A stretch of 64,000 nt of DNA from a virus, in the IMG/VR virus record IMGVR_UViG_3300002835_000063, positions 1 to 64,000 of that record. One strand, given 5' to 3'. The position numbers and the translations under genes were made by a program. Position 1 is the first letter of the stretch; every line of letters starts with the position of its first letter. Shown here one piece after another: positions 1 through 64,000 of this stretch. The notes under the pieces were generated by a model. The model worked only from the letters and a program-made list of their open reading frames with translations, had not been told where the DNA came from and searched no databases.

Positions 1-332
1 AAGATTTCTTCGCAGCGTCTGTGCAATGTTTGCATCAACTGAACGTTTGCAACAGAAATGTTTTTATCAGCAAAGTTGTCAGTGATTTCCAACAAGCCTT
101 CAGCTTTTAGATTCTCGAGGTCATCCCGGCCAAACTTTTCAAGAGCGTGCAATCGCATCTCCGCCAGGTACCGGTAGTTCCAGTCTTCTTCAGAGTAGCT
201 GTTTGCTTCCGTGAAAAGTTCCTCCAGCTCATCCTGTGTGACAAAGTTTTTTAGTTTAAAAACGCGGGGCAAGATCTCCTCCGTCTCATACCCCAGCGAT
301 TGGATGTCCCCGAATGAAAGCTCCCCGGTCAT
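1..332 (-). CDS. Partial gene running off the window; probable 2OG-Fe(II) oxygenase N-terminus
   Basis: Not in the ORF track. ATG at 332 gives MTGELSFGDIQSLGYETEEILPRVFKLKNFVTQDELEEL..., open to the edge. xxKNFxTxEE resembles the starts of other oxygenases here. Confidence 0.5.
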   Translation of the reverse strand, partial: MTGELSFGDIQSLGYETEEILPRVFKLKNFVTQDELEELFTEANSYSEEDWNYRYLAEMRLHALEKFGRDDLENLKAEGLLEITDNFADKNISVANVQLMQTLHRRCEEI

Positions 333-340
333 GGCGGTCC

Positions 341-634
341 TTACTCTAAACGCAGAGGCGCGGGCGGAGTGTACGGTGACTTGAACTCTGGTAAGTCCAG
401 GGGCTCAATCGGTTCAACAAGAGAATCGCTTAGCGTAGGTCCGTCGACCAAAGCGGTGTGACTATACACCAAACCAACTCTAAAAGCAAGCAGATCCGTT
501 AACAGGTGATGCGCTTCGTTTGCAAGAGCGGTTAGGCGGATGTGCTCAACGCGGTCCTTGCTGTTATTGATATCCGTTTTCAGGTGTTCATAGTGAGCGC
601 GGGCCGCTTCGACCAAGGCATCATAATCTCTCAT
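341..634 (-). CDS. Hypothetical protein
   Basis: 97 aa ORF tightly packed between neighbours. Confidence 0.7.
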   Translation of the reverse strand: MRDYDALVEAARAHYEHLKTDINNSKDRVEHIRLTALANEAHHLLTDLLAFRVGLVYSHTALVDGPTLSDSLVEPIEPLDLPEFKSPYTPPAPLRLE

Positions 635-637
635 CGG

Positions 638-1609
638 TTATTTATCTTCCTGGTTAACGAGCGCGGGCCGCTCTTCATCTTTTAATGATTCGTTAAAAGT
701 TTGAGTAGGTCCGTTGATCAAAGCAGATTCTGTCAAGGGGGACTTGACATCTTCGACCACAACCTCGGCGTCTATCACAGAGTTATCGGGCGCGAGCCGT
801 GCCGCGGCCTGTATAGCACCCGCCGCCAATCGGTCAAGCCGTTCAGCAATGATCTCCGCGGCGGGCCGAACTTCAACGTTAAGGTTAGAGTCAACTTCGT
901 AGCCGCCCCTAACCCCAGCTCGGTCGAGGATCTCGGTTGCGGCTTTTAGTTTGACCGGTTCGCTCTCAGCGTATTCCATGAGCTCTTCGAGTTTGTCAAC
1001 AGCGAAGGGCGCGGCTTGCATCAACTTTTCACGGGCGCGTTCGATGTCGTCGGAGGTCTTGTGTTTGAGATTGCGTAGGTGTATTCGGCACAGGCCGTCA
1101 TCCTTTGGTGCGCCAGACGCCCATAGCATGCAGCGGATTCCGTCGAACTTAACTTGGCGGCAGCGGTGAGGCAGGGCGGCAGGCTGGCGTTTGTCAGACG
1201 CCGGTCCACCGTTTTCTTGTTCCTTCAACCACTTACGAGTCGCGCCCAGAACCCAAGGTGGAACCAGGTAATCCGTTGACTCCTCGGCGATTAGATCCAG
1301 GCCGGTTAGGTAGTCTGAGTTATTGTCGGTTGGGTTAACCAAGATCGGGCGTTTTTCAGAAAGCGATTGGATCCGGCGCTCGCGGGTTGAATCGGCGGAC
1401 CTTACTTTGAGCAGGCCGCTCGAAGATCCGTCCTGGGTGTAAACGGTTTCCCAAATAAGCTTGGATCTTCTGAGGAGGGCGCGGTTCTGGAAGGTGTCCT
1501 CGCAAACGCCCCTATCGAGTTCTTCGATGCCAAGCTCGCTTAAATCGGCGCGTGCCGCTACTGGGAGGTCGATTACGAGGTCGGATAGGTTAATTGGGGT
1601 GTCGGCCAT
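638..1609 (-). CDS. Zn-finger plus helical protein; possible terminase small subunit-like
   Basis: CRQVKFDGIRC...LCRIH motif followed by AVDKLEELMEYAESEPVKLKAATEILDRAG, a pattern seen in putative phage TerS-like proteins. Confidence 0.4.
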   Translation of the reverse strand: MADTPINLSDLVIDLPVAARADLSELGIEELDRGVCEDTFQNRALLRRSKLIWETVYTQDGSSSGLLKVRSADSTRERRIQSLSEKRPILVNPTDNNSDYLTGLDLIAEESTDYLVPPWVLGATRKWLKEQENGGPASDKRQPAALPHRCRQVKFDGIRCMLWASGAPKDDGLCRIHLRNLKHKTSDDIERAREKLMQAAPFAVDKLEELMEYAESEPVKLKAATEILDRAGVRGGYEVDSNLNVEVRPAAEIIAERLDRLAAGAIQAAARLAPDNSVIDAEVVVEDVKSPLTESALINGPTQTFNESLKDEERPALVNQEDK

Positions 1610-1632
1610 GTTAAACGCCCCTAGCGTTAAAG

Positions 1633-1687
1633 GACGACCCTGCCAACTGGGGAGAGGACTGTGACAGGGCCGTCTCCGTCAATTGTA
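1633..1687 (-). promoter_or_regulatory. -10 element plus 5' leader hairpin of the 638-1609 gene
   Basis: TACAAT at 1682-1687 (minus); 13-bp stem 1633-1645/1662-1674 with G-U pairs valid only on the minus strand. Confidence 0.55.
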
Positions 1688-1871
1688 GGGTAAATTTGGC
1701 GAACCGAGTTGGGTAGACGCCGCTAATGTTACTTGACATGGCATCAATTGTACATTCGTGAAAAGTTGGTGATTATTTTTGGAAAGTTTTTTTGCGCGTG
1801 GAGAGGGAGAGCGCTCCTGTTTTGGACATTTATTAAGAACGACTCCACTTTCCCCCACTTTAAACCACTCA

Positions 1872-2111
1872 TTATGGCTTGCCGGAGAATCGTCCGTTGC
1901 TATCTCTTTTGATACCTTTAATCGCCATGAAGTATGAATTAACGCTTTTTAGAGTTTGTTGATTAACCCACACTGCAAAGGCCTCGTCTCGATCTACATA
2001 CCCGGCTTGAGGCATAAATAGTTTTCCAGACTCGATCCAGTTATAGACGGTCTTAACTGAAACCCCCAAATCGGTTGCAACTATTGGGATCTTTGTCCAG
2101 TTAGTTTTCAT
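1872..2111 (-). CDS. Excisionase/MerR-like HTH DNA-binding protein
   Basis: VATDLGVSVKTVYNWIESGKL HTH signature. Confidence 0.75.
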   Translation of the reverse strand: MKTNWTKIPIVATDLGVSVKTVYNWIESGKLFMPQAGYVDRDEAFAVWVNQQTLKSVNSYFMAIKGIKRDSNGRFSGKP

Positions 2112-2805
2112 GTTTATCCATATCTAAAATTCGAGCCTCGGTGATTCTGTATTGGTCTGGCGAGATGTCATTGTATACAACTTTTCGACCCAACCGGAGT
2201 GTTGCCACGGCAGCTGTTCCAGTTCCCCCAAATATATCTGCAACTGTATCCCCCTCCTTAGAAAACGCAAGTATAAATCTTTCGTAAAGTTCTTCGGGGA
2301 TAGTGCTTCCGGTAAACCCGATGGAGTCATATCTAGATAGGCTATGGGGATCCAAAGGTAGCTTGACCACATACTCCCTCTTGGCTGGATCGACATAGAA
2401 AGACTCTTTGTAGAAGTGGATTATGAGTCCCATCTTTTCGTAGTTCAAAGATTTTAAAAATTCAGTGGAGGAAAAGTCCCAGACAAAAATTTGACCAACG
2501 GTTAGGTCTGTCTGGCTTTCGACTAAGTTGCACAATCTTGGGACTATGTTATATTGATTTTGAAGCATCATGAATATTGATCCGTTAGGGGCCAGTGCTT
2601 CCCCCATTCGAAGAACAGAAACTAAAAGTCTGGCTAGGTAGTCATCTACAGATTCGACCTTGTTGATGTGATCTTCGGGATCTCCTCCATACTCGTCTAG
2701 GGCAGAGCCAAGATATGAAGGGTTCACAAAAAATAGATTGACGCTCTCAGGATCTAAAAATTTGTCAGTAGCATCTAAGCAATAAAGCTTTACGTCGTCT
2801 CTCAC
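2101..2805 (-). CDS. SAM-dependent methyltransferase, N4/N6 DNA MTase-like (beta order)
   Basis: NPSY at the motif IV position; GDTVADIFGGTGT SAM-binding motif near the C-terminus. Confidence 0.75.
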   Translation of the reverse strand: MRDDVKLYCLDATDKFLDPESVNLFFVNPSYLGSALDEYGGDPEDHINKVESVDDYLARLLVSVLRMGEALAPNGSIFMMLQNQYNIVPRLCNLVESQTDLTVGQIFVWDFSSTEFLKSLNYEKMGLIIHFYKESFYVDPAKREYVVKLPLDPHSLSRYDSIGFTGSTIPEELYERFILAFSKEGDTVADIFGGTGTAAVATLRLGRKVVYNDISPDQYRITEARILDMDKHEN

Positions 2806-2814
2806 TGATCTCCC

Positions 2815-2856
2815 TAAAAAGAATACCGCCCCAACACTTTACCATGTTGAGGCGGT
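2815..2856 (-). terminator. Intrinsic terminator
   Basis: CCGCCUCAACA/UGUUGGGGCGG stem followed by UAUUCUUUUU. Confidence 0.7.
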
Positions 2857-2973
2857 TTTCCTAACCCTAGCTTGGGTTATTTTGTTTCCCTCTCCCGGAA
2901 ACAAACTTGGTCCTGCGATGTGTCCATTCTTTCGGCCCGTTCAAGACCTTCTTCCTAAAACACACCGCAGGGT
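2815..2973 (-). ncRNA. Candidate structured small RNA or leader RNA
   Basis: TAGAAT -10 at 2980-2985; four consecutive stems; ends in a terminator-like hairpin plus U run. Confidence 0.55.
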
Positions 2974-2985
2974 AAAAACATTCTA

Positions 2986-4044
2986 CTACACGTTCCCTCG
3001 GAATGAGTACCACATTGAATTCCTTATCCTGTCTATCAAATCCGGGGCATATCTGTTGTGAGGTATGCCTACATATTCAAAGCCTAATGCATGGCTGACA
3101 ATTGAGTACTGACTGTGATAGGTCTGAGTTTGTACCTCGTCTTCCCCCAGGTTAGTAATTAGCGGAGTGACTAACTCAACAACGCTAGATTCTTCTGGCA
3201 TAAAGAACATATTGAGTAAACCAGAACTGGTAGAAGATGCCAAAACCGTTGCTTGGCTAATTGTCTCTATTTGATGTTTAAAATCAGTAAACTCTTTCTC
3301 TGGACAGATTATCTCAAAATCTGCGGTGTCCCTCAAAAAATTCTCTACTTTGTCTTCAAAGAAAATACGAGCGGCCAGTCCAGGGAAATCTATGTGTGGG
3401 TTGTCTTTAACCCCCAGATAATCCTCGATGCTAATAATCTGTCGGTCTTGGGTGGATCTTCTAGAGAGATATATTTTTTTATTGGTCGATGGTTTTATGT
3501 CTGGCAAAGACCTACAAAATTTTCGGACCCTTTTTATGTCTGATACATTAAAGAAAATTGAATCAAAGATTTGAATGTTTTTTGCTGGTATTAATAAAAT
3601 CTCTAACGGGCCTAAAGTTTTTTGATATTTTAACTTAATCAAATTTACCTGGCCGGTGGACTCTAGGGCATCAAGAAAATAATCAATTACTGTTGCACCC
3701 GTCCCCATTAAACTTTGGTCCCCCGTTGAATCAAGTTTTGATTTTGGTTGGACTACAAGATTTAGGCCTACCCAACCGGATCTTATTTCTATCTGCTTGG
3801 TAACTTCAGACAGTGTCTCTAGCATAAAGTGCCCCATCTGTCTGTAAAAAGGAATATAGACTTTAAGCTCGTCTGTCATCAATGGGGAGTCAGATTTAGG
3901 CACTAAATAAGAAAGATATTCTTTTGGGATTTTATCTTTATGCTCAAAAAATCCACCAAAATTTTGATCGAGGAAGAGGAGATAGCCCTCTTTTTGGATG
4001 GGAGGGTTATTGACCTCGGGAGTAAAAGACTGTAATAACGGCAC
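2986..4044 (-). CDS. Glycosyltransferase family 61 (DUF563-like)
   Basis: GHFMLE, KKIYLSRR and SSGLLNMFFM...VVEL motifs. Confidence 0.7.
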   Translation of the reverse strand: MPLLQSFTPEVNNPPIQKEGYLLFLDQNFGGFFEHKDKIPKEYLSYLVPKSDSPLMTDELKVYIPFYRQMGHFMLETLSEVTKQIEIRSGWVGLNLVVQPKSKLDSTGDQSLMGTGATVIDYFLDALESTGQVNLIKLKYQKTLGPLEILLIPAKNIQIFDSIFFNVSDIKRVRKFCRSLPDIKPSTNKKIYLSRRSTQDRQIISIEDYLGVKDNPHIDFPGLAARIFFEDKVENFLRDTADFEIICPEKEFTDFKHQIETISQATVLASSTSSGLLNMFFMPEESSVVELVTPLITNLGEDEVQTQTYHSQYSIVSHALGFEYVGIPHNRYAPDLIDRIRNSMWYSFRGNV

Positions 4045-4110
4045 GGTTAGATTCTACCTAAATAAAAACGGGACTGCAATTAAAATTGCAATCCCGATTT
4101 TACTCTTGAT

Positions 4111-4398
4111 CTATTTCTTTTTTGCTGGCTTCTTTTTAGTGGCTTCGCTGGCAAGCTTCTTACCGACTTCAGCTGCTAATACTTCAGCCACTCTACCAAA
4201 AGCTGGATCTTTTTTATTGATCCAACGAAGTAGAGTTGGAATTGCAGATGCCCAGAGAGCGTTAGCTACAAGTAGCCACTCCCCTACACCAAACTCGACT
4301 GGAGAAACAATTCCCGATGTCTGTCCAACAATCACGATTGCTCCAATGGCCTGACCCAAAAGATTTCTTAGGTAAGACTCGAGTGCTGCTTTGTTCAC
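4111..4398 (-). CDS. Small membrane protein, holin-like
   Basis: Two hydrophobic segments, LLRWINKKDPAFG, basic tail. Confidence 0.55.
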   Translation of the reverse strand: MNKAALESYLRNLLGQAIGAIVIVGQTSGIVSPVEFGVGEWLLVANALWASAIPTLLRWINKKDPAFGRVAEVLAAEVGKKLASEATKKKPAKKK

Positions 4399-4667
4399 TT
4401 TGAGGCCTTCTTCTTTGCAGAAGCCGGCTTCTTAGCTACTGGTTTCTTGGCCGCTGGCTTCTTTGGGGCAGCTGGCTTCTTCTTGTCACCTGAAGCAACC
4501 TTGCCAGTTCCGGCAGAAGTTTTCTTAGTTTCAATTCGAGACTTGTCAACTGCTAGCTGGGCACGGCGAACCTCTGCCGCCTCCTGAGCTAGAGCCAAAG
4601 TCAACTTCTCGCTGTAGGACCCAGTTACCGCCTTGCGGAACTTCTCCCATCCTGAGATTTTTGCCAT
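4395..4667 (-). CDS. Lys/Ala/Pro-rich basic protein (histone H1-like tail)
   Basis: KKPAA repeats at the C-terminus. Confidence 0.6.
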   Translation of the reverse strand: MAKISGWEKFRKAVTGSYSEKLTLALAQEAAEVRRAQLAVDKSRIETKKTSAGTGKVASGDKKKPAAPKKPAAKKPVAKKPASAKKKASK

Positions 4668-4720
4668 AACTTATTTTTCCTAACGTTAGTTTTGGTAATT
4701 GCATCCTAGCACAGGTTTTG

Positions 4721-5296
4721 CTAGGAAGGTGTTGCTGTGTTGTCAACGACTAAAGTAAGGCCCTTAGCATTCCTCTTGGCATTTGCTTCGTCGCTGTCTG
4801 TATAGACTTCCCGACACTTTGCGCAATAGAGATAGTAGTACCCCTGATCTGGGTCTTTGCCATCTATTTTTGCTTCATAGAGTCGATATCCGTCTGAGTC
4901 GCACATAACTGGGAAGACTTTGGTCTCCTCCCCACAATCATCACATTTTAGATCTATGATCCATTTTGCATTTTGATTGAACTCGTCGGCTATAGCTTTT
5001 TGAGACAAGAATATTCCTCGGGTAAGGGCATGTTTTTCCCCCGAACCTAAAGTCCTGCTCAAAAAATATTTAGTGTTTGGTACTTCAATTACCGGGCGAG
5101 AGTGTTTACATGGACAATCAAACCTGGCTGGTCTGCATTCGATTCTTCCAGTGTCTTCACTTCGTTTGTGTCTAGACATCGAGTGCCCACAGATACAGAT
5201 ACGCTTGTCATTTTGTCTTGGGTCTTGAGCAATCGTTTTATCGAGTAGCTCGAGCTTCTCTTCACTGACATCAAACGCATCTAAAAATGAGGACAT
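4721..5296 (-). CDS. Cys-rich putative Zn-binding protein
   Basis: CICGH, CPC and two CxxC motifs; start moved to the ATG at 5296. Confidence 0.65.
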   Translation of the reverse strand: MSSFLDAFDVSEEKLELLDKTIAQDPRQNDKRICICGHSMSRHKRSEDTGRIECRPARFDCPCKHSRPVIEVPNTKYFLSRTLGSGEKHALTRGIFLSQKAIADEFNQNAKWIIDLKCDDCGEETKVFPVMCDSDGYRLYEAKIDGKDPDQGYYYLYCAKCREVYTDSDEANAKRNAKGLTLVVDNTATPS

Positions 5297-5297
5297 A

Positions 5298-5663
5298 CTA
5301 ACTCTTAAAGTAGGTAGGAGTTGAATCTGAACTTGTTTGACTAGAAGATGCTCCTGCTGGAGCTCCCGCAAAAATATTCATTTGAGCAGCTAGCTCCATG
5401 TAAATTGGATTTGAACTAGCAACTTGAGCAATCTTTGTGCCCTGATTTACTAGTAGTTCTTGGAGCTTTTCTGCAAACTCGGTTTCGGTTCCAGTCAAAA
5501 CTGATACCCAGTCTTCACCGTTGTGTATTGCAGGTGATCCCTCACCGTAGGTGATCACATATCCGTACTTCATTCCCATAATCTCAAATGGGTTTAGCAA
5601 GATGCCATCTGGATCCCGAACAATTCTGAATCCTCGCATCTGTCCTGCATTAGGTTTTAGCAT
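5298..5663 (-). CDS. Hypothetical protein
   Basis: 121 aa ORF with GAGAGG RBS. Confidence 0.7.
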   Translation of the reverse strand: MLKPNAGQMRGFRIVRDPDGILLNPFEIMGMKYGYVITYGEGSPAIHNGEDWVSVLTGTETEFAEKLQELLVNQGTKIAQVASSNPIYMELAAQMNIFAGAPAGASSSQTSSDSTPTYFKS

Positions 5664-5678
5664 ATTTTCCTCTCGTGC

Positions 5679-6119
5679 TTAGCCTAGATATTCTAGTTGC
5701 TGTAGTCGCTCTTCCGGGACGTTATCCCAGATTGTTCCATCGTAGTGAAATAGCTCACCCCTGGAATTCTGATACCACCCTGCATTTGCAGTCTTTAGTG
5801 ATTCCATAAATCTTCCTTTGTTGTCTCTCATAAATTCTGGCCAACTGTCTTGGCTCTCGTACTTTCTCTTTAGGTCTTCGTAAATTGGACTTCCCATAAC
5901 CTCAACCTCGTAGTGAATGATTCTTGCACTGTAGTCATTTAGTAGCTCTTTGTCAACTTGTGGTGCCTGAAAAATAGTCTGCCCCGGATATCGATCCAAC
6001 AGCTCTTCCCGATCCTTCAGCGTAATCGTGTACTCCTCAAATGCCTCAAGCTCCTGGGCACTTGCTCCTGATTCAGTCAGGTATTCTTCTATCTCATTGA
6101 TGTAGTTTCTGATCCACAT
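5679..6119 (-). CDS. Hypothetical protein
   Basis: 146 aa ORF; TAGGGT 6 nt before ATG (leaderless). Confidence 0.7.
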   Translation of the reverse strand: MWIRNYINEIEEYLTESGASAQELEAFEEYTITLKDREELLDRYPGQTIFQAPQVDKELLNDYSARIIHYEVEVMGSPIYEDLKRKYESQDSWPEFMRDNKGRFMESLKTANAGWYQNSRGELFHYDGTIWDNVPEERLQQLEYLG

Positions 6120-6612
6120 ACCCTCACCCTAGCACCATTTGCAACCATACGCAATACATAAATCGCAACTAGTTTTTCTCTACGATCTGGGCCATAAAAA
6201 TCTCTCTATTTTATAATACATAATACACCATATTTTATATATAATTAGCGATTATTTTTTCTGTAAGGCCTAAGAGAAACTCTATACGCGTAGTACAAAA
6301 ACTTATTGCTAATTATATATTTAGTATTATTATATAATGTCATTATCAAAAAAATCTGTCAACTCGCATTTATCTTTGATAATAACTGCAATATTTTACT
6401 ATCAGAAATTCTTTTCCTCAATTTAAATTTTTTGATAATAAATATTAGAACTATTTTTCACCTTTTGCTCCCTAAGTTAGGCATTTTCCTGATAATGAAT
6501 AAATAATCAATAATCAATAATCAATAAAATCAATCTATAAAGAGCTCTAGATTTAACCACAAAATAGTCACCACTACAAAAATTGACTTGAATTGATTAT
6601 TGATTATTGACC
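6120..6612. other. AT-rich non-coding locus; candidate replication origin
   Basis: Longest non-coding and very AT-rich stretch; contains TAATCAA arrays in inverted orientation. Confidence 0.45.
6504..6610. repeat. Tandem TAATCAA heptamers and their inverted copy
   Basis: TAATCAA x3 at 6504-6524; TTGATTATTGATTATTGA at 6593-6610. Confidence 0.85.
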
Positions 6613-6624
6613 TACAATGTTTAC

Positions 6625-6867
6625 ATGTCAGCAGAACGATTGCCAGTTAGTACTCTTCCAGTTACGTTACGGCGTCTGGAACTTTGTACTTATGCAATCC
6701 AGGAGATCCACTCTCAACTGGAAGATCCCGAAGGACCGGATGACAAGGCTGACCTCATTCTTGCCACAGAGCGTCTAGTAGCCGAAACCGTTGACCTCTA
6801 CCAGACCGTTAGACTTTACGTCTGGGGCGAAGAGGAAGAAAGAGAAAAAGAAAGAGAAGCCGACTAG
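6625..6867 (+). CDS. Hypothetical protein
   Basis: TACAAT 6 nt before the ATG at 6625. Confidence 0.65.
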   Translation: MSAERLPVSTLPVTLRRLELCTYAIQEIHSQLEDPEGPDDKADLILATERLVAETVDLYQTVRLYVWGEEEEREKEREAD

Positions 6868-7061
6868 CGGTTAAACCTTGGCGGATATAGAGCCTTTACT
6901 ATTCTTAGCCGGATCTCATCCTTTTCGGACTGGCTTTCAGCCTCGTCCAACATTCTCTCAATATCACGTTTGACAGTTTTAGCCATCCACATAATAAATA
7001 GTCCAAACACTGCCAGGCACACTGCCAAGAAAACTAGAGCTATTTGAAGGGCGTCTACCAT
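6864..7061 (-). CDS. Small membrane protein
   Basis: N-terminal TM segment; TATAAT 6 nt before ATG. Confidence 0.65.
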   Translation of the reverse strand: MVDALQIALVFLAVCLAVFGLFIMWMAKTVKRDIERMLDEAESQSEKDEIRLRIVKALYPPRFNR

Positions 7062-7270
7062 GATTTAATTATAGGTCGCCCAGCTAAGACTCAATTAGAA
7101 CTAAAGTTTGCCGTCTTGCATCCACTTGGCAAAAATGGCGTCTGAATCCTTGGCAACTTGCTTACCCTTCTTCCACTGACGAAACGCTACAAACACAACC
7201 AGCCAAAATTGAACGGTTAGTACTGCAAAGACTCCAGCTACAAAAGAGGCCCAGTCCCAGTTAATAACGA

Positions 7271-7654
7271 TCATTTCTCTATCCTCCTACTTATTTTGTA
7301 CTTTTCTAAATCTACTACATCTTTACCAGTTGACTCATAGGTAAGACTGTCGTAACCGGCTTGGACATGGCCAAGACTGTCTACTGACAATTTGATGCCA
7401 GTGTACATTAAAACGGTCATTAAGTCAAGCGTTCCAATTTTTATGCCATACTCTCTGTAAAGATTTTTGGCAAGCATCTCGGCTCTTATCCTTTGGCAGA
7501 TTGCAGGATCTACTCCGGTGCTTTCCTTCTCCCGCTCCTGGAGATCCGCTATACGCTCCTCTAGCGTTCCCAAATCAAATTCAATTTCGTCAAAGGTTTC
7601 TTCAGGACCCAGCAAGCTCCCGAATTCATCGAATCCGTCTTCTTTATCTCTCAT
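7271..7654 (-). CDS. Hypothetical acidic protein
   Basis: 127 aa ORF, AGGA RBS. Confidence 0.65.
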   Translation of the reverse strand: MRDKEDGFDEFGSLLGPEETFDEIEFDLGTLEERIADLQEREKESTGVDPAICQRIRAEMLAKNLYREYGIKIGTLDLMTVLMYTGIKLSVDSLGHVQAGYDSLTYESTGKDVVDLEKYKISRRIEK

Positions 7655-7735
7655 GTTTATATCCTAGTAAAAAGTCAAGATCTCGTCAAACCCTTATAAT
7701 TTTAGAGGGGAGAGGCTAATTCCAGGAGCCTCCAA

Positions 7736-8062
7736 GTGCCATCTAAGACAGTTATAAACAAAACTGCCAAGAAAAATAATTCCAAGTTTCTATTGACAAT
7801 AGACATCTTTTGGCGTATAGTAGCCACCTTTATTGCCTCCGCCCTAGCAGTTATTGGAGCGGGCTCCATAATTGGTATCGATGTCTGGCTATCGGCTGCC
7901 CTCGGAGGTTTGCTTGCTGTAGCCAAGGTTGTAGAAAAACTTGCCCTCGCTTTCCTAGAGGACGGAAAGATTAGCCGCGCTGAAGTCAACATGATCTTCA
8001 GCCAAGTTGTCCGTCTAAAAGAAGCAGGGGACGATCAGAATGCGTCTAAGCCTAAGAAGTAG
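7736..8062 (+). CDS. Membrane protein, holin-like; paralog of 37483-37770
   Basis: Two TM segments; [12 protein letters not shown]...[13 protein letters not shown]. Confidence 0.6.
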
Positions 8063-10409
8063 AGTTTTCCTAAACACTTCTCTATCGGTAACCCTAGCGT
8101 TTTTCTTTCCGCTAGCGACTGCCACCATGTCTTTTGGAGATAATTCCCCCACTCTCCAACAAGCTCAAACGCAACTTGCTGCTGCCCAACAAGAACTTAC
8201 TGAAGCTCAAGCTGAACTAGCTTCTGCCAGCGCCGCAGTCGCCGCGGCCACTACAGCCAGAGATGCTGCTCAAGCAACTTACAGCCAAGCACTAGCGGCA
8301 TGGCAAGCAACTGAAGTTATTACTCCTGGCACTTCAAGCAGTCAAACCGTTAACGTTGTTCAGAACGGAACCTTTGATAGCACAGCTAATTGGACTAGCG
8401 TTGTTGCTAGCAATACTCCATATACAGGTGGCGCAAATCCTATTATCTACAATGGCAAGTTAAAAGGTTCCTACACCTCTGGCTACTACATTTACCAGTC
8501 CGGAACATTCCCGCAGCCAACTAACCAAGTGTCCTTTTCAGTTGATGTTTGGAACTATGACACTAACGATGGCAACAGAGTAAACAACCCTGACTACTAT
8601 CGAATTGAATTTAGAACCTACGCTGCCGACGGCACTCGCTTAAACTACTACAACCTTGAGTGGAACCAGTGGCACAACTATTGGATTACTAGAGGCGCTA
8701 GCTACACCTTGCCCCAGAACGCCGTTACTTGGGACATTGGCTTCAGAATGGCTGACGGTGGCTTCTGGGCAGGCGCTTTTGGCCCAGAGATGGATAACGT
8801 CCAGCTTCTTGCAACATATCAAACTTCGACTCCTCCTACCTACACCTATGGAGAGGCAGAAACAACAGCCAAGAACTCTGCATTCCAAGCACTACAGTCT
8901 GCTCAGGCAGCTTTAGATTCAGCTATTGTTACCCAGACCACAGCACAAAACAGAGTTAACGCAGCCCAAGCAGAGGTAACTAGGCTGACAGATTTGGTTG
9001 CAAGTTTAACTCCAACGCTAAATGCTCCAACTAATTTAACTGCCACTTTAACTGCCACCCACGTTGAACTTTCATGGAGTGCGCCAGTCTCTCACTCATC
9101 TGGAGTTCAAGTAGAGCGATATGCAATCATGTGGTCTACAACCAACTTCACGCAAAACGGTTGGGCATGGTCACACGACCAGACTTCTGTTTCAATTCCA
9201 CTAGAAATTTTAAATTCATACGGAGGACTTGGGAATACTTTTCAATTCAGAATTCGTTCTGATAACGACACTCAAGCTATCTACTCTCAATACTCAAACG
9301 TAGTTTCTGTTGCGACTCCAGCTCCTCCATGGTGGCAACTTGAATTTACCGAAGGACAGCAAGTATCACTTTCTGCTCCAGCAGGTTATAAGTTTGATTC
9401 ACCAATTGGATGGTACGGGTCTCCAACTGACCCAAACTGTGGTGCAACAGTTTCCCCAATATTAAATGGAATTATGAATGGTGCCACCACTGTCAGTTTT
9501 ACTGCAGACAATAATTTGTTTGGCGACCCTTGCGGAGGAGTTGTAAAAGTTTTACGACTCAGTACTCCAGTTACTTTGATTCCATCCCCGGAACCAACAC
9601 CTACTCCGACTCCAACGCCAGTAGAACCAACCCCCACACCAACCCCAACACCAACACCAAGTCCCGAACCCACACCAACTCCTGAGCCAACTCCAACACC
9701 TACTCCAACCCCCGAACCTTCTCCAACACCGACTCCCGAACCAACGCCTGAGCCGACTCCCGAGCCCTCACCCGAACCAACTGAACCTGAACCCACGCCC
9801 GAACCCGAGCCCTCGCCCGAGCCTGAACCAACGGATACTCCTGAGCCCACTCCAACTCCTCAGCCCGAACCCGAGCCGACCACTGAGCCCACTGATCAAC
9901 CAGAACCGTCCCCAGAACCAGAACCAAGCCCAGAGCCAACCCCAGTTGATCCTGAAGAACCGACTGAGCCAGAAGCACCGATAGAACTAGAAGAAGAAAT
10001 TTCATCAGAAAACATTGTTGCACTAGTTGAAGAACTTGTCAATATCGAACCTACCGAGCTAACCGAAGCTCAGGCAGAAGCAATTAAGGAAGCTGCCCTA
10101 GAAGTATTTGCAACAGCAGAACAAGGCTCCCCCGAGTACGAAGCAGCCCTAGACGCGTTACTAGTTGCAGCTCAACAAGATGACATCGTTCTCGATGAAG
10201 CCTTGGCCGCAGTCCCACTACTAGGTGACGTTGCAGGTGCAGCTGTAGAAGTATTCAACGCCTTAGGAAACGCGGGCGCTGATATGTCACCACAGGTTAG
10301 AGAGCAATCAGAAAAGGTTGTTATCGCCGCCGTCATCGTTGGCCAAGTTGCAATGACTGCAACCGCCGCCGCTACTAGCGCAGCAGCGTCTGCAGCAAGG
10401 AGACCATAA
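8040..10409 (+). CDS. Large secreted/surface protein: coiled coil, CBM-like, FN3, SUEL-type lectin-like, PT/PE linker, C-terminal hydrophobic helix
   Basis: Signal-like N-terminus, VQNGTF, APTNLTA...[18 protein letters not shown], long PTPE tract. Confidence 0.7.
9582..9980 (+). repeat. Pro-Thr/Pro-Glu low-complexity coding repeat
   Basis: (PT)n/(PE)n linker with variable codons. Confidence 0.9.
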
Positions 10410-10822
10410 TGTACGAATACCGAGTCAAGAAAGTTTTAGCGGTTATTGATGGAGACACTATTGATGTCGACATTGATCTAGGTTTTGACATCTCTATCAC
10501 TAAGCGCGTCCGTCTTGCGGGGATAGACACACCGGAGTCCCGCACAGCCGACAAATACGAAAAGTCCCTCGGCCTAGAGTCCAAGGCACTACTAAAGCAA
10601 AAGCTTGCGTCTGCACAAACAATTGTCATTCGCACAGAAAAACCTGACTCATCCGAGAAATACGGAAGAGTTTTGGGGTGGCTCTATCTAGACAACGATG
10701 AGACATCTTTTAACGAAACCATGATTGCCACTGGTTACGCATGGTCCTACCTGGGAGATACCAAAGTCAAAAACTTTGACGAACTAATTCAGAAAAGGAA
10801 AATAAATGGTTCACTTTCTTAA
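10409..10822 (+). CDS. Thermonuclease (SNase-like)
   Basis: VIDGDTI, RVRLAGIDTPES, KYGRVLG. Confidence 0.9.
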   Translation: MYEYRVKKVLAVIDGDTIDVDIDLGFDISITKRVRLAGIDTPESRTADKYEKSLGLESKALLKQKLASAQTIVIRTEKPDSSEKYGRVLGWLYLDNDETSFNETMIATGYAWSYLGDTKVKNFDELIQKRKINGSLS

Positions 10823-10994
10823 GTCACTATTTAAGGACATGATCGACCAGGCTTGGACCCTGCTCGGTATGTTTGTTGCCTGGGTTGTTCTGGAAGGTTC
10901 TGCCAAGGAAGTCGTTGGCATGCTTATCTGGATAACCTTAGGTGTATGGGTACTTACATTCCCGCTGCGTTACGAAAAGGAAGACAAGGAATAA
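10806..10994 (+). CDS. Small two-TM membrane protein
   Basis: Hydrophobic 62 aa ORF overlapping the previous stop. Confidence 0.65.
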   Translation: MVHFLKSLFKDMIDQAWTLLGMFVAWVVLEGSAKEVVGMLIWITLGVWVLTFPLRYEKEDKE

Positions 10995-10997
10995 TCC

Positions 10998-11159
10998 TTG
11001 AACTTTATCAACCTTTCAAACGAGGAAAAGTTTGTATTGGCCGATATGGCTGCCTGCAAGCTCGAGAGAGCCCTCGGTAGAAAGTTGACTCCAGCAGAGT
11101 ATGAAAACTTTGTCTGGGAGTTTATTCAAGATTTATATAAACCTAAACTTGAAGATTAA
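10998..11159 (+). CDS. Hypothetical 53 aa protein
   Basis: TTG start after AAGGA; translated by hand; ends before the terminator. Confidence 0.5.
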   Translation: MNFINLSNEEKFVLADMAACKLERALGRKLTPAEYENFVWEFIQDLYKPKLED

Positions 11160-11165
11160 TAAACT

Positions 11166-11196
11166 AAGCCCCCGCCAAACCGGGGGTTTTGTTTTT
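11166..11196 (+). terminator. Intrinsic terminator
   Basis: GCCCCCG/CGGGGGT stem plus T run. Confidence 0.75.
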
Positions 11197-11211
11197 GGTA
11201 GGATTTAGTTT

Positions 11212-12111
11212 ATGTCTAAAGTTTTAGTTACCGGCGGGGCCGGCTTCATTGGCTCAAACCTTGTAGATCGGCTTATCAATCTTGGTCACGAAGTGGTGGC
11301 AGTAGATAACGAATCTGCCACATCTAATTCTCAGTTTTACTGGAATCCAGAAGCAGAAAATCACAAATTAGATATAACTAATTTAGATTCAATCTCAGAT
11401 CTTTTTTGGGACGTTGACTATGTTTTTCATACAGCTGCCGAAGCTAGAATTCAACACTCTATAGAGAATCCCCTTTTAACTATAAATACAAACATTCTTG
11501 GAACGACTAATGTTTTACAAGCCTCTAGACTTGCAAATGTTAAAAGAGTTATTTACTCAATGACCTCATCAGTTTATGGAAACTCAAATCCCGCTCCTCA
11601 AGTAGAGACTCAGCCTCCAGACTGTCTAAATCCTTATTCCATATCCAAGTATGCAGGAGAACAGCTATGCAAGCTTTATTCAAATCTTTATGGACTAGAA
11701 ACCGCTAGTCTTAGATATTTTAATATTTATGGATATAGGGAACCGTCTAAGGGTCACTACGCTCCAGTTGTTTCAAAATTTATTAAACAACACAAAGCCG
11801 GACAGTTTTTAACTATTATTGGCGACGGAGAACAGCGCAGGGACTTCACACATATTGACGATGCCATAGATGCCAACATTCTTGCCATGACCTGCGAAAC
11901 CCCTCTTTACGGAGAAATATTCAACATAGGAGCTGGACGTAACTTTTCTATAAATGAGTTAGCTCAACTAATCTCTAGCAAATATGAATACCTACCCTTA
12001 CGCCCAGGAGAAGCCAGAGAAACTTTAGCCAACAACACAAAAGCCAAAGAGATCCTTGGTTGGACCCCTACCCGTAAACTAGAGGACTTTGTAGCTCAAT
12101 CATTATCTTAG
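11212..12111 (+). CDS. NAD-dependent nucleotide-sugar epimerase/dehydratase (extended SDR)
   Basis: TGGAGFIG, YSISK, RYFNIYG, RDFTHI. Confidence 0.92.
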   Translation: MSKVLVTGGAGFIGSNLVDRLINLGHEVVAVDNESATSNSQFYWNPEAENHKLDITNLDSISDLFWDVDYVFHTAAEARIQHSIENPLLTINTNILGTTNVLQASRLANVKRVIYSMTSSVYGNSNPAPQVETQPPDCLNPYSISKYAGEQLCKLYSNLYGLETASLRYFNIYGYREPSKGHYAPVVSKFIKQHKAGQFLTIIGDGEQRRDFTHIDDAIDANILAMTCETPLYGEIFNIGAGRNFSINELAQLISSKYEYLPLRPGEARETLANNTKAKEILGWTPTRKLEDFVAQSLS

Positions 12112-12149
12112 CCTTCTAGTAAAATTGAAGTACCGAAAGGACTTTAATT

Positions 12150-13064
12150 ATGACTTGGTTGATGCCATTTCCTGAAAAGACAATCACTGGCGAGTACGGC
12201 ACTCTCTCTGCCTACCGTCGCAAGAACAAGATGCAGCCACACTCTGGCACCGACTGGGCACCTCCAGGTTCGAACAAAGGTAAGACTTTAATTCCTGCTA
12301 TCGCAGATGGAACTATCAAGCTTGTACAATGGAGCAAAGTGTTAGGCTGGGTCGTAGTTCAGACCGCCGCAGATAAAGACGGCAAGATTTGGTTTATCGG
12401 ATATTGCCACCTAGCCTGCAAAAAGTGCGGCATTAATTGCAAAGGCGCTCACGGACCAGAGATTGCGCTAAGCGTTAAAGTCGGCGACAAAGTAACAGCT
12501 GGTGATGTCACTCACGGCATGACGATCGGGAACACGGGCAATGCTTCAAGTGGGGCTCATTTGCATGCAACTCTTGGCAAGGCAGTTAAGGACGTCTTTG
12601 GTCCAACCACTTCAAAGTCCGATCTTAAGAAAGCAATCATCGCTAACAGCGGAGGCGCAGTTGCCCCAAAGGTTGACAAGAAGACTGCTAAAGCAATCAT
12701 CAAAGGCGAAGCTCCAAAGGCAGCAGAACCAGTTGCTACTGAAGTAAAGCCCTTAGTTGCCGATGAGTCGAAAGAACTAACTGTTGACGACTGGAAGAAG
12801 TTCCAAGAAATTCTAAAGCGCGATCACGGCTACACTGGCGCAATCGATGGCAACCCAGGAAAGCAAACTTGGATGGCCATTCAGCGCTCAGTTGCTTCCC
12901 ACGGATACTCAGGTCCAATTGATGGAGATCCTGGAACTAACAGCTATAAGGGCGTCCAAAAGCGCCTAGTTGCTCGCGCTGACTACGAAGGTCGTATTGA
13001 TGGCTCATGGGGGCCCCAGACTATTGCAGCCCTCCGTGGAGCAATCAACTCAAACAAGTATTAA
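12150..13064 (+). CDS. Endolysin: M23 peptidase plus peptidoglycan-binding repeats
   Basis: HSGTD, GNTGNASSGAHLH; three YxGxIDGxxGxxT repeats. Confidence 0.88.
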   Translation: MTWLMPFPEKTITGEYGTLSAYRRKNKMQPHSGTDWAPPGSNKGKTLIPAIADGTIKLVQWSKVLGWVVVQTAADKDGKIWFIGYCHLACKKCGINCKGAHGPEIALSVKVGDKVTAGDVTHGMTIGNTGNASSGAHLHATLGKAVKDVFGPTTSKSDLKKAIIANSGGAVAPKVDKKTAKAIIKGEAPKAAEPVATEVKPLVADESKELTVDDWKKFQEILKRDHGYTGAIDGNPGKQTWMAIQRSVASHGYSGPIDGDPGTNSYKGVQKRLVARADYEGRIDGSWGPQTIAALRGAINSNKY

Positions 13065-13081
13065 TCCCGACAAGGAATAAA

Positions 13082-13120
13082 GAGAAACCCCCGACAAAAC
13101 ATCGGGGGCTTTTCTTATTT
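13082..13120. terminator. Terminator between convergent genes
   Basis: CCCCCGA/TCGGGGG stem with A-rich and T-rich flanks. Confidence 0.75.
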
Positions 13121-13133
13121 ATCGTTTTGTCAT

Positions 13134-14264
13134 TTAGTTAGTTACAGCCAAAACTGCAGTAGCAACGTTGCTTGGGTTCCAAACTCCATTACCGCCAACA
13201 CTTCCACTTAGAACACATTGGCCTACAGTCTTGAAAATAACTTTTGGTCCAACTACCTCACATACTACTGGAGTAGTTGAAGTCACCACAGCCGGAATCT
13301 CGAAACCATTAGCTATAGACTTGCTGGTTGCATTGAAGTGCGCAAACCAGGGCAATCCAATTGGTCCCCAAGTTTTAAGTGAATAGCTTCTCATAAATCT
13401 AGAGAATCCAGCCCCTTGATCGAACTTAGTTGCTAGTTGAATGTTTAAGGTTGTAGCTGATGGATCTACAGTCGGGTAGGTGCTCGGATCAGCAACTACG
13501 CTTCCGCAGGTCCCAAGTTGAGTCTCACCAACGTTTGCGTCATAGATGCTCTCAAAGCAGGTAGTTGATGCAGTACCGCCACCAATTACTCGTGGAAGTA
13601 CGACGTTGGTTGCACCAGTGTTGGCATAAGTCCAGTACTGAGTCGAGTTACAGCCATAGGCATTACATGCAGCCACGTTAATGATGTACATAAATCCAGG
13701 ATCGACTGACAGCGAAGTAAAGGTGTCAGACAAAACAAGCTCGGCCTTAGTGGCGTTTATTGGATTGCCTCTGGTATCAGACTTCCAGTAAGTAACTTTG
13801 TAGCCATACAGCGGAGCACCGCCATTGTTAGGGCTTGGAATCCACGCTACGTCAACCTGAGTACTTGATACAACGCTAGAGGTAGCAATTAGAGGAGCTA
13901 CTGGAATTGATGCAGCAGAAACAGCATTAGACAGGACCGAGGTAGCAACTGGCACACCATTCTTTAGGGTTGCTACAGCAAACCTGTACTGCTGAGTAAA
14001 GCCCAAAGCCCTAGTCGAGAAGGTGCATTCTTTGGCAGCTGCTCTTAAAACTACACAAGTTTGCCCGCCCGGCTGAGCAGTCACTAAATAGCCAGTGACG
14101 CCAGAAACGTCACTAGGGGCCTTCCAGCCCACTTTGTAGCCCAGATCAACTCTGTAGTAGGCGCTGACATCTAGGGCCGCCTGAGAGCTTCCTAGGGCCG
14201 CTACAGGGCTAAATACGCCCATTGAAAGGGCTAAGGTAGTTAGAACTACCGCTGTCTTCTTCAT
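13134..14264 (-). CDS. Secreted fibronectin type III domain protein
   Basis: Signal peptide; two FN3-like repeats (VGWKAP...VTGYLV; VAWIPSPNNGGAPLYGYKV). Confidence 0.75.
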   Translation of the reverse strand: MKKTAVVLTTLALSMGVFSPVAALGSSQAALDVSAYYRVDLGYKVGWKAPSDVSGVTGYLVTAQPGGQTCVVLRAAAKECTFSTRALGFTQQYRFAVATLKNGVPVATSVLSNAVSAASIPVAPLIATSSVVSSTQVDVAWIPSPNNGGAPLYGYKVTYWKSDTRGNPINATKAELVLSDTFTSLSVDPGFMYIINVAACNAYGCNSTQYWTYANTGATNVVLPRVIGGGTASTTCFESIYDANVGETQLGTCGSVVADPSTYPTVDPSATTLNIQLATKFDQGAGFSRFMRSYSLKTWGPIGLPWFAHFNATSKSIANGFEIPAVVTSTTPVVCEVVGPKVIFKTVGQCVLSGSVGGNGVWNPSNVATAVLAVTN

Positions 14265-14293
14265 TCTGTACCTTTCTAGTTCAGATACAGAAA

Positions 14294-14326
14294 AAGATAA
14301 TGGACTCTTTTTAGTTTGTCAAGTCC
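14294..14326 (-). promoter_or_regulatory. Sigma-A-type promoter sharing 16 bp with 35183-35198
   Basis: GGACTTGACAAACTAA; TTGACA-17-TATCTT. Confidence 0.7.
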
Positions 14327-14340
14327 AAATTAAAAGATTT

Positions 14341-14655
14341 TTAAAACCTGGGGGGCGGTGGAGGACCGTCTGGATCCTCATCTTCGTTTCTAGCCCGGTC
14401 TACCGCGTCATCTAGCAGCCTGGCAACGTTTTCTACGATGTCCTCGAAAGAGTCATTTATACGAACAATCTGCCTGTCTCGCATAAACATTTCAATCATT
14501 TCGGCTTTATACATAATCTTGACTAAAGTCTTTTGGTCCCTCTTGCTCAAGTTCTTAAGTAGTGGATTAGCAAGAATCATCATCTGTATTTCATAGAGGT
14601 GACGCTGTTTTTGGAGTTTTCTTAGCTGGCGCTCAGTGGCTCGAATGCTGCTCAT
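14341..14655 (-). CDS. Hypothetical protein
   Basis: 104 aa ORF in a packed operon. Confidence 0.65.
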   Translation of the reverse strand: MSSIRATERQLRKLQKQRHLYEIQMMILANPLLKNLSKRDQKTLVKIMYKAEMIEMFMRDRQIVRINDSFEDIVENVARLLDDAVDRARNEDEDPDGPPPPPRF

Positions 14656-14878
14656 ATTCCTCTATCTTTTCCATAACCCTATAGCAGGTTACATTAACTC
14701 GTACAGAATACCCTAGCCCATAAGGCTGAACATACAAAACCTCAGGGTTATTAGATGTTTCTACGTATTTAACCTTACCAGAAATGCACTCTGGATCTCC
14801 CCAAAACTTAGGGGAAGCAAAATGAACAAAGCTATCTACTAGCTCTGGAATTTGCTCCCTGTCTATAGGGGTTCCCAT
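14633..14878 (-). CDS. Hypothetical protein
   Basis: 81 aa ORF. Confidence 0.6.
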   Translation of the reverse strand: MGTPIDREQIPELVDSFVHFASPKFWGDPECISGKVKYVETSNNPEVLYVQPYGLGYSVRVNVTCYRVMEKIEEYEQHSSH

Positions 14879-14886
14879 AAGATCCC

Positions 14887-15078
14887 CTAAAGATATTTTT
14901 TAGTGATTTTTGTTGAAAGCTCTGATACCCAGTCCTTAGTTGGACCCTCTAAATCTGAATTTTTTTCAACAGCCGAAGATAGTTCATGTAGAGCTTCTGC
15001 AATGCCAGCCTTAAAGCCCTCGTCCCATTTCTTTTGGTCCGCAGCCTGAGATGCGAACATAGGTGGATGATTAGTCAT
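14887..15078 (-). CDS. Hypothetical protein
   Basis: ATG at 15078 with AGGAG RBS. Confidence 0.6.
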   Translation of the reverse strand: MTNHPPMFASQAADQKKWDEGFKAGIAEALHELSSAVEKNSDLEGPTKDWVSELSTKITKKYL

Positions 15079-15117
15079 AGCGCTCCTAAACAAACGTATG
15101 ACCAGTCTACCAGCGAG

Positions 15118-15297
15118 CTATTTCTCTGATTTTTCCCAGGGCAAAAACAGTAACCACTTACTGTCTTGATTAAAAACAAAGTATTTATTCTCAGGCTTGC
15201 TGTAGCTGATAATCTCGTGCTGCCTTAGCCATTCCAAAACTTCTTCGCGTCCCTCTTGACGAAGGCTTTCGTAAGAGACGTTTACTTTTCTGGCCAT
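15118..15297 (-). CDS. Hypothetical 59 aa protein
   Basis: Hand translation MARKVNVSYESLRQEGREEVLEWL...; fills the gap. Confidence 0.55.
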   Translation of the reverse strand: MARKVNVSYESLRQEGREEVLEWLRQHEIISYSKPENKYFVFNQDSKWLLFLPWEKSEK

Positions 15298-15569
15298 TCC
15301 CCGTCCAATACCATCATGGCAATAATGCTGTAGTTAGCTAGATCTAGAAAAGAGTCTTTTAGCGATTCGTTTTCTGGCGTGACTCCCGAATCGATGAGAT
15401 GGTTGATCCGTGAAACCTTGTCATGTATACGTACACGGAGACCATTAAGAGGACCACCGGGAGAGCGACTAATGTTAGTGGGACCGTAATCATTTTGTTT
15501 TTTGACCAAAACGTCTTCAGCGAATTGATAATGCTTGTGCGCGATTTTTCTGAACTCATCTAGATTCAT
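15282..15569 (-). CDS. Nucleotide-modification-associated domain 1 (DUF1599-like) protein
   Basis: KKQNDYG, RIHDKVSRI, ESLKDSFLDLANYSII. Confidence 0.8.
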   Translation of the reverse strand: MNLDEFRKIAHKHYQFAEDVLVKKQNDYGPTNISRSPGGPLNGLRVRIHDKVSRINHLIDSGVTPENESLKDSFLDLANYSIIAMMVLDGEWPEK

Positions 15570-15834
15570 CTTTCCTCAATATTTCTTTTACTAAATCTTT
15601 TGGGCTTGTTTTTACTTCGCTGGGCAATGCCCCGTATTTGTAAAGCAACTTAAGCAGTAGCGTAGCATACAAAAGCTCGTCTAGAAAAGCGACCCCCGGA
15701 AACCAGTCAAAGGGATCTGGCAGAATAATTAGACCAATCAAACCAAGCGTTAAACTCTTAACCCACCACGGGGATCGCTTGTATTGAGCAATGTATGGTT
15801 TAGCTATTCTTTTCGTCCGCTGACCAAGAGTCAT
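15556..15834 (-). CDS. Membrane protein, YkvA/DUF1232-like
   Basis: LPDPFDWFPGVAFLDE resembles PxDxIPxxGxLDD. Confidence 0.55.
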   Translation of the reverse strand: MTLGQRTKRIAKPYIAQYKRSPWWVKSLTLGLIGLIILPDPFDWFPGVAFLDELLYATLLLKLLYKYGALPSEVKTSPKDLVKEILRKDESR

Positions 15835-16297
15835 CGTCCCATACCCACCCTTGTTCAATCCACTCTACTTCAGCTCTTCCTTGTGCGCAGTCATAGCAAA
15901 TGTGCCAAAGCTTTTCGTCTCTGACAGCTCCTAAGTACATACCGCCAGCAGAAGCAACATTGTCTTCAAAATCTAAATGACGATTGCAAACGGCGCATTG
16001 AAACATTTTTTTGCTAGTGAAATCTAAATCGCCACTTTTATCCAATTCAACACGAAATGTTATGCCGTCATACTGAGACTCATACTCAATCAAAGCAGCA
16101 ATAGAGTAGCCGTCTGCATATGCTTCGTTATAAAGATCTTCTTCGTCTTTGGTGGCTATTCTAAAAGAAGTCTCGCCCTCAGCCGCATATGGAATAATTT
16201 CATCCCGCTTCAGCCAAAGCCATTCAACATAAACTTCTCCATCCAGCGGCTCGTAATGCTCAAACCTATAAAGAAATCTTTTTTCGGAGTCTTCCAT
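15800..16297 (-). CDS. Hypothetical protein with Zn ribbon
   Basis: CAVC...CYDC; leaderless TAGTGT. Confidence 0.65.
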   Translation of the reverse strand: MEDSEKRFLYRFEHYEPLDGEVYVEWLWLKRDEIIPYAAEGETSFRIATKDEEDLYNEAYADGYSIAALIEYESQYDGITFRVELDKSGDLDFTSKKMFQCAVCNRHLDFEDNVASAGGMYLGAVRDEKLWHICYDCAQGRAEVEWIEQGWVWDDDSWSADEKNS

Positions 16298-16332
16298 ATC
16301 TACACACTAATACTTACCCACGTGGGCGTCTA

Positions 16333-16686
16333 CTAAAAAAGCTTTTCGTCTTTTTCGATGTAGCCAGGGTATTCTCTGCGGTCCCTAATAATTACGTCTG
16401 AAGCATGAAGATAGGTAGCAGCAACAATTCTTAAGCCGTCAACTTCTAGGGCACCAGGATCTTCCTCAGCCAAATACTTTGCAACCATCTTTGCGTCGCT
16501 AGCTTTGATCTGGAACTCCTCCCAGAAAACTTCCCTGGCGTGTCTAAATCCTTCGGCGTACCCAGTATTGAAAGAAGCTTTGCTGTCCTCTTCTAACGTA
16601 GCCGGATTAACCCTAGGCTTAGCTGGTTTTTCAAATAGGCCCTCTTCGTCAAAAGAGCTGCCACAACCGCAGTTTCCACCGCACAT
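16333..16686 (-). CDS. Hypothetical protein
   Basis: AGGAG RBS; N-terminal CGGNCGC. Confidence 0.65.
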   Translation of the reverse strand: MCGGNCGCGSSFDEEGLFEKPAKPRVNPATLEEDSKASFNTGYAEGFRHAREVFWEEFQIKASDAKMVAKYLAEEDPGALEVDGLRIVAATYLHASDVIIRDRREYPGYIEKDEKLF

Positions 16687-16713
16687 AAATTCTCCTAAGT
16701 CTTTTTAACTATT

Positions 16714-16956
16714 CTAGCTAGCGTCTGAATCCATGTTTTTGAGCAGATGGATGCAGTATTCGAGGCCATCTTCCCACTCAAGATTTGGCTCAACTTTAAG
16801 GGCCCCCCGAGCGTCTGCTATTTCTTTCTTAAGAACGTCTATCAAAAGTTCCCTAAATTGTAGCTCCCCCTCCTTCATCACAACCTTTACTGCAAGCTTC
16901 GTTGCTTCATCTAGGTCCAAAACAATCTCCCGATCAAATTTGTCAAAATACGACAT
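16714..16956 (-). CDS. Hypothetical protein
   Basis: 80 aa ORF, coupled start. Confidence 0.6.
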   Translation of the reverse strand: MSYFDKFDREIVLDLDEATKLAVKVVMKEGELQFRELLIDVLKKEIADARGALKVEPNLEWEDGLEYCIHLLKNMDSDAS

Positions 16957-17051
16957 CAGTATATAAACCTGTCTTTATCGTTGTTTTTCTTTGGAAATAT
17001 AAAGTTTTTTACTTTCTTATACGCCTTCTCGAGGTAGTAAAGAATAATCAT
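16956..17051 (-). CDS. 31 aa microprotein coupled to the carbamoyltransferase
   Basis: MIILYYLEKAYKKVKNFIFPKKNNDKDRFIY; overlaps both neighbours by 1 nt. Confidence 0.6.
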   Translation of the reverse strand: MIILYYLEKAYKKVKNFIFPKKNNDKDRFIY

Positions 17052-18487
17052 TAGCTTATGATCTCCCTGCCATAATATTTGGTCCATTCTTTCACATCAC
17101 TAGCGTCGTTTATTATAGGCTGCCCTTTAATATTCAAACTAGTGTTTAATAGCACTGGTACACCGGTAAGGCTATACCACTTCTGTAATACCTGATATAG
17201 ACCGGGATGCTGCCGGGCAGTTACAGTCTGGACCCTGGCAGTTCCGTCGGCGTGGACCACACTAGGAATTAACTCTGGCTTAAGACATCTAGGCGTGTAC
17301 TGCATGTAAGGCGAAGTGTAGTTCATGTCAAACCACTCGCTAGCATGTTCCTCCATAACCACCGGAGCAAACGGTCTAAACAACTCCCGCTTCTTGATTA
17401 GGTTTACCTTGTCTTTAATATCAGGATCTCTCGGATCCGCCAAGATACTTCGGTTTCCCAATGCCCTCGGACCATACTCAGCTCTACCAGATGCTACTGG
17501 CGCTATCTTGTCGACAATAAGGGCGTTTAGTATTTTCTCTACTGGATAGTCTCCCCCAACCCCATGACCTAAGTACGGCCCCTGCCAATTCAAATGCTTG
17601 CCATACAAAGCTGCAGCAGCCCCTAAAGCCGACCCAGCGTCCCCTGGATTAGGCATGATCCAAACATTTTTAAATATGTTCCGCAGCAGGGTGTTAGCTT
17701 TGCTATTCAAAGCACAGCCGCCCATAAAGACTAGATTCTTTTTTCTAGTAATACTTTTTGCAAACCCCATGAATTCCATGAGACGATCCTCAAATACTTT
17801 TTGTACTGCAGCTGCTAAATCAAATCTAGCCTGACCTTCTACCGGCTCTTTCCAGTCAATAATGCCAGAGTGGAAGTTATATTTTTGACGATCAAAGACT
17901 GGAAAATATTGTCTGACTTTTTCATAATATCTATTGGCATCACCATAGGCTGCCATACCCATCATGATGTACTCTTCTTCATTTGGCTTAAGACCAATTA
18001 GTTTGGTGAAAGCAGAGTAAAAAAGACCGAAGCTAACTGGATATTTTTGCTCCCAGACTAGGTTAATCTTGTCGCCCTCCCCCACCCACACAGTGGAAGT
18101 CTGGAATTCTCCGATGGCGTCTAGCACGACAATAAGGGCGTCTGCCATGTTGGACGTGTAATACCCAGCAGCAGCATGAGACTGGTGGTGCTTAAAATCT
18201 TTTACTGGAATTCCCCTAAGCAATCGGCTCGACTTAAAGTATGGTTTTCCTCCCCCCAACCCACCATGCCTAGCAATCCTTAGCTTCTTTAGCCAGTAGT
18301 CCTCGTAGTAGGCAATCTTGTCGGGGGTCCCATAAGTAAGGGCATCTGCTATAAGAGCATCGTTAGTGAACCAGTCGTTCTTTTCTTTGCTGTAACGCTC
18401 GGCATGACCAGCAAATAGAACTTCGCCATTTTCAATAAGACAAACTGCAGCATCGTGCGTTGTCTCATTTATGCCAAGAATTTTCAT
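17051..18487 (-). CDS. Carbamoyltransferase (NodU/CmcH family)
   Basis: HDAA, HHQSHAA, DAIGE, EYGPRALGNRSIL, RELFRPFAP, LNTSLN. Confidence 0.95.
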   Translation of the reverse strand: MKILGINETTHDAAVCLIENGEVLFAGHAERYSKEKNDWFTNDALIADALTYGTPDKIAYYEDYWLKKLRIARHGGLGGGKPYFKSSRLLRGIPVKDFKHHQSHAAAGYYTSNMADALIVVLDAIGEFQTSTVWVGEGDKINLVWEQKYPVSFGLFYSAFTKLIGLKPNEEEYIMMGMAAYGDANRYYEKVRQYFPVFDRQKYNFHSGIIDWKEPVEGQARFDLAAAVQKVFEDRLMEFMGFAKSITRKKNLVFMGGCALNSKANTLLRNIFKNVWIMPNPGDAGSALGAAAALYGKHLNWQGPYLGHGVGGDYPVEKILNALIVDKIAPVASGRAEYGPRALGNRSILADPRDPDIKDKVNLIKKRELFRPFAPVVMEEHASEWFDMNYTSPYMQYTPRCLKPELIPSVVHADGTARVQTVTARQHPGLYQVLQKWYSLTGVPVLLNTSLNIKGQPIINDASDVKEWTKYYGREIIS

Positions 18488-18505
18488 TTTGGCTACTAAC
18501 TCAAG

Positions 18506-18700
18506 CTATTTAACTGGTCTGGCGTCAATGATGAAGTTGTACATGTACTTGGTTTCCATCATTGTTGTCGATTCAGCAATATCCCCTGACCCAAAAGTCT
18601 GGTGAAACTTTCTTAAAATCTTTAGAATTCGTTCCCGCTCAGTGGCTACACCTTTTTCAAATGCAGCCATTTCCTCTGGGGTTCCTTCAAACTTAGCCAT
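18506..18700 (-). CDS. Hypothetical protein
   Basis: FEKGVATERERI motif; AAGGAG RBS before the ATG at 18700. Confidence 0.6.
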   Translation of the reverse strand: MAKFEGTPEEMAAFEKGVATERERILKILRKFHQTFGSGDIAESTTMMETKYMYNFIIDARPVK

Positions 18701-18971
18701 TAAATATCTCCTTAACGCAGCACCCGTCGCACCCATGAACAGTATTTAAAGCAATATCGTCTGGGTCCGGATGTCCAACACCGTGAGGGCACATTCTTTC
18801 CATAATATGGCGATCTTGCCTCCACCTCTGAGGAAATCCTAACATATGATGATCAGAGGGGTTATGGAGAGTGCAGTAGTCATTCTTGCACTTATTACTT
18901 GCATGGACGTTTACAATTACATGATTGTAGTCATCTACCCAGGAATTTTTGCCAAGATATTTAGCGGACAT
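18693..18971 (-). CDS. Cys/His-rich hypothetical phage protein
   Basis: CTLHNPSDH...ERMCPHGVGHPDPD...HGCDGCC. Confidence 0.7.
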   Translation of the reverse strand: MSAKYLGKNSWVDDYNHVIVNVHASNKCKNDYCTLHNPSDHHMLGFPQRWRQDRHIMERMCPHGVGHPDPDDIALNTVHGCDGCCVKEIFNG

Positions 18972-19249
18972 TATGCGCTGTGAAGCTCTCCCATAGTCCA
19001 AACAACTTCTTCATATCCATCTCGAGAGATGATTCTAAAGCGAGCGCCGTCTGGAATCTCTACGATAGCTAGAGTTGATCCGCCATCGCCACGGTTGTCT
19101 CCAGCCTCAAACGAAGCAATAAGACGCTCGTCAGCTCGGTTTACGTCTGACACCTTCATGTATGGAACAGTCTGCAGCTCCGGGAAAAGAGTCTTCTGAC
19201 GCTCAGACAAAGTAAACCCGTGCGAGCAGTGGTTAACTAATAGTTTCAT
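18971..19249 (-). CDS. Hypothetical phage protein
   Basis: LAIVEIPDG...DGYEEV; AGGAG RBS. Confidence 0.7.
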   Translation of the reverse strand: MKLLVNHCSHGFTLSERQKTLFPELQTVPYMKVSDVNRADERLIASFEAGDNRGDGGSTLAIVEIPDGARFRIISRDGYEEVVWTMGELHSA

Positions 19250-19403
19250 TTTTTCTCCTGTTTTTTAGCTTCTGCCACATAAAGCTTAGTGCTAATAGCA
19301 TCTGGCAATTTCCGAACTATTATATCCAAGTCGTTTTTGTTGTCGCTCTTCCAGAGAGGAGAATTCTCTTTTTTAGTGTAAACGATCCAAGTAGTCACAG
19401 TGG

Positions 19404-19631
19404 TTACCTATTTAGTTTTAACTTTCCGCTTTTTAGGTCTGCTTCAATTAACGCCCAGAGTTCTGCTCCGTTAAGAGTATCTACCTTTTTCTTTTTTAGA
19501 ATGACATTAGGCCTATCGCAGTTCCTTGGATACAAAGCCTTGTGATAGTGATACTGACAAAGCCGCTTTGCTTTAATCTGTTTCTCGCAGCCATCAAACT
19601 CGCAATGGCCTTCTCTTGTCATTATTGGCAT
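19404..19631 (-). CDS. Small Zn-finger protein
   Basis: CEFDGC...LCQYHY. Confidence 0.6.
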   Translation of the reverse strand: MPIMTREGHCEFDGCEKQIKAKRLCQYHYHKALYPRNCDRPNVILKKKKVDTLNGAELWALIEADLKSGKLKLNR

Positions 19632-19973
19632 TTATTCTCCGTTACTGACATCCCTAAACCGGCTATTTGGAAATAACTCCCTCATTCTAGCCCTTCGCTT
19701 TTTGGCCACTTCAGGATCTTCAACGTAAGGTTCAATAGGGGCGTCTAAATCTTCGTACTCTTTCTCAATCCTCCGGCGAGCTCCTCCGATATCATCCCCG
19801 ATTTCTTCATGCAAATCTAAGTGTGACAAAGCTTCCCGGGGAGTTTTTAGAGAGGTAAACCCAAAAATCTCGTCCCCATCAGGTAGTGCCAAAGAGCAAC
19901 CACAGCACTCAATAAATCCACCCACGTGCTCGTAGATGTAAACATCCGAGCTGCCAAATCTCTCAAAACTCAT
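19632..19973 (-). CDS. Hypothetical phage protein
   Basis: MSFERFGSSDVYIY...ECCGCSL. Confidence 0.7.
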   Translation of the reverse strand: MSFERFGSSDVYIYEHVGGFIECCGCSLALPDGDEIFGFTSLKTPREALSHLDLHEEIGDDIGGARRRIEKEYEDLDAPIEPYVEDPEVAKKRRARMRELFPNSRFRDVSNGE

Positions 19974-20124
19974 GCGGTTGCCTTTCTAATAACTTCCAAC
20001 ACTAACTGCTCGGCCATTTCCTCGCTAAACCCCTGGGCTATAAGCTGATTTCTCATACCGCCCATAATCTCACCATACTGAGTGACGGCGTCTATCATCT
20101 TTGAAATATCTTCTGGATTCACGT

Positions 20125-20433
20125 TTATCTCCTACTAAACACTACTTCAAAACCAAAGTCTTCAACAGTCTGTATTGCATCCTTTAGTCTGCCAACTTCT
20201 TTTTCAGCTACAGATACCCCGTACTCGTAGCCCTCTTGAAACTTTCTAAGAGCCCATCGATCTAGCTCAGGGCTGGTGCAACTTTGCACTTTATAACTGT
20301 AGACAGTCCCGCAGTCGCCGCACTGCCAATCTTCCTTATTCACTTTTGCTTTCTTTTTATTGTGCTGACGCTTTCTGTATTCACCAATTTTTATGGCCTC
20401 TTCAAGTTCATTAAAAGATTCGTGACGCTTCAT
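20125..20433 (-). CDS. Hypothetical protein
   Basis: WQCGDCG; coupled start. Confidence 0.6.
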   Translation of the reverse strand: MKRHESFNELEEAIKIGEYRKRQHNKKKAKVNKEDWQCGDCGTVYSYKVQSCTSPELDRWALRKFQEGYEYGVSVAEKEVGRLKDAIQTVEDFGFEVVFSRR

Positions 20434-20672
20434 TACAGCTCTCCCCTAATTCTTTCAATTGTTAGCAGGTGTCTTTCAGTCAACGTCTCTTTACTGGCTA
20501 ATGCAAACCAAGCAGTTTTATCTATAAAACATTTTGGGCAAGTGCGGGGAGACACAATTCCCCAAGCACCCATCCTCGGCGGGAAGTCCCAGCCCCGACT
20601 GAACCCCTCCTCAGATGTCAGCTCAGCTTCGGTGTCGCACACCTCGCACCAGTGCAAAATTTTTTCACTCAT
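20433..20672 (-). CDS. Zn-ribbon hypothetical protein
   Basis: CEVC...CPKC. Confidence 0.65.
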   Translation of the reverse strand: MSEKILHWCEVCDTEAELTSEEGFSRGWDFPPRMGAWGIVSPRTCPKCFIDKTAWFALASKETLTERHLLTIERIRGEL

Positions 20673-20837
20673 TTATTAGTAACTTCTTCCTACCCAAAAC
20701 GTATATACGTGCCTACCCCAAAAGAAGTCTACGCCTTTTCTTTTAGGGTGCCACTCAAAGCATATCCCGTAATGCTTCTCTACTGCAAATCGACTTGGGG
20801 GGTAATGTCTAAAATTTATGCGAAACATAAATTTATT

Positions 20838-20966
20838 TTATCTATATTTTGCGCTAAATAGTTGATAGAACAATGCACCAATAACCAACATCACTGGCAG
20901 CATTCCAACTAATATCACAACTTGAACTACGGTCCAATCGATCTTTTTCCATAAATACTTAATCAT
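20838..20966 (-). CDS. 42 aa single-TM protein
   Basis: Hand translation MIKYLWKKIDWTVVQVVILVGML... Confidence 0.5.
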   Translation of the reverse strand: MIKYLWKKIDWTVVQVVILVGMLPVMLVIGALFYQLFSAKYR

Positions 20967-21073
20967 TACTTCCTCTTTCCCCATCTTTCAATCGCAAACC
21001 AAATACCTAAAATTGCAAAAGCAACATAGTAGGCCCAGGCAGATCCGAATAGTTCCCGCATAAGGGCGTCCAT
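20966..21073 (-). CDS. 35 aa single-TM protein
   Basis: Hand translation MDALMRELFGSAWAYYVAFAILGIWF... Confidence 0.5.
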   Translation of the reverse strand: MDALMRELFGSAWAYYVAFAILGIWFAIERWGKRK

Positions 21074-21223
21074 TATTTTTCGTCCCTGTCAGGAATCTCA
21101 TTGGTGATTTTGAAAAAAGCTAAATCGTTGGCTGCTTCTTTTGCTAGCTTTCCGCCCATGTCGGTTAGCATCTTTGCTACCTCGATCTTTGCAAAGATCT
21201 CAGCTAGCTGATCAGTGGAATAT

Positions 21224-21568
21224 TTATTCTTCTTGTCCATCAGTCTCTACCATTTTCCTTATTAGGTGGATCGTCATTTTGGCGTCCTCCTCAGAATCTA
21301 GCAGGTTCTCCTCAAACTTGTCAAGTATTCCTAAAAATCTTTTTTCAGCCATCTTCTCTCCCAGTTCATACCAGGATTCTCCAGCTGCATCAGTAAGGGC
21401 GTCTATCGCATTAAGCGCCTCTTGCTTCTTAAGGATGGCCTTGGCAATGCTGACTTCAAAGATTTCCATATCCCCCTCCCCAAAGGTGGAAAACGAAGCC
21501 CCCCTAAAGCCCGAAGGCTCCTTCAAGGGATCTTCTACATACTCAAAGTCATTTAGTGCCATGCCCAC
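21224..21568 (-). CDS. Hypothetical acidic protein
   Basis: 114 aa ORF. Confidence 0.6.
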   Translation of the reverse strand: MGMALNDFEYVEDPLKEPSGFRGASFSTFGEGDMEIFEVSIAKAILKKQEALNAIDALTDAAGESWYELGEKMAEKRFLGILDKFEENLLDSEEDAKMTIHLIRKMVETDGQEE

Positions 21569-21582
21569 AGCCTAGCACAGGT

Positions 21583-23067
21583 TTACCGGGATTTTGCTCT
21601 AGTAAATTCGTTATAAAAACTTTCGGCAGCATGCCTGTGCCAGTGAGCCCCAAAGTGGGGGTGGCCAAGAGCAGAGTCGGTACCTGCAAAATATTCATCA
21701 GGAAATTCTTTTTTAATTTCTGCATGGCACAAAGTTCCGCAGGTGCATTCAACCCCCGGATTAATGTGACTAGATAAGCACAGCTCAAAATCAGCATAGT
21801 TGTCAAAAAATATTTCTTTAATACTATTTTCTGATAGCTTAATTCTGGAATAGTCAAAATTGTGATCGTATAAATTAAAAAATTTCTCAAATCTTGTGTC
21901 TGGCTCAAGCTGAGAGTCTATAACTAATCCGTTAAATACAGGATCCCAAGTGGCCCAAAATAATTTTATGTCCGCTGCCCTACAGTATTGCTCTAAATAT
22001 CTAATGCTTTTCATTGCGTCATATATTGCTAAATCATCGGAAAAAACTTTTCTATAGTCATATGGAAGTTTAATTAATTTATTATTTTTTTCTTTTTCTA
22101 CTCCCAAATATACAGTTTGAAAAAATTTTTTATTCGATTCACTACTTTCTTTTTCTATATTTGTAGGAACTTTATTTTTGTTATTTAATTTTTCTGCATA
22201 AAACACACCATCTACCGGCACATAAAATCTTTTATAGTCAGGGAAAAGACAAAAAAGATACTCCGGGTTCCCATATGTTTCTACATATTTAAAAATAGAA
22301 TTTACTATTTGACCAGTAGAAGCACCAGACTTACCTATATTTGTATGATCTAAATTTAAAAGTTTGGCCACCTGAGTCGCCCAAATGTTTTCTATAGAGA
22401 CTCCCACTCCGTATGTTACCGAGCAGCCAGCAAATAATAGGGGGGTTTTTTCTAATTCTTTTTTTGATCTAAACCCGTTCGAATTATTTTCATATATTCT
22501 TTTTGGATCATCTTCAATAATTTTTTTTGAGTTGTATTCTGTCTCAGAATAAAAAGTTTTTCTTGCATTCAAAGTTAATTTGTAGTTACTTTTTTCACTA
22601 AACACCGAACTGTCTATTTGTTCTTTAATTTTTTCATTAAATTTTAATTTTCTGAGTTTAGTTATTCTATCTAAAATTGGCTCCATAAACTCATCAACAG
22701 AGTCTAAGCTTGAACATTTATATAAAACAAAATTATTATTTAAATTAAGTTGATCGTTAATTTCTTGCGAAAAGTCATCGTCTTTCTCCGAACAATCAAA
22801 AATAACATCGTGCCCCATATATCCACTTGAATTTAACCACTCGTGGTCGTCACCAATAGTTATGCTTAATTTTTCATTATTGAAATATTTATTGTTTATT
22901 TTCCAAAAGTTTTGGTTATTTAATTGAGCTTCTGGAAAGTCTTTTAACTTTTTTACATAGACTATGTGTATTCTTATGTCTTTCCCGTAGCCAGGTAGAC
23001 AAGTAAATTTGTCTACTACAGCTTTACCTATAGGACCATACCCAAATATACAAGCACTTAAAATCAT
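21583..23067 (-). CDS. Rossmann-like N-terminus fused to an SGNH-hydrolase-like domain
   Basis: IFGYGPIG; NSNGFRS...FAGCSVTYGVG...NIGKSGAS...HPHFGAHWH. Confidence 0.6.
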   Translation of the reverse strand: MILSACIFGYGPIGKAVVDKFTCLPGYGKDIRIHIVYVKKLKDFPEAQLNNQNFWKINNKYFNNEKLSITIGDDHEWLNSSGYMGHDVIFDCSEKDDDFSQEINDQLNLNNNFVLYKCSSLDSVDEFMEPILDRITKLRKLKFNEKIKEQIDSSVFSEKSNYKLTLNARKTFYSETEYNSKKIIEDDPKRIYENNSNGFRSKKELEKTPLLFAGCSVTYGVGVSIENIWATQVAKLLNLDHTNIGKSGASTGQIVNSIFKYVETYGNPEYLFCLFPDYKRFYVPVDGVFYAEKLNNKNKVPTNIEKESSESNKKFFQTVYLGVEKEKNNKLIKLPYDYRKVFSDDLAIYDAMKSIRYLEQYCRAADIKLFWATWDPVFNGLVIDSQLEPDTRFEKFFNLYDHNFDYSRIKLSENSIKEIFFDNYADFELCLSSHINPGVECTCGTLCHAEIKKEFPDEYFAGTDSALGHPHFGAHWHRHAAESFYNEFTRAKSR

Positions 23068-23069
23068 AA

Positions 23070-23690
23070 TTAATTTTTATCATTAACGTCAAAGAAATTA
23101 AATCCCGAGACATTTCCTTTATTTGCCCAAAATAAAACAATGTTTTTTCTATTTCCAGCTGTCACTTCGTGAACTCCATGCTGATGTTCGACGTCTCCTT
23201 TAAATAGCAACAAATCCCCGGCCCGAGGGGAATAAACAAAATTTAGTTCTGGAAAATATATATCTCCACCCTCAAAGTCTTGCCCTTGAGTATTTAAATA
23301 AATAAGGCCACTCCACTCCAGCTCTTGAGGAATTTCATTGTCGTGAATGGGGGTGCCATCTAATCTAGTTGCATCTGCATGTAATGGATTAAAAGCACCC
23401 GTCAAAAGATTTTGATAGTTTGCTTGACAAAGATCTAGCTCGCATCCAAAAACTTCTTCTGCATACTTTTTTGTTTGCTCAAACAAAGCCCCCAAATTTT
23501 TGTTTACTGGATCGTAGTCTCCAGGTATGACTCCAGTCTCTTCATTTATTTTTGACGCAGCTAAAGAGGACTCATACCCCAAAGCATTTATAATTTTGCC
23601 CTGCCCGGGGTAGCTGTGAAGATCTAAAAACTCTATATATTTTTTACAGTCTTCTTCACTTATGTAGCGTTCTTTAACTAGTACAGTCAT
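23070..23690 (-). CDS. 2OG-Fe(II) oxygenase (prolyl-hydroxylase-like)
   Basis: HAD...YLN...FEGG...HGV...R. Confidence 0.88.
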   Translation of the reverse strand: MTVLVKERYISEEDCKKYIEFLDLHSYPGQGKIINALGYESSLAASKINEETGVIPGDYDPVNKNLGALFEQTKKYAEEVFGCELDLCQANYQNLLTGAFNPLHADATRLDGTPIHDNEIPQELEWSGLIYLNTQGQDFEGGDIYFPELNFVYSPRAGDLLLFKGDVEHQHGVHEVTAGNRKNIVLFWANKGNVSGFNFFDVNDKN

Positions 23691-23694
23691 GCCA

Positions 23695-24315
23695 CTAAGT
23701 ATAATCTACGTCAAACCTATTACCATCTGACACATTGCCACGCTTTGCCCAGAAGAATACTAGGTTTTTTCTTTCGCCTTCCAACACTGTTCGAACTTCG
23801 TGCCTGTGCTCCATGTCACCACGGAAAATCACTAAGTCTCCGGCTTTAGGGAAATACTCTAAGTCTTGCTTTTCAAAGTAGAGAGTTCCCCCCTCAAAGT
23901 CTTTACCATTGGTATTCAGATACAAAAGACCGCTCCACTCGACTTCCTCGGGGGATCCGTCTTTAGCGAGAGGGCTGCCGTCATCTTTCGTGGTATCTGA
24001 GTGCATAGGATTTGAACTACCTTTAGGTAGCATTTGATAGTTTGCATTACATAAATCAAGCTCTTCCCCAAAAACATCTTCGGCTTTAGCTTTTATTTTT
24101 TCGAATAGTTCGCCTATTTCAAAGTTGATTTCATTTTGTTCCCCAGGTATTACACCGGTATCTTTGCCAATTTTAGAAGCAACTAGCGAGGACGGATAGC
24201 CTAAAGCATTCATAATTTGAGTACGTTCACTCAGTGTGGCCTTAGGCTCTAAAAAGCTAAGATATCTTTTGCAATCTTCTTCACTAATAAATTGTTCAAC
24301 TATTGTGATCGGCAT
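23695..24315 (-). CDS. 2OG-Fe(II) oxygenase; tandem paralog of 23070-23690
   Basis: HSD...YLN...FEGG...HEV...R; both 206 aa with shared NALGY and EWSGL. Confidence 0.88.
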   Translation of the reverse strand: MPITIVEQFISEEDCKRYLSFLEPKATLSERTQIMNALGYPSSLVASKIGKDTGVIPGEQNEINFEIGELFEKIKAKAEDVFGEELDLCNANYQMLPKGSSNPMHSDTTKDDGSPLAKDGSPEEVEWSGLLYLNTNGKDFEGGTLYFEKQDLEYFPKAGDLVIFRGDMEHRHEVRTVLEGERKNLVFFWAKRGNVSDGNRFDVDYT

Positions 24316-24324
24316 AGTAAAATT

Positions 24325-24498
24325 TTACAGGTCTAGCTTATATACGACTCTACCGATAGCGTGCCAAGGAAAAAGCGACAGCCGATCAGAGTTGCCACCT
24401 ATATGCAGATACAGTCCCCAGGACGTTTCCTCTGCAATCATGCCCTCAAACACCATGCCATCAACCATCATTACTGATGCCCATTTATTCTTGTTCAT
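24325..24498 (-). CDS. Hypothetical 57 aa protein
   Basis: Hand translation MNKNKWASVMMVDGMVFEG... Confidence 0.5.
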   Translation of the reverse strand: MNKNKWASVMMVDGMVFEGMIAEETSWGLYLHIGGNSDRLSLFPWHAIGRVVYKLDL

Positions 24499-24682
24499 TT
24501 AAATCACGTTCTTTCCAAAGTCTTTCAATTAATTCAGCCGTATCAAATCTTCTTACTGCTCTTGTATTGATCCCCGGTTGGGACGCCACTTGTACTATTT
24601 CTAGTCCTTCAGCTTTGTATCGGTGCAGCGCCTCCATGATTCGTTTGCGCTCAGCCTGAACTCCACGCTCAAACTCATCCAT
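24485..24682 (-). CDS. Hypothetical protein
   Basis: FERGVQAERKRI motif. Confidence 0.55.
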   Translation of the reverse strand: MDEFERGVQAERKRIMEALHRYKAEGLEIVQVASQPGINTRAVRRFDTAELIERLWKERDLNEQE

Positions 24683-24833
24683 CTTCGCCTCCATGACACT
24701 TGCAAGCACACTTGTACCTAGGAATCCTAACTACACACGTATCATGATGTCCAGTGCTGCACCACCCAAACATCGCTGTTCGCTCTTCGTTTTCTTCAAC
24801 AATAGGGGCGTTTACTTTTTTGTCTTTAGCCAT
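24675..24833 (-). CDS. 52 aa Cys/His-rich protein
   Basis: Hand translation ...FGWCSTGHHDTC...CACKCH. Confidence 0.55.
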   Translation of the reverse strand: MAKDKKVNAPIVEENEERTAMFGWCSTGHHDTCVVRIPRYKCACKCHGGEDG

Positions 24834-24834
24834 T

Positions 24835-25035
24835 TCAATCTTTTCCCCACTGGATGTTTAGCCACATCCGCTCGTGGAGGTAGTACAGCACAAAGTTGAT
24901 CACATTAGATATTAAAGTCAAAGATGCGGCAAATGTCAAGCTGCCAGTTAAAAAGTACCCAATTCCAAAAGTACTCACGATAGCCACAACCCGCCAAGTC
25001 AGCGACTTAGCCCAAGATCTTTTCTTACTTACCAT
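24835..25035 (-). CDS. DUF2061-like small membrane protein
   Basis: RSWAKSLTWR...YYLHERMW. Confidence 0.8.
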   Translation of the reverse strand: MVSKKRSWAKSLTWRVVAIVSTFGIGYFLTGSLTFAASLTLISNVINFVLYYLHERMWLNIQWGKD

Positions 25036-25723
25036 CTTGCAAGTCTTTAATTCTTACTTGGGAAATAAGCAGCTTATCTTCAGAAACATCATTATAGACA
25101 AACTTCCTACCCAACTGCAAAGCAACCACCCCGACAGTCCCACATCCAGCAAAAATGTCTGCAACAACATCTCCCGGTTCGGAGTAGTTTTTTATCATTT
25201 CTCGATATACACCTTCCGGCGCAGCCCCGACTGTTGAATAGTTTGTGTGATAATCCTTAAGTTCTTCGGTAGCCTCTGACCACGAGTTAGTAAGAACAAA
25301 TGGTCCCTGCGGGCGATCCCCCGCGCTCCAAGGTTTTTTGGTAAAGTGTGCAAATAAAACAGTAGAGTTGCCGCCCATATCAAATTTAGATGAGTAGTCC
25401 CATAGTCTTATGCTTTGGAGTTGTAGTTTAGTTTTATCAAATATTTTTGGCAAAATCCCAAGGCCCAGCCTGGTATTCTCAAGAGCAATAAACATATGGC
25501 CGTCTTCTTTTAAAGCAGCTTCCATGTGAAGAAAAGAAAGCAGCAGTCTTTCTAGATATTGATCTAGGCTTTCGGCATTCTGCATTTGCTTGGTTGGATC
25601 ACCACCATTTAGCTCTAATTCAGTCATATAGTAGGGCGGATGGCCAATAAATAAATCTACAGAAGACTCCTCAAGAAATTTTTCTGAAGCATCTTTACAA
25701 TAAAAAGTTACACTGTTTTTCAT
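25025..25723 (-). CDS. SAM-dependent methyltransferase, DNA MTase-like; paralog of 2101-2805
   Basis: HPPY; GDVVADIFAGCGT. Confidence 0.75.
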   Translation of the reverse strand: MKNSVTFYCKDASEKFLEESSVDLFIGHPPYYMTELELNGGDPTKQMQNAESLDQYLERLLLSFLHMEAALKEDGHMFIALENTRLGLGILPKIFDKTKLQLQSIRLWDYSSKFDMGGNSTVLFAHFTKKPWSAGDRPQGPFVLTNSWSEATEELKDYHTNYSTVGAAPEGVYREMIKNYSEPGDVVADIFAGCGTVGVVALQLGRKFVYNDVSEDKLLISQVRIKDLQDGK

Positions 25724-25737
25724 ATATTCACGCTATC

Positions 25738-26487
25738 TTATTTGCCAGTAAAATTTTTCCAAGGATAGTTACCGCCCGGATACATATCCATGTAGTAAAT
25801 ATTGCCAATTAAGAAAAATTCTTTTTTCACGGATTTAGGTCCCCCACCTAGTCTGTAGCCTAAGGTGTACAGCCCAGTTGTTTCGTATTTGCCAGAAAAT
25901 GCTGTTTTTAATGACATTGAATACACGGCGTCAGCATTGTAGGGGTGCAGCCACTTTCTTCCGGTTCTTCTTATAAAAGCCGTTCTAAAGAAAAAGCAGC
26001 TCGTGTCAATTAAAAATCCGGTCCCCCCTGAGTTCCAAATAGGCCAAAGACCTAGCGACTCACAATTATCATCTGTTACGTAGGTCCTATCTTTTTCGTA
26101 GATAGATCTCAATGAAAAAGCTAGTTCTAGATTTTCATTATTGTCAAGTTTGGCAGCCAGACTTGAAATATGATTTACTTCATACCAGTTGTCTTGATCT
26201 AAAAAAGCAATGTATTCGCTATTTACAAGCGCAGGTACAGCCGAGTAAACCCTATGTCCATTCCAACCATTGGCTCCAGTGTTGTATGGGAGCACCATAA
26301 CAGTTGGATTCGTTCCAGACCTTTCAACCATTTCAATAACCTTAGGCAAAAACTCCTGACCATCGACAACTACTAAGTGATCGATTGGCCCATCGTAGTC
26401 TTGGTTTTCTACACTAATAAGGGCGTCTACTAATTCTGGTGCGCCGGTTGTAGGAGTTATCACGGTAACGCTTCTACCTAAGCTCAT
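25738..26487 (-). CDS. Glycosyltransferase family 2
   Basis: VTVITPT, LVVVDG, YIAFLDQD. Confidence 0.85.
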   Translation of the reverse strand: MSLGRSVTVITPTTGAPELVDALISVENQDYDGPIDHLVVVDGQEFLPKVIEMVERSGTNPTVMVLPYNTGANGWNGHRVYSAVPALVNSEYIAFLDQDNWYEVNHISSLAAKLDNNENLELAFSLRSIYEKDRTYVTDDNCESLGLWPIWNSGGTGFLIDTSCFFFRTAFIRRTGRKWLHPYNADAVYSMSLKTAFSGKYETTGLYTLGYRLGGGPKSVKKEFFLIGNIYYMDMYPGGNYPWKNFTGK

Positions 26488-27142
26488 AGATAATCTCCTT
26501 GTGGTGCTTCACTTTAATTCTGGTGTCCAAGTAAATAGTAAACCCATTACGCCTTGCATTCATGCAGAACGAATAGTCCTCACCAATGTTCAAATCAAAA
26601 TCCAAGTGCGCCCACCTAATTCTCTCCATCAAGAACCACGGCCTGTCACACCTCTCAAACACACCACTCTTCATTGCCACAAAGCCGAATCCGACGCCGA
26701 ATACTTCAACAATAGGGGCGTCTATCAAAATGAAGTCTTGCTCTCGCACAACGGTTGGCTGACCAATCCCGTCAAACATTGCAACTGCCACGCGTCCATC
26801 TGGTGCAGTTTGGTACATGCCACCGACAATGTCTAGCTCGTGCTCCCACAGTGCTTTGAACTGCTCGATGCCCCAGCTGATGTCAGAATCAATCCAGATG
26901 ACTTTGTCATAGGTAAACTGCCCGCTGCCAAGCTCTCGCGTTTCCCAGTTTGGATTGTAGGCGTCCAGCGCAGTCAACTCTCTGGTTGTAGATATCAACG
27001 ACCCAGACTTGTTTAGCCACTTGTAAGTCAGTCCCTGCTCGCCTAGCCAGCGCAAAGTTTCGACAAGGCTAGTTACATACCCCTGGTGCAGCTCTTTACC
27101 AGGCGTAGCGATCACTACGTTGTAGTGCGGCTTATCGCTCAT
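26474..27142 (-). CDS. GT-A fold glycosyltransferase
   Basis: WIDSDI, GFGFV, GEDYSFC, HHK. Confidence 0.75.
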   Translation of the reverse strand: MSDKPHYNVVIATPGKELHQGYVTSLVETLRWLGEQGLTYKWLNKSGSLISTTRELTALDAYNPNWETRELGSGQFTYDKVIWIDSDISWGIEQFKALWEHELDIVGGMYQTAPDGRVAVAMFDGIGQPTVVREQDFILIDAPIVEVFGVGFGFVAMKSGVFERCDRPWFLMERIRWAHLDFDLNIGEDYSFCMNARRNGFTIYLDTRIKVKHHKEIIYELR

Positions 27143-27938
27143 GATACATTCTCCACAACTGCTTCCATTTGCTGTCCTGAGTTCCTGACAGCCATGGTTT
27201 GCTCTTACCAGCAAAGTGTACAACCACAGGGTCTAATACCGGAAGAGATTTATAAATATTAGCTAAATAGTTAAAATTAATGCTCAGCGCTGACCAGTTA
27301 TTTTTAAAGACAACATTAAAGACATCCTGGTCTGCGTACCCAAGCCAATCATCAAAGTTCATAGAAACATCCATCAAAACGTCTTCTATGTTGTTTTCCC
27401 TGAAATAGTCCAGGTTAATCACCATGACCCCGCTATTGAAGATTGACGTATCCCTAAATGTCTCGTTTTCTGGAAAGCTTAGTTGGATCTCAGGGAACGC
27501 AGCAATAGGGGCGTCTCCTAACTTGTAATCAAGCAGCGGCTGGATATCTCTGGCAATTATGCAGTCAACGTCTATGTAAACGGCTTTTCGATAATCCACG
27601 CACACGCTGCCGACAAAGTATCGATATAGAGATGTTCCGGTGTATTGCTTATTTTTATACATCTTGCCCACAAAGCCGCTTTCCTCGTGCGGGCGAACAT
27701 TCTCGGGATAGGTAAACTCAACGTCTAGATTGGGGAAAACAAAGTCAGCAGCCCTGTAGTGAATGTCTTCTGGAGACAAGACAAAGACCTTTAGCTTGTT
27801 AGCTCCGCTATAGTTGGCGCTCACGCTCTTTAATAGCGTCTTGGCGTAGTCAACAAAATAGACATCCGTTGAGATAACCAAGCAAGTGTCTTTAGTTGGG
27901 ACGCAAGTTACGCAGTCTTTTTGTTTAATCCTCGGCAT
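27132..27938 (-). CDS. Glycosyltransferase family 8
   Basis: YIDVD, FNSGVMVINL, DQDVFN, HFAGKSKPW. Confidence 0.92.
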   Translation of the reverse strand: MPRIKQKDCVTCVPTKDTCLVISTDVYFVDYAKTLLKSVSANYSGANKLKVFVLSPEDIHYRAADFVFPNLDVEFTYPENVRPHEESGFVGKMYKNKQYTGTSLYRYFVGSVCVDYRKAVYIDVDCIIARDIQPLLDYKLGDAPIAAFPEIQLSFPENETFRDTSIFNSGVMVINLDYFRENNIEDVLMDVSMNFDDWLGYADQDVFNVVFKNNWSALSINFNYLANIYKSLPVLDPVVVHFAGKSKPWLSGTQDSKWKQLWRMYHER

Positions 27939-28272
27939 CTTCTAGCTCAGCCTTTTTAGCCTTCATCTTTGCTTTGTGCTCTGCAGCAAGGTTCCCAACA
28001 GTTTGATTTTTGTAGTGCACCCGCTTAATTCGATCAAGCTTAAAGCTTCGCCACTGTTCGGCTCCCTTGGGGCCGCCCCAGACATCAATCCATTCTGCAC
28101 CGTTAGTGTTTTTAACAAATCTAATAAATCGGTAGCGCCCACGCTCCCCGATGATTTTTAATTCGGTTCCAGGAGTAATGTTGCGGCCATGGACCTGGAT
28201 TTCAGTTTTATATTCCCACTCAGCGTTTGGCCGAGGTATTAGAGGCTCTGACGCCTTGTTTTTTCTCCCCAC
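27925..28272 (-). CDS. Hypothetical protein (possible SH3-like beta domain)
   Basis: PGTELKIIGERGRYRF...WIDVWGG. Confidence 0.6.
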   Translation of the reverse strand: MGRKNKASEPLIPRPNAEWEYKTEIQVHGRNITPGTELKIIGERGRYRFIRFVKNTNGAEWIDVWGGPKGAEQWRSFKLDRIKRVHYKNQTVGNLAAEHKAKMKAKKAELEDAED

Positions 28273-28624
28273 TAGGTTCCTCTTCTAGTCGCAACCACTC
28301 GACAACCTCAGGATTGTCTTTAATAAACGATAGCATAGGTGCTTCCCAAATACCAATAAAGTGGTGTTCCCACACATCATAAGGATCTTTACCGTCGGGC
28401 GTCTTTTGGCCGCTGCCATAAACCATCCCAATGGCGTGAATGATTTCGTGGAGCAGCGTCTGTTGTTTTTTAGTGAATGCAATATTGGCGTCCAGTACTA
28501 TCAAGTTGCCCTGGTCTAGCGTGTAGCCATAAGAGTTGTCATTGAGGGTTCCGTCTTTTTTGACGTTGCGTTCCTCAATGTGAAAAACCTGGGCGCCTAT
28601 GCGGACTTTTTTGGGGACAGACAT
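28220..28624 (-). CDS. HExxH metallopeptidase-like protein
   Basis: TLLHEIIHAI. Confidence 0.7.
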   Translation of the reverse strand: MSVPKKVRIGAQVFHIEERNVKKDGTLNDNSYGYTLDQGNLIVLDANIAFTKKQQTLLHEIIHAIGMVYGSGQKTPDGKDPYDVWEHHFIGIWEAPMLSFIKDNPEVVEWLRLEEEPSGEKKQGVRASNTSAKR

Positions 28625-28642
28625 GGCTCTATGTTATCTGAT

Positions 28643-29551
28643 TTAGCCGGATAGTAGTAGTACGGCATTTAGGGCAAATGCCACAGCCCTATTTTGGTCG
28701 TCTAAGTGCAGGGCAGGGGTTCCGGCAATCATAAGCCCGGCCAGTCTTTTGGCGTCATATTTAGTCAAACCAAAGGTTTCTAGCATTTGATTAAAAGCAC
28801 TCTGGGAGCGAGTTGACCAGTCATGCCCGATCACACGAAGCCCGTACCCACTATCAGACCTAGTCAGCTCATAGTAGCCCTCAATAATTTTGTCATACCA
28901 GCTGTAGGAGCTCTGACAAAGTTTGGCAATATCGTATGCCCTCGGGCCGTAAATTGATGGCCCATCAAATCCACCCCGAGGGTCAATAAGTTTTATGGTT
29001 TGCAAATCTTTACTAATCATAATGTTCGAGAAGCAGAAATCACCATGAAGCACGGCTATTTCCGGGGGCGTCTTAAATAATACGCCAGAGTTTTCAATTA
29101 ATAAGCTACCCAAACTTCTGTGCTTTTTGCCATTTAATATGCATCCCTCAAAGAATATGTTCTTAAGTTCTTTATTTTCTATTTCGTATATTCGATCAAG
29201 TGCTTTTTTAATAAATAACCTATAAAGAGTGGCATAGTCAGTCTTCTGCCCAGTTTCATTAAACTTACAATAAACTTCATTTATTGAAAAAAAGATCTGC
29301 GCCCAATCCTTAGCTGAAAGTTCTTTACTGTTTACTAGTTCAGTTAAAGGTAGGAGGTCTAGATATTCCATTTCATACCAAGAAAAGTTTTCTGAATATC
29401 TGTAAAGCCTAGGCATGAGCTTTTTAATTTGATCAGGAGAGTTAACGTAGAATAGAATCTCGCCTTCAAGCTTGTCTATTTTAGTGGAAGACTTTCTTAC
29501 AACTTCACGCTCTAAGTCAATATCAATAGTGTTAAAGTTCCTAGGCTTCAT
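28643..29551 (-). CDS. APH/choline-kinase-like phosphotransferase
   Basis: YEMEY, HGDFCFSNI, LIDPRG, YDIAKL. Confidence 0.85.
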   Translation of the reverse strand: MKPRNFNTIDIDLEREVVRKSSTKIDKLEGEILFYVNSPDQIKKLMPRLYRYSENFSWYEMEYLDLLPLTELVNSKELSAKDWAQIFFSINEVYCKFNETGQKTDYATLYRLFIKKALDRIYEIENKELKNIFFEGCILNGKKHRSLGSLLIENSGVLFKTPPEIAVLHGDFCFSNIMISKDLQTIKLIDPRGGFDGPSIYGPRAYDIAKLCQSSYSWYDKIIEGYYELTRSDSGYGLRVIGHDWSTRSQSAFNQMLETFGLTKYDAKRLAGLMIAGTPALHLDDQNRAVAFALNAVLLLSG

Positions 29552-30224
29552 TTGTAGGTGCCTCGACAATAGTGGCGTCTACTATGTTTTTAACACTCGA
29601 AGCGTACCAGCTGCCCCCACGGGCGGAAGGAATTCCCTGTTGGTTTAAACTATCTGCAATTGATTGATATGAGTGACCAAGACTTCTTTTAATTTTTATT
29701 TGTTCCGCCACTGCCGGCGAAATTATTTGCTTAGGGCCAATGTCCTTACCCCAAACCACCCCTTGCTCCCGTCGGTCCTTGTGAATGTCCTTGGCTCGCT
29801 CGGCAATTATGCCTCGCTCCATCTCAGCCAGTGCCGACATAATCGTGACTACAAACCGACCCTGATATGTAGATGTATCAAGATTCAGGTCCAGCATGAT
29901 CAGACGCCAACCATTACGACCAGCTCGATCCACAATGTCCAGGAAGTCCTTGGTTGACCTAGCCAACCTATCAATCCTGGTTACAATCAGCGCTCCCGCT
30001 TTTTCTTCGTCTAACTGATGGAGGGCGTCTATTAACTTTGGTCGGCCCGAAACATTCTTGCCGGAGCGGCCCTCTTCCAGCATTACTTCCCACTCAGTAA
30101 AGCCATACATTTGCGCAGCTTGGATTAGTTGGCGTTCCTGCGCTCCTAGTGACACACCGTCATCAACCTGCATCTGCGTTGACACACGAGCGTATAAAAG
30201 TGCTTTACCAGTAGGGGCGTCCAT
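29541..30224 (-). CDS. Serine recombinase (resolvase/invertase family)
   Basis: YARVST, SGK...RPKL, RIDRLAR, AEMER; IADSLNQQG tail. Confidence 0.93.
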   Translation of the reverse strand: MDAPTGKALLYARVSTQMQVDDGVSLGAQERQLIQAAQMYGFTEWEVMLEEGRSGKNVSGRPKLIDALHQLDEEKAGALIVTRIDRLARSTKDFLDIVDRAGRNGWRLIMLDLNLDTSTYQGRFVVTIMSALAEMERGIIAERAKDIHKDRREQGVVWGKDIGPKQIISPAVAEQIKIKRSLGHSYQSIADSLNQQGIPSARGGSWYASSVKNIVDATIVEAPTNEA

Positions 30225-30808
30225 TAAAATCTATCCGAATCATCTTCCATAGGCGGCATGTAGAACTCATCAAATCTAGTTTTTAAGTGTATTTCTGAAT
30301 ACCAAAGTACAAGCTCTAATTTATTTCCAGAAATTACTTCAGATACTCCCACCTCATTAGATTCATCTACTCCATACATAAGCAAGTCGCCTGCCCCCAA
30401 TTTAATGGTGTCTCCGGTGTTAGTAAAAGTAGTAGTTCCACCTTCATAATCGTCATTTAGTCCAAGTATTGCAATTTTTCTGTCAATCTTATGGACCTGG
30501 GCATCCCTACTGGTGTCGCGTTCTACGGTTGGCATAATTTTAGAGCCGGTGACTAATTCTCTAAAAAAGAATTTAACCGACTCCAAAACTCCCCCCGATC
30601 TATTTTTATCAAAATAATTAAGGGAAACTCTAAAGATTTTTTCAATATAGCCCCCATCAGACCAACTGTCTGGCCTATTCCCCAGTGGGTAGGAGCCAAT
30701 TCCATCCACAAAAGACGCTAAAATTAAAGCCTTTTTAGCATATAGCTCTAAAGATTTAGCCTCTTCTTTAGACAAGAATTCTCGTACCAAAATGTATTTT
30801 TGGGTCAT
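30224..30808 (-). CDS. Degenerate 2OG-Fe(II) oxygenase fold lacking metal ligands
   Basis: LNDDYEGG kept; HxD and distal His absent. Confidence 0.7.
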   Translation of the reverse strand: MTQKYILVREFLSKEEAKSLELYAKKALILASFVDGIGSYPLGNRPDSWSDGGYIEKIFRVSLNYFDKNRSGGVLESVKFFFRELVTGSKIMPTVERDTSRDAQVHKIDRKIAILGLNDDYEGGTTTFTNTGDTIKLGAGDLLMYGVDESNEVGVSEVISGNKLELVLWYSEIHLKTRFDEFYMPPMEDDSDRF

Positions 30809-30863
30809 CCCATTAGTTTAATTGATAAATCTAATTCACTAATCGGCTGATAGAATATCAAAT

Positions 30864-31448
30864 ATGACCGAAAAAGCCTTGCCCTACCATTTAGTCAAAA
30901 ATGCTTTGACTCCAGAGCAGTGCGAAGCATATGTTAAGTGGATTGACAAATATGCAACTAGCGATAAGTTTCGTCCGGGCTACAGGCTTATTTCTGTAGA
31001 ACATGATCAATGGCACAACGAAGAGATTCCCTTTCTAGACCCCATTAAAAAAGTTTTTACTAAGGCTCAAAACTATTTCCTCGATAACTATGAGATTGAG
31101 CACACTTTTGATATGAAACGCTTTTTTGGAAACATTATGGAAACAGGCACCGAAAATCCAGCACACGACGACGATGGAGACTACTATCCAGACAAACCAG
31201 AAGTTGAAAAGCACTATTCAGGAATTTTGATGCTTAATAGTGATTACGAAGGCGGGGAGCTGTACTTTGAGCACCACAACCTTCAAGTCAAGCTAGAAGC
31301 AGGGGACGTCATTATGTTTAGGGGAAACGCTGAAAACCTACACGGTGTCAGACCAATAACTAGCGGTCGTCGTATAAATTTCATTTTTTTCTTTAGGGAC
31401 TACATTCCAAATAACCGACTCCAGGAGGAGCAAAGTGCCCAACATTAA
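30864..31448 (+). CDS. 2OG-Fe(II) oxygenase
   Basis: HDD...LNSDYEGGEL...HGV...R. Confidence 0.88.
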   Translation: MTEKALPYHLVKNALTPEQCEAYVKWIDKYATSDKFRPGYRLISVEHDQWHNEEIPFLDPIKKVFTKAQNYFLDNYEIEHTFDMKRFFGNIMETGTENPAHDDDGDYYPDKPEVEKHYSGILMLNSDYEGGELYFEHHNLQVKLEAGDVIMFRGNAENLHGVRPITSGRRINFIFFFRDYIPNNRLQEEQSAQH

Positions 31449-32013
31449 CGAGCAACTTGTAACTGTCATAGAGGGCTTTATAACTAAAGAAGAAGCCGAA
31501 ACACTTAAAGAGGAAATTCTGTCAAGGTGCGGTCCGGACCCTCGCGACAACTACAGAACTTACGGGATCGACAGTTTCGAGATGTTGACGAGAGACAAAG
31601 GATTCCCCTGGGATGCCAACGACACTTTAAGACAGGTAGGGCTTTATGCCTATAACTTCTTCAAAAAGCACTATGACCTAGACGAAAGTTTTATATTAGA
31701 TAGAGCTTTCGGAAACATCATGGATAAAGGCGCATATCTCGACTCGCACATGGACTTTTCTTACAGTGCAGAGCATGCTCACGATCCCAACAAGAAGACT
31801 TTTGTTTGCGGCCTTTTCCTAAATGATGACTATGACGGTGGCAATTTTACCTTCTACGAAGGAGACCTAATCTCTTTTAAACCCCGCCAAGGAACCATCG
31901 TTCTATTTAACGGGCACTCTACTCGCCACGGAGTGCAAGAAATTTTAGAAAACACCCGAGTAAATGTTTTATATATGTTTTATTACACAGACCCAGAATT
32001 AGTTACTGATTAA
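31435..32013 (+). CDS. 2OG-Fe(II) oxygenase
   Basis: HMD...LNDDYDGG...HGV...R. Confidence 0.88.
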   Translation: MPNINEQLVTVIEGFITKEEAETLKEEILSRCGPDPRDNYRTYGIDSFEMLTRDKGFPWDANDTLRQVGLYAYNFFKKHYDLDESFILDRAFGNIMDKGAYLDSHMDFSYSAEHAHDPNKKTFVCGLFLNDDYDGGNFTFYEGDLISFKPRQGTIVLFNGHSTRHGVQEILENTRVNVLYMFYYTDPELVTD

Positions 32014-32638
32014 ATTTAGCTAAGTCTTCTGAAGTATGACAAGAACATGAAGCAGTGGACAGGTCTACTTTGTATGTGAAAGACATGGCGGTTCTTGGCC
32101 TAGGCGTGTCCACGGAGTGCAGCACACCGTGAGGCACAAATAAAAGATCTCCCTCTTCAACGAATATAACTTCGTTGGGATCAGAGTTTACGGCTAGCCC
32201 ATCCAGATCCACGTCATCAGGCATATTGTGCCAAACCTTCCAGGTCGAGCTGCCTTTAGTCTGCCAATAAAAAGAGTGCCTAGGATCCGAGTGAATATTA
32301 ATTGGAATCTCGTTGGCTATAAAGTTAACAAAAGTGACTGTGTATAGCGGATCTGAATCTGTAAAAGACTTTAGGGTTTTTACTACCTCTTCAGATTCCG
32401 GAAAGTAGTCAGTGCCAGCATCCCTAACCATAAAGTAGTAATTTTCTCTAATGTTTATGCCACGCACCGAGTACTCTTTATCGTCGTACTTTAAGTACGG
32501 ATCGTAGCTTTCATCCCAGTACTTGTCGTGGGCGTGATCTATAAACCGCTCCCAAGCTGGCGTATTTGGAAAAGCATTTTTCCAAAGAAGTACTCTGGTA
32601 TCAAGGATTGCTCGATTTACGGACTCTTTTGTAAACAT
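32003..32638 (-). CDS. JmjC/cupin-like oxygenase
   Basis: HSD, QTKGSSTWKV, GDLLFVPHGVLHSV. Confidence 0.8.
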   Translation of the reverse strand: MFTKESVNRAILDTRVLLWKNAFPNTPAWERFIDHAHDKYWDESYDPYLKYDDKEYSVRGINIRENYYFMVRDAGTDYFPESEEVVKTLKSFTDSDPLYTVTFVNFIANEIPINIHSDPRHSFYWQTKGSSTWKVWHNMPDDVDLDGLAVNSDPNEVIFVEEGDLLFVPHGVLHSVDTPRPRTAMSFTYKVDLSTASCSCHTSEDLAKFNQ

Positions 32639-32686
32639 ATTAAAATTCTAACAGCCCCCAGCTAATACGCTGATATTAGGCCGAAT

Positions 32687-33142
32687 TTACGTCACAGACT
32701 TAAAACAGTCTGCACACACAGTTCCAGTTACATTTATGTTAGCTATTGGAACATTGAACAGGTGAAATTCTTCCGTGTATTTACCACAAGAATCGCAAGA
32801 TTTGTCGTTTTTTGGTATTTCGGTAAGAATAGCGCTCATAAAGCAAGAACGGCACATAGCTCGATCCGGCATGGGCAGGGCCCCAAACCATACGGTCGCA
32901 GAGTCAAAACTTAGGTGTTGACAAAGTTTAGGAGCAAGCTGTTTAGACCCTGGATATCTAAGAGAGTCTAAAATTTTCCACTTAGAAAATATGGGGCTAA
33001 GAAGCAAATTAGAAACGTCAACAGAGCCGGATTCAATGTGCCTAGTTGCCGCTGAGTCCATTATGTGCCTAGATAGATTTGCATTTTCTTCCGTGGCACC
33101 AGCAAATTGATCGCGTAGGTGGATTTCCCTAATGTTGTCCAT
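32687..33142 (-). CDS. Cys-rich hypothetical protein
   Basis: CQH, CRSC, CDSC, CADC. Confidence 0.6.
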   Translation of the reverse strand: MDNIREIHLRDQFAGATEENANLSRHIMDSAATRHIESGSVDVSNLLLSPIFSKWKILDSLRYPGSKQLAPKLCQHLSFDSATVWFGALPMPDRAMCRSCFMSAILTEIPKNDKSCDSCGKYTEEFHLFNVPIANINVTGTVCADCFKSVT

Positions 33143-33149
33143 ATTTTCC

Positions 33150-33674
33150 CTATCTAGTTTCGTGATTGTTTAAAAGTTCGTATAATTTTTCTTTTACCTC
33201 AAACGGTCTGTCCGGAAAATATGCAAAAGTAACTAAAAAGTCGCCTTTATGAAATTTGGTACATAAAAAGTAAATCTCCCCGCCCTCAGAAATTAGTGGC
33301 AGATATGACGTATCGCCCCTAGCGTAAAGACCTAAAAGCTTTTCTCCAGGCTCATCAAAACTTCTAATGTGCTCATAAAAAGCATGGATCGGATGCAACC
33401 AGTAAATTGGATCCATGTCTGTATTATCAACATCAAAATCCATATAGTCCAGTCTTGTAGTAAGCACCCAGTGAGAAGTCTCTATAGCTTTAGGGTTAAT
33501 TCGATCAGCTTTTCTAGCCTCGATCATGGCCGCCTGGGCCTCTGCCAGACCAGCAGCAGTAAATGGGACATGAACCGCGTCGCCCATTTGAAAAACTAAT
33601 TCTTGATATTTATAGTAGGTAGATTCGGCAGATTGAATTACTAGCCGCTGTACAACAGATGACGATGAAACCAC
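33150..33674 (-). CDS. Hypothetical protein
   Basis: GTG start with AAGGAG RBS. Confidence 0.65.
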   Translation of the reverse strand: MVSSSSVVQRLVIQSAESTYYKYQELVFQMGDAVHVPFTAAGLAEAQAAMIEARKADRINPKAIETSHWVLTTRLDYMDFDVDNTDMDPIYWLHPIHAFYEHIRSFDEPGEKLLGLYARGDTSYLPLISEGGEIYFLCTKFHKGDFLVTFAYFPDRPFEVKEKLYELLNNHETR

Positions 33675-33768
33675 TTTGTGCTCCTTAGTGAGTTAATTAT
33701 TTAGTTAGATCCCGTGCTCGGGGATTACATTCAGTATACAGCTAATTCATTCTGACTGCAACCAAATT

Positions 33769-33798
33769 TCATACAATCTTAGGTCTAAGTTTGTATGA
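33769..33798. repeat. 30-bp near-perfect palindrome (14-2-14)
   Basis: TCATACAATCTTAG-GT-CTAAGTTTGTATGA, one mismatch. Confidence 0.85.
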
Positions 33799-33868
33799 CG
33801 TTATTGCACGTAGCGTTATGTACATTATCCAGCAAAATCAAGGTGTTCAATCTGCTATATTTAGTACC

Positions 33869-35158
33869 TTATCTAGAAGGAAAATACTTCACAGTGCCAA
33901 TCTCTACCTCAGATCCATTTACAATCGCCACTATTCGATAGACGGCAACTGCACCCGGTTTGTCTGAAATAGTCATATTGTTTGTTCCTACGGAGACAGA
34001 AGCAAATTGTCTCCATCCAGGTCTTATAGATCCAGTTTTGTAGATTAAGTAGGAAGTCGCACCTGGAATAGAGTTCCAGCTCAGGATCCCAAAGAATGAT
34101 CCAGAGCCCGCTTGAACGACGCTAACTGCCTCGGGAAGCTGAATTTGTTCTGGAACAGGAGACGAAATCGGAGCTGGATCGGGGGCAGGAGCTACGCTAA
34201 AAGACTTTTCTACATTTACTAGATAGTTATTAGAAAAACTGCTGTTTTTTACTATCCCGGGCTCTCCCAAAGAAAGCAAAGTTGGTAGGGCATCTTTAGC
34301 GCTTAAAACTTTGTTACTAGATACATAGGTGGCTATAGCTCCAGCCACAAACGGACTTGCAGCAGAGGTCCCACTTCTGGACGCTGGAAGGCTAAAGTTT
34401 GCAGAATTAGCCGAGCTTATTCGAACCCCCGGCGCAAAAACATCTACGCAAGAGCCCCAATTCGAAAAAGATGCTCTAGTGTCCGATTCATCGATTGCCC
34501 CAACAGCAATTACGCCGGGCGCACTGGCGGGAGAGAAAGTACAAGCATCAACATTTGAATTGCCCGCAGCAGCCACTACTACAAGACCAGCATCTATAAG
34601 TCTTGCTACTGCAGCATTTGCTTGATCGCTTTTTGTTCCGCCCAAACTCATGTTCACTATTCCAACAGTGCCAGCCGGATGAGCGGAAAGAATCCAGTTA
34701 ATTCCTGCTAGCAAGCTGCTAGTGTTACCCTGACCAGAACAGTTAAGAACCCTAACCGGAACCACCGAGGCCGCCTTAGCCACACCATAAGTTGTCCCAG
34801 CAACGACACCAGCAACGTGAGTTCCATGTCCGTTACAGTCACTCTGCGAAAGATTTTGATTAAATGCGTCAAACCCTTGAAGCACTCTTCCGGCTAGTTC
34901 GGGGTGATTAGCATCTACGCCAGTATCTACGATATAAATTCGGATTGATTTTCCGTCACCCACATATTCGTATTTACCGTCTTTAATGCCGTCTATCCGG
35001 TCAAGCCCCCACCCAGCAGGGGTTTGGTACCCCATTGTTCTAAAAATGGTTTCTTTAAATCGACGCCCCGCTGCCTCAGCCGGTACCACCGCCGCGGTCC
35101 CTAAAACAAGAGATACGGCAAAAGCTAAAACTGCTGGCCACTTTTTATAAACAGTCAT
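33869..35158 (-). CDS. Secreted subtilisin-like S8 serine protease
   Basis: Signal peptide; VDTG, HGTHVAG, AAAGN, SGTSAASP. Confidence 0.95.
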   Translation of the reverse strand: MTVYKKWPAVLAFAVSLVLGTAAVVPAEAAGRRFKETIFRTMGYQTPAGWGLDRIDGIKDGKYEYVGDGKSIRIYIVDTGVDANHPELAGRVLQGFDAFNQNLSQSDCNGHGTHVAGVVAGTTYGVAKAASVVPVRVLNCSGQGNTSSLLAGINWILSAHPAGTVGIVNMSLGGTKSDQANAAVARLIDAGLVVVAAAGNSNVDACTFSPASAPGVIAVGAIDESDTRASFSNWGSCVDVFAPGVRISSANSANFSLPASRSGTSAASPFVAGAIATYVSSNKVLSAKDALPTLLSLGEPGIVKNSSFSNNYLVNVEKSFSVAPAPDPAPISSPVPEQIQLPEAVSVVQAGSGSFFGILSWNSIPGATSYLIYKTGSIRPGWRQFASVSVGTNNMTISDKPGAVAVYRIVAIVNGSEVEIGTVKYFPSR

Positions 35159-35165
35159 GCCACAT

Positions 35166-35198
35166 AAAGTAGCAAAGATCAATTAGTTTGTCAAGTCC
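35166..35198 (-). promoter_or_regulatory. Sigma-A-type leaderless promoter
   Basis: TTGACA-17-TACTTT, 7 nt before the ATG at 35158. Confidence 0.75.
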
Positions 35199-35217
35199 CG
35201 GGAAGCCTATTTATTGA

Positions 35218-36192
35218 TCAATCTAAAAGACCCCTTAATGAGCTATTGTCAACAAACTTTCTTAGAATGTCGACAGCTGTCTCATTGTGTGGCATCACTA
35301 TATAGGTGTGATGTTTTACATATGACATAGCAATATACTCCATATGATAAGACCTAGTCTCTTCTTTAGAGACTCCAGGTATGTATCCTGGTTTGATCTG
35401 TGTAGCTAGCTCAACTACAGTTTGACCATTTTGCATAAACATGTGATTTGTAAGGCCCCCGCCAGAAAGCCCGATTAAAACCCTTACATCCCTAAAATAG
35501 GACATCTGTTCTTGTATGTTAGAAAAATCTTCTGGCGAGACTATCTCATAGCCGTGACTTTTAAAAAAATTTTCTAAAATATATTCATCGTCAATTCTTT
35601 TATCGAGAGTGATTAGTTCACCGTCTTTGCGATAATATTTTTTTTCTGTTTTGCTTCTACTTACATACACTTTTCTATTGGGCGATTTTTCTTCGTCTAC
35701 TACTCCTACAGTGTATTCTATAAACTCCAAAGAGTCTCTCATTGATTGAAGCGTCCCCCGGAAACTTTCAACAATAAAAAAATTATTTATATGCAAACAA
35801 CTGTCATAAGGAACAAAAGTATATTCAATTTTTTTCATTGTTAAATATTTTGATATTGCTGTTTTCATTCCGGCATACTCTGGCTCAAATATGACAGCCA
35901 ACATTCCAGGGTATTTTTTGGCGTATTCAACAATTGAAGGAATATCTTGTTGGATATTGTGAGAAATAGCCTTACTGGCTGTGCTAATTAAATATTTTCT
36001 TTGATCGCTAAGAATAGAAATAATTTTATAAGTCTCAGGGGACTCGGGGGGACTATCAGAGATGTTGTAATAATTAAATCTATGGGGGTTTTCAACTGGA
36101 TCTTTGCCGTATTTTATGGTCACATATTCATTAGAAGTGGAGTTATAAGTTTCAATTAATCGGGGCCCCCACTCTGCAGGCACAACTAACAC
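35218..36192 (-). CDS. Glycosyltransferase family 61
   Basis: RKVYVSRS, EQMSYF...GGGLTNHMFM...VVEL. Confidence 0.75.
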   Translation of the reverse strand: MLVVPAEWGPRLIETYNSTSNEYVTIKYGKDPVENPHRFNYYNISDSPPESPETYKIISILSDQRKYLISTASKAISHNIQQDIPSIVEYAKKYPGMLAVIFEPEYAGMKTAISKYLTMKKIEYTFVPYDSCLHINNFFIVESFRGTLQSMRDSLEFIEYTVGVVDEEKSPNRKVYVSRSKTEKKYYRKDGELITLDKRIDDEYILENFFKSHGYEIVSPEDFSNIQEQMSYFRDVRVLIGLSGGGLTNHMFMQNGQTVVELATQIKPGYIPGVSKEETRSYHMEYIAMSYVKHHTYIVMPHNETAVDILRKFVDNSSLRGLLD

Positions 36193-36274
36193 AATAAATC
36201 TCCAATGAATAGAATTTAATTTAGTACTATAATACTATGTTTTACTTTATTTTTAATAAGTTAGTATTAAAACT

Positions 36275-37024
36275 ATGACTATAACCATAATTCCCGCAGC
36301 AGGCGACAGCCTAAGATTTAAAAACCTTGGCTACTCAATCCCAAAACCTTCAATAGTAGTGGCCAACAATCCAATAATTTATTGGTCTCTCCTGGGCAGC
36401 AAAAAATCTATTAAATCAGATAAAACAGTAATTGTAGCAAAAAATTTAGATGTAGAAATTATATCTAAATCAATTTTTTTATCGAACAAAAAGTTAAATC
36501 TAAAAAATTTAAAAATTGTTGCTATAAATGAATCAACTAGCGGACCCGCCGAAACCGTTGCACAATGTTTAATTAATTTAGGGCCTGAACTAGACAGAAC
36601 CTCGCCAATATATTGTTTAGACTCCGATATGTTTTTATTGTTTGACAACAAAAAAGTTTTTTGGGATCTTGAAAAAGAATGCTATATTGTAGCTGGAGAG
36701 TCTAATCACCCCGAGCATTGTTATTTAGACACAAACAAAAATAAAGTTATTTCAATTTCTGAAAAAAAGAAAATTTCTAACTTAGCAATAGTTGGTTGTT
36801 ACATATTTAAGTCTGCTGATACATATTTAAATTTATATGAAAAAGCAAAACAAAATTTAAAAAAAGACAAAGAATTTTATATTTCAGATGTAGTAAAAGA
36901 GTCAGTAGTTAGAAATACTTGCGGCCACATACTGGCCGACACATATCTATCTTTGGGCACCCCCGCCGAAGTAGGCATATCTGAGCCGTACCTTAAAAAT
37001 TTATTTAATTCTGACTGTTTTTAA
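36275..37024 (+). CDS. Sugar-phosphate nucleotidyltransferase-like protein
   Basis: IIPAAGDSLRF...PKP, TSGPAET, EFYIS, LGTP. Confidence 0.8.
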   Translation: MTITIIPAAGDSLRFKNLGYSIPKPSIVVANNPIIYWSLLGSKKSIKSDKTVIVAKNLDVEIISKSIFLSNKKLNLKNLKIVAINESTSGPAETVAQCLINLGPELDRTSPIYCLDSDMFLLFDNKKVFWDLEKECYIVAGESNHPEHCYLDTNKNKVISISEKKKISNLAIVGCYIFKSADTYLNLYEKAKQNLKKDKEFYISDVVKESVVRNTCGHILADTYLSLGTPAEVGISEPYLKNLFNSDCF

Positions 37025-37427
37025 TTCTTTCAATTAACTCTGTCGAAGAAAAATCGTGTGATCTTTGGTTATAATATATTTCTATACCACCAGATAAACA
37101 ATAATCTTTTCCAGTAAAATCTTTTCCTTTGTAGTCTTCCCCAATAATTCGAATATCAATTGGCAAAGCTTTTATAAGATCAAGTAAGTCTTTTTCTGTT
37201 TCATATACAATTATTTCATCAACATATGAGACCGCCTTTAGTTGTATTTGCCTTTCAACAATAGATTGCATTGGTTTGCGCTTACTGGGGCGATCAAGAT
37301 TTGGATTGGTCTGTAGGGCAACTATTAAATAGTCGCAAACTGATCTTGCTTCTTTTAGCATTAAAATATGCCCGGCATGCAAAAGATCAAAGGCTGACGC
37401 AGTAAATCCAATTTTTAATGTTTTCAC
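37005..37427 (-). CDS. tagD: Glycerol-3-phosphate cytidylyltransferase-like protein
   Basis: FDLLHAGH, VDEII, GEDY, FSST. Confidence 0.8.
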   Translation of the reverse strand: MKTLKIGFTASAFDLLHAGHILMLKEARSVCDYLIVALQTNPNLDRPSKRKPMQSIVERQIQLKAVSYVDEIIVYETEKDLLDLIKALPIDIRIIGEDYKGKDFTGKDYCLSGGIEIYYNQRSHDFSSTELIERIKNSQN

Positions 37428-37438
37428 AGAAAAATAAT

Positions 37439-37478
37439 AGTCCCTACTAACAATAGATTAGTAGGGACTTTTATTTTG
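37439..37478. terminator. Hairpin terminator overlapping the tagD-like promoter
   Basis: AGTCCCTACTAA/TTAGTAGGGACT perfect 12-bp stem. Confidence 0.75.
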
Positions 37479-37482
37479 GTTA

Positions 37483-37770
37483 TTAAGCAGACTTGTTCTC
37501 GTTTTCAGAGACAGCTGCCTCGGCTTCTGGGTCCTGGTCTGGATAAGCGGCACCACCAAAGGCAGTGTTAATCTCATCTATGTCTAGCTTTCCGTCCAGC
37601 ATGTAAGCACGGGACAGGTTCTCTGCCACGTCCATTACGCCGATGAATGCAGCAACAGCTGCAGACTGCCAGAGCTCTACTCCAGCAATAGAGCCACCAG
37701 CAAAGGTTCCGCTAATGCGGAGGATGATTAGTGCTGCGGTTCTACGGAATACTTCAGCGAATATCCCCAT
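37483..37770 (-). CDS. Membrane protein, holin-like; paralog of 7736-8062
   Basis: GSIAGVELWQSA...YMLDGKLDIDEIN. Confidence 0.6.
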   Translation of the reverse strand: MGIFAEVFRRTAALIILRISGTFAGGSIAGVELWQSAAVAAFIGVMDVAENLSRAYMLDGKLDIDEINTAFGGAAYPDQDPEAEAAVSENENKSA

Positions 37771-37826
37771 GGGTTCTCCTAGGTTTTGGGTTACGTAACT
37801 CGCCTCTCTCCCTAGGTACTTCTAGT

Positions 37827-38156
37827 TTACCTGATACTAGGCCCTCGGTGTTTTACTGGATATCTACGATAATTGCGCTTTCTAATGAGCTTTCGTTCAT
37901 GTTCTGTTGTTCCGCCCCAAACCCCAAGCTCGTTATTTTTTAGGGCATACTCCAAACACTCGCGAATTAGTGGACATTCTTGGCATACTTTTTTGGCCGA
38001 TTCTAGGTTTTGGTATTTGGCTGTAACCATTCCAAATCCCATGTCTATATCCATGGGAAAAAATATTTCGGGATCTGTTTGAGCACAAGCTGGATCGTCT
38101 TTTAAAACAAAAAGTGGGACGGTAATGCTTCTGGTAAGACGATTCTTTTGTGTCAT
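37827..38156 (-). CDS. whiB: WhiB family transcription factor
   Basis: CAQTDPEIFF...CQECP...C...GVWGG. Confidence 0.95.
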   Translation of the reverse strand: MTQKNRLTRSITVPLFVLKDDPACAQTDPEIFFPMDIDMGFGMVTAKYQNLESAKKVCQECPLIRECLEYALKNNELGVWGGTTEHERKLIRKRNYRRYPVKHRGPSIR

Positions 38157-38160
38157 TCAG

Positions 38161-38340
38161 TTATCCTCTGTTTGCGTTAAACCCCGTCCCTTTAAACGTA
38201 ATGGACGGAGCACTAAATTTACGTATCAGTTTAGTGCCACAGTCTGGTTTTGTGCAAATCGTACGGCGAGGATTTTCTGACATATTTCGAGTTTCTTCGT
38301 ACTCGTGGCCCCGCTCGCAAACATAAAGATAAGTTGGCAT
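38161..38340 (-). CDS. FmdB-family zinc-ribbon protein (59 aa)
   Basis: Hand translation MPTYLYVCERGH...CTKPDCG...ITFKGTGF. Confidence 0.8.
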   Translation of the reverse strand: MPTYLYVCERGHEYEETRNMSENPRRTICTKPDCGTKLIRKFSAPSITFKGTGFNANRG

Positions 38341-38349
38341 AAATTTATC

Positions 38350-38733
38350 CTAATTTGATGAATCTAAAAGCTCAAAGCCATTTTCTCTGTCTAAGTACTG
38401 CCACTGAATTTTTGTAATACCAAAAGTTTCAGCTAAGTGATCTAAAACTTTTAGATGATCAAGTTCACCGCATGTGTAGAGATCAAACTGAATAATCATT
38501 GGATCACGCTTTTCCCAAATGTGAAAAGCAATGTGTGACGTTTCAACTGAGATTGCAGCAGTTACACCTTCATTTCCTGGCATATCTACATACTTAGAAA
38601 TAGGACCAGCGGCAACTTTCATATCAATAAAGTCGACAAGGTCTTTCATCCAGACTTTTGCTTCTTCCTCGGTCTGGATTGGACGAGTAATTTCTGCCCT
38701 AACCATTAGGTGTAGGTGCTTGAGTTCTTTCAT
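38350..38733 (-). CDS. speD: S-adenosylmethionine decarboxylase proenzyme
   Basis: GVTA...ETSHIAFHIW...FDLYTCG; start moved to the ATG at 38733 (AGGAG). Confidence 0.85.
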   Translation of the reverse strand: MKELKHLHLMVRAEITRPIQTEEEAKVWMKDLVDFIDMKVAAGPISKYVDMPGNEGVTAAISVETSHIAFHIWEKRDPMIIQFDLYTCGELDHLKVLDHLAETFGITKIQWQYLDRENGFELLDSSN

Positions 38734-38758
38734 GGGCTCTCCTAACCAGTAAATGTTA

Positions 38759-41804
<3,046 letters not shown>

Positions 41805-41832
<28 letters not shown>

Positions 41833-42221
41833 AGTAGATCTAGCCTCTCTTTTACTTGTTCTACGTCGTCTGGTGTTCCTGTAATTTCTACACGATACAG
41901 CAAAGGAACGCCAGTTTTTGCTGAAATCATCTCGGCGGCTTTACAGTAGTGCTCTCCAAAATTGGTGTTACCAGTTCCGACAACACCACGTAACAAATCC
42001 CTATTAGGTTTAAAGTTAAGAAACTTTCTAACCTGTTTAGGTACTGTGTGATTATCGTTCCCGCCGCCGTAGGTGGGAACAATTAGCACATATGGCTTGT
42101 AGGCCATAAATTGCCCTTCGCCCTCCCATCGAATTGGAATCCGACGAGCAGGCAATCCTAACTTCTCAACAAACCGATGGGTATTGTTTGAGACGTTGGA
42201 AAAATAAATAATTTCATACAC
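41805..42221 (-). CDS. nrdI: Flavodoxin-like NrdI
   Basis: [25 protein letters not shown]. Confidence 0.96.
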
Positions 42222-42222
42222 T

Positions 42223-42441
42223 TTATGAAAGTGTAGCTAGTTTGTCTGGCCTAAAGCCACTCCAGTGATCATCTCCGGCCACAACTACGGGCGCAGCCGT
42301 GTATCCGAGCTCTCTAACCATAGCCAAAGCTTCTTGATCAGCACTTAAATCAATTTCTTGATATTGAATTTCATTTTTGGTCAACAACCTCTTAGTGCTA
42401 TCGCATTGAACGCAGGCTGGAAGAGTGTATACAGTGACCAT
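42223..42441 (-). CDS. nrdH: Glutaredoxin-like NrdH
   Basis: CVQC, WSGFRPD. Confidence 0.96.
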
Positions 42442-42544
42442 TTTTGAAATGCCTTTCAGTGGTAGAGACGGAAAATCCTGACGAAAACATTATCCGCCAG
42501 GACGATTGGATAACTAGTATAGAACAAAATCTAGTGATTGATTT

Positions 42545-42772
42545 TTATTCTGAATCTAATAGTAGTGCTTCCATAATATTTTTGCAAGTTGGACATACTG
42601 GAAATTTTTTAGGATCTCTGGAAGGAACAAAAAGTTTTCCGCAGATCGCTAAAACTGTTTTACCAGTTACATACCCCTCAGTGACAGACACAGCGTCAGC
42701 ATAATGAGCGTATCTAGGCTCGCCGGAATCGGTCACTAAATCTTCGGTTTTTTCTTCGGTATGTACAGACAT
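42545..42772 (-). CDS. DUF3039-family protein
   Basis: AHY...AICGKLFVPSRDPKKFPVCPTC. Confidence 0.8.
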   Translation of the reverse strand: MSVHTEEKTEDLVTDSGEPRYAHYADAVSVTEGYVTGKTVLAICGKLFVPSRDPKKFPVCPTCKNIMEALLLDSE

Positions 42773-42854
42773 ACTACAAGTATACCTTCCACATCACTAA
42801 AGCTTAGATACGGTAAAATAAGACTAATCTGACTCTCCCGCCGAAAGACTGTAA

Positions 42855-43217
42855 ATGAGCGCCCCAGCCGGTTTATATAACATAGTGGCCGATCAAGGCT
42901 CAACGCTTTCGCGCATTATTTATTACAAAGATCCAGCTAAGAAGCCAATCAAATTTAATGGATATACAGCCCGTATGCAAGTCAGACCATCTGTAGATAG
43001 CTCTAACGTAATTTTGGAACTTACTACCGAAAACGGCGGTATCGAACTTGGCGCAACAGACGGAAGTATTTCTTTGTACGTAGAAGACACAACCATGATT
43101 ACGATTCCCGAAGGAATCTATGTTTACGATTTAGAGCTCATTGCCCCGTCAGCCAATTTGTTTGTGTACAAAATTCTTCAAGGCAACTTTGCAGTTAGGT
43201 CGGAGGTAACCAGATAA
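42855..43217 (+). CDS. Putative fibre adaptor/structural protein; paralog of 57954-58331
   Basis: DQGST...GYTARMQVR...YVYDLE...QGNFAVRSEVT. Confidence 0.65.
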   Translation: MSAPAGLYNIVADQGSTLSRIIYYKDPAKKPIKFNGYTARMQVRPSVDSSNVILELTTENGGIELGATDGSISLYVEDTTMITIPEGIYVYDLELIAPSANLFVYKILQGNFAVRSEVTR

Positions 43218-43924
43218 TGGCAGGATACACAGTTAGTTCGGTTACTTCAGGTAAGTACGCAAGACAAATTTCTGTTGCAGCCTCTGGTCCACAAGGAGCT
43301 CAGGGCCCAACAGGTCCGGCAGGCTCGGCTGGAGCAACAGGCCCCACAGGCCCCACGGGAGCTCAAGGATCCGCGGGGGCTGGCCTCAGTGCTACTTACA
43401 AATTTAATAATACTACTTCTGCTTCTAACCCAGGCGGCGGCTATTTAGCATTCAATGCTTCCGATCTTTCCTCTGCTACCAGGCTGTATATTTCAACTAC
43501 CGACTCTTCGTTAGATGCGCAAACAGGACTGTTGTCTGCTATGACTCAGTCTACTAACACTTACAAATCAATTATTACAGTCCAGTCAACCACTAATCAA
43601 AGAAATTTTATTAGGTTTTACGTCAGATCTGTGACCGACGAGTCGGGCTGGAAAAACTTTTTGCTGGTTCACTTAGATGGAACGGTTACGTCTTTTACAT
43701 ACAACCAAGCCCTTTCTTTGTTGGTTGCACCCATTGGTGATGCTGGCACTATAGCCAATTTTGAGGACCTAAATGACGTAGACTTTAACACTCCGTTAGA
43801 TGGAGATGTCGTAGTTTACGACCAAGCAAATTCTATGTGGACCAATGTCGCTTCTAGTCAGCTAAACATATCGGGTCAAAATATTTCAGGTACAATTGAG
43901 GGGGGAAGCGCCAATACCTTTTAG
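43217..43924 (+). CDS. Structural protein with a short collagen-like segment
   Basis: About 11 Gly-X-Y triplets; LNDVD...GDVVVYD...W repeat. Confidence 0.65.
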   Translation: MAGYTVSSVTSGKYARQISVAASGPQGAQGPTGPAGSAGATGPTGPTGAQGSAGAGLSATYKFNNTTSASNPGGGYLAFNASDLSSATRLYISTTDSSLDAQTGLLSAMTQSTNTYKSIITVQSTTNQRNFIRFYVRSVTDESGWKNFLLVHLDGTVTSFTYNQALSLLVAPIGDAGTIANFEDLNDVDFNTPLDGDVVVYDQANSMWTNVASSQLNISGQNISGTIEGGSANTF

Positions 43925-43943
43925 TTGAGGATAGAGCAAAAAT

Positions 43944-44306
43944 ATGGCAGTACAAATACAACTCAGGAACGACACGGCCGCTAACTGGACGTCTGTAAAT
44001 CCAACGCTCGCCCAAGGTGAGGTTGGCATCGAGCGCGACACCGGCCTCATGAAGATTGGCGACGGAGCTACCGACTGGGATAATCTTGTTTATTCATCTA
44101 TAGACACCACACAAGTTTCTTACACGCATACTCAAAGCGCTGTAAGTAATAACTGGGTAATAGCTCATAACTTGGGATATTACCCAAATATTCAAATCTT
44201 CGACTCTGGAGACAACATGGTCGAGGGCAACGTAACACACTCAAACAATGTTTCCTTGACGGTCACCTTTTCGGCGGGCCTGACCGGAACAGCTTACCTC
44301 TCCTAG
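43944..44306 (+). CDS. Fibre-associated protein with an Mtd/hyaluronidase N-terminal-like domain
   Basis: QLRNDTAANWTSVNPTLAQGEVGIERDTG..KIGDG; HNLGYYP. Confidence 0.7.
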   Translation: MAVQIQLRNDTAANWTSVNPTLAQGEVGIERDTGLMKIGDGATDWDNLVYSSIDTTQVSYTHTQSAVSNNWVIAHNLGYYPNIQIFDSGDNMVEGNVTHSNNVSLTVTFSAGLTGTAYLS

Positions 44307-44320
44307 AAAGAAAAACCTAA

Positions 44321-46063
44321 ATGGCAAAGCAATTCCTGACAGGTCTGAACCTAAATAAGAACGAGCTGCTCAATGCCAGGATTCAAAACCTGACAACTGC
44401 TCCAGCGTCGCCCGTCTCCGGTCAGATCTACTACAACTCAACAGAGGGAACCCTCTATTACTACAACGGCACGAGCTGGCTAGCTCTTGCTCAGGGTGGT
44501 GACGTAAGCGGCGCAATTAACAACGCGATTGCTAACGCAACTACCGACGACATCGACGAAGGTGCTAATAATCTCTATTACACCACCTCTCGTGCTCAAG
44601 AAGATGCAGCTAGTCTTCTAACTAGTGCAACCCTATCTAACATCACAATTACAGGTAATGCTGTAACTGGACTAACCATCACCGCCGAAAACGGTGTAGA
44701 TGATGCCACCACTGATGACCTAGACGAGGGCACCACAAACAAGTACTTCACTGACCTCCGTGCTCAGGAAGCCGCAGCTAACCTTCTAACCAGTGCTACT
44801 CAGACCAACATCAGCATTACTGGTAATGCTATTGCCGGTCTTACAATCACTGCAGAAAATGGTGTAGCCGACTCTACCACTGATGACCTAGTAGAAGGTT
44901 CAAACAACCTCTACTACACCGATGCAAGAGCACGTGATGCTGTAAGCGCTGGAGATAACTCCCTTACTTACAACGCAGTATCTGGTGCATTCACTGCCAA
45001 CACCTCAACCCTTGCAACGGTTTCTTATGTAGACCAAGAAATCTCTGATGTAAACAACACCATTGATGCACTGACTACTTCTGACATCGCCGAGGGAACT
45101 AATGAGTACTTTACTCAAGACCGTGCTCGTCAGTCAATTAGCGCCGGAGACAACTCTCTTACTTACAACGCAGTATCTGGTGTTCTAACTGCCAACACTT
45201 CAACCCTTGCAACTGTAAGCTACGTTAACTCGGTTGTTGAAGGTCTTCACATTCACGCATCTGCTGTGGCTGCAACCACCGGAAACATTAGCATCTCTAA
45301 TGACCTAGAAGTCGGAGATGTTATTGACGGCGTTACCCTTGCTTCAGGCGACCGTGTTCTTGTCAAGAACCAGAACACCGCGTCTGAAAATGGTATTTAC
45401 GTAGTTCAGCCATCTGGTGCAGCTATTCGCGCAGCTGACTTTGACCAGCCAGCAGAGGTTGACGGTGGTGACTTTATCTTCGTAACCGGAGGTACCATCA
45501 ATGACAACACTGGTTGGGTACAGACATCTACCGGTGTAGTAACAATTGGAACTGACCCAATTTACTTCACTCAGTTCTCTGGTTCAGGCACTTTCACCGC
45601 AGGTAATGGTCTAACTCTAGACGGAACCCAGTTCAACGTAGGTGGCACTGCAGATCGCATTACCGTAACTGCTGACGCTGTTGACATTTCTGCCAGCTAC
45701 GTCGGTCAAAGCTCAATTACCACGGTTGGAACTATTAGTACTGGTACATGGCAAGGCAACACGGTTGCTATTGCTTATGGTGGTACTGGTGCAACCACCG
45801 CTGCAGGTGCTCGCTCAAACCTTGGTGCAACTACCAAATATGCAGCTAGCAACACTCTTTTAGAGCCAACTAGCAACGTAGTTACTTGGGCCATTACTCA
45901 CAACCTAAACACCTCGGACGTGTCTGTTCAGATTCGTGACCTAGGCACCAACGCCGAGGTATTTGTAGACGTGGCAATCACCAACGCAAATACCGTAACC
46001 CTATCGTGGAACTCTTCTGCCAACGTAGCTGCTGACAGCTACCGAGCAGTAGTGGTCGGATAA
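44321..46063 (+). CDS. Tail/head fibre protein
   Basis: TTDDLxEGxxNxYxT repeats; GDRVLVKNQ..ENGIY domain. Confidence 0.75.
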   Translation: MAKQFLTGLNLNKNELLNARIQNLTTAPASPVSGQIYYNSTEGTLYYYNGTSWLALAQGGDVSGAINNAIANATTDDIDEGANNLYYTTSRAQEDAASLLTSATLSNITITGNAVTGLTITAENGVDDATTDDLDEGTTNKYFTDLRAQEAAANLLTSATQTNISITGNAIAGLTITAENGVADSTTDDLVEGSNNLYYTDARARDAVSAGDNSLTYNAVSGAFTANTSTLATVSYVDQEISDVNNTIDALTTSDIAEGTNEYFTQDRARQSISAGDNSLTYNAVSGVLTANTSTLATVSYVNSVVEGLHIHASAVAATTGNISISNDLEVGDVIDGVTLASGDRVLVKNQNTASENGIYVVQPSGAAIRAADFDQPAEVDGGDFIFVTGGTINDNTGWVQTSTGVVTIGTDPIYFTQFSGSGTFTAGNGLTLDGTQFNVGGTADRITVTADAVDISASYVGQSSITTVGTISTGTWQGNTVAIAYGGTGATTAAGARSNLGATTKYAASNTLLEPTSNVVTWAITHNLNTSDVSVQIRDLGTNAEVFVDVAITNANTVTLSWNSSANVAADSYRAVVVG

Positions 46064-46098
46064 TTACAGTAAAATAGAACGAAAGAAAGAGGTCACCG

Positions 46099-46326
46099 GT
46101 GTCTATTAAGTTTTTAGCGCCAATTAACGTAGTCCAAGGAACTTCATTCCCTGTGACGGCATACACCGGTGACCTTTTCTTTCGATCAGACTTAGGATCC
46201 ATGTATACCTACGACGGGAACGCGTGGGTCTCAATGACAGCAGCAGACGTCACTAACGTGGATGGCGGAAACGCATCAAGCTCATACAACATTAATTACG
46301 ACGGTGGCGGACCGTCTACTTTTTAG
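46099..46326 (+). CDS. Small structural protein
   Basis: GDLFFRSD...YTYDGNAW; DGG tail. Confidence 0.6.
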   Translation: MSIKFLAPINVVQGTSFPVTAYTGDLFFRSDLGSMYTYDGNAWVSMTAADVTNVDGGNASSSYNINYDGGGPSTF

Positions 46327-46345
46327 GATATAAGGAAATAAGACA

Positions 46346-48568
46346 ATGGCAGTCAGAATTCAGTTTAGGCGCGGAACAGCCGCAGAGTGGGTAGCCGCCA
46401 ATCCGACGCTGGCAGTAGGAGAGCTTGGTCACGAGACCGATACCGGCCAGTTTAAGATCGGTAACGGATCAGCCGACTGGGCAAACCTTGTCTACTCTTC
46501 TGTGAGTGAATCATATGTCGATAATGCTATTGCAAATATAATTGACCTTGCTCCAGCAACTCTTGACACTCTAAATGAGCTAGCAGCAGCACTCGGGGAC
46601 GACCCAGACTTTTTTAATACCGTTGCCAACAATCTAACCGCCCACATCTCAGACACAAGCGTTCACGGGATAGAAAATACTTTAGAACTTGCAACTAGTA
46701 CTGATGTAGCAAACATTTTGGGACAACACTCAGGATCAACAGTTAACGTTCATGGAATTGCAAATACTGCTGAACTAGTACTAAATTCACAACTAGCAGA
46801 CTACACCACTACCGCCAATTTAGTCAATACTTATGCTACTATTGCATCTCTAGCAGACTATGCAACCACAGCAAACGCAGTTTTAACCACTCCAAGTATC
46901 AATGACGCTACTATCAATAATGTTTCTGTAGTTGGAACTGTTACTCTGCCAGATACCACTTCTATTGGAGGTGTTAGTGCTACTGAAATATCATATTTAA
47001 ACAATGTAAGTTCTAGTATTCAAAATCAGCTAAACGATAAAGCACCAACTGACAATGCAATTTTCACTGGAAATATTTCTCTGCCAGCGACAACATCTAT
47101 TGGAGATGTAAGCGCCACCGAAATTGGATATCTAGACAACGTAAGTTCAAATATTCAGGTTCAGTTGGATGCTAAGGCCCCAACAGCTAATGCTAGCTTC
47201 ACCGGATCTATTGCCTTGCCAGCTACTACATCTATTGGAGACATTAGCTCTGCTGAAATTGGATATCTAGATAACGTAAGTTCCAATATTCAAGCTCAGT
47301 TGGATGCCAAGCTTTCCACTTCTTCAGCTGCTAGCATTTACGCCCCACTATCTGACCCAACATTTATTAGCACTGTTACCCTGCCAGCTAATACTACGAT
47401 TGGTTTAGTTACCGGTACAGAAATCGGATATTTAGATAACGTAACTTCTAATATTCAGACTCAGCTGGATGCAAAGGCCCCGACAGCCAACCCCACCTTT
47501 ACAGGCACCGTTTCTGGTATTACAGCAACAATGGTTGGACTTGGAAGCGTTGACAATACCGCTGATTTAGACAAGCCAATTTCTAACGCAACTCAGAGTG
47601 CTCTTGATGCCAAGCTAAGCCTAAGCGGCGGAACAATGACTGGCAAGATTACTCTTGACGGAGATCCATCACAGGCACTGCACGCTGCTACTAAGCAGTA
47701 TGTAGACAATCTTGCAGCCGGTCTCCACATCCACGAGGCCGCTCACGCAGCGACTACCGACACACTGGCAAACTTAATAGCTTCAACTGTTACATATGAC
47801 AATGGAACTGATGGAGTTGGAGCTACCCTAAGCTTGGGAGCAAACCTAACTACACTTGATGGCCACACACTAAACAATGGTGACAGAATTTTGGTTAAGA
47901 ACCAAGCAAACGCTGCTCACAACGGTATTTATGTTCGCACTTCGGCCACCCTACTAACCAGAGCTGATGACTTCAACAGCGCCGCCGAGATTGCTGGTGG
48001 AGATCTAGTATTCGTAGAAAATGGAACTCTCTACAACAGCACTGCCTGGGTAGTCGAGAACGAAGTAAGTACTGTAGGAACTGATGACATTCTTTGGGCT
48101 CAGTTCTCTGGAGCTGGAACGGTTACTGCTGGAACCAATATTCAGGTAGACGGTCTTCAAGTTTCGGTAATTTCTAACCCAACTTTTGCAAACGTTGTAA
48201 CGGCAAGCAGCGGTGTTGCTTTCTCAGATGGAACTCAGACCAAACAGGGTGTCCCCTCAATAACGGTAATTAGCCCTAAGAGTGGTTCCTACACCTTAGC
48301 AAGCTTAGACGAGCGCGACACAATCATTGAGATCAGCAATACAAGTGCTACCACACTCACTATTCCACTTGATTCGACCCTAAACTTCCCGGTTGGAACC
48401 ACATTGGACATCATCCAAACCAACACCGGGCAAGTGACCATAGCTGGCGAGGGTGGAGTAACCGTAAACGCCACCCCAGGCCTAAAACTAAGGGCCCGCT
48501 GGTCATCTGCTACACTATTAAAGCGAGCAGCAAACACTTGGCTGGTATACGGCGACCTGAGCGCTTAA
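46346..48568 (+). CDS. Long fibre protein
   Basis: Mtd-N-like start, APATLDTLNELAAALGDD, four EIxYLxNV repeats, GDRILVKNQ domain. Confidence 0.8.
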   Translation: MAVRIQFRRGTAAEWVAANPTLAVGELGHETDTGQFKIGNGSADWANLVYSSVSESYVDNAIANIIDLAPATLDTLNELAAALGDDPDFFNTVANNLTAHISDTSVHGIENTLELATSTDVANILGQHSGSTVNVHGIANTAELVLNSQLADYTTTANLVNTYATIASLADYATTANAVLTTPSINDATINNVSVVGTVTLPDTTSIGGVSATEISYLNNVSSSIQNQLNDKAPTDNAIFTGNISLPATTSIGDVSATEIGYLDNVSSNIQVQLDAKAPTANASFTGSIALPATTSIGDISSAEIGYLDNVSSNIQAQLDAKLSTSSAASIYAPLSDPTFISTVTLPANTTIGLVTGTEIGYLDNVTSNIQTQLDAKAPTANPTFTGTVSGITATMVGLGSVDNTADLDKPISNATQSALDAKLSLSGGTMTGKITLDGDPSQALHAATKQYVDNLAAGLHIHEAAHAATTDTLANLIASTVTYDNGTDGVGATLSLGANLTTLDGHTLNNGDRILVKNQANAAHNGIYVRTSATLLTRADDFNSAAEIAGGDLVFVENGTLYNSTAWVVENEVSTVGTDDILWAQFSGAGTVTAGTNIQVDGLQVSVISNPTFANVVTASSGVAFSDGTQTKQGVPSITVISPKSGSYTLASLDERDTIIEISNTSATTLTIPLDSTLNFPVGTTLDIIQTNTGQVTIAGEGGVTVNATPGLKLRARWSSATLLKRAANTWLVYGDLSA

Positions 48569-48583
48569 TTAGGAGAGAATTAA

Positions 48584-49960
48584 ATGAGCAAGAGAGCTGG
48601 AAGAAAGTCTCAGGCTTCTAATGACTTTTTAGAGCCAAAAGCCCCGATTAACGTATCTGCTACGGACGTTGGAACTGCCCGTGCCTACAATGATGGCGCT
48701 GCTAGCGTTTCTTTCGAGTTACCAGGAGACTCGCCAGCCGCTACTTCTTATGAAGTTAAAGCATATAAAAATGGAACCACTCTCGACACTACCGCAACTG
48801 GAACAACGGGGGCAAGCTCTCCTATCACAGTTGGCGGGCTAGATTCTGCCACTGGATATACTTTTACAGTATCTGCAACTAACGCTGCTGGCACATCGGC
48901 AGATTCAGCCGCATCTGCTTCTGTAACCATTACAACCGTCCCACAGGCTCCGCAAAGCCCATCAGCCACTTCTACAACTGCTAATCAAGACATCATCTCT
49001 TGGTCAAACGGTGCTAATGGTGGGAAAGCCATAACTAGCACATATTTTGTGTCAAGTGACCAGACCACAAATCCAGGCAACGTAACCATGACCACCAACC
49101 CATGGACTGAGCCAGAAAACGGTGGTTCAACGCAGAACTATACTCTGTATCACGTAAACGATAATGGAACCTCAGCAGGCGCTTCTACCGCTAACGTAAC
49201 TACGATTGCACCATTCTTCCCACCATTCTTCCCACCGTTCTTCCCATTCTTCCCGCCTTTCTTCCCGTTCTTCCCACCGTTCTTCCCACCGTTCTTCCCA
49301 CCATTCTTCCCACCATTCTTCCCGTTCTTCCCACCTTTCTTCCCACCGTTCTTCCCGCCATTCTTCCCACCATTCTTCCCACCGTTCTTCCCACCGATGT
49401 TCCCATTCTTCCCACCGTTCTTCCCACCGTTCTTCCCACCGATGTTCCCATTCTTCCCACCGTTCTTCCCACCTAGATTCCTATGTATTGAAGAAAACAC
49501 AATGATCTTGACACCTAGAGGAGAGATCGCGGCTAAGGATCTTCGAGCAGGAGATACGGTATTGTCAATAGCAATTAATGAGATTGGCAATAACTCTGTT
49601 ACCCCAATTGAATTCACTGTTGGTGCAACTTTGACGAGCACATCGCAGCTAGTCGAGACAAAGATTGTTGGAATTCTAGAGACCGTAAAGACCGGAATAA
49701 CTTACTTCAACGGTAGGTCAGAGGCCAGATATTCTAGCCAGCAGCCACTGTTTGTTAAGTCTGATGGAGAATTCCAGGTAAAGATTGTTTCTAACATTAA
49801 GCTTGGAGATGCTCTCCTGCTGATTAATCCAGATGGAACATACACCGAAGAAGAGGTAACCGAAATTACTCTAGTTTCGGAGCCGGCCAATGTATTCCAA
49901 TTCTCCTGCGAGCCATATCACTGGTTTATAGCTGGTGGCTACTTGGCCCACAATAAGTAA
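48584..49960 (+). CDS. FN3 domains + 88 aa Pro/Phe repeat + C-terminal Hint (intein-like) domain
   Basis: FN3 motifs; PPFF tract at aa 210-297; C301 IEENTMILTPRGEIAAKDLRAGDTVLS...GYLAHNK. Confidence 0.85.
   Translation: MSKRAGRKSQASNDFLEPKAPINVSATDVGTARAYNDGAASVSFELPGDSPAATSYEVKAYKNGTTLDTTATGTTGASSPITVGGLDSATGYTFTVSATNAAGTSADSAASASVTITTVPQAPQSPSATSTTANQDIISWSNGANGGKAITSTYFVSSDQTTNPGNVTMTTNPWTEPENGGSTQNYTLYHVNDNGTSAGASTANVTTIAPFFPPFFPPFFPFFPPFFPFFPPFFPPFFPPFFPPFFPFFPPFFPPFFPPFFPPFFPPFFPPMFPFFPPFFPPFFPPMFPFFPPFFPPRFLCIEENTMILTPRGEIAAKDLRAGDTVLSIAINEIGNNSVTPIEFTVGATLTSTSQLVETKIVGILETVKTGITYFNGRSEARYSSQQPLFVKSDGEFQVKIVSNIKLGDALLLINPDGTYTEEEVTEITLVSEPANVFQFSCEPYHWFIAGGYLAHNK
49211..49474 (+). repeat. 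(CCN CCN TTC TTC)n coding repeat (PPFF/PFF)
   Basis: 12-nt and 9-nt units with synonymous Pro codon variation. Confidence 0.95.
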
Positions 49961-49972
49961 AAGCAGTACTAC

Positions 49973-50017
49973 TAAACTACCCCCCTTATGATTAGTAAGG
50001 GGGGGTGTTTATTTTTT
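49973..50017 (+). terminator. Intrinsic terminator
   Basis: ACCCCCCTTA/TAAGGGGGG(G)T stem plus T run. Confidence 0.75.
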
Positions 50018-50066
50018 AACTTTAATCACTATAATTGAATAGAGTGGTTTAACAGAAAGAATTTAT

Positions 50067-50801
50067 ATGAATACTTGGTTCACAAAAGACAGATCAGAGA
50101 CTGACTCTAATCGAATGCCCCCAAGACCACTGGGCCAAAAAATACAAGTATTAAACCCTGCCTTAGGGATAAATGTATATCGTGGCGCAATAACAAAAGA
50201 AGAGGGCAGGGCTTGCGTAGACATTTTAGAGTCAACCTTAAATGGCCAAACTCAATACAAATGGAGTGATGCTCAAGTTACAAATTCTTCAAAGGCTAAC
50301 CTAGAAGCAAGAAATGCCAAAGATTTTAAATTTAATTCGACTGGCCTAGGGCCAAAAAATGAAGAAAATGAAAAATTATATGAAATGCACGAAAAAATTT
50401 TTAGGGCAGTAAAAGCATGTGTAGATGATTATGGTTATTACTGGGGCGTTGGGATAATGTCATATGAGGCTTTTAACTTTGTTAAGTATGAAGGAGCCGG
50501 GACCCACTTTAAAATTCACGCAGATCATGGCCCAACATATGTAACTACGGTGTCTATTGTCGTGTATCTCAACGATGATTATGAGGGGGGAGAACTTTGG
50601 TTTCCCCGATTTGATTTAACCCTAAAACCACAAGCTGGAGATATAGCAGTTTTTCCGTCAACATACATCTACGAACACGCTTCGCAGGACATGATTAGTG
50701 GGACTAAGTATTCTGTTGTCATTATGAGCGACTATAATGACAGAGATAATGTAAACCAAAGAGTGCCTCAAACCATTCAAAATTATCAACTTAAGTACTA
50801 G
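50067..50801 (+). CDS. 2OG-Fe(II) oxygenase (P4H-like)
   Basis: HAD...YLNDDYEGGEL...HAS...KYS. Confidence 0.9.
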   Translation: MNTWFTKDRSETDSNRMPPRPLGQKIQVLNPALGINVYRGAITKEEGRACVDILESTLNGQTQYKWSDAQVTNSSKANLEARNAKDFKFNSTGLGPKNEENEKLYEMHEKIFRAVKACVDDYGYYWGVGIMSYEAFNFVKYEGAGTHFKIHADHGPTYVTTVSIVVYLNDDYEGGELWFPRFDLTLKPQAGDIAVFPSTYIYEHASQDMISGTKYSVVIMSDYNDRDNVNQRVPQTIQNYQLKY

Positions 50802-50812
50802 AAAGAGCCAAA

Positions 50813-51583
50813 GTGTCAGAACAGATCAACAAAACCGAAGAAGAAGTACGCCTAGAGGCAGAACAAAAAAGTAAAGAAGAGCAAAAAAATATACACGAGC
50901 GGCTAGTAAATTGGTACAAAATTGACGAGGTGACTTGGAGTTCAGCAGAAGAAATTGTTCCTGGCAGCGGCATTTGGGTATACCATGATGTTTTGCCCGC
51001 CGAGATGAATATAATTTCTCGGTTAGAAGAAGTTTTAGATAATCCAGAAAATAACTATCAGTACCAAGAAGCAATGGTCGGATATGCAATGAAAATCCCG
51101 GAGTACCGAGACTGCGTAGATTTTAAATACAAAGAGAATGACTTTGACAATGATCAGTCAGAGTGGGGTGACAAGCTTCGACAGTTGGCAAAAGATACAA
51201 AGTATAGACAGCTACAGGTAGTAAAAGATTACACAAGAAGATATAACATCGGCGAACTTCGTTACTGGGAAGCAACCAACTATGTTCGCTATGGAGTTGG
51301 CCAACACTTCCAGGAACATCACGATCACGGGTACTCCTACAACTGTGTAGTTTCTTTGGTTGCGTACCCAAATGACGACTACGAAGGCGGTGAGCTTTAT
51401 TTCAGATTACAAAACATAACTGCTAAAGCCCGCGCTGGCGATGTTTTTATTTTTCCCTCTAATTTTATGTACCCACACAGGGCAATGCCAGTTAAGTCTG
51501 GAGTTAAATACTCTATGGTTACTATGCTTGATTACTCAGAAAAACTACACAATCCAGAATTTTTTAAGGAGCTAGAGAACTAG
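50813..51583 (+). CDS. 2OG-Fe(II) oxygenase (P4H-like)
   Basis: HHD...NDDYEGGEL...HRA...KYS. Confidence 0.9.
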   Translation: MSEQINKTEEEVRLEAEQKSKEEQKNIHERLVNWYKIDEVTWSSAEEIVPGSGIWVYHDVLPAEMNIISRLEEVLDNPENNYQYQEAMVGYAMKIPEYRDCVDFKYKENDFDNDQSEWGDKLRQLAKDTKYRQLQVVKDYTRRYNIGELRYWEATNYVRYGVGQHFQEHHDHGYSYNCVVSLVAYPNDDYEGGELYFRLQNITAKARAGDVFIFPSNFMYPHRAMPVKSGVKYSMVTMLDYSEKLHNPEFFKELEN

Positions 51584-52329
51584 TGTCAATAGTTTCGATA
51601 CAAAAGCTTTTTAAAGAGGGAGACGTTGCAAATATTGAGCAACTTCCAGCCCGTAGAGACTGGATGGATCAAACTCAGGACAAACATGCCTACATGTGTT
51701 TTCCCTTAAATCTAACAAACAGGCTTGGTTGGTCAATATCTTTTCCGGAGGATATTTCTTTTATTTGGGACGGAGTAACAGATACTTCTCCAGATCATGT
51801 AAAAATTTTAAAAGGAGAAAAATTTGTTCACCCAACTAGGGGAAATGCAACAATTAGTTTTTTAACTGGTTTAAAGTTCACAACAGACCAAAATACTTCT
51901 ATATTGGCAATGCCAGTACCCAACTTGTTTATCAGGGGGGCGCAGTGCTACACAACTCTGATGAGCACCTCTTTTTATATACACATGCTTCCACTGGCCT
52001 GGAGAATTACTGAACCAAACATAGAAATAGAAATACCAGCCGGAACCCCCGTAGCTTCAATTTTGCCAATCTCTTTAACAAATCTAGAGAACGACTACGA
52101 ACTTCAAATTACCGAGGACCTGCCAGACGGATCCTACTGGGAAGAAGTTAGAAAGTATGGCGATGCAACCATAATTAAAAATGGCGCGGGCGACTGGTCA
52201 AAAATGTATAGAGATGCCCTAGACTATAACGGAAATTCTGTTGGCTCTCATGAAACTAAATCAATAAAATTAAAAACTGTAGTATGCCCGGCTACAGGAA
52301 AAAACTATGAAATAGAGGAAACTATTTAA
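51583..52329 (+). CDS. DUF6065-like protein
   Basis: RDWMDQT..HAYMCFPL..NRLGW. Confidence 0.7.
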   Translation: MSIVSIQKLFKEGDVANIEQLPARRDWMDQTQDKHAYMCFPLNLTNRLGWSISFPEDISFIWDGVTDTSPDHVKILKGEKFVHPTRGNATISFLTGLKFTTDQNTSILAMPVPNLFIRGAQCYTTLMSTSFYIHMLPLAWRITEPNIEIEIPAGTPVASILPISLTNLENDYELQITEDLPDGSYWEEVRKYGDATIIKNGAGDWSKMYRDALDYNGNSVGSHETKSIKLKTVVCPATGKNYEIEETI

Positions 52330-53069
52330 TGGAAACTAAAAAAATTAAGTTTGTAGTAAATAGACCTTGGTTAAGTAAAGAAAGTAGTTCTCTGCCAAAA
52401 CCAACAATAAAAACTATTCCAGATTGGTACAGAGAGGGGGATCGATATGCAAAACATCCAGTAACTGGAGAGTACTGGAAAGATCCGCAGAATGGCGGAA
52501 AAATTCCAACTTGGAAAGCTTGCCCATCGGTATATGACATCATGGGCTCTGGCTATGTTTACAGGACTCCCTGCGACATTGAATTTAAAGAAAATATTTA
52601 CGGACAAATAGAAGCCAAAGTTTTAGACGAAAAAAATAAAGACTTTTTGCAACTTAGAACGCCCATGCCAGGATTTAAAGCTCCAATGGGATACCACGAT
52701 GTTCATTTTGCGTGGTGGGCTGATTGGGCGGTCGAATTGCCCGAGGGGTATAGTGCACTTTACTCCCAGCCGTTTAATAGATTTGAACTGCCGTTTATTA
52801 CAACTAGTGGAATTATTGATAACGACAAAGTCCATTTGCCGGGGACAATGCCATTTTTTGTTGTAAAAGGATTCCAAGGAGTTCTACCAGCAGGAACTCC
52901 GTATGCTCAGATCTTGCCATTTTTAAGAGAGCACTGGGAATCTGAAATTGTAGATTCCATAGGTTACGAAAAAATGGTACAAAAAAATATGGACAACAGC
53001 CAAAAATACAGGGTCCCAGACGGCGGGGTTTACCAAAAAGATGTCTGGGAACGAAGAAAATACGAATAA
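52329..53069 (+). CDS. DUF6065-related hypothetical protein
   Basis: PDWY...TWKACP..D...GY; SGIIDND; AGTPYAQILP matches AGTPVASILP of the neighbour. Confidence 0.6.
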   Translation: METKKIKFVVNRPWLSKESSSLPKPTIKTIPDWYREGDRYAKHPVTGEYWKDPQNGGKIPTWKACPSVYDIMGSGYVYRTPCDIEFKENIYGQIEAKVLDEKNKDFLQLRTPMPGFKAPMGYHDVHFAWWADWAVELPEGYSALYSQPFNRFELPFITTSGIIDNDKVHLPGTMPFFVVKGFQGVLPAGTPYAQILPFLREHWESEIVDSIGYEKMVQKNMDNSQKYRVPDGGVYQKDVWERRKYE

Positions 53070-53083
53070 GATAAACTAGACCC

Positions 53084-53767
53084 ATGAGAAACGACTACAC
53101 AAATAACAACATTACTCCATATATGTCAATAACCCCTTCAGGATTTTTTGGCGATTCTGCAGAAAATATTGTTGCTATTGACGACTTTATGACCGAAGAA
53201 GAATTAACCTATCTAAACAATTTTGCTAGGAAAAATACCATGTGGGACGCAACCGAGACTCACTATAACGAAGATGGTACAGTGATTTATGACTCTTCTT
53301 ACTGGGATCATCGAGTTGCAACGGCTCCCATATTAAAAGAAGCTGATATAAAAGTAGTTGAACTAATATCTGATATGCAAGATAGATTAAAGAAAAAAGT
53401 TGATACTTTTTTCGCAGTGGATGCTCATCCCACAAGCCCGGCGCTAGTTAGGTGGCTACCCGGACAAAGACAGCAACCGCACGCAGATAAAGAACTACAT
53501 GAGGGCGAGGGCAGGGGGAAGCCAAATGACTTCCCATACTATGACATAGCTGGCCTTTTTTATATAAACGATGACTATGAGGGAGGAGAGCTATATTTCC
53601 CTAACCAAGGTATTCAATTTAAACCAAAAGCCGGATCAGCTTACTTTTTTCCAGGAGACATGAATTATATCCACGGAGTCACAGAAATCAAGTCTGGAAT
53701 TAGATATGTTTGCCCATTTTTCTGGACAATAAAAGAGCACACTGGCAACCACAAACCAAATTTATAG
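53084..53767 (+). CDS. 2OG-Fe(II) oxygenase
   Basis: HAD...YINDDYEGGEL...HGV...RY. Confidence 0.9.
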   Translation: MRNDYTNNNITPYMSITPSGFFGDSAENIVAIDDFMTEEELTYLNNFARKNTMWDATETHYNEDGTVIYDSSYWDHRVATAPILKEADIKVVELISDMQDRLKKKVDTFFAVDAHPTSPALVRWLPGQRQQPHADKELHEGEGRGKPNDFPYYDIAGLFYINDDYEGGELYFPNQGIQFKPKAGSAYFFPGDMNYIHGVTEIKSGIRYVCPFFWTIKEHTGNHKPNL

Positions 53768-53798
53768 TAGAATTATCATCAACAAGCAAGGATCTAAA

Positions 53799-54578
53799 AT
53801 GCATTTAGCCCAGAAACTACACGAAGAAGTTTATCTATACGAGGATGTAATTAGTGATCCCAAAAAACTTATTGATTTAATTGAAGAATTAGATGAAGAC
53901 GAAACTGTCCAAAGCGTAATTCCAGAATGGGGCTTTTGGTTTTCAAACAGCCGTGACGGTCACAGTTTCGGCAGTAAAAAAGATTTTAATCCAGAAGCCT
54001 TAGATCAACTAGACTCATCTAGAAAAGAAGATGTTGAGTTTATAGTAAAAGAAATTCAGAGTGGTGTAAAAAATGTTGCAGAATCCTACTACAAAGATAG
54101 AGGACTAGAGGGTCAACCACAAATATCTCCGTTTGTTGGAATTATGAAGTACCGCCCAGGCTGCGAAATGGGCGCACACTTTGACGCTCAGGCCGGAGAT
54201 AGAAGTTTAAAGTATTCGATTGTGATGTATTTAAATGACGACTATGAGGGCGGAGAGATCTCCTTTATTATTAGACCATATGATTTAAGAAACCCAAAAA
54301 ATTTCCACCTTCAACCATCAACCGATGCTGACGACCCCAAAAATAAAGATCTCACAGACTTTACGCTAAAACCAAAAGCTGGATCAGCATTAATTTTTCC
54401 CTCTACTCATCCGTATAAGCACCAAGTTCACATAATTAAGGGTGGAGATAAGTATATTTTCCCTGGTTTTGTTTTTCAAGATGATTTTGATCCAAATGAT
54501 CCAGCTTCTAGAGAAAAATACAATGCCGGATCTCTATACGAAAAGCCAACCGAAGACGTTTATTTCGACGAAGACTAA
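53799..54578 (+). CDS. 2OG-Fe(II) oxygenase
   Basis: HFD...YLNDDYEGGE...HQV...KY. Confidence 0.9.
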   Translation: MHLAQKLHEEVYLYEDVISDPKKLIDLIEELDEDETVQSVIPEWGFWFSNSRDGHSFGSKKDFNPEALDQLDSSRKEDVEFIVKEIQSGVKNVAESYYKDRGLEGQPQISPFVGIMKYRPGCEMGAHFDAQAGDRSLKYSIVMYLNDDYEGGEISFIIRPYDLRNPKNFHLQPSTDADDPKNKDLTDFTLKPKAGSALIFPSTHPYKHQVHIIKGGDKYIFPGFVFQDDFDPNDPASREKYNAGSLYEKPTEDVYFDED

Positions 54579-54582
54579 TAAA

Positions 54583-55197
54583 ATGTATGAGGCCATTTCG
54601 CCAAAAGTTCTATACTTTAAAAATTTTTATAAAGACACAGAAAAGTTTTTAGAGGCTATAGAAAGCTCCCCACCCTGGGAACCATGGAATTCTCGGGGTG
54701 GCCAAAATATTTTTACTTACGGAGTATTAAAAACATTTCATACCCAAGAATACAAACAAATAGCAGATATTAATCAAAAAAATTCTAGTAAATTTATTAT
54801 TAATGCCATGAAAAAAATAAATTTAGTCTGCGGATCAGAGTATTTAAAACATTTTCAATGCTCGGACAATGAATTAAGTAGATTAAAAAAGTCCATTTTA
54901 ACGGATAAAATAATTATTGGCGTAAAAAAATATTTTGAGGGGGGGACCACCCTAGGCCCACACCCAGACGCGGACCTACAATCATCAAAAGATGAAATAA
55001 GCATAACTTTTTATCCAAACGATAATTATGAGGGCGGAGAATTAAATTTTCCCGATTTGGGGCTAACAATTAAACCAGAGGCCGGAAGTGTGGTCATATA
55101 CCCATCAAAATATTTACATGAATCTTTCCCCGTTCCCACGGGAGAAAAGTTGGTGTCTAATCACGTATACATTGGACTGGAAAAAATATGGAAATAA
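54583..55197 (+). CDS. 2OG-Fe(II) oxygenase
   Basis: HPD...YPNDNYEGGEL...HES...K; start moved to the ATG at 54583. Confidence 0.85.
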   Translation: MYEAISPKVLYFKNFYKDTEKFLEAIESSPPWEPWNSRGGQNIFTYGVLKTFHTQEYKQIADINQKNSSKFIINAMKKINLVCGSEYLKHFQCSDNELSRLKKSILTDKIIIGVKKYFEGGTTLGPHPDADLQSSKDEISITFYPNDNYEGGELNFPDLGLTIKPEAGSVVIYPSKYLHESFPVPTGEKLVSNHVYIGLEKIWK

Positions 55198-55844
55198 AAT
55201 ATGAAATACCTTACGAGAATATTGTTTATTTTCCAGAAATTGTTCCGGACGTAGATAACATAATTTCTTCAATAGAGTCCACAAATAGTCTAGCTATAAC
55301 TAAATGGGAAATTTGGAATGCTTATGGAGAATCAGACGGGGATCCATATGGCGAAGTAAAATACATGAGCAAACATCTTTTAGATGCAGAGACTAACCAA
55401 AAAACTGTAGAAACCTCAAAATATATAATTTCTACGCTAATAAGTTCAATGTCATTAGCAGCCGAAACTTACGCAAAAATATATAACATTGATTCTAACC
55501 TTTTGCAGTATGCAATTGATGCATTAAATATGCCTGGCACAAAATATGGAATAAACAAATATTTTGAGAATCAATACATGGGACCACACGTTGACTGGAA
55601 TGAGTACAACTCCGACATTACTTATACCATTGTTGTTTACTTGAACGATGATTACGAAGGCGGGGAGCTATTTTTTGTGGATCCGGACATAAACATAAAA
55701 ATAAAACCTAAAAAGGGAAGCATAGTAATGTTTCCATCTGTCCTGCCATATCTGCATCAATCCTGTGAGATTACTAAGGGAAGAAAAATGCTGATAACTC
55801 ATCACTGGAAAAATGATTCACTATCAAGAAACAGGACTTACTAA
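55188..55844 (+). CDS. 2OG-Fe(II) oxygenase
   Basis: HVD...YLNDDYEGGEL...HQS...K. Confidence 0.9.
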   Translation: MEIKYEIPYENIVYFPEIVPDVDNIISSIESTNSLAITKWEIWNAYGESDGDPYGEVKYMSKHLLDAETNQKTVETSKYIISTLISSMSLAAETYAKIYNIDSNLLQYAIDALNMPGTKYGINKYFENQYMGPHVDWNEYNSDITYTIVVYLNDDYEGGELFFVDPDINIKIKPKKGSIVMFPSVLPYLHQSCEITKGRKMLITHHWKNDSLSRNRTY

Positions 55845-56698
55845 TGTCAATTAATGTAAATCTTATTGAAGTTTTTTCTAAAGAAGATCTCTATTCTAGA
55901 CTAAACGAAATTTTAGATGTTCAAACTAAAAATTCCATTGTTGGGATTAGAGGAGTTAGGCTTACTGAAGAAGAGCAGCTACAGCTAGCCAGAGATCTCG
56001 GAGACATAGCTGGCTGGTTCCCAAACAACACCGACAAATTTAATCACAAATATATTGAAAATCACTCTGCCAACCCATCGGTGGGAGCCTCTTCAAATAA
56101 CGAATTAATTTTAAGCTGGCACCTAGAGCGCGTCGATTATGACGAATATCTTTTGTTGGTGGCTGGCGTTTGGAACATGAGACTTTTTAATTGTGATCCA
56201 GAATCGGGTAAAACATATTTTATAGATTCCAGAAAAGTGTTCCAAAAAATTTACAATGAAGATGAAAAGAATTTTTTGCGAGGCTGCAAAGCCTACTGGA
56301 CAGAACAAACGCCAAGCGGCAATACACGCACTAATTATGTAAAGATTGTTCAGCCCCATTGGAAGACCGAAGAAGAACAAATTAGAGTTGAGCTACACCA
56401 TATGGCTGCAATTAAATTGTACAAAATAAACGATAATGACCCAACTTCAGAAGAAGCGGCCGCCTTTGAGTCATTAATGAAAAGATTTTCTCAAGAAATA
56501 GCAAACAACGAAGATTTAAGAATAATTCACAAATGGAAAGAGGGAGACATCCTCATTCCAGATCTTTTCTCTCTAGCGCACGCCGTCACGGGCGGATTTG
56601 ACCCCAAAGACAGAGAGTTTACCGGATACTGGTGCTATACGGCGTCTCCCTCTAGTGTTGGAGAAGACAATGTCCCGCCATCTTGGAGGGGTGAATAA
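55844..56698 (+). CDS. TauD/TfdA-family dioxygenase
   Basis: WHLE, GKTYFID, HKWKEGDILIPD...AH...R. Confidence 0.8.
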   Translation: MSINVNLIEVFSKEDLYSRLNEILDVQTKNSIVGIRGVRLTEEEQLQLARDLGDIAGWFPNNTDKFNHKYIENHSANPSVGASSNNELILSWHLERVDYDEYLLLVAGVWNMRLFNCDPESGKTYFIDSRKVFQKIYNEDEKNFLRGCKAYWTEQTPSGNTRTNYVKIVQPHWKTEEEQIRVELHHMAAIKLYKINDNDPTSEEAAAFESLMKRFSQEIANNEDLRIIHKWKEGDILIPDLFSLAHAVTGGFDPKDREFTGYWCYTASPSSVGEDNVPPSWRGE

Positions 56699-56700
56699 GC

Positions 56701-57171
56701 TTGAACGATTTAAATCCAACAAATGAAGTATATGTAAATCAATACAAAGAAGCTGTAAAACAAAATAAAGCAAATTCTTATATGCTCACTATTGCCAGAG
56801 ACGGCGAATCACCAGTCAGGTCAATTTATTTTTATGATAATGCAGTAGACGCCACTATTGGATATGAAGCATACCAAGACTGGGGATTTGCTAAAGACTA
56901 TCTAACGGTGGAGCTATATGAGCCAACTGGAAGGGTTCACAGCAAAGTTTTGCGCAGGCCTCGCGGTGGAGAGTGCACTTTTGAGCGGGCACAGTACTAC
57001 CAAATTTCTGACATAATAAACGCCGTTAAGCCAAAAGTAGACGAGGAAGCATTCAACTACCTAGCCTACGAGTTTGCTAAGCTATTCTCGAAGGACAACC
57101 AAAGGTTTAATCCAGAGCGATTTTTAGAGACGCTGGGATATACAGGAGAAATAAATGACAGATCTGTCTAA
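56701..57171 (+). CDS. Hypothetical protein
   Basis: 156 aa ORF; DNQRFNPERF motif. Confidence 0.65.
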   Translation: MNDLNPTNEVYVNQYKEAVKQNKANSYMLTIARDGESPVRSIYFYDNAVDATIGYEAYQDWGFAKDYLTVELYEPTGRVHSKVLRRPRGGECTFERAQYYQISDIINAVKPKVDEEAFNYLAYEFAKLFSKDNQRFNPERFLETLGYTGEINDRSV

Positions 57172-57889
57172 GATCGAGACTACCCCGACAGAGTTTGGCG
57201 ATAAGGGATTTATCAAAGAAGATATTGTTTTTTACAATAATTTTCTAACCCAAGAAGAGTGTGAGACCCTGGTTAGAGTATTCGAGGACGAAGAGCAACC
57301 CTGGAGCATGTCAGCTTTTTTTGAGTCGTACGGCATGAGTATTATGCCAGAAGACCCGATTTTAGAGCGATACGGGTTACCTAGAGATTACTTTGGGAAA
57401 CTAGCAGATAGGCTACATAAGGTAGTAGAAGATGCCCACGAGCGTCCAGTAAAATCAGTTTCGTCTCATGCCCAGAAGTGGCAAATAGGGGCGTTTGCTC
57501 CATTTCATTCAGACAACACCGACATGGATGGAAACCCGTCTGCCTGGGAGAAAAGCAAACTTGTCTGCCTCTTGTACATAAATGACGACTATGAGGGCGG
57601 AGAGCTAGACTTTAGGGATCACGATATCTCGATCAAACCGGTGGCGGGCCAGTTAATTACTTTCCCCGGCGGATTTAATAACATCCACCAAGTGTTGCCA
57701 GTGAGGGGCTCTACGAGACATACCATTGGAGCTTTCTGGGATTATGCCGAATCGGTCTACTCCGAAGAGCGCATGAAGCAATGGGAAGATGAAATCCAAA
57801 AGGTCCGAGAAGAGCAAAAAGTCATGCAGGACGAGTGGAAAGAAATGGTTGCCAAGGGGGTCCACCCCACGGATCCGGGCGCTCAATAG
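57155..57889 (+). CDS. 2OG-Fe(II) oxygenase
   Basis: HSD...YINDDYEGGEL...HQV...RH. Confidence 0.9.
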   Translation: MTDLSKIETTPTEFGDKGFIKEDIVFYNNFLTQEECETLVRVFEDEEQPWSMSAFFESYGMSIMPEDPILERYGLPRDYFGKLADRLHKVVEDAHERPVKSVSSHAQKWQIGAFAPFHSDNTDMDGNPSAWEKSKLVCLLYINDDYEGGELDFRDHDISIKPVAGQLITFPGGFNNIHQVLPVRGSTRHTIGAFWDYAESVYSEERMKQWEDEIQKVREEQKVMQDEWKEMVAKGVHPTDPGAQ

Positions 57890-57953
57890 TCAATTTAGCC
57901 AAACTGCGGTAAAATTGTAAGGACTAGTCTAATCCCCTGTTAGGACTTTCCGC

Positions 57954-58331
57954 ATGAGTCATTTGCGTGGCAATATCCATGATCTAATCACAGATCAGGG
58001 ATCTACTGTACACCAGGTATTTACTATCAAAAACTCGGCTCGTCGGATAATCCCCCTAACCGGGTATTCGGCTCGTATGCAAGTCAGACGTTGGGACGTG
58101 GAAACCAGGGATCCCGTCCTAACAACTATCGCTGAATATACAACTGCAAACGGATATCTAACCGTCAACGGTGCCGCGGGAACCGTGACTCTTCTTATTC
58201 CGCCCGCCGATATGGCAGCATACGAGCCAGGTTCTTATGTTTACGACATCGAGGTCGAGACAGCAAATGCTGGAGATACCACTCGGATCATCCAGGGAAA
58301 ATTTATTGTGAGAGCTGAGGTAACCAAGTAG
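57954..58331 (+). CDS. Putative fibre adaptor/structural protein; paralog of 42855-43217
   Basis: DQGST...GYSARMQVR...YVYDIE...[11 protein letters not shown]. Confidence 0.65.
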
Positions 58332-60742
58332 TGGTACTCTCTGACAATTTTGCATATGTAGACGTTAAAGGTCCTGGACCTCAAGGACCTGCAGGACCAA
58401 CAGGACCTGCAGGACCAGCAGGTGGACCAACTGGACCCACAGGTGTCACGGGACCGACAGGTGCAACGGGACCATCTGTTACAGGTCCAACAGGTCCTAC
58501 TGGACCTACTGGAAACTTAGGTCCTACGGGCCCAACAGGTCCTCAGGGTATTGCAGGTTTGTCAGTCACCGGTGCAACTGGTGCAACTGGAGCAACTGGT
58601 GCAGCCGGTGCTACAGGACCAACTGGAGCACAGGGTATTGCAGGTTTATCAATTACTGGACCAACTGGTGCTGCAGGCGTTGCAGGTCCAACAGGACCAA
58701 CCGGTGCAACTGGTGCAGCAGGTTCTGATGGACTAAGCATTACTGGACCAACTGGACCAACTGGTGCTGCAGGCGTTGCAGGTCCAACAGGACCTACTGG
58801 GTCGCAAGGTATTGCTGGTTTATCAATTACTGGACCTACCGGTGCGCAAGGAAACGTGGGCCCAACTGGTGCAACAGGACCTACTGGGTCGCAAGGTATT
58901 GCTGGTTTATCAATTACTGGACCTACCGGTGCTCTTGGTCCCACTGGTCCCACTGGCCCTACGGGCCCAACTGGCGCAGACAGCATGGTTACAGGTCCGA
59001 CTGGTCCTACAGGACCCACAGGTCCTACCGGAGCAACTGGAGCAACTGGTGCAGACAGCATGGTTACAGGTCCGACTGGTCCTACAGGACCCACAGGTCC
59101 TACCGGAGCAACTGGAGCAACTGGTGCAGACAGCATGGTTACAGGTCCGACTGGTCCAACCGGTGCAACTGGACCTCAAGGAATATCACTAGAGCTAATT
59201 GGATCAGTAGAGAATATAATTGATCTACCGCCCAGTGCAAATATTAACGAAGCATATATTGTCCAAGCCGATGGAAATCTTTATGTGTGGGACGGCGCTC
59301 AATGGGTAGATGTTGGCCAAATTGTTGGACCCATTGGACCGACTGGCCCAACTGGCCCAACGGGAGCAACTGGACCTCAGGGCAATCAGGGCATCCAAGG
59401 TGTTCAAGGCGACACCGGACCCATTGGACCGACAGGCGCAACTGGCCCAGAAGGAAATTATTATGTTGGAGATAATCCTCCACTAACTCCTACAGAGGGC
59501 GATGGTTGGTTCAACACTTCTACAACAAAATTCTTTATTTACTACGACAATTTTTGGATTGAAGTTGCCACCACCGAGCGAGGCCCAACTGGAGCGACTG
59601 GAGATACAGGGCCAGCTGGACCAACAGGTTCCACCGGAGCGACTGGAGATACGGGACCTCAAGGTATTCAGGGTGTAACTGGACCTACCGGAGCGACTGG
59701 AGATACGGGACCTCAAGGTATTCAGGGTGTAACTGGACCTACCGGAGCGACTGGAGATACGGGAGCTACGGGCCCTACCGGAGCGACTGGAGATACGGGA
59801 GCTACGGGCCCTACCGGAGCTGATGCACTGTGGAATTTCACTGGACCATATCAAATAGGGTCTTCTTATGCAGTGGGCGATGTTGCTACCTATGGTGGAC
59901 AGACTTGGTATCGCATAGACGCAAATGGTGGAAACACCGGAGACACCCCATCAGAGGGAACATTCTGGACATTGATAGCGCAAGCAGGAGCTATCGGCGA
60001 CACAGGCCCTACTGGAGCGACTGGAGACACTGGACCTCAAGGTATTCAGGGTGTAACTGGACCTACCGGAGCGACTGGAGACACTGGACCCCAAGGGCCA
60101 ACTGGACCAACGGGTGACACAGGCCCGACGGGCCCGACGGGATTGGGTATTCCACTGGGTGGCGACACCGGTCAAATTTTGGCAAAAGACTCTCCAGCCG
60201 ATGGCGACTATGTTTGGGTTGACAACTATGCTGATTGGACTGCTGTTGTTAAGCACGAAGTTAGAGCAGAGCAAGTATTAACAAAAGGTCAAGCTGTCTA
60301 TGTTAGCTCTTCTGATGGCACCAACATGCGAGTCTCTAAATCGTCTAATGCTACAGAATCAGCATCAAGCAAAACCCTGGGAATTATTGCTCAGAATTTG
60401 GCAGTAAACGGTCAAGGCTTCGTAATAACAGAGGGCCTTCTAGCTGGTCTAAACACATCGACCGCTACAACTGGAGATCCAATTTGGCTTGGAACTGATG
60501 GAAACTTAATTTTTGGCTTAGCAAACAAGCCATCAGCTCCAGCTCATTTAGTTTATTTAGGTGTCGTAACTAGAGTAAATCTTAACAATGGTGAGATATT
60601 TGTTAAGGTTCAAAATGGATTTGAACTGCAAGAACTTCACAATGTAAAAATTAACGGCATCCAAGGCGGCGATATTTTGTCTTACAATGCAATTAGCCAG
60701 CTTTGGGAAAATATTCATGTTGTTGACGGAGGTACGCCATAA
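58331..60742 (+). CDS. Collagen-like fibre protein
   Basis: Extensive [12 protein letters not shown] triplets interrupted by globular domains. Confidence 0.88.
58976..59157 (+). repeat. Exact 75-bp tandem duplication (2 copies plus partial)
   Basis: Units start at 58976, 59051 and 59126. Confidence 0.9.
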
Positions 60743-61542
60743 TGGCTATTGATTTTCCAAATAGTCCGTCTATAGGACAACAAGTTTCTGCAAATGGCAC
60801 CATCTGGGAGTGGGATGGAATTGCTTGGGTTGTAATTGGGACACCTGTTTCCATTGGCCCAACTGGACCAATCGGGCCAACTGGACCGCAAGGCAGCCAA
60901 GGAATTACTGGTCCAACAGGAAGCACTGGTCCAACAGGCGCTGACAGCACAGTACCGGGACCAACCGGACCAACTGGACCCCAAGGAGATACGGGTCCAA
61001 CAGGCATTCAAGGAAACGTGGGTCCTACCGGACCACAGGGAATTCAAGGCCCAACCGGAGCAGTTGGTTCCCAGGGTGTGCAGGGTGCAACAGGTCCAAC
61101 TGGACATCAAGGTGATACAGGACCAACTGGCGCAACAGGAGACACTGGACCTCAAGGAAACATCGGAGACACAGGGCCTGCAGGACCGACTGGAGCAACT
61201 GGAGACACAGGGCCTGCAGGACCGACTGGAGCAACTGGTGCAACTGGTGCAACTGGACCTACAGGAGCAGATGGAACATTCTTAGTTTCAAGCTCAGTGC
61301 CGCCAACCCCCACCGAGGGTCAAATTTGGTTTAATTCAGTTGAAGGTAAATTATTAATTTTCTATGACGGTTTTTGGGTAGAAACAATTGTCGGTGAGGT
61401 TGGAGCGACAGGACCAACCGGTCCAGCGGGGAGCTCTACTTTGTATACTCCAACAACACCATTAGATTGGGTCACCACCCCAAATACTATCTCTGAAGCA
61501 TTAGATCAACTTGCTAGTAGAATAAAAGCACTAGAACCGTAG
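60742..61542 (+). CDS. Collagen-like fibre protein
   Basis: [14 protein letters not shown] start; long Gly-X-Y run. Confidence 0.85.
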
Positions 61543-61553
61543 GATAAACATAA

Positions 61554-62735
61554 ATGGCTATTTTAAATTTTCCCGACAATCCGTTGGTAGGGGATACTTT
61601 TGAAGCATCCTCTCAGGGGGGTATTTTTGCTAATAGTACTTCAACTTGGACTTGGACTGGAACCTACTGGGAGGCAGAATCTACCGAACTAATCGTCGGT
61701 CCCACGGGCCCTACAGGGGCTACCGGAGCAACTGGGCCCCAGGGTACAAGTATTAACTTTAAAGGTTCTGTAAATACTTTTAACGATTTACCACTAAGTA
61801 ATAACATTGTAAACGATGCCTACATAAATCACGAAGACGGGGATCTCTATGTTTGGGATGGAAGCGTTTGGGACAGTGTCGGTCAAATCGTTGGCCCCCA
61901 GGGAGCCACTGGACCCACTGGAGCGACTGGTCCTCAGGGCATACAAGGAGCTACAGGTGATCAGGGACAGCAGGGACCCACTGGACCAACCGGGCCCCAA
62001 GGAACTCCAGGACTAGTTGGACCGACTGGTGCAACTGGTGCGCCTGGATTAGATGGTCTTTCCGGTCAATCAGGTTTAGATGGTGCTACTGGACCCACTG
62101 GTCCCACCGGAGCCACTGGTCCTCAAGGAGATGTTGGACCCACCGGCCCCCAGGGATTGCAGGGACAGACCGGATATACCGGTCCCACCGGAGCCACTGG
62201 CGACACCGGTCCCATCGGCCCAACTGGTGCTGCAGGTACAAACGGATTAAATGGAGATACGGGCCCCACCGGTGCAACAGGGGCAACCGGCCCAACCGGC
62301 CCACAAGGTACAAACATTAATTTTATTGCAACAGTAGCCACAGTAGCAAACTTGCCAGGTTCAGCAAATCAGAATGATGCATATATCGTTGAAGCTGATG
62401 GTGATTTGTATGTTTGGGACTCCCTAAATACCGAGTGGGATAACGTTGGACAAATTGTTGGTCCTCAGGGTCCTACTGGTGCCACAGGGCCGACTGGAGC
62501 TACGGGCAACACGGGAAGCTATACAGTATCAGCCCCTCTTTCATTAGTCGGTAGCAACATCAGCATTCAGAGTAATCCAACGTTTACCGGAAATGTTTCA
62601 GCTACTTCATTCACCGGAAACTTAATTGGAACAGCTGACAATTCATTAAAAATTGAAGGCAGAAAAATTTATGTTCAGAGTTCTGCACCAACTTCCGGCA
62701 TGTCAAATGGCGACATTTGGATTGACATTCCGTAA
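61554..62735 (+). CDS. Collagen-like fibre protein
   Basis: Gly-X-Y runs; two DGDLYVWD...VGQIVGP domains. Confidence 0.85.
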
Positions 62736-62753
62736 AAATACCGAGGACTAATA

Positions 62754-63632
62754 ATGGCATCATATGCGGGAGACGGGGCCTTTAGCCTAAGAAATACTGT
62801 ACGGTTGTATGTACAGATAGAAACAACTTTGGTGGCTGGGGGAACTGAACTTTATATTACAGCCTACGCTCAAAGAGACCCCGGTGAAACTAGAACTCCA
62901 AATAGTTCTATTGCAACTAAATCCTACAGCGTGCCAGGAGGAAGAAGCGGCGGAGCGACAGGATCTCTTTTAGAGTCTGGATCAGCCAACTGGACTTATA
63001 ACTGGGCAACGGGAGATCCACAAATTGTTTGGAGCGGATTTTTTAGGTATATACAATTTGGACCAGGATCTGTTACCGTAAATATAGGTGCCCAGGGGGG
63101 AGGAGTAATTGGCACTGCTTCAGTTAACGTAAATGTACCCTTATTTTCTGCACCGCCATTCTTCCCACCGTTCTTCCCACCTTTCTTCCCGCCATTCTTC
63201 CCACCGTTCTTCCCACCGTCGCCGTACTGGGTAACAAATACTTTAACTTCTAGTACAGCTATAGAGGGTCAGGCATACTCCAGCACCTTCTCGGCCGTTC
63301 ACGTAAATAGTTATGCGCTATTTAGTGGAAGTTTGCCATCAGGAATTTCAATCAACTCGAGCACCGGAGTTTTATCTGGAACACCGGCCCAAGGATCAGC
63401 TGGAACTTATAATTTTGTAATTAGTGCGTCTGGGGACGGCGGAACTATTTACACTGGAACACTTACTTTAACTGTGGCCGATGATGGCGGAAAAGTAAGA
63501 GTTTATAATTCAAGCACAGGACAGTGGGAGGAAGCAACGGTTTATGTATATAACTCGGCTACTTCTCAGTGGGTTCAGTCAGATTTGTATGTTTACAATA
63601 GCAGCACTGGAACTTGGGTAAAAAGCGTTTAG
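62754..63632 (+). CDS. Structural protein with a (PPFF)5 tract and putative Ig (He_PIG-like) domain
   Basis: PPFFx5-PP; GSLPSGISINSSTGVLSGTP...GTYNFVISA; three YNSxTxxW repeats. Confidence 0.75.
   Translation: MASYAGDGAFSLRNTVRLYVQIETTLVAGGTELYITAYAQRDPGETRTPNSSIATKSYSVPGGRSGGATGSLLESGSANWTYNWATGDPQIVWSGFFRYIQFGPGSVTVNIGAQGGGVIGTASVNVNVPLFSAPPFFPPFFPPFFPPFFPPFFPPSPYWVTNTLTSSTAIEGQAYSSTFSAVHVNSYALFSGSLPSGISINSSTGVLSGTPAQGSAGTYNFVISASGDGGTIYTGTLTLTVADDGGKVRVYNSSTGQWEEATVYVYNSATSQWVQSDLYVYNSSTGTWVKSV
63153..63218 (+). repeat. Second PPFF coding repeat
   Basis: 22 codons PPFFPPFFPPFFPPFFPPFFPP. Confidence 0.95.
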
Positions 63633-63994
63633 CTAGCTGCTCGTTTTTTTCGAAGAGGCTTTTTAATTGGTTCGATAACTGGATCTTGAATTGGTTTATA
63701 GACAACGCTTGCCGGGGCGCCCTGAGCACTGTGTAGGCCCATTGTAAGATCTTTAATTAGTTCAATTTCAGTAGAAACTTTTACAACGTGCTTTTCAATG
63801 TTGTTTACTCGATCGGCTAGCGAGCTCCCACCGTTTTCCCATAGCTGATGCTCGACACGATCTAATCTATCTGATATAGTTCTGCCCTGAGCATCAGCCC
63901 CCAAAACATCGCCAATTTTTTTGGCGGTTCTATATATCCCTATAACTGCTGCAACTAAGACAGCAAACGCACTTATTGCAGCCGACACGGCCAT
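63629..63994 (-). CDS. Membrane-anchored protein (lysis-associated type); start may lie outside the window
   Basis: N-terminal TM segment; NGGSSLAD motif typical of actinophage small membrane proteins. Confidence 0.55.
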   Translation of the reverse strand: MAVSAAISAFAVLVAAVIGIYRTAKKIGDVLGADAQGRTISDRLDRVEHQLWENGGSSLADRVNNIEKHVVKVSTEIELIKDLTMGLHSAQGAPASVVYKPIQDPVIEPIKKPLRKKRAAS

Positions 63995-64000
63995 TATTAG

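Follow-up and report, generated by a model that had tools for sequence, protein, structure and literature searches.

A structured, terminator-ended RNA family at a fixed genomic position in one lineage of uncultured phages

We describe an RNA element, predicted to be ~158 nt long and encoded on the minus strand of an uncultured virus (IMG/VR record IMGVR_UViG_3300002835_000063, whose positions 1 to 64,000 were analysed and are hereafter called the window), that belongs to a genuine RNA family uncatalogued in Rfam: a phage leader or small RNA, promoter-proximal and terminator-ended, with 12 distinct homologues in related uncultured phages. The structure of the element, the conservation of this structure, its genomic position and its independence from the methylase gene that follows it in the window are all directly observed in the sequences compared below. 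As to function, we tentatively favour, at somewhat less than an even chance, a terminated leader RNA whose downstream genes would be transcribed only by read-through, governed by a factor that probably reads the purine loops in a nut- or put-like manner.

In the window, the element occupies a 180-nt minus-strand gap that runs from the stop codon of a GT61-type glycosyltransferase ORF (2986-4044) to the GTG of a methylase ORF (2101-2805). The parts of the locus, in the order of transcription, are as follows:

2985-2980, minus strand: candidate -10-like box TAGAAT, without a -35 element, adjoining the TAG stop of the glycosyltransferase ORF upstream
2973-2816, minus strand: predicted transcript, ~158 nt, from folding and a match of covariance model R1 at 2816-2973 (138 bits)
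2971-2912, minus strand: P1 domain, made up of an outer stem, a purine-rich bubble containing GGAAGAA and an inner hairpin (2948-2934)
2971-2958 with 2925-2912, minus strand: P1 outer stem of 14 bp, CCUGCGGUGUGUUU/GGACACAUCGCAGG
inside P1, minus strand: bubble UAGGAAGAA/GAAAGAAU and hairpin GGUCU-UGAAC-GGGCC
2905-2881, minus strand: P2 hairpin UUUGUUUCC-GGGAGAG-GGAAACAAA, 9 bp, with its heptaloop at 2896-2890
2879-2862, minus strand: P3 hairpin UAACCC-AAGCUA-GGGUUA, 6 bp
2856-2816, minus strand: P4 intrinsic terminator, a 13-bp G+C-rich stem (2856-2825) and U tract AUUCUUUUU (2824-2816)
2815-2803, minus strand: Shine-Dalgarno AGGGAG and GTG start of the first gene downstream
2101-2805, minus strand: beta-class N6/N4 DNA methyltransferase, 234 aa, motif IV NPSY (Pfam PF01555, 3.2e-16)
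1872-2111, minus strand: HTH_17/excisionase-like small gene, overlapping the end of the methylase gene
638-1609: gene of a conserved 323-aa protein, downstream of the RNA

The 5' end of the transcript was provisionally placed at A2973, 7 nt 3' of the -10 box, and its 3' end at the end of the U tract, from which the GTG of the methylase ORF at 2805 is 10 nt away in the 3' direction. In a terminator scan, P4 fitted the definition of an intrinsic terminator, with a 13-bp stem holding 7 G-C pairs and a 6-nt loop, followed by ATTCTTTTT. No tRNA or tmRNA was found in the window.

Relatives of the element were collected through the proteins encoded beside it. Searching protein databases with the methylase brought up eight homologues (62-92% identity), and a profile built from these found one IMG/VR contig and five metagenome contigs, one of the five being identical to the window; all of these contigs have the RNA element directly upstream of the methylase. 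The 323-aa protein, used as a handle on the wider phage lineage, led to 47 related IMG/VR loci, among which the methylase was present in one (the contig already found) and absent from 46, including six with the RNA. A covariance model trained on four sequences and then run for further copies of the RNA added six contigs without methylase (L016, L017, L057, L046, L058 and L018), and the pattern GGGAGAG..CRTGNTANAGTG....GGCG, searched over 2.9 million IMG/VR contigs, returned the same seven contigs and nothing else. The RNA family is rare: it is restricted to a single lineage, a small clade of uncultured phages of freshwater actinobacteria, and keeps the same genomic position throughout. It is single-copy in the 108.9-kb virus record and in two complete genomes, and no credible further copies or other GGGAGAG hairpins were found in the genome.

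The initial annotation had recognised no known family here, and none was matched in Rfam 15, whether for the entire window (gathering score), for the locus (2600-3200, E <= 10) or for five related loci. Likewise, blastn of the locus against cultured phages gave no matches, single-protein IMG/VR searches with the methylase or the glycosyltransferase found nothing, and covariance model R1, run on 151 sampled Actinomycetota genomes, returned just terminator-like matches in one genome. Two motif searches yielded candidates that we rejected: AGGAAGAAGG..CCGAAAGAA in IMG/VR had two matches, both by chance and inside coding sequence, and GGGAGAGGGAAA..GTTGGGGCGG in species genomes had four chance matches in high-GC genomes, unscored by the covariance model. 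The methylase homologues themselves form a compact and distinct group, the next closest homologues having at most 37% identity, and their motif IV, NPSY, is invariant in nine homologues, as opposed to the usual (D/N/S)PP(Y/F).

The initial annotation had proposed a structured minus-strand RNA at this site, and every element that it listed was found where it had been placed. The minus strand folded with an MFE of -75 kcal/mol, compared with -46.6 +/- 3.8 kcal/mol in 200 shuffles (z -7.5), none of which was as good. The plus strand of the same segment folded to -52 kcal/mol only, and this weaker fold bears out the earlier statement that the G-U pairs work on the minus strand alone. Moreover, all nine members that bear P1, when folded singly, gave the same four hairpins (P1-P4), with 5-13 G-U pairs per member and a sense strand more stable than the antisense by 12-30 kcal/mol. 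Other ideas about the fold were tried and discarded: an ANTAR-type dual hexaloop, whose loop positions misfit; a helix closing the -10 box on the U tract, which is inconsistent in register and competes with a GGAA/UUCU extension of P4; and a TATTCT internal promoter in the P4 3' arm, which is not conserved in L008, L016, L017 and L057.

Covariation across the collected homologues, on which the initial annotation had made its RNA depend, was strong. Pairs were counted on a model-fitted alignment of seven sequences; plain MAFFT had offset the P1 3' arm by one column, with a larger error in L004, so P1 was counted on the model-fitted alignment and double-checked by hand and by single-sequence folds. 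Standard pairs filled 96.9% of cells, and 17 of the 44 pairs had changed on both sides, against 7.5 +/- 1.8 in shuffles, none of 500 reaching 17; controls in which the partner was slid by 1-3 columns gave 0-3 such changes. P1 on its own had changes on both sides in 12 of its 16 pairs, with 99% of cells paired (seven sequences). Since a model-fitted alignment leans towards the model, the single-sequence folds and a model-free alignment of P4 were added as checks, and in the latter (plain MAFFT, 12 sequences) 97.4% of cells were paired and four pairs had changed on both sides.

Over these drifting stems, particular loop bases are fixed. The P2 loop GGGAGAG, which resembles the Shine-Dalgarno of downstream genes (GGGAG/GGAGAG), is invariant in all 12 members while its stems are wholly divergent (UUUGUUUCC, CUUUUUCC, UUUUUACUAC, UUUUUGUCUCUGC and GCGCAAAC). 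The P3 stem changes from UAACCC/GGGUUA to CCUGU/ACAGG in L004 and L007 with the loop AGCUA kept (A(A)GCUA overall), and the P4 apex CAUG-KUADA-GUG is conserved even in the most distant members, L046, L058 and L018. In P1, the outer stem measures 8-16 bp across the family and the interior is variable; GGAAGAA is single-stranded in every member that bears P1, and GGGAA is usually unpaired. The 5' domain is replaced in L018, L046 and L058, leaving only P2 and P4 universal. In L018 (4330-4400) and L030 (3610-3700), another shared structured segment, CUUCGG..GGCGGUCAAGCUGAAACCG..GUCGGA..UCCGAUG, stands instead of P1 upstream of the GGGAGAG hairpin and may represent a second form of this RNA's 5' domain. 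By sequence comparison, drifting stems with fixed loops on one strand only are the pattern of a functional RNA, unlike that of a DNA site or a coding sequence.

The genomic position of the RNA is equally constant. In every homologue the next gene starts 8-17 nt past the U tract, and the RNA is always directly upstream of the HTH operon, whatever gene stands 5' of it, be it that of a 90-aa protein with a Lys-rich tail (the p90 homologue), that of a 95-aa hydrophobic, Lys-rich membrane protein or the GT61 glycosyltransferase gene; in related loci, small basic Lys-rich proteins are encoded just 5' of the RNA. The operon holds the HTH gene and that of the 323-aa protein and, in relatives, also genes of a 2OG oxygenase and an endolysin. 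No conserved promoter was found between P4 and the next gene, nor any other strong minus-strand terminator downstream within 1-2800. In L029, a related phage, a plain terminator is all that stands in place of the RNA, where the Lys-rich gene is followed by the HTH gene. In DSL-LC01, the closest named phage, no copy of the RNA was found; there, three tRNA genes (Thr, Pro and Arg; L062 3326-4074) upstream of the 323-aa homologue replace it.

In the six members that are free of methylase, a few nucleotides separate the terminator from the Shine-Dalgarno and start of the HTH_17 gene. The methylase lies precisely at this junction of U tract and HTH gene, without a promoter of its own, and, judged by this comparison, is an inserted gene and no partner of the RNA. 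The GT61 glycosyltransferase is a second inserted gene, on the 5' side of the RNA, and is missing at this position in L006, L008 and L009. Upstream of it on the minus strand lie a 12-bp terminator (4096-4069) and GTAGAAT (4057-4051), the latter 6 nt before the GTG at 4044, a spacing from which a leaderless mRNA would follow. The gene has the appearance of a cassette inserted as a self-contained unit.

The initial annotation had also assigned the RNA its own -10 box and terminator, and both candidate signals were conserved in all nine homologues that bear P1. TAGAAT or TATAAT lies 5-11 nt before P1 in each of the nine, and the box is kept whichever of the three unrelated upstream genes (90-aa, 95-aa or GT61) is present; no -35 element is conserved among the members. 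The 9-mer at the start of the RNA, TAGTAGAAT, recurs on the plus strand at 53765-53773 and 61515-61523, at or just past a stop codon and 25-40 nt before the next gene start, and is a candidate phage promoter motif. Of the window's five GTAGAAT sites, four have this placement. A different 15-nt motif, CAATAGGGGCGTCTA-like and present in seven copies over 12 kb of a minus-strand gene block (window 17512-29590; repeat families D13 and D15), may serve regulation or recombination.

A promoter with a -10 box only would fit an actinobacterial host, as such promoters, leaderless mRNAs and leaderless GTG starts are normal and common in Actinobacteria. Two WhiB-family genes were found (window 37890-38096 and G000 72395-72586, both on the minus strand; 70.6 and 66.2 bits), and homologues of the 323-aa protein are confined to Microbacterium phages and DSL-LC01, a lake phage, which are the closest named relatives. 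From these genes and relatives, the host is almost certainly an actinobacterium; DSL-LC01 is itself predicted to infect Actinomycetia (PMC10611076). In the 1.8-Mb actinobacterium G007, bidirectional terminators GGAAAACCACCCCAGC..GCUGGGGUGGUUUUCC (L069/L070) closely resemble P4 with its GGAA/UUCU extension, and this resemblance may be a clue to the host lineage.

We favour a gate that acts in cis on transcription, since what stays constant is the succession of -10 box, displayed purine loops, strong terminator and, directly after it, a ribosome-binding site. Under this proposal, transcription would start at the foot of P1 from the -10-only promoter TAGAAT, and the nascent RNA would form three hairpins displaying GGAAGAA and GGGAA (P1), GGGAGAG (P2) and AGCUA (P3). 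The polymerase would then meet the strong P4 terminator, making a discrete ~158-nt RNA the default product, unless a phage or host factor, or RNA polymerase itself, read the conserved loops and thereby set the share of transcription passing P4. Read-through of P4 would extend the transcript into the operon, comprising the inserted methylase, the HTH gene, the gene of the 323-aa protein and, in relatives, that of the endolysin. Because the next gene follows the U tract so closely, with no conserved promoter and no further strong terminator, its transcription would come only via P4 read-through. That the promoter is active, where the transcript begins and ends, that read-through is required and what any factor might be are points that we infer from the sequence signals. 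A bolder version of the proposal, which we consider rather unlikely, is a new class of RNA-based gate, in which the GGGAGAG, GGGAA and AGCUA loops would recruit a factor or bind the polymerase, override P4 and so time the HTH-p323-endolysin module together with the inserted genes.

Several findings count against a gate. We identified neither an antiterminator protein nor a boxA-like element, each genome has a single copy of the RNA, in contrast to the nutL/nutR and putL/putR pairs, and the P1 domain is replaced in L018, L046 and L058. A gate also obliges us to postulate a regulated factor, since terminator resistance that needed none would leave P4 purposeless. In addition, serial hairpins, exposed conserved loops, a promoter and a terminator equally fit a trans-acting phage small RNA or decoy, the main rival reading, which we hold to be possible but doubtful. 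In that case the ~158-nt RNA would itself be the product and its position before the operon incidental, and GGGAGAG, GGGAA and GGAAGAA would pair with pyrimidine-rich targets or mimic a Shine-Dalgarno, titrating 30S subunits or an RNA-binding protein. The -10 box and strong terminator, which together would delimit a discrete transcript, the clustering of conserved nucleotides in loops and bulges while the stems drift, and the near-identity of the P2 loop to the downstream Shine-Dalgarno all suit a small RNA, which nevertheless leaves unexplained the terminator abutting the next ribosome-binding site (12 of 12 members) and the syntenic fixation. A possible target was also considered, as GGGAAGAA is complementary to ~25 UUCUUCCC repeats in the FN3-(PFFP)n-Hint mRNA (48584-49960); these repeats are found in the complete genome G002 (28 matches) but are absent from the complete genome G001 (0), both of which have the RNA, so this target was rejected and the complementarity is probably a by-product of Pro-Phe repeat coding. 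The encoded 458-aa protein (48584-49960, plus strand; also 63135-63246) has FN3-like N-terminal domains and ~25 Pro-Phe-Phe-Pro repeats with a 12-nt period, TTCTTCCC, right after which a C-terminal Hint/intein-like domain begins with Cys. A passive structure, namely a compound terminator, insulator or 3'-end stabiliser for the upstream genes whose loops go unrecognised, appears quite improbable: it accords with the plain terminator of L029 and with the likeness of P4 to ordinary terminators of a small actinobacterial genome, yet a stabiliser needs none of the invariance of GGGAGAG, AGCUA, GGAAGAA and the P4 apex over covarying stems, and the -10 box at a fixed distance from P1 in three upstream contexts speaks against it as well.

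The remaining alternatives, most of them raised in the initial annotation, fared worse. A metabolite riboswitch or attenuator (e.g., for SAM or SAH) serving the methyltransferase was suggested by the layout of promoter, structured leader, terminator and gene, with a SAM-dependent enzyme downstream in the window, but we now regard it as very unlikely. Half of the members, six of 12, lack the methylase yet retain the RNA before the HTH gene, so that there is no consistent association with a SAM gene and SAM sensing is unsupported. Furthermore, no Rfam riboswitch or known aptamer matched, even at E <= 10, the hairpins follow one another and form no multi-helix junction, P1 does not keep its architecture across the family, and competing terminator/antiterminator pairing is absent from the MFE and centroid folds of the nine members that bear P1. 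The suggested 6S-like open-promoter mimic, binding RNA polymerase, seems scarcely credible: the roughly symmetric 9 x 8 purine bubble in a long stem that prompted it turned out to be peculiar to the window's copy, with a simple apical loop in L006, L008 and L009 and a 7-nt 3' bulge in L004, L016, L017 and L057, and the stem is far shorter than the 6S rod, with no match to 6S (RF00013) or Ms1 in Rfam. A DNA-level signal (pac/cos, att or operator) or small-peptide gene with no RNA involved we rate as highly improbable. The purine motifs are indeed repeated, and the 323-aa protein bears the name small terminase in one Microbacterium phage and has a weak match (E 0.24) to structures of small terminases, but the large terminase is 25-29 kb away, which makes a packaging site a weak reading, and a DNA signal does not sit with 5-13 G-U pairs per member and compensatory changes that preserve pairing on one strand only. 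The 16-codon ORF noted earlier does exist in the window, but it is not conserved among relatives (8 codons in L006 and L009, no ATG in L004), which ruled out a peptide.

To our knowledge, almost nothing is known about gene regulation in the abundant phages of freshwater Actinobacteria, and the family offers, at a specific control point of freshwater actinobacterial phage genomes, a covarying RNA motif with good support. If the cis-acting gate is correct, it would extend RNA-mediated antitermination to a new phage and host group and would supply a compact promoter-RNA-terminator part for actinobacterial genetic tools. In the bolder version given above, the RNA would be the first described case, among phages of Actinobacteria, of processive antitermination through a nut- or put-like element. 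The insertion slot behind a terminated leader also suggests how inserted genes, such as the DNA methylase, could gain expression control. If the RNA instead acts in trans, it would be a new phage small RNA with loops that mimic a Shine-Dalgarno.

Among known systems, bacterial 6S and mycobacterial Ms1 RNAs are similar in size and share the stem-bubble-stem of the window copy; they differ in that the bubble is not family-wide, Rfam gives no match and four serial hairpins take the place of one long rod. The actinobacterial 6C RNA and the CsrB/RsmZ decoys are likewise small terminated RNAs with a short motif repeated in several hairpin loops. However, the motifs here are purine-rich (GGGAG, GGGAA), as opposed to C-rich in 6C, and here a phage encodes the element, which is tied to a single syntenic location; as far as we know, CsrA is absent from Actinobacteria.

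The lambda nut sites (boxA/boxB, with N) and HK022 put also place hairpins between a promoter and a terminator that blocks the next genes, and the order of a nut site is found here in all members: the -10 box and hairpins come first, then the terminator, and the next gene starts after another 8-17 nt. As in nut and put, the structure is conserved and particular loop bases are fixed. The short stems and purine-rich loops recall lambda boxB, whose GNRA-like pentaloop GGGAA/GGGA resembles, although no boxA (CGCUCUUUA-like) is present 5' of a hairpin in the 158-nt RNA. HK022 put is a promoter-proximal two-hairpin RNA that needs no protein factors for its action in cis on RNA polymerase, and its architecture is loosely similar to that of the present RNA, for which such an activity is putative. 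The differences are one copy per genome rather than two, no N-like protein identified, three hairpins plus a terminator with a conserved apex, an actinobacterial host and no sequence similarity. Finally, the 6S RNA of lambda PR'-tR' is a constitutive product of 194 nt that is lengthened only when Q antiterminates; here, too, a candidate promoter is followed ~150-200 nt on by a strong terminator, and a short RNA would head an operon that includes lysis genes. Q, however, acts via a DNA site, and the structure of the lambda leader RNA is neither conserved nor required, whereas in the family described here RNA structure and loops alike are under clear selection.

Follow-up and report, generated by a model that had tools for sequence, protein, structure and literature searches.

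The Cluster A immunity repressor (L5 gp71, TipsytheTRex) has both operators and stoperators (PMC9283540, PMC6550527), and the stoperators use short intergenic spaces (PMC9283540). KorB, the global repressor of plasmid RK2, is a single small HTH protein whose 12 OB operators are scattered, some of them promoter-located and others distant. The SAS and ESAS of Cluster K actinophages are conserved, phage-private words tied to gene starts, and Chi, KOPS, and SRS are overrepresented, strand-polarized words that are tolerated inside genes.

The window analyzed here is the first 64,000 nucleotides of virus record IMGVR_UViG_3300002835_000063 (G000), which is 108.9 kb long overall, is ~65% complete, and lacks a segment of ~36 kb. 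It contains a recurrent 16-bp word whose copies resemble Cluster A stoperators in being asymmetric and of similar size (13 bp in Cluster A), in numbering ~15 to 20 or more per genome of an actinobacterial phage, in occupying promoters (in relatives) as well as the interior of transcription units, with an orientation strictly set by the direction of transcription, and in surrounding the gene of a small candidate reader with two DNA-binding-like domains. Unlike stoperators, the sites have a different sequence, lie mostly within coding sequence and in one frame where stoperators occupy short intergenic spaces, and concentrate at an accessory operon plus a few other loci instead of spreading across both arms. 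Homology to gp71 was not detected, and the phages concerned are uncultured, low-GC lake phages of 135 to 165 kb with no lysogeny module among their annotated genes. In the record, a small serine recombinase with a truncated 'Recombinase' domain was the only gene seen that bears on a temperate lifestyle. Sites in the 5' ends of genes would correspond to the short intergenic spaces that stoperators occupy (PMC9283540). The likeness to KorB extends to structure, the domains of the candidate reader having KorB/ParB DNA-binding domains as their best, though weak, matches; however, OB is palindromic, bound by a dimer, and neither orientation-locked nor gene-embedded, and the ParB-type CTPase domain of KorB is absent here. 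SAS lies upstream of the start codon and includes the ribosome-binding site, whereas the present motif lies downstream of the start codon, in the spacers of promoters, or deep within genes. Chi, KOPS, and SRS are 5 to 8 bp long, genome-wide, and oriented with replication or translocation, in contrast to this regional, gene-oriented word of 16 bp.

A 16-base word in the accessory operon

The occurrence of the motif is non-random. Matches to CAATARGGGCGTYTA with at most 2 mismatches numbered 17, versus 0.49 expected. Shuffling of synonymous codons in every ORF of the 108.9-kb record gave a mean of 0.47 matches with at most 1 mismatch, versus 10 observed, and the highest count in 300 shuffles was 3; the enrichment claimed in a preliminary description of the window therefore exceeds codon-shuffled controls. 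The GGGCGTC core occurs 14 times on the + strand and 2 times on the - strand, as had been described, versus 3.4 expected in total. The best coding-strand reading is xTA-GAC-GCC-CYT-ATT-G (GUAGACGCCCYUAUUG in the mRNA), and ATAGACGCCCCTATTG would be the duplex target of the candidate reader. The most conserved part of the site is its asymmetric center, ACGCCC, the sole dyad being the 3-bp TAG/CTA. The peptide previously said to be forced on proteins, xDAPI/xDALI/xNALI, was read correctly and can be written [LIV]-D/N-A-P/L/T-I. Selection has placed this asymmetric word on the coding strands of roughly a dozen genes unrelated to one another, whose products belong to unrelated families according to Pfam and PHROG matches. 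A literature search with motif strings returned chance primer matches only, and a phage collection searched by megablast with the 16- to 31-kb region and by tblastn with a 789-aa protein yielded no match.

The sites cluster regionally. Good copies span 17.5 to 30.2 kb of a leftward operon of accessory genes (13134..30808, - strand; ORF list and Pfam/PHROG matches), which is closed by a strong bidirectional terminator (13085-13111) and encodes an fn3 protein, DUF1599, a carbamoyltransferase, two 2OG-Fe(II) oxygenases, an N6/N4 methylase, GT2, GT, and GT8 proteins, a kinase-like protein, a small serine recombinase, and others. Nearly all copies fall within ORFs. Those in the operon are annotated on the + strand. 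The site at 30209..30224 (22.5 bits) forms the opening codons of the serine recombinase gene (ATG GAC GCC CCT ACT G on the coding - strand), and that at 29567..29582 (25.4 bits; VDATIV), near the recombinase C terminus, adjoins the start of the kinase-like gene and matches an indel boundary with respect to relatives. A weak site in a 134-aa gene (28480..28495; 14.0 bits; LDANIA) has better copies at the orthologous position in relatives. Glycosyltransferase genes contain the sites at 27503..27518 (24.3 bits; GT8, GDAPIA), 26710..26725 (26.8 bits; 249-aa glycosyltransferase-like gene, IDAPIV), and 26415..26430 (24.3 bits; GT2 near its N terminus, VDALIS). The site at 24800..24815 (26.3 bits) corresponds to codons 7 to 11 of a 52-aa - strand ORF (24675-24833; MAKDKKVNAPIV...), and that at 21391..21406 (23.0 bits; IDALTD) lies in the - strand ORF 21224-21568. 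Another weak site (21058..21073; 13.2 bits) is at the start of a 35-aa - strand ORF (ATG GAC GCC CTT ATG). Further sites are in a 113-aa gene (19733..19748; 25.2 bits; LDAPIE) and, twice, in the carbamoyltransferase gene (18130..18145, 25.1 bits, ADALIV; 17515..17530, 22.2 bits, LNALIV).

All coordinates in the preliminary description hold, including exact or consensus copies at 17515, 19733, 24800, and 26710 and copies with 1 to 3 mismatches at 12944, 18130, 21058, 21391, 26415, 27503, 28480, 29567, 30209, and 57483. Its proposal of a genome-wide spread fared less well: the record has 14 sites of at least 22 bits, 12 in the operon plus those at 56845 and 68415, and good sites are limited to 17.5 to 30.2 kb and these two positions. 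The core-only copies that it added (7043, 16318, and 30017) score at most 8.9 bits and are indistinguishable from chance.

Orientation and codon conservation

The orientation of the motif tracks transcription and not the DNA strand. Across 1.06 Mb of viral contigs around recombinase homologues, 143 matches were sense and 0 antisense, and 81 of the 86 in-gene matches in relatives were on the coding strand, in one frame. The complete genome of a relative (G006; 154 kb) has 17 to 21 sites with one orientation in + genes (12 to 38 kb and 73 kb) and the opposite one in - genes (127 to 137 kb). In the record itself, the well-matched sites at 56845..56860 (- strand; 25.4 bits; VDATIG), within the + gene 56701-57171, and at 68415 (23.0 bits), in another + gene, are flipped along with their genes, so that the coding strand invariably carries the motif. 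This contradicts the earlier claim that the orientation is kept in + genes, the two copies offered as proof (12944 and 57483) being weak (16.5 and 19.9 bits) and their opposite strand having no open D-A-P-I frame. The restriction to one frame results, by sequence reasoning, from one of the other frames containing a stop codon and another encoding the rare peptide K/R-R-P-Y-C/W. Three weak same-orientation matches in the record (1502, 57483, and 88281), versus ~0.3 expected, were treated as outside the system: the 1.06 Mb of relatives contained no same-orientation matches, and the synonymous sites at 1502 are not conserved in relatives. The KOPS, Chi, and packaging roles that had been suggested would tie orientation to the direction of replication or packaging, whereas the direction seen is that of each gene.

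Reverse copies at 1503, 1612, and 1714 had been taken to indicate that sites may point toward a locus between 1.7 and 7 kb. They are not conserved in three relatives (G002, G005, and G006) and have other origins. The 1503 copy corresponds to a D-[KR]-G-V-C protein motif with different synonymous sites in G005 and G002, 1612 is a Shine-Dalgarno region plus spacer (counterpart in G005, TTGGAGCGTTTAACATG), and 1714 falls in a 66-nt duplication specific to the record. A trans-acting antisense RNA originating from 1.5 to 1.9 kb was rejected on the basis of these comparisons.

Purifying selection acts on the nucleotides of the motif, and the reduced synonymous variation anticipated at sites in relatives was found in two gene families. 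In 13 recombinase orthologues, synonymous sites are randomized throughout, the motif excepted. At the N-terminal site, the codons GAC-GCC-CCT were present in 10 of the 10 rows covering this stretch while other columns varied freely; at the internal site, GTA-GAC-GCC-CTT-ATT was present in all 10 rows having the site, and the 3 rows without it used different codons. Among 12 carbamoyltransferase orthologues, a single codon was retained in only 5 of 226 invariant-residue columns, and the site at 17515 was retained in 11 as xTA-AAC/GAC-GCC-CTT-ATT, the codons of a neighboring L-D-A-I varying freely. Saturation of the orthologues at synonymous sites except in the motif argues that the motif is selected as a nucleotide sequence.

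Promoter copies and a candidate regulator in relatives

This window contains no promoter-embedded copy. In ~15 lineages of relatives, the copy that follows a regulator gene occupies the spacer of a TTGACA-17/18-TANNNT promoter, in a register shifting by 0 to 5 nt and at -2 to +8 nt from the -10 element. The promoter region upstream of the regulator gene itself contains a further copy, at the -35 position and upstream of the likely transcript start. The regulator gene is also the peak of site density, with 4 to 5 copies per 1.3 kb in every homologue of at least 60% identity. Sites are biased toward gene starts, 28 of 110 unique sites (25%) being inside the first 10 codons and 16 to 25% coming directly after the start codon.

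The candidate regulator, a 165-aa protein with more than 200 homologous proteins, is encoded in the segment absent from the record. In its structural model (pLDDT 85.7), a 35-aa linker connects two four-helix HTH-like domains; the best, weak structural matches of these domains were noted above. Foldseek found nothing in the PDB at an E value of 0.001 or less, its rows to sigma-A chains being very weak, and a profile search of PDB sequences gave HTH-level matches only (E ≥ 0.06). Only two discriminating residues covaried with the presence of the motif. Among the readers proposed earlier, only the 79-aa HTH protein (1872-2111) tracks motif-bearing genomes, a property common to ~40 other genes; gene-content subtraction between these genomes and the motif-free G007 is therefore not discriminating. 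The better candidate reader sits outside this record.

The presence of the motif within promoters of relatives makes a docking site for a phage repressor, similar to L5 stoperators, the most likely explanation, and we lean, with moderate confidence, toward operator/stoperator-like sites. We infer that the motif is read by a protein with repressor activity and that this protein is the 165-aa, two-domain product of the gene with the densest sites. In this reading, a protein would bind the 16-bp asymmetric motif as double-stranded DNA, and the motif would serve as an operator for a phage-encoded transcriptional repressor in two ways. Copies in the sigma-A-type promoters of relatives would block initiation; copies within transcription units, all in one orientation, would silence a long accessory operon or set its timing, acting as roadblocks or docking points. 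Since this operon has almost no intergenic DNA, the site would have been written by selection into coding sequence, at the places that proteins tolerate best (one frame, hydrophobic-D/N-A-P/L-I, often the opening codons of the gene). The preliminary observation is partly confirmed. Its interpretation as a polar binding-site system analogous to L5 stoperators is partly supported: orientation, promoter copies, and synonymous conservation fit, but not the genome-wide, one-strand, and locus-pointing components.

Alternative readings and biological meaning

Recognition at the RNA level, with an RNA-binding protein, nuclease, or trans-acting antisense RNA controlling translation initiation or decay of selected cistrons, appears rather unlikely, although all intragenic copies are on the sense strand, many immediately follow the start codon, the two degenerate positions are both transitions suited to G-U wobble with a single partner, and one antisense-type copy (1713; 21.9 bits) occurs in a leader-like region of the record. 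Copies in promoter spacers and at the regulator -35, upstream of the likely transcript start, argue against it, as do transversions tolerated at position 6 and the lack of conserved structure flanking the sites. We found no complementary RNA gene with conservation in relatives: the 1503, 1612, and 1714 copies lack it, and Rfam and tRNA scans of the window gave no match. Sense orientation would also suit sites for loading an elongation factor of the ops/RfaH or Q/AlpA kind, read on the nontemplate strand or the duplex and rendering the 17-kb operon termination resistant. RfaH controls operons of the glycosyltransferase/modification kind, the sites are concentrated in a long operon of that kind, and the 79-aa HTH_17 (AlpA/excisionase-like) protein is found in motif-bearing genomes and absent from G007. 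We nevertheless give this reading a low probability: one loading site per operon is enough and ~12 are present, there is no NusG-like gene among the annotated proteins, the HTH_17 pattern is the one shared with ~40 genes, and placement in promoter spacers at variable distances from the -10 element suits occlusion better than loading.

Crossover by the small serine recombinase (29541-30224), leading to the exchange of cassettes or to inversions or deletions within the accessory region, is highly improbable. Its gene is the most conserved cluster member, has 2 to 3 copies of its own, and encodes intact catalytic YARVST and DRLAR motifs, and some gene gains or losses between relatives stop at a site (29567 and 30209). 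However, the motif was found in none of ~45 loci nor in the complete genomes G007 and G008; G007 and these loci have recombinase homologues of 62 to 68% identity, and a search for a substitute motif in the recombinase-bearing, motif-free loci returned just collagen-repeat words and orthologous sites. The site has an asymmetric ACGCCC center rather than half-site dyads around a central dinucleotide, direct repeats within essential enzyme genes, together with inverted sets on the two genome arms, would delete or invert large segments, and sites are packed most densely around the regulator gene and not around the recombinase gene. Equally little probability attaches to a phage-specific promoter class used by a sigma-like factor or activator for internal transcripts. 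The sense orientation, the 3' TATTG(T/A) resembling an actinobacterial -10, the copy substituting for the -35 of the regulator promoter, and the very weak sigma-A rows would agree with it; but among 62 unique sites neither a -10 nor a start is conserved at a set distance, the many copies just past start codons would yield transcripts lacking that gene's start, and in ~15 lineages the motif sits between complete TTGACA and TANNNT elements, where a promoter is already present. An artifact of a common hydrophobic-D-A-x-I peptide written in preferred codons is refuted by the codon-preserving shuffle, by recombinase and carbamoyltransferase codons whose fixation is confined to complete copies of the word, and by copies in noncoding promoter DNA.

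Under the repressor reading, a further and more tentative possibility is a previously undescribed silencing or timing system of large (135- to 165-kb), uncultured, and abundant lake actinophages, in which a KorB/ParB-like two-HTH protein reads ~15 to 20 gene-embedded operator words and switches both a lysin promoter and an entire 17-kb operon for host modification (glycosylation/modification). Phages of acI-type Actinobacteria would then have a carrier or lysogeny-like state or be under strict temporal control. The hosts of these phages rank among the most abundant lake bacteria. Stoperator-type control, in which one repressor acts at many oriented sites and stops both initiation and elongation, has to our knowledge been established experimentally in Cluster A mycobacteriophages only. 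The analysis offers a concrete candidate regulator-site pair for widespread uncultured freshwater actinophages, whose associated recombinase is present on more than 590 viral contigs, and a clear example of a DNA signal that constrains protein sequence, which is relevant to annotation and to analyses of evolutionary rates. Sister lineages may have private words of their own, such as YRTCTTGCA. Stoperator logic that operates with a different word, probably a different reader, and gene-embedded sites would show this kind of control to be a general strategy of actinophages.

Enrichment and coding context of the word

The 16-bp asymmetric word, which can be written ATAGACGCCCCTATTG, CAATARGGGCGTYTA or ACGCCCCTAT, is strongly overrepresented in G000, the virus record that contains the window: CAATARGGGCGTYTA has 17 matches at up to two mismatches versus 0.49 expected from dinucleotide shuffles. 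As stated in the preliminary description, its core, GGGCGTC, occurs 14 times on the + strand and twice on the - strand; the expected total is 3.4. The check regarded there as decisive, shuffling of synonymous codons in all ORFs across the genome (300 shuffles), left a mean of 0.47 matches at up to one mismatch (maximum, 3), versus 10 in the actual sequence. The carriers are unrelated, comprising a carbamoyltransferase, GT2 and GT8 glycosyltransferases, a glycosyltransferase-like protein, a small serine recombinase, and several small ORFs. Since the enrichment survives shuffling and the carrier proteins are unrelated, the signal is real, and neither protein sequence nor codon usage produces it.

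All good copies at 17.5 to 30.2 kb are on the + strand, all genes in that stretch are on the - strand, and the codon phase is identical for every copy. Minus-strand ORFs holding a copy include 21224-21568, a 52-aa ORF (24675-24833), and a 35-aa ORF starting at 21073. The most suitable notation is therefore that of the coding strand, xTA-GAC-GCC-CYT-ATT-G, which specifies the peptide [VIL]-[DN]-A-[PLT]-I. A logo of 62 non-redundant copies has ~16 informative positions, of which the asymmetric centre, ACGCCC, is the most conserved part, and reveals no conservation in the flanks. The frame lock needs no translational explanation, because one sense frame opens with a stop codon (TAR) and a second demands the rare peptide K/R-R-P-Y-C/W. 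Nor does coding impose the orientation lock, since unremarkable peptides (for example, N-K/R-G-V or I-G/R-A-F) would be specified in the reverse orientation. Of 110 unique in-gene sites, 18 begin no later than codon 3 and 28 fall in the first 10 codons; the remaining sites are evenly spread along the genes.

Codon choice was compared in 13 non-identical recombinase orthologues (64 to 95% amino acid identity), in which invariant residues are specified by three or four synonymous codons nearly everywhere. At the N-terminal site, GAC, GCC, and CCT are found in 10/10 rows covering the site. The internal site reads GTA-GAC-GCC-CTT-ATT in all 10 rows with the word, and other codons and residues occupy it in the 3 rows without the word, G000 among them. 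In 12 carbamoyltransferase orthologues, a single codon is used at only 5 of 226 invariant-residue columns; xTA-AAC/GAC-GCC-CTT-ATT is retained in 11 of the 12, and the L-D-A-I located four codons downstream of the gene's other site (18130) varies freely. Judged from these alignments, the word is present or absent as one unit and selection acts on the nucleotides.

Distribution and orientation in G000 and its relatives

G000, whose first 64 kb make up the window, is a linear IMG/VR record of 108,880 bp (44% GC; 40 to 47% in IMG/VR relatives), ~65% complete according to CheckV. Genes were called by our own ORF heuristics and hand-corrected where they mattered. A WhiB gene (37827-38156) and an NrdH-NrdI-NrdE-NrdF cluster (38759-42441) mark G000, by gene content, as a phage of Actinobacteria; whiB has been used as a marker of actinobacterial hosts for lake phages (PMC10914622). 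The word is not genome-wide, as had been proposed, since 12 of the G000 copies are in a leftward accessory operon (13134-30808); regional clustering is also found in three related genomes (G002, G004, and G005). A strong intrinsic terminator that is bidirectional and has a 12-bp stem (13085-13111), located between convergent genes 12150-13064 (+) and 13134-14264 (-), closes the motif-bearing operon. The accessory region is strikingly rich in modification enzymes (2101-2805, 15282-15569, 17051-18487, 23070-24315, 25025-27938, and 30864-32638), namely, two N6/N4 DNA methylases, a DUF1599 "nucleotide modification" domain, a carbamoyltransferase, at least three glycosyltransferases, and several 2OG-Fe(II)/JmjC oxygenases.

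The only other strong copies in G000, at 56845 (25.4 bits) and 68415 (23.0 bits), are on the - strand inside + genes, in the same frame. When IMG/VR was scanned for the exact pattern, ~25 other contigs holding clusters of 4 to 9 same-strand copies were retrieved, and 81 of the 86 in-gene matches in these contigs are on the coding strand and in that frame. Within 1.06 Mb around 78 recombinase homologues, all 143 sites (≥18 bits) lie on the recombinase-sense strand, the opposite strand having none. In G006, a complete relative (154,192 bp) that has direct terminal repeats, 13 copies in + genes (at 12 to 38 kb and at 73 kb) share one polarity, and 4 copies in - genes (127 to 137 kb) have the opposite one. 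Word orientation follows transcription, not DNA strand. This sense-strand lock, observed in G000, the IMG/VR contigs, the recombinase loci, and G006, contradicts the claim that orientation is kept in + genes: the strong copies at 56845 and 68415 are flipped, and the claim was based on two weak matches (12944 and 57483). The proposal that the sites point to one locus likewise finds no support.

Reverse copies had also been reported at 1503, 1612, and 1714; the first of these is a protein motif, the second a ribosome-binding region, and the third a duplication specific to G000. On the - strand of the same region, a conserved hairpin with a C-rich loop, GUCCUCUCCCCAGU (1637-1672), is located upstream of gene 638-1609. 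Its stems vary yet remain complementary in G000, G006, G002, and G005. With a conserved promoter-like box (TACAAT) on one side and the ribosome-binding site of the 323-aa gene on the other, the hairpin is possibly a leader RNA or regulatory structure. The box GTACAATTG, with its -10-like TACAAT (1676-1760, - strand), is duplicated in G000, the copies lying 66 nt apart; a 200-aa 2OG-oxygenase gene separates the two copies in G006. The region looks like an insertion hot spot behind a conserved promoter.

Promoter copies, a candidate reader, and alternative readings

G000 matches G006 except for G006 56 to 92 kb, which is missing from G000. The candidate reader of the word and all promoter-embedded copies are known from relatives, outside the window. 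In that segment of G006, three copies surround one gene, that of the candidate regulator (73244-73741): one 37 nt before the ATG, one inside the gene, and one just after the stop codon. In 80 loci fetched around homologues of the encoded protein, 4 to 5 copies were present at every homologue of ≥60% identity and at several of 51 to 56%, and most homologues at 41 to 55% identity had no copies. Recurrent positions are -34 to -128, +69, ~+210, ~+520, and ~+1100. In the regulator's own promoter, the -35 region is taken up by the upstream copy. The copy following the stop codon invariably occupies the spacer of a sigma-A-type promoter (TTGACA-17/18-TANNNT; TTGACA-18-TACCAT in G006 by consensus scan) belonging to the next gene, an NlpC/P60 peptidase. 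This placement was seen in ~15 distinct lineages, the register relative to the -35 element shifting by 0 to 5 nt. Conserved in spacers and of the same polarity as the intragenic copies, the word has the appearance of an operator.

The candidate regulator family (162 to 176 aa) has >200 homologues, all unnamed or generically labelled regulators. The AlphaFold model (pLDDT, 85.7) comprises two four-helix domains (residues 1 to 63 and 98 to 165) joined by a 35-residue linker that contains an invariant DAPIP. A Foldseek search with this model returned nothing significant, and a profile search of PDB sequences gave HTH-level matches only. The solved Cluster A repressor combines two DNA-binding domains in one protein that recognizes an asymmetric site (PMC9283540). 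By analogy, the two DNA-binding-like domains modelled in one small protein would fit an asymmetric site of 16 bp. However, motif-bearing orthologues are distinguished from motif-free ones by just two residues, R130 and K161. We tentatively put forward this two-domain protein as the reader of the word, an assignment that is plausible without being favored.

Reading of the word at the RNA level would account for its strict sense orientation, the start-codon bias of the sites, and degenerate positions that are transitions only. A purely RNA-level signal is unlikely, however, being hard to reconcile with conservation in promoter spacers, and no conserved complementary RNA was found. An ops- or Q-like loading site is less probable still, since a dozen copies would be superfluous. 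A promoter class is very improbable, as a fixed downstream element is lacking and start codons directly precede many copies.

Equally improbable is a site for the small serine recombinase (227 aa, 29541-30224). This protein has its YARVST and DRLAR motifs intact and possesses no more than the beginning of a "Recombinase" domain; by its motifs it is catalytically intact, and it is not tied to the word. Recombinase homologues exist without the word, whose architecture is unlike that of a crossover site, and inverted sets on both genome arms would flip large segments. Some close relatives have the adjoining kinase-like gene (28643-29569) and others lack it; this indel ends at the motif copies at 29567 and 30209.

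Lineage specificity and relation to Cluster A stoperators

The word is lineage specific, being present in ~33 recombinase loci and absent from ~45 (62 to 68% identity) and from the complete 135-kb genomes G007 and G008. No replacement word of comparable strength was found in the word-free recombinase loci. Other words were observed. CCTTGARTACC is sense only in recombinase-bearing relatives (loci L076 to L100; 34 copies versus 0 on the other strand) and absent from G000 save one match at 83913. A second abundant word of G006, TGTATTTATTTTTTGT (17 copies, 15/17 on the + strand of the whole record, e.g., L154 to L161), was not seen in G000 and is probably a promoter class. YRTCTTGCA, the word of a word-free lineage with regulator homologues of ~54% identity (loci L201 to L231), has 5 to 6 sense-strand copies per 12.5 kb (expected, ~0.2) and is absent from the opposite strand. 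In the regulator orthologue of word-free G007 (locus L166), two identical 15-mers, TTCATCAACGCCCTT (97343-97357 and 97669-97683), are 326 bp apart in different reading frames, a hint of an element that acts at the DNA level and is related to the ACGCCC core. Different lineages may have private words.

Among known systems, the closest analogue is the network of operators and stoperators in Cluster A mycobacteriophages. Common features are an asymmetric site in many copies in an actinophage, placement in promoters and transcription units, and strict polarity with transcription. The sequence of the word differs, however, and it is embedded in reading frames and concentrated regionally in an accessory operon, whereas Cluster A sites are in short intergenic gaps. 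It belongs to uncultured lake phages of much larger size, among whose annotated genes no lysogeny module was seen, and the candidate reader has no detectable homology to gp71. In view of these shared features and differences, the word would represent a variant of the stoperator-type system.

Follow-up and report, generated by a model that had tools for sequence, protein, structure and literature searches.

Covariation of the proline-rich tract and the enzyme cluster

We observed that a fibre-module protein carrying FN3 domains and an aromatic tract is followed by a cluster of oxygenase and DUF6065 genes wherever this tract is rich in proline, and by no such cluster where the tract is poor in proline. 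This pattern supports a functional coupling of tract and cluster; since the cluster occurs only with Pro-rich tracts and collagen-like genes do not follow it among the loci compared, the prolines of the tract appear to be the likeliest substrate of the encoded enzymes. For the comparison we used 170 IMG/VR loci that contain orthologues of the FN3-tract protein and enough flanking sequence. The cluster was found downstream of all 119 Pro-rich tracts (PPFF, PPYF, PPHF, PPGFFA) and was absent from all 51 loci with Pro-poor tracts (FSPFGVFG, FTPFG, GAF), so that none of the 170 loci was discordant; a test of such co-occurrence for genes of the repeat-Hint type had been proposed in a first-pass annotation. 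On trees of the FN3 domains (FastTree of 188 domains, IQ-TREE of 81 representatives) tract type and cluster presence each change six times, always together, and the six independent contrasts all point the same way (p = 0.031 in a sign test). The Hint-domain tree gives seven changes per trait, again with no discordant locus.

Starting from the enzymes gave a similar picture. Among 80 loci chosen by DUF6065 alone, 53 have upstream flank, and in 50 of these the first oxygenase is preceded, at no more than 3 kb, by an aromatic/Pro tract, the three exceptions being loci cut at the cluster; in these loci clusters do not routinely occur apart from such a repeat protein. PF13640 genes were present in 43 of 49 whole records chosen by a (PPFF)4 DNA pattern, mostly in 6-13 copies, and tracts on unrelated N-terminal domains likewise adjoin oxygenase/DUF6065 genes. 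We also counted secondary tracts, namely those in further fibre genes that lie 4-8 kb upstream of the gene for the repeat protein, and one in a protein further downstream in our own sequence (P0002, see below): nine PP-type tracts came from loci that have the cluster, and no such tract from loci that lack it.

Architecture of the repeat protein

The window, that is, the whole 64,000-nt stretch of DNA that we analyzed, comes from an uncultured lake phage. A tract detector run on all 64 kb returned two true tracts and nothing else. The longer one belongs to P0001, in which FN3 domains, a Pro/Phe tract and a terminal Hint domain are indeed joined in one gene:

48584-49960, + strand: P0001, an FN3-FN3-(PPFF)n-Hint protein of 458 aa that closes fibre module 1 (domain searches, model)
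49211-49477, + strand: Pro/Phe tract, 12-bp tandem CCACCGTTCTTC x23, proposed hydroxylation substrate (translation, repeat analysis)
49484-49957, + strand: Hint (bacterial intein-like) domain, Cys301 to His-Asn-Lys-stop (Pfam, profile, model)

Both FN3 domains exceed the gathering cut-off of PF00041, are modelled by AlphaFold with a pLDDT of about 90 and match tandem FN3 structures in Foldseek. The tract comprises 88 residues (210-297, or 210-298 by the coordinates listed above), all of them Pro or Phe except for two Met, and its end reads PPRF. Its pLDDT is below 50 and the AlphaFold model gives it no structure, which we count against the explanation favoured below. The synonymous variation of proline codons, earlier taken as a sign of selection on the peptide, is present but is weak evidence, because most of it is built into the 12-bp unit (CCA-CCG-TTC-TTC). 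Better evidence for peptide selection is the conservation of the tract over diverged orthologues, whose FN3 identity is 57-77% in one set and lower in the wider family.

The enzyme cluster downstream of P0001

The next 11 genes had been counted as seven P4H-like oxygenases, one TauD-like oxygenase, two DUF6065-like proteins and one gene without family, and this count is correct. In Pfam seven genes exceed the PF13640 cut-off, one more is TauD and one DUF6065:

49980-50014, + strand: terminator-like hairpin (49980-50004), 10-bp stem with 6 G-C pairs, and T-rich tail (sequence)
50067-51583, + strand: P4H-like 2OG/Fe(II) oxygenases 1 and 2 (50067-50801, 50813-51583; PF13640 above cut-off)
51583-52329, + strand: DUF6065 protein (PF19541, E 3e-25)
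52329-53069, + strand: DUF6065-like protein, phrog_7084 (PHROG, hhalign, ESM Atlas)
53084-55844, + strand: P4H-like oxygenases 3-6 (53084-53767, 53799-54578, 54442-55197, 55188-55844; Pfam)
55844-56698, + strand: TauD-family 2OG oxygenase (PF02668, E 1.5e-16)
56701-57171, + strand: 156-aa protein without family (Pfam, PHROG)
57155-57889, + strand: P4H-like oxygenase 7 (Pfam)

The catalytic HxD...H triad and the 2OG-binding Lys/Arg are intact in all oxygenase paralogues; among solved structures, the P4H of Bacillus anthracis (E 3e-6) and the viral P4H of PBCV-1 come closest to them. Oxygenases 1 and 2 open the cluster as a conserved pair, with orthologues of 66-76% identity in related loci. All 118 Pro-rich loci contained the DUF6065 protein, and none of the 51 Pro-poor loci did; its model, which is of low confidence, matches the dUTPase fold (Z 9.2), and the protein has one invariant Cys. 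The neighbouring phrog_7084 protein aligns with DUF6065 at 52% probability (hhalign, E 1e-4), and part of its nearest ESM Atlas clusters carry PF19541; this gene is related to Syn9 gp43 and is retained in most cluster-less relatives too. The remaining genes are less widely shared: no TauD homologue or TauD label was found in any of the 80 DUF6065-selected loci, and conservation of the 156-aa protein is limited to the closest relatives. Its true start is perhaps at residue 28, and the annotated GTG start at 54442, which creates a 137-nt overlap with the preceding gene, is probably too far upstream.

The terminator noted earlier between P0001 and the cluster corresponds to the hairpin listed above, and of 46 distinct intergenic regions in orthologous loci 33 contain a comparable one. 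Together with the lower G+C of the cluster (0.35-0.39 versus 0.45-0.53) it makes co-expression with the P0001 gene less certain, a point against the explanation that we prefer.

Proposed role of the cluster

We hold with moderate confidence, from comparative sequence evidence, that a fibre-appendage protein is paired here with its own tailoring cassette, which would hydroxylate the Pro-Pro of the polymer. The repeat protein consists of two FN3 domains, an extended Pro-Pro-Phe-Phe polymer and, as an optional cap, a C-terminal Hint domain. The adjacent, separately transcribed cassette of seven diverged P4H-like dioxygenases and two DUF6065-type proteins of putative dUTPase fold would act on the Pro-Pro dipeptides of P0001, and the shorter PPFF linker in P0002 would probably be hydroxylated too. 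The product may be a hydroxyproline-rich stalk of polyproline-II type, carried in the virion and superior to the bare Phe-rich chain in stiffness and solubility. The paralogues could split this work by position, ring carbon or substrate protein, and some of them may modify collagen-like fibres.

In the first-pass annotation a broader tailoring system had been suggested, with iterative hydroxylation of Pro and Phe, perhaps followed by glycosylation, and a virion appendage or RiPP-like peptide as product. The covariation with its six concordant contrasts supports the coupling of tract and cluster and proline as the likely target. Phenylalanine is not favoured as a target because both kinds of tract contain it, and Phe-rich, Pro-poor tracts exist without the cluster. 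A RiPP-like product is not supported either, P0001 being encoded by a 458-aa multidomain gene of a fibre module, and the likeness of PPFF to antamanide and cyclolinopeptide is of no relevance here.

The Hint domain

Three Hint Pfam models match the C-terminus of P0001, all below their cut-offs. A profile of seven orthologous Hint domains retrieved the bacterial intein-like (BIL) domain 2lwy at E 1.3e-9 as well as mini-inteins, and AlphaFold models the domain with a pLDDT of about 90; by these comparisons it is BIL-like. With BIL and Hedgehog-type Hint domains it shares the C-terminal Hint fold, the N-terminal Cys nucleophile and the terminal His-Asn. It differs from them in that block B of the window copy reads S-S-Q-Q instead of T-x-x-H, so that the histidine is gone, and in that about half of the Pro-rich orthologues do without it (62 with, 60 without). 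Since P0001 has no C-extein, cleavage rather than splicing is expected. The idea that Hint processing exposes or ligates the substrate is not sustained by this distribution and by the lost histidine; the domain is an optional cap outside the tailoring logic. Where present, it would be a C-terminal cap that removes itself, in the manner of a C-propeptide or an intramolecular chaperone, and its removal would leave a mature end ...PPRF like that of relatives which end right after the tract. A functional analogy may be drawn to the Peptidase_S74 chaperones of phage tail spikes and fibres, in which a C-terminal domain aids assembly and then removes itself, although these differ in fold and chemistry; our Pfam search of the window proteins gave no Peptidase_S74 match.

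Alternative substrates and explanations

Fibre genes lie on both sides of P0001 and its cluster:

42855-48568, + strand: fibre module 1 upstream of P0001 (Pfam Mtd_N and Collagen, PHROG tail-fibre families)
42855-43217, + strand: assembly-protein-like gene
43217-43924, + strand: small collagen-like gene
43944-44306, 44321-46063 and 46346-48568, + strand: Mtd_N-headed fibre genes
57954-62735, + strand: fibre module 2, rival or additional substrates (Pfam, PHROG, repeat count)
57954-58331, + strand: assembly-protein-like gene
58331-62735, + strand: three collagen-repeat (G-P-T)n fibre proteins
62754-63632, + strand: P0002, last gene of fibre module 2 (Pfam, tract detector)

The gene order of module 1 recurs in related loci. 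In P0002 a (PPFF)5 linker (~63126-63254) connects an N-terminal domain with a He_PIG Ig domain; it lies past the cluster, about 12.8 kb downstream of the P0001 gene. This shorter tract and the three collagen-repeat genes were left out of the earlier description of the system.

The oxygenases could instead be classical collagen prolyl hydroxylases acting on 58331-62735 and 43217-43924, with PPFF as an unmodified linker. Three collagen-repeat genes do follow the cluster in the window and its closest relatives, the B. anthracis enzyme is also deposited as 'procollagen-proline dioxygenase', and collagen-like substrates were suggested for bacterial hydroxylase operons by Iyer et al. (PMC2938197). 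However, collagen-like ORFs are about equally frequent in cluster-bearing (24 with, 30 without) and cluster-less loci (10 with, 22 without), and a collagen gene is lacking in many cluster-bearing loci whose downstream flank extends over 10 kb. The canonical target of collagen P4H is X-Pro-Gly, whereas the G-P-T repeats of the window place Pro at X in 119 triplets and at Y in only 2. As the absence of the cluster exactly where the tract lacks Pro-Pro would also be left unexplained, we regard this reading as unlikely.

We judge it similarly improbable that the array has no relation to virion proteins and serves a small-molecule or peptide metabolite, or host 2-oxoglutarate or nucleic-acid chemistry. 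Iyer et al. placed the Syn9 array, whose gp43 matches our DUF6065-like profile, in secondary metabolism (PMC2938197), and Sullivan et al. linked phage 2OG oxygenases to 2OG/NtcA physiology or DNA repair (PMC3037559). The separate transcription unit and lower G+C would fit, as would additional oxygenase copies at 23-32 kb of the window, where the surrounding genes are unrelated (three PF13640 matches, five ORFs with our paralogue HMM); these copies count against the hydroxylated polymer. A metabolic role would not, however, predict strict covariation with how rich in proline an adjacent fibre protein is; Pfam revealed no halogenase, NRPS, ATP-grasp or transporter genes within the cluster, and the Syn9 and S-SCSM1 arrays themselves adjoin fibre genes.

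Physical linkage could also explain the covariation: tract and cluster are adjacent in nearly all loci, so a single recombination can move both, and the six changes on the fibre-gene tree may overstate independence. Phage fibre regions are notoriously mosaic, and only two of the seven contrasts on the Hint-domain tree fall on supported branches. A functionless block of this kind is nevertheless quite improbable, as the covariation holds on trees of the domains flanking the tract on both sides, secondary tracts several kb off in other genes obey the same rule, the rule extends to tracts that sit on unrelated N-terminal domains beside clusters of another arrangement, and neutral linkage in a mosaic region would be expected to give discordant recombinants, of which the 170 loci include none.

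Comparison with known systems

We found no description of such a tract-oxygenase/DUF6065 system in the literature. The closest known systems are the dioxygenase array of Syn9 and the prolyl hydroxylase of PBCV-1. The Synechococcus phage Syn9 encodes at gp41-gp54 a tandem dioxygenase array with a dUTPase-fold protein with conserved cysteine, proposed to function in secondary-metabolite synthesis and not in fibre modification (Iyer et al. 2010, PMC2938197). Both phages have many diverged 2OG dioxygenases beside fibre genes, and gp43 is a shared partner protein (DUF6065-like profile, E 1.1e-12), which makes the cassette kin to the Syn9 array. In Syn9, however, the enzymes are mostly 2OG-FeII_Oxy_5, PhyH and JmjC with only gp50 matching the P4H-like profile, and two tryptophan halogenases are present. 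Neither Syn9 nor S-SCSM1 has a Pro-Pro-aromatic tract despite the related arrays, a point against the reading that we favour.

PBCV-1 likewise combines a P4H-family 2OG/Fe(II) enzyme with non-collagen Pro-rich repeats, in its case of the Pro-Ala-Pro-Lys type. The enzyme (PDB 5c5t), weakly but detectably similar to one window paralogue (E 0.007), modifies Pro-rich repeat peptides according to the account of Eriksson et al. (1999) in PMC7019647; the same article states that hydroxyproline could not be found in the virions, which also speaks against hydroxylation of the polymer. PBCV-1 is a eukaryotic virus with one enzyme, whereas the window phage has at least seven paralogues, DUF6065 partners, a Pro-Pro-Phe-Phe polymer and a bacteriophage fibre module.

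By analogy only, the proposed logic resembles that of the hydroxyproline-rich proteins of plants and algae, to which there is no sequence relationship. In extensins and other Pro-rich proteins of these organisms, P4H turns an encoded Pro-rich repeat into a stiff polyproline-II rod. The phage repeat differs in being half phenylalanine and in lacking Ser-Pro motifs, and its setting would be the bacterial cytoplasm and the virus particle.

Organization of the locus

The window belongs to an IMG/VR phage record of 108,880 bp (CheckV completeness 65%) and also encodes a ribonucleotide reductase, a carbamoyltransferase, a nucleotide-sugar epimerase and an endolysin. All genes between 42.8 kb and 63.6 kb are on the + strand, where they form three blocks, the first three entries of the following list:

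42855-49960, + strand: fibre module 1, comprising an assembly-protein-like gene, a small collagen-like gene, Mtd_N-headed fibre genes and, last, the gene of the 458-aa repeat protein, FN3-FN3-(PPFF)n-Hint
50067-57889, + strand: enzyme cluster of 11 genes
57954-63632, + strand: fibre module 2, whose first gene is a paralogue of the assembly-protein-like gene and is followed by three collagen-repeat proteins
62754-63632, + strand: last gene of fibre module 2, in which (PPFF)5 at about 63126-63254 joins an N-terminal domain to a He_PIG Ig domain
23070-24315 and 30224-32013, both strands: five more P4H-like ORFs found with an HMM of the oxygenase paralogues, three of them above the PF13640 cut-off

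Since fibre module 2 closes with a short (PPFF)5 protein, a PPFF protein terminates both fibre modules flanking the cluster. The first-pass annotation had described the repeat protein and the 11 cluster genes, and ORF, Pfam, PHROG, hhalign and ESM Atlas analyses reproduced every one of its counts; its account of the locus was incomplete in that the collagen genes and the second PPFF tract were missing. The five additional P4H-like ORFs lie about 18-27 kb upstream of the cluster, amid unrelated genes.

Co-occurrence of Pro-rich tracts and the enzyme cluster

Following a suggestion of the first-pass annotation, we analyzed the co-occurrence and synteny of tract and cluster from both sides, starting once from the enzymes and once from the repeat, and the association held each time. 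For the enzyme side we took the best 80 of at least 200 DUF6065 relatives in IMG/VR. The gene order in these loci is fibre gene, tract protein, one or two oxygenases, DUF6065, often a DUF6065-like gene, and four or more further oxygenases. Among those of the best 80 loci that retain at least 1.5 kb of upstream flank, 50 of 53 carry an aromatic/Pro tract within 3 kb upstream of the first oxygenase; the other three loci are truncated at the cluster or within it. Applied to the whole 64-kb window, the tract detector yielded just its two real tracts. On the repeat side, a (PPFF)4 DNA pattern matched at least 120 viral contigs, and PF13640 was found in 43 of 49 whole records searched, mostly in 6-13 copies, most of these (PPFF)4-selected records being fragments. 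In the contigs with this pattern the PP tracts occur on several architectures (PPxFK-stop ends, Cys-rich tails, Hint domains and internal linkers), and tracts on unrelated N-terminal domains likewise adjoin oxygenase/DUF6065 genes.

An exhaustive HMMER search showed that the FN3-FN3-tract-Hint family also includes aromatic but Pro-poor tracts such as FSPFGVFG, FTPFG and (G-A-F)n. We classified 190 loci, those of the Pro-poor relatives included: 119 combined a Pro-rich tract with the cluster, 51 combined a Pro-poor tract with its absence, and none was discordant, the exceptions apparent at first having turned out to be frame-shifted or mis-trimmed tracts. Within 10 kb downstream, the median number of oxygenase genes is 6 in loci with the cluster (range 2-11) and 1 in loci without it (range 0-2). 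DUF6065 proper was present in 118 of 118 Pro-rich loci and in 0 of 51 Pro-poor ones, whereas the DUF6065-like gene was found in 90 of 118 and 36 of 51, respectively. Because Phe-rich tracts that lack Pro-Pro also lack the cluster, Pro and not Phe is the feature of the tract that tracks the enzymes in these comparisons.

Descent and linkage

On trees of the FN3 domains (FastTree with 188 rows and IQ-TREE with 81 representatives), we counted six changes of tract type and six of cluster presence; well-supported branches force these changes, and the independent contrasts agree in 6 of 6 cases (sign test, p 0.031). In the tree of the Hint domain each trait changes seven times and the changes coincide, although only two of them lie on supported branches. 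Linkage remains the weak point: as tract and cluster are neighbours in a mosaic region, one exchange can carry both together. The rule is also kept by tracts at a distance: by secondary ones located in further fibre genes, 4-8 kb upstream of the gene for the repeat protein, and by the second tract of the window, about 12.8 kb downstream of that gene. The cluster (50000-57000) has a G+C content of 0.35-0.39, compared to 0.45-0.53 in the flanking fibre modules, and its GC skew is positive where that of the modules is negative. Between the repeat-protein gene and the cluster lies a terminator-like hairpin, and 33 of 46 distinct intergenic regions from orthologous loci have one as well. Contigs from RNA libraries (two freshwater metatranscriptome runs and two wastewater cDNA libraries that are possibly DNA) partly cover the fibre and oxygenase genes at low depth, and one spans the hairpin; they are no proof of transcription, strand or level.

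The enzymes and their relatives in cyanophages

All seven P4H-like cluster genes match PF13640, with 33.8-54.3 bits against a gathering cut-off of 27. In an alignment of ten paralogues (these seven and three from elsewhere in the window) the His-x-Asp...His iron triad is invariant (H151, D153 and H204 in the numbering of the first sequence), and a 2OG-binding Lys or Arg follows about 10 residues past the second His in all ten. The closest solved structures are the prolyl 4-hydroxylase of Bacillus anthracis and the viral prolyl 4-hydroxylase of PBCV-1, and NCBIfam gave only PKHD-type hydroxylase matches, all sub-threshold. The gene at 55844-56698 belongs to TauD/TfdA (PF02668; 61.6 bits, cut-off 27). 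For the fifth oxygenase, the listed GTG start (54442) overlaps the preceding gene by 137 nt (54442-54578) and adds a hydrophobic N-terminal extension absent from the paralogues; the true start probably lies further downstream.

The product of 51583-52329 is a DUF6065 protein (PF19541; 89.3 bits, cut-off 26.6). Its neighbour at 52329-53069 (phrog_7084) has no Pfam match and is tied to DUF6065 only via hhalign (52%, E 1e-4) and through ESM Atlas neighbours; the two are distant paralogues. In a profile search of the PDB the DUF6065-like protein had no match and DUF6065 only chance-level ones. A low-confidence model of DUF6065 (pLDDT 60) falls on the dUTPase fold (23 rows at Z 9.2-5.2, the next at 3.3), and one Cys is invariant. 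A literature search returned no paper that mentions DUF6065.

With eight oxygenase genes in a row, the cluster has the make-up of the array in the cyanophage Syn9, in which tandem diverged dioxygenases accompany a dUTPase-fold protein with a conserved Cys. Syn9 gp43 (L350:16055-16843, in the Syn9 locus) matches the profile of the DUF6065-like/phrog_7084 protein at E 1.1e-12, so the Syn9 array and the present cluster are kin through that partner protein. Syn9 gp43 probably corresponds to the 'dUTPase-fold protein with a conserved cysteine' described by Iyer et al. 2010 (PMC2938197). The Syn9 array differs in containing tryptophan halogenases and a JmjC/MINA-clade member, two families that Pfam, at E 0.01 or better, did not detect in any of the 11 cluster genes. 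It is located immediately 3' of the putative fibre genes gp32-34, and in Synechococcus phage S-SCSM1 four and three 2OG oxygenase genes lie on either side of two tail-fibre genes. Pattern and window scans found no Pro-Pro-aromatic tract in the cultured cyanophages Syn9, S-SCSM1 and ACG-2014f, which places them outside the reach of the tract-cluster rule. The kindred arrays of cultured cyanophages thus adjoin fibre genes but are without such a tract. In the 'short tail fiber' of S-SCSM1 (L351:3934-5199, in the locus of this phage), about 270 residues form a low-complexity tract in which Arg, Pro and Phe abound (RQPRNFR-like). S-SCSM1 may represent a parallel case, with an oxygenase array next to a low-complexity tract of a fibre protein.

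The repeat protein and its Hint domain

AlphaFold with 17 homologues confidently modelled the two FN3 domains and the C-terminal Hint domain of the repeat protein, while the tract (residues 210-297) received a pLDDT below 50 and no structure. Foldseek with the whole model returned FN3 tandems only, and the Hint domain was therefore confirmed through a sequence profile. At the DNA level the tract is a 12-bp tandem unit, CCA CCG TTC TTC, repeated 23 times, and all indels are multiples of three. The synonymous Pro codons had been taken as a sign of selection on the peptide; we dropped this argument because the alternation is mostly inherent in the 12-bp unit. Some cluster-less orthologues (L316, L323 and L346) have a (Gly-Ala-Phe)n tract, which in formal terms is a Gly-X-Y repeat of the collagen type with Phe at Y; no oxygenase cluster is nearby. 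That these variants are formally Gly-X-Y hints at an extended, perhaps trimeric, helical stalk formed by the tract. In the literature we met PPFF only in mammalian Pro-rich antimicrobial peptides, e.g. PR-39, a resemblance without evidence of kinship.

The profile built from seven Hint domains matches the BIL domain 2lwy (E 1.3e-9) and, at E below 1e-3, at least 10 mini-inteins; with a single sequence, Pfam Hint models stay below their cut-offs. The N-terminal nucleophile, Cys301, is invariant among 17 aligned orthologues. In block B, where Thr-x-x-His is expected, the window copy reads S-S-Q-Q, with His replaced by Gln, which makes the activity of its Hint domain uncertain; the relatives keep the Ser/Thr, and only some have the His (SLDH, SDQH, TLEH). 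The C-terminal His-Asn is present in the window copy, which ends ...AHNK-stop, while several relatives end VIS or VIA. A splicing intein would need a C-extein with Cys, Ser or Thr at +1. Here the +1 residue is Lys and the stop codon comes next, which rules out splicing and leaves cleavage as the sole option.

The first-pass annotation had inferred that Hint processing exposes or ligates the tract. A role of the domain as a device for ligation or release does not agree with its distribution, which does not depend on the cluster: 62 Pro-rich orthologues have the domain and 60 are without it, and 47 of the 56 Pro-poor ones have it. The Hint-less relatives stop soon after ...PPRF or end in short acidic or Cys-rich tails. 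On both counts we read the domain as an optional cap that probably removes itself.

Candidate substrates and products

Of the hydroxylation of Pro and Phe in the tract, as initially proposed, the Pro part is consistent with our data, since Pro-rich tracts track the cluster; the Phe part is not, as Phe-rich tracts without Pro-Pro do without the enzymes. The collagen-repeat fibre proteins are a poor alternative as substrate. They do occur at 24 of 54 cluster-bearing loci, but also at 10 of 32 cluster-less ones. Collagen P4H acts on Pro in the Y position of Gly-X-Y, and in the four collagen-like proteins Pro is at position X in 119 triplets and at position Y (X-Pro-Gly) in only 2. Some of the oxygenase paralogues may nevertheless act on collagen-repeat proteins too. 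Nothing points to the RiPP-like product suggested earlier: in place of a short leader/core precursor with dedicated enzymes, the candidate substrate is a 458-aa multidomain protein with two FN3 domains in a fibre module, and Pfam and PHROG place none of the 11 cluster genes in a known RiPP enzyme family.

Our reading of the tract as substrate falls under a known kind, in which a P4H of viruses or cells acts on structural repeats rich in Pro. For PBCV-1, the best precedent, hydroxyproline was not detected in virions (PMC7019647). Hydroxylation followed by sulfation has been proposed for bacterial operons by Iyer et al. (PMC2938197). Further genes of interest are located beyond the window in the same phage record:

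69.4-72.2 kb of G000, the phage record (L012:7446-10166): a sulfotransferase-like gene (weak match), an APS-kinase-like gene and a family-2 glycosyltransferase fused to TPR repeats

In the glycosyltransferase, the TPR region shows a faint, sub-cut-off match to the P4H peptide-substrate-binding domain. We tentatively propose, as a picture that we hold quite possible but somewhat short of probable, a phage chemistry in the style of the extracellular matrix: the diverged prolyl hydroxylases and their dUTPase-fold partners would make the (Pro-Pro-Phe-Phe)n of a tail appendage into a hydroxyproline-rich rod, to which the enzymes whose genes lie 12-14 kb further downstream may add sulfation or glycosylation, and the orphan 2OG-oxygenase arrays of aquatic phages, cyanophages included, would generally tailor low-complexity fibre tracts and so tune adsorption. 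Genes for 2OG/Fe(II) oxygenases are numerous in large aquatic phages, and since at least 2007-2010 there have been only guesses at their role (DNA repair, 2-oxoglutarate physiology, secondary metabolites). The present lineage supplies these arrays with a concrete, testable substrate, together with a natural control series in the orthologous Pro-poor-tract proteins of phages without the enzymes. Should the tract prove to be hydroxylated, we would know of no earlier case in which phage-encoded enzymes hydroxylate Pro in a virion protein and of no earlier function linked to DUF6065, and the product would be a new self-assembling Pro/aromatic polymer relevant to biomaterials.

Distribution of the phage

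Among GenBank phages, neither megablast with the region nor tblastn with DUF6065 and with one oxygenase gave a match, and tblastn with the repeat protein gave one weak match, to the Hint domain only; the lineage is therefore without a cultured member in that collection. A search for DUF6065 in 185,579 species genomes found three short MAG contigs only (L347-L349), binned to a Bacteroidetes MAG and an Acidimicrobiaceae MAG. These contigs are probably fragments of phages; as a pointer to the host they are weak at best. DNA nearly identical to 48584-57889 (94-98% of sampled 31-mers) was observed in metagenome runs from lakes, freshwater and rivers, at least 16 of them, which come from 11 or more studies (2016-2025), and the phage is thus common and widespread in freshwater.
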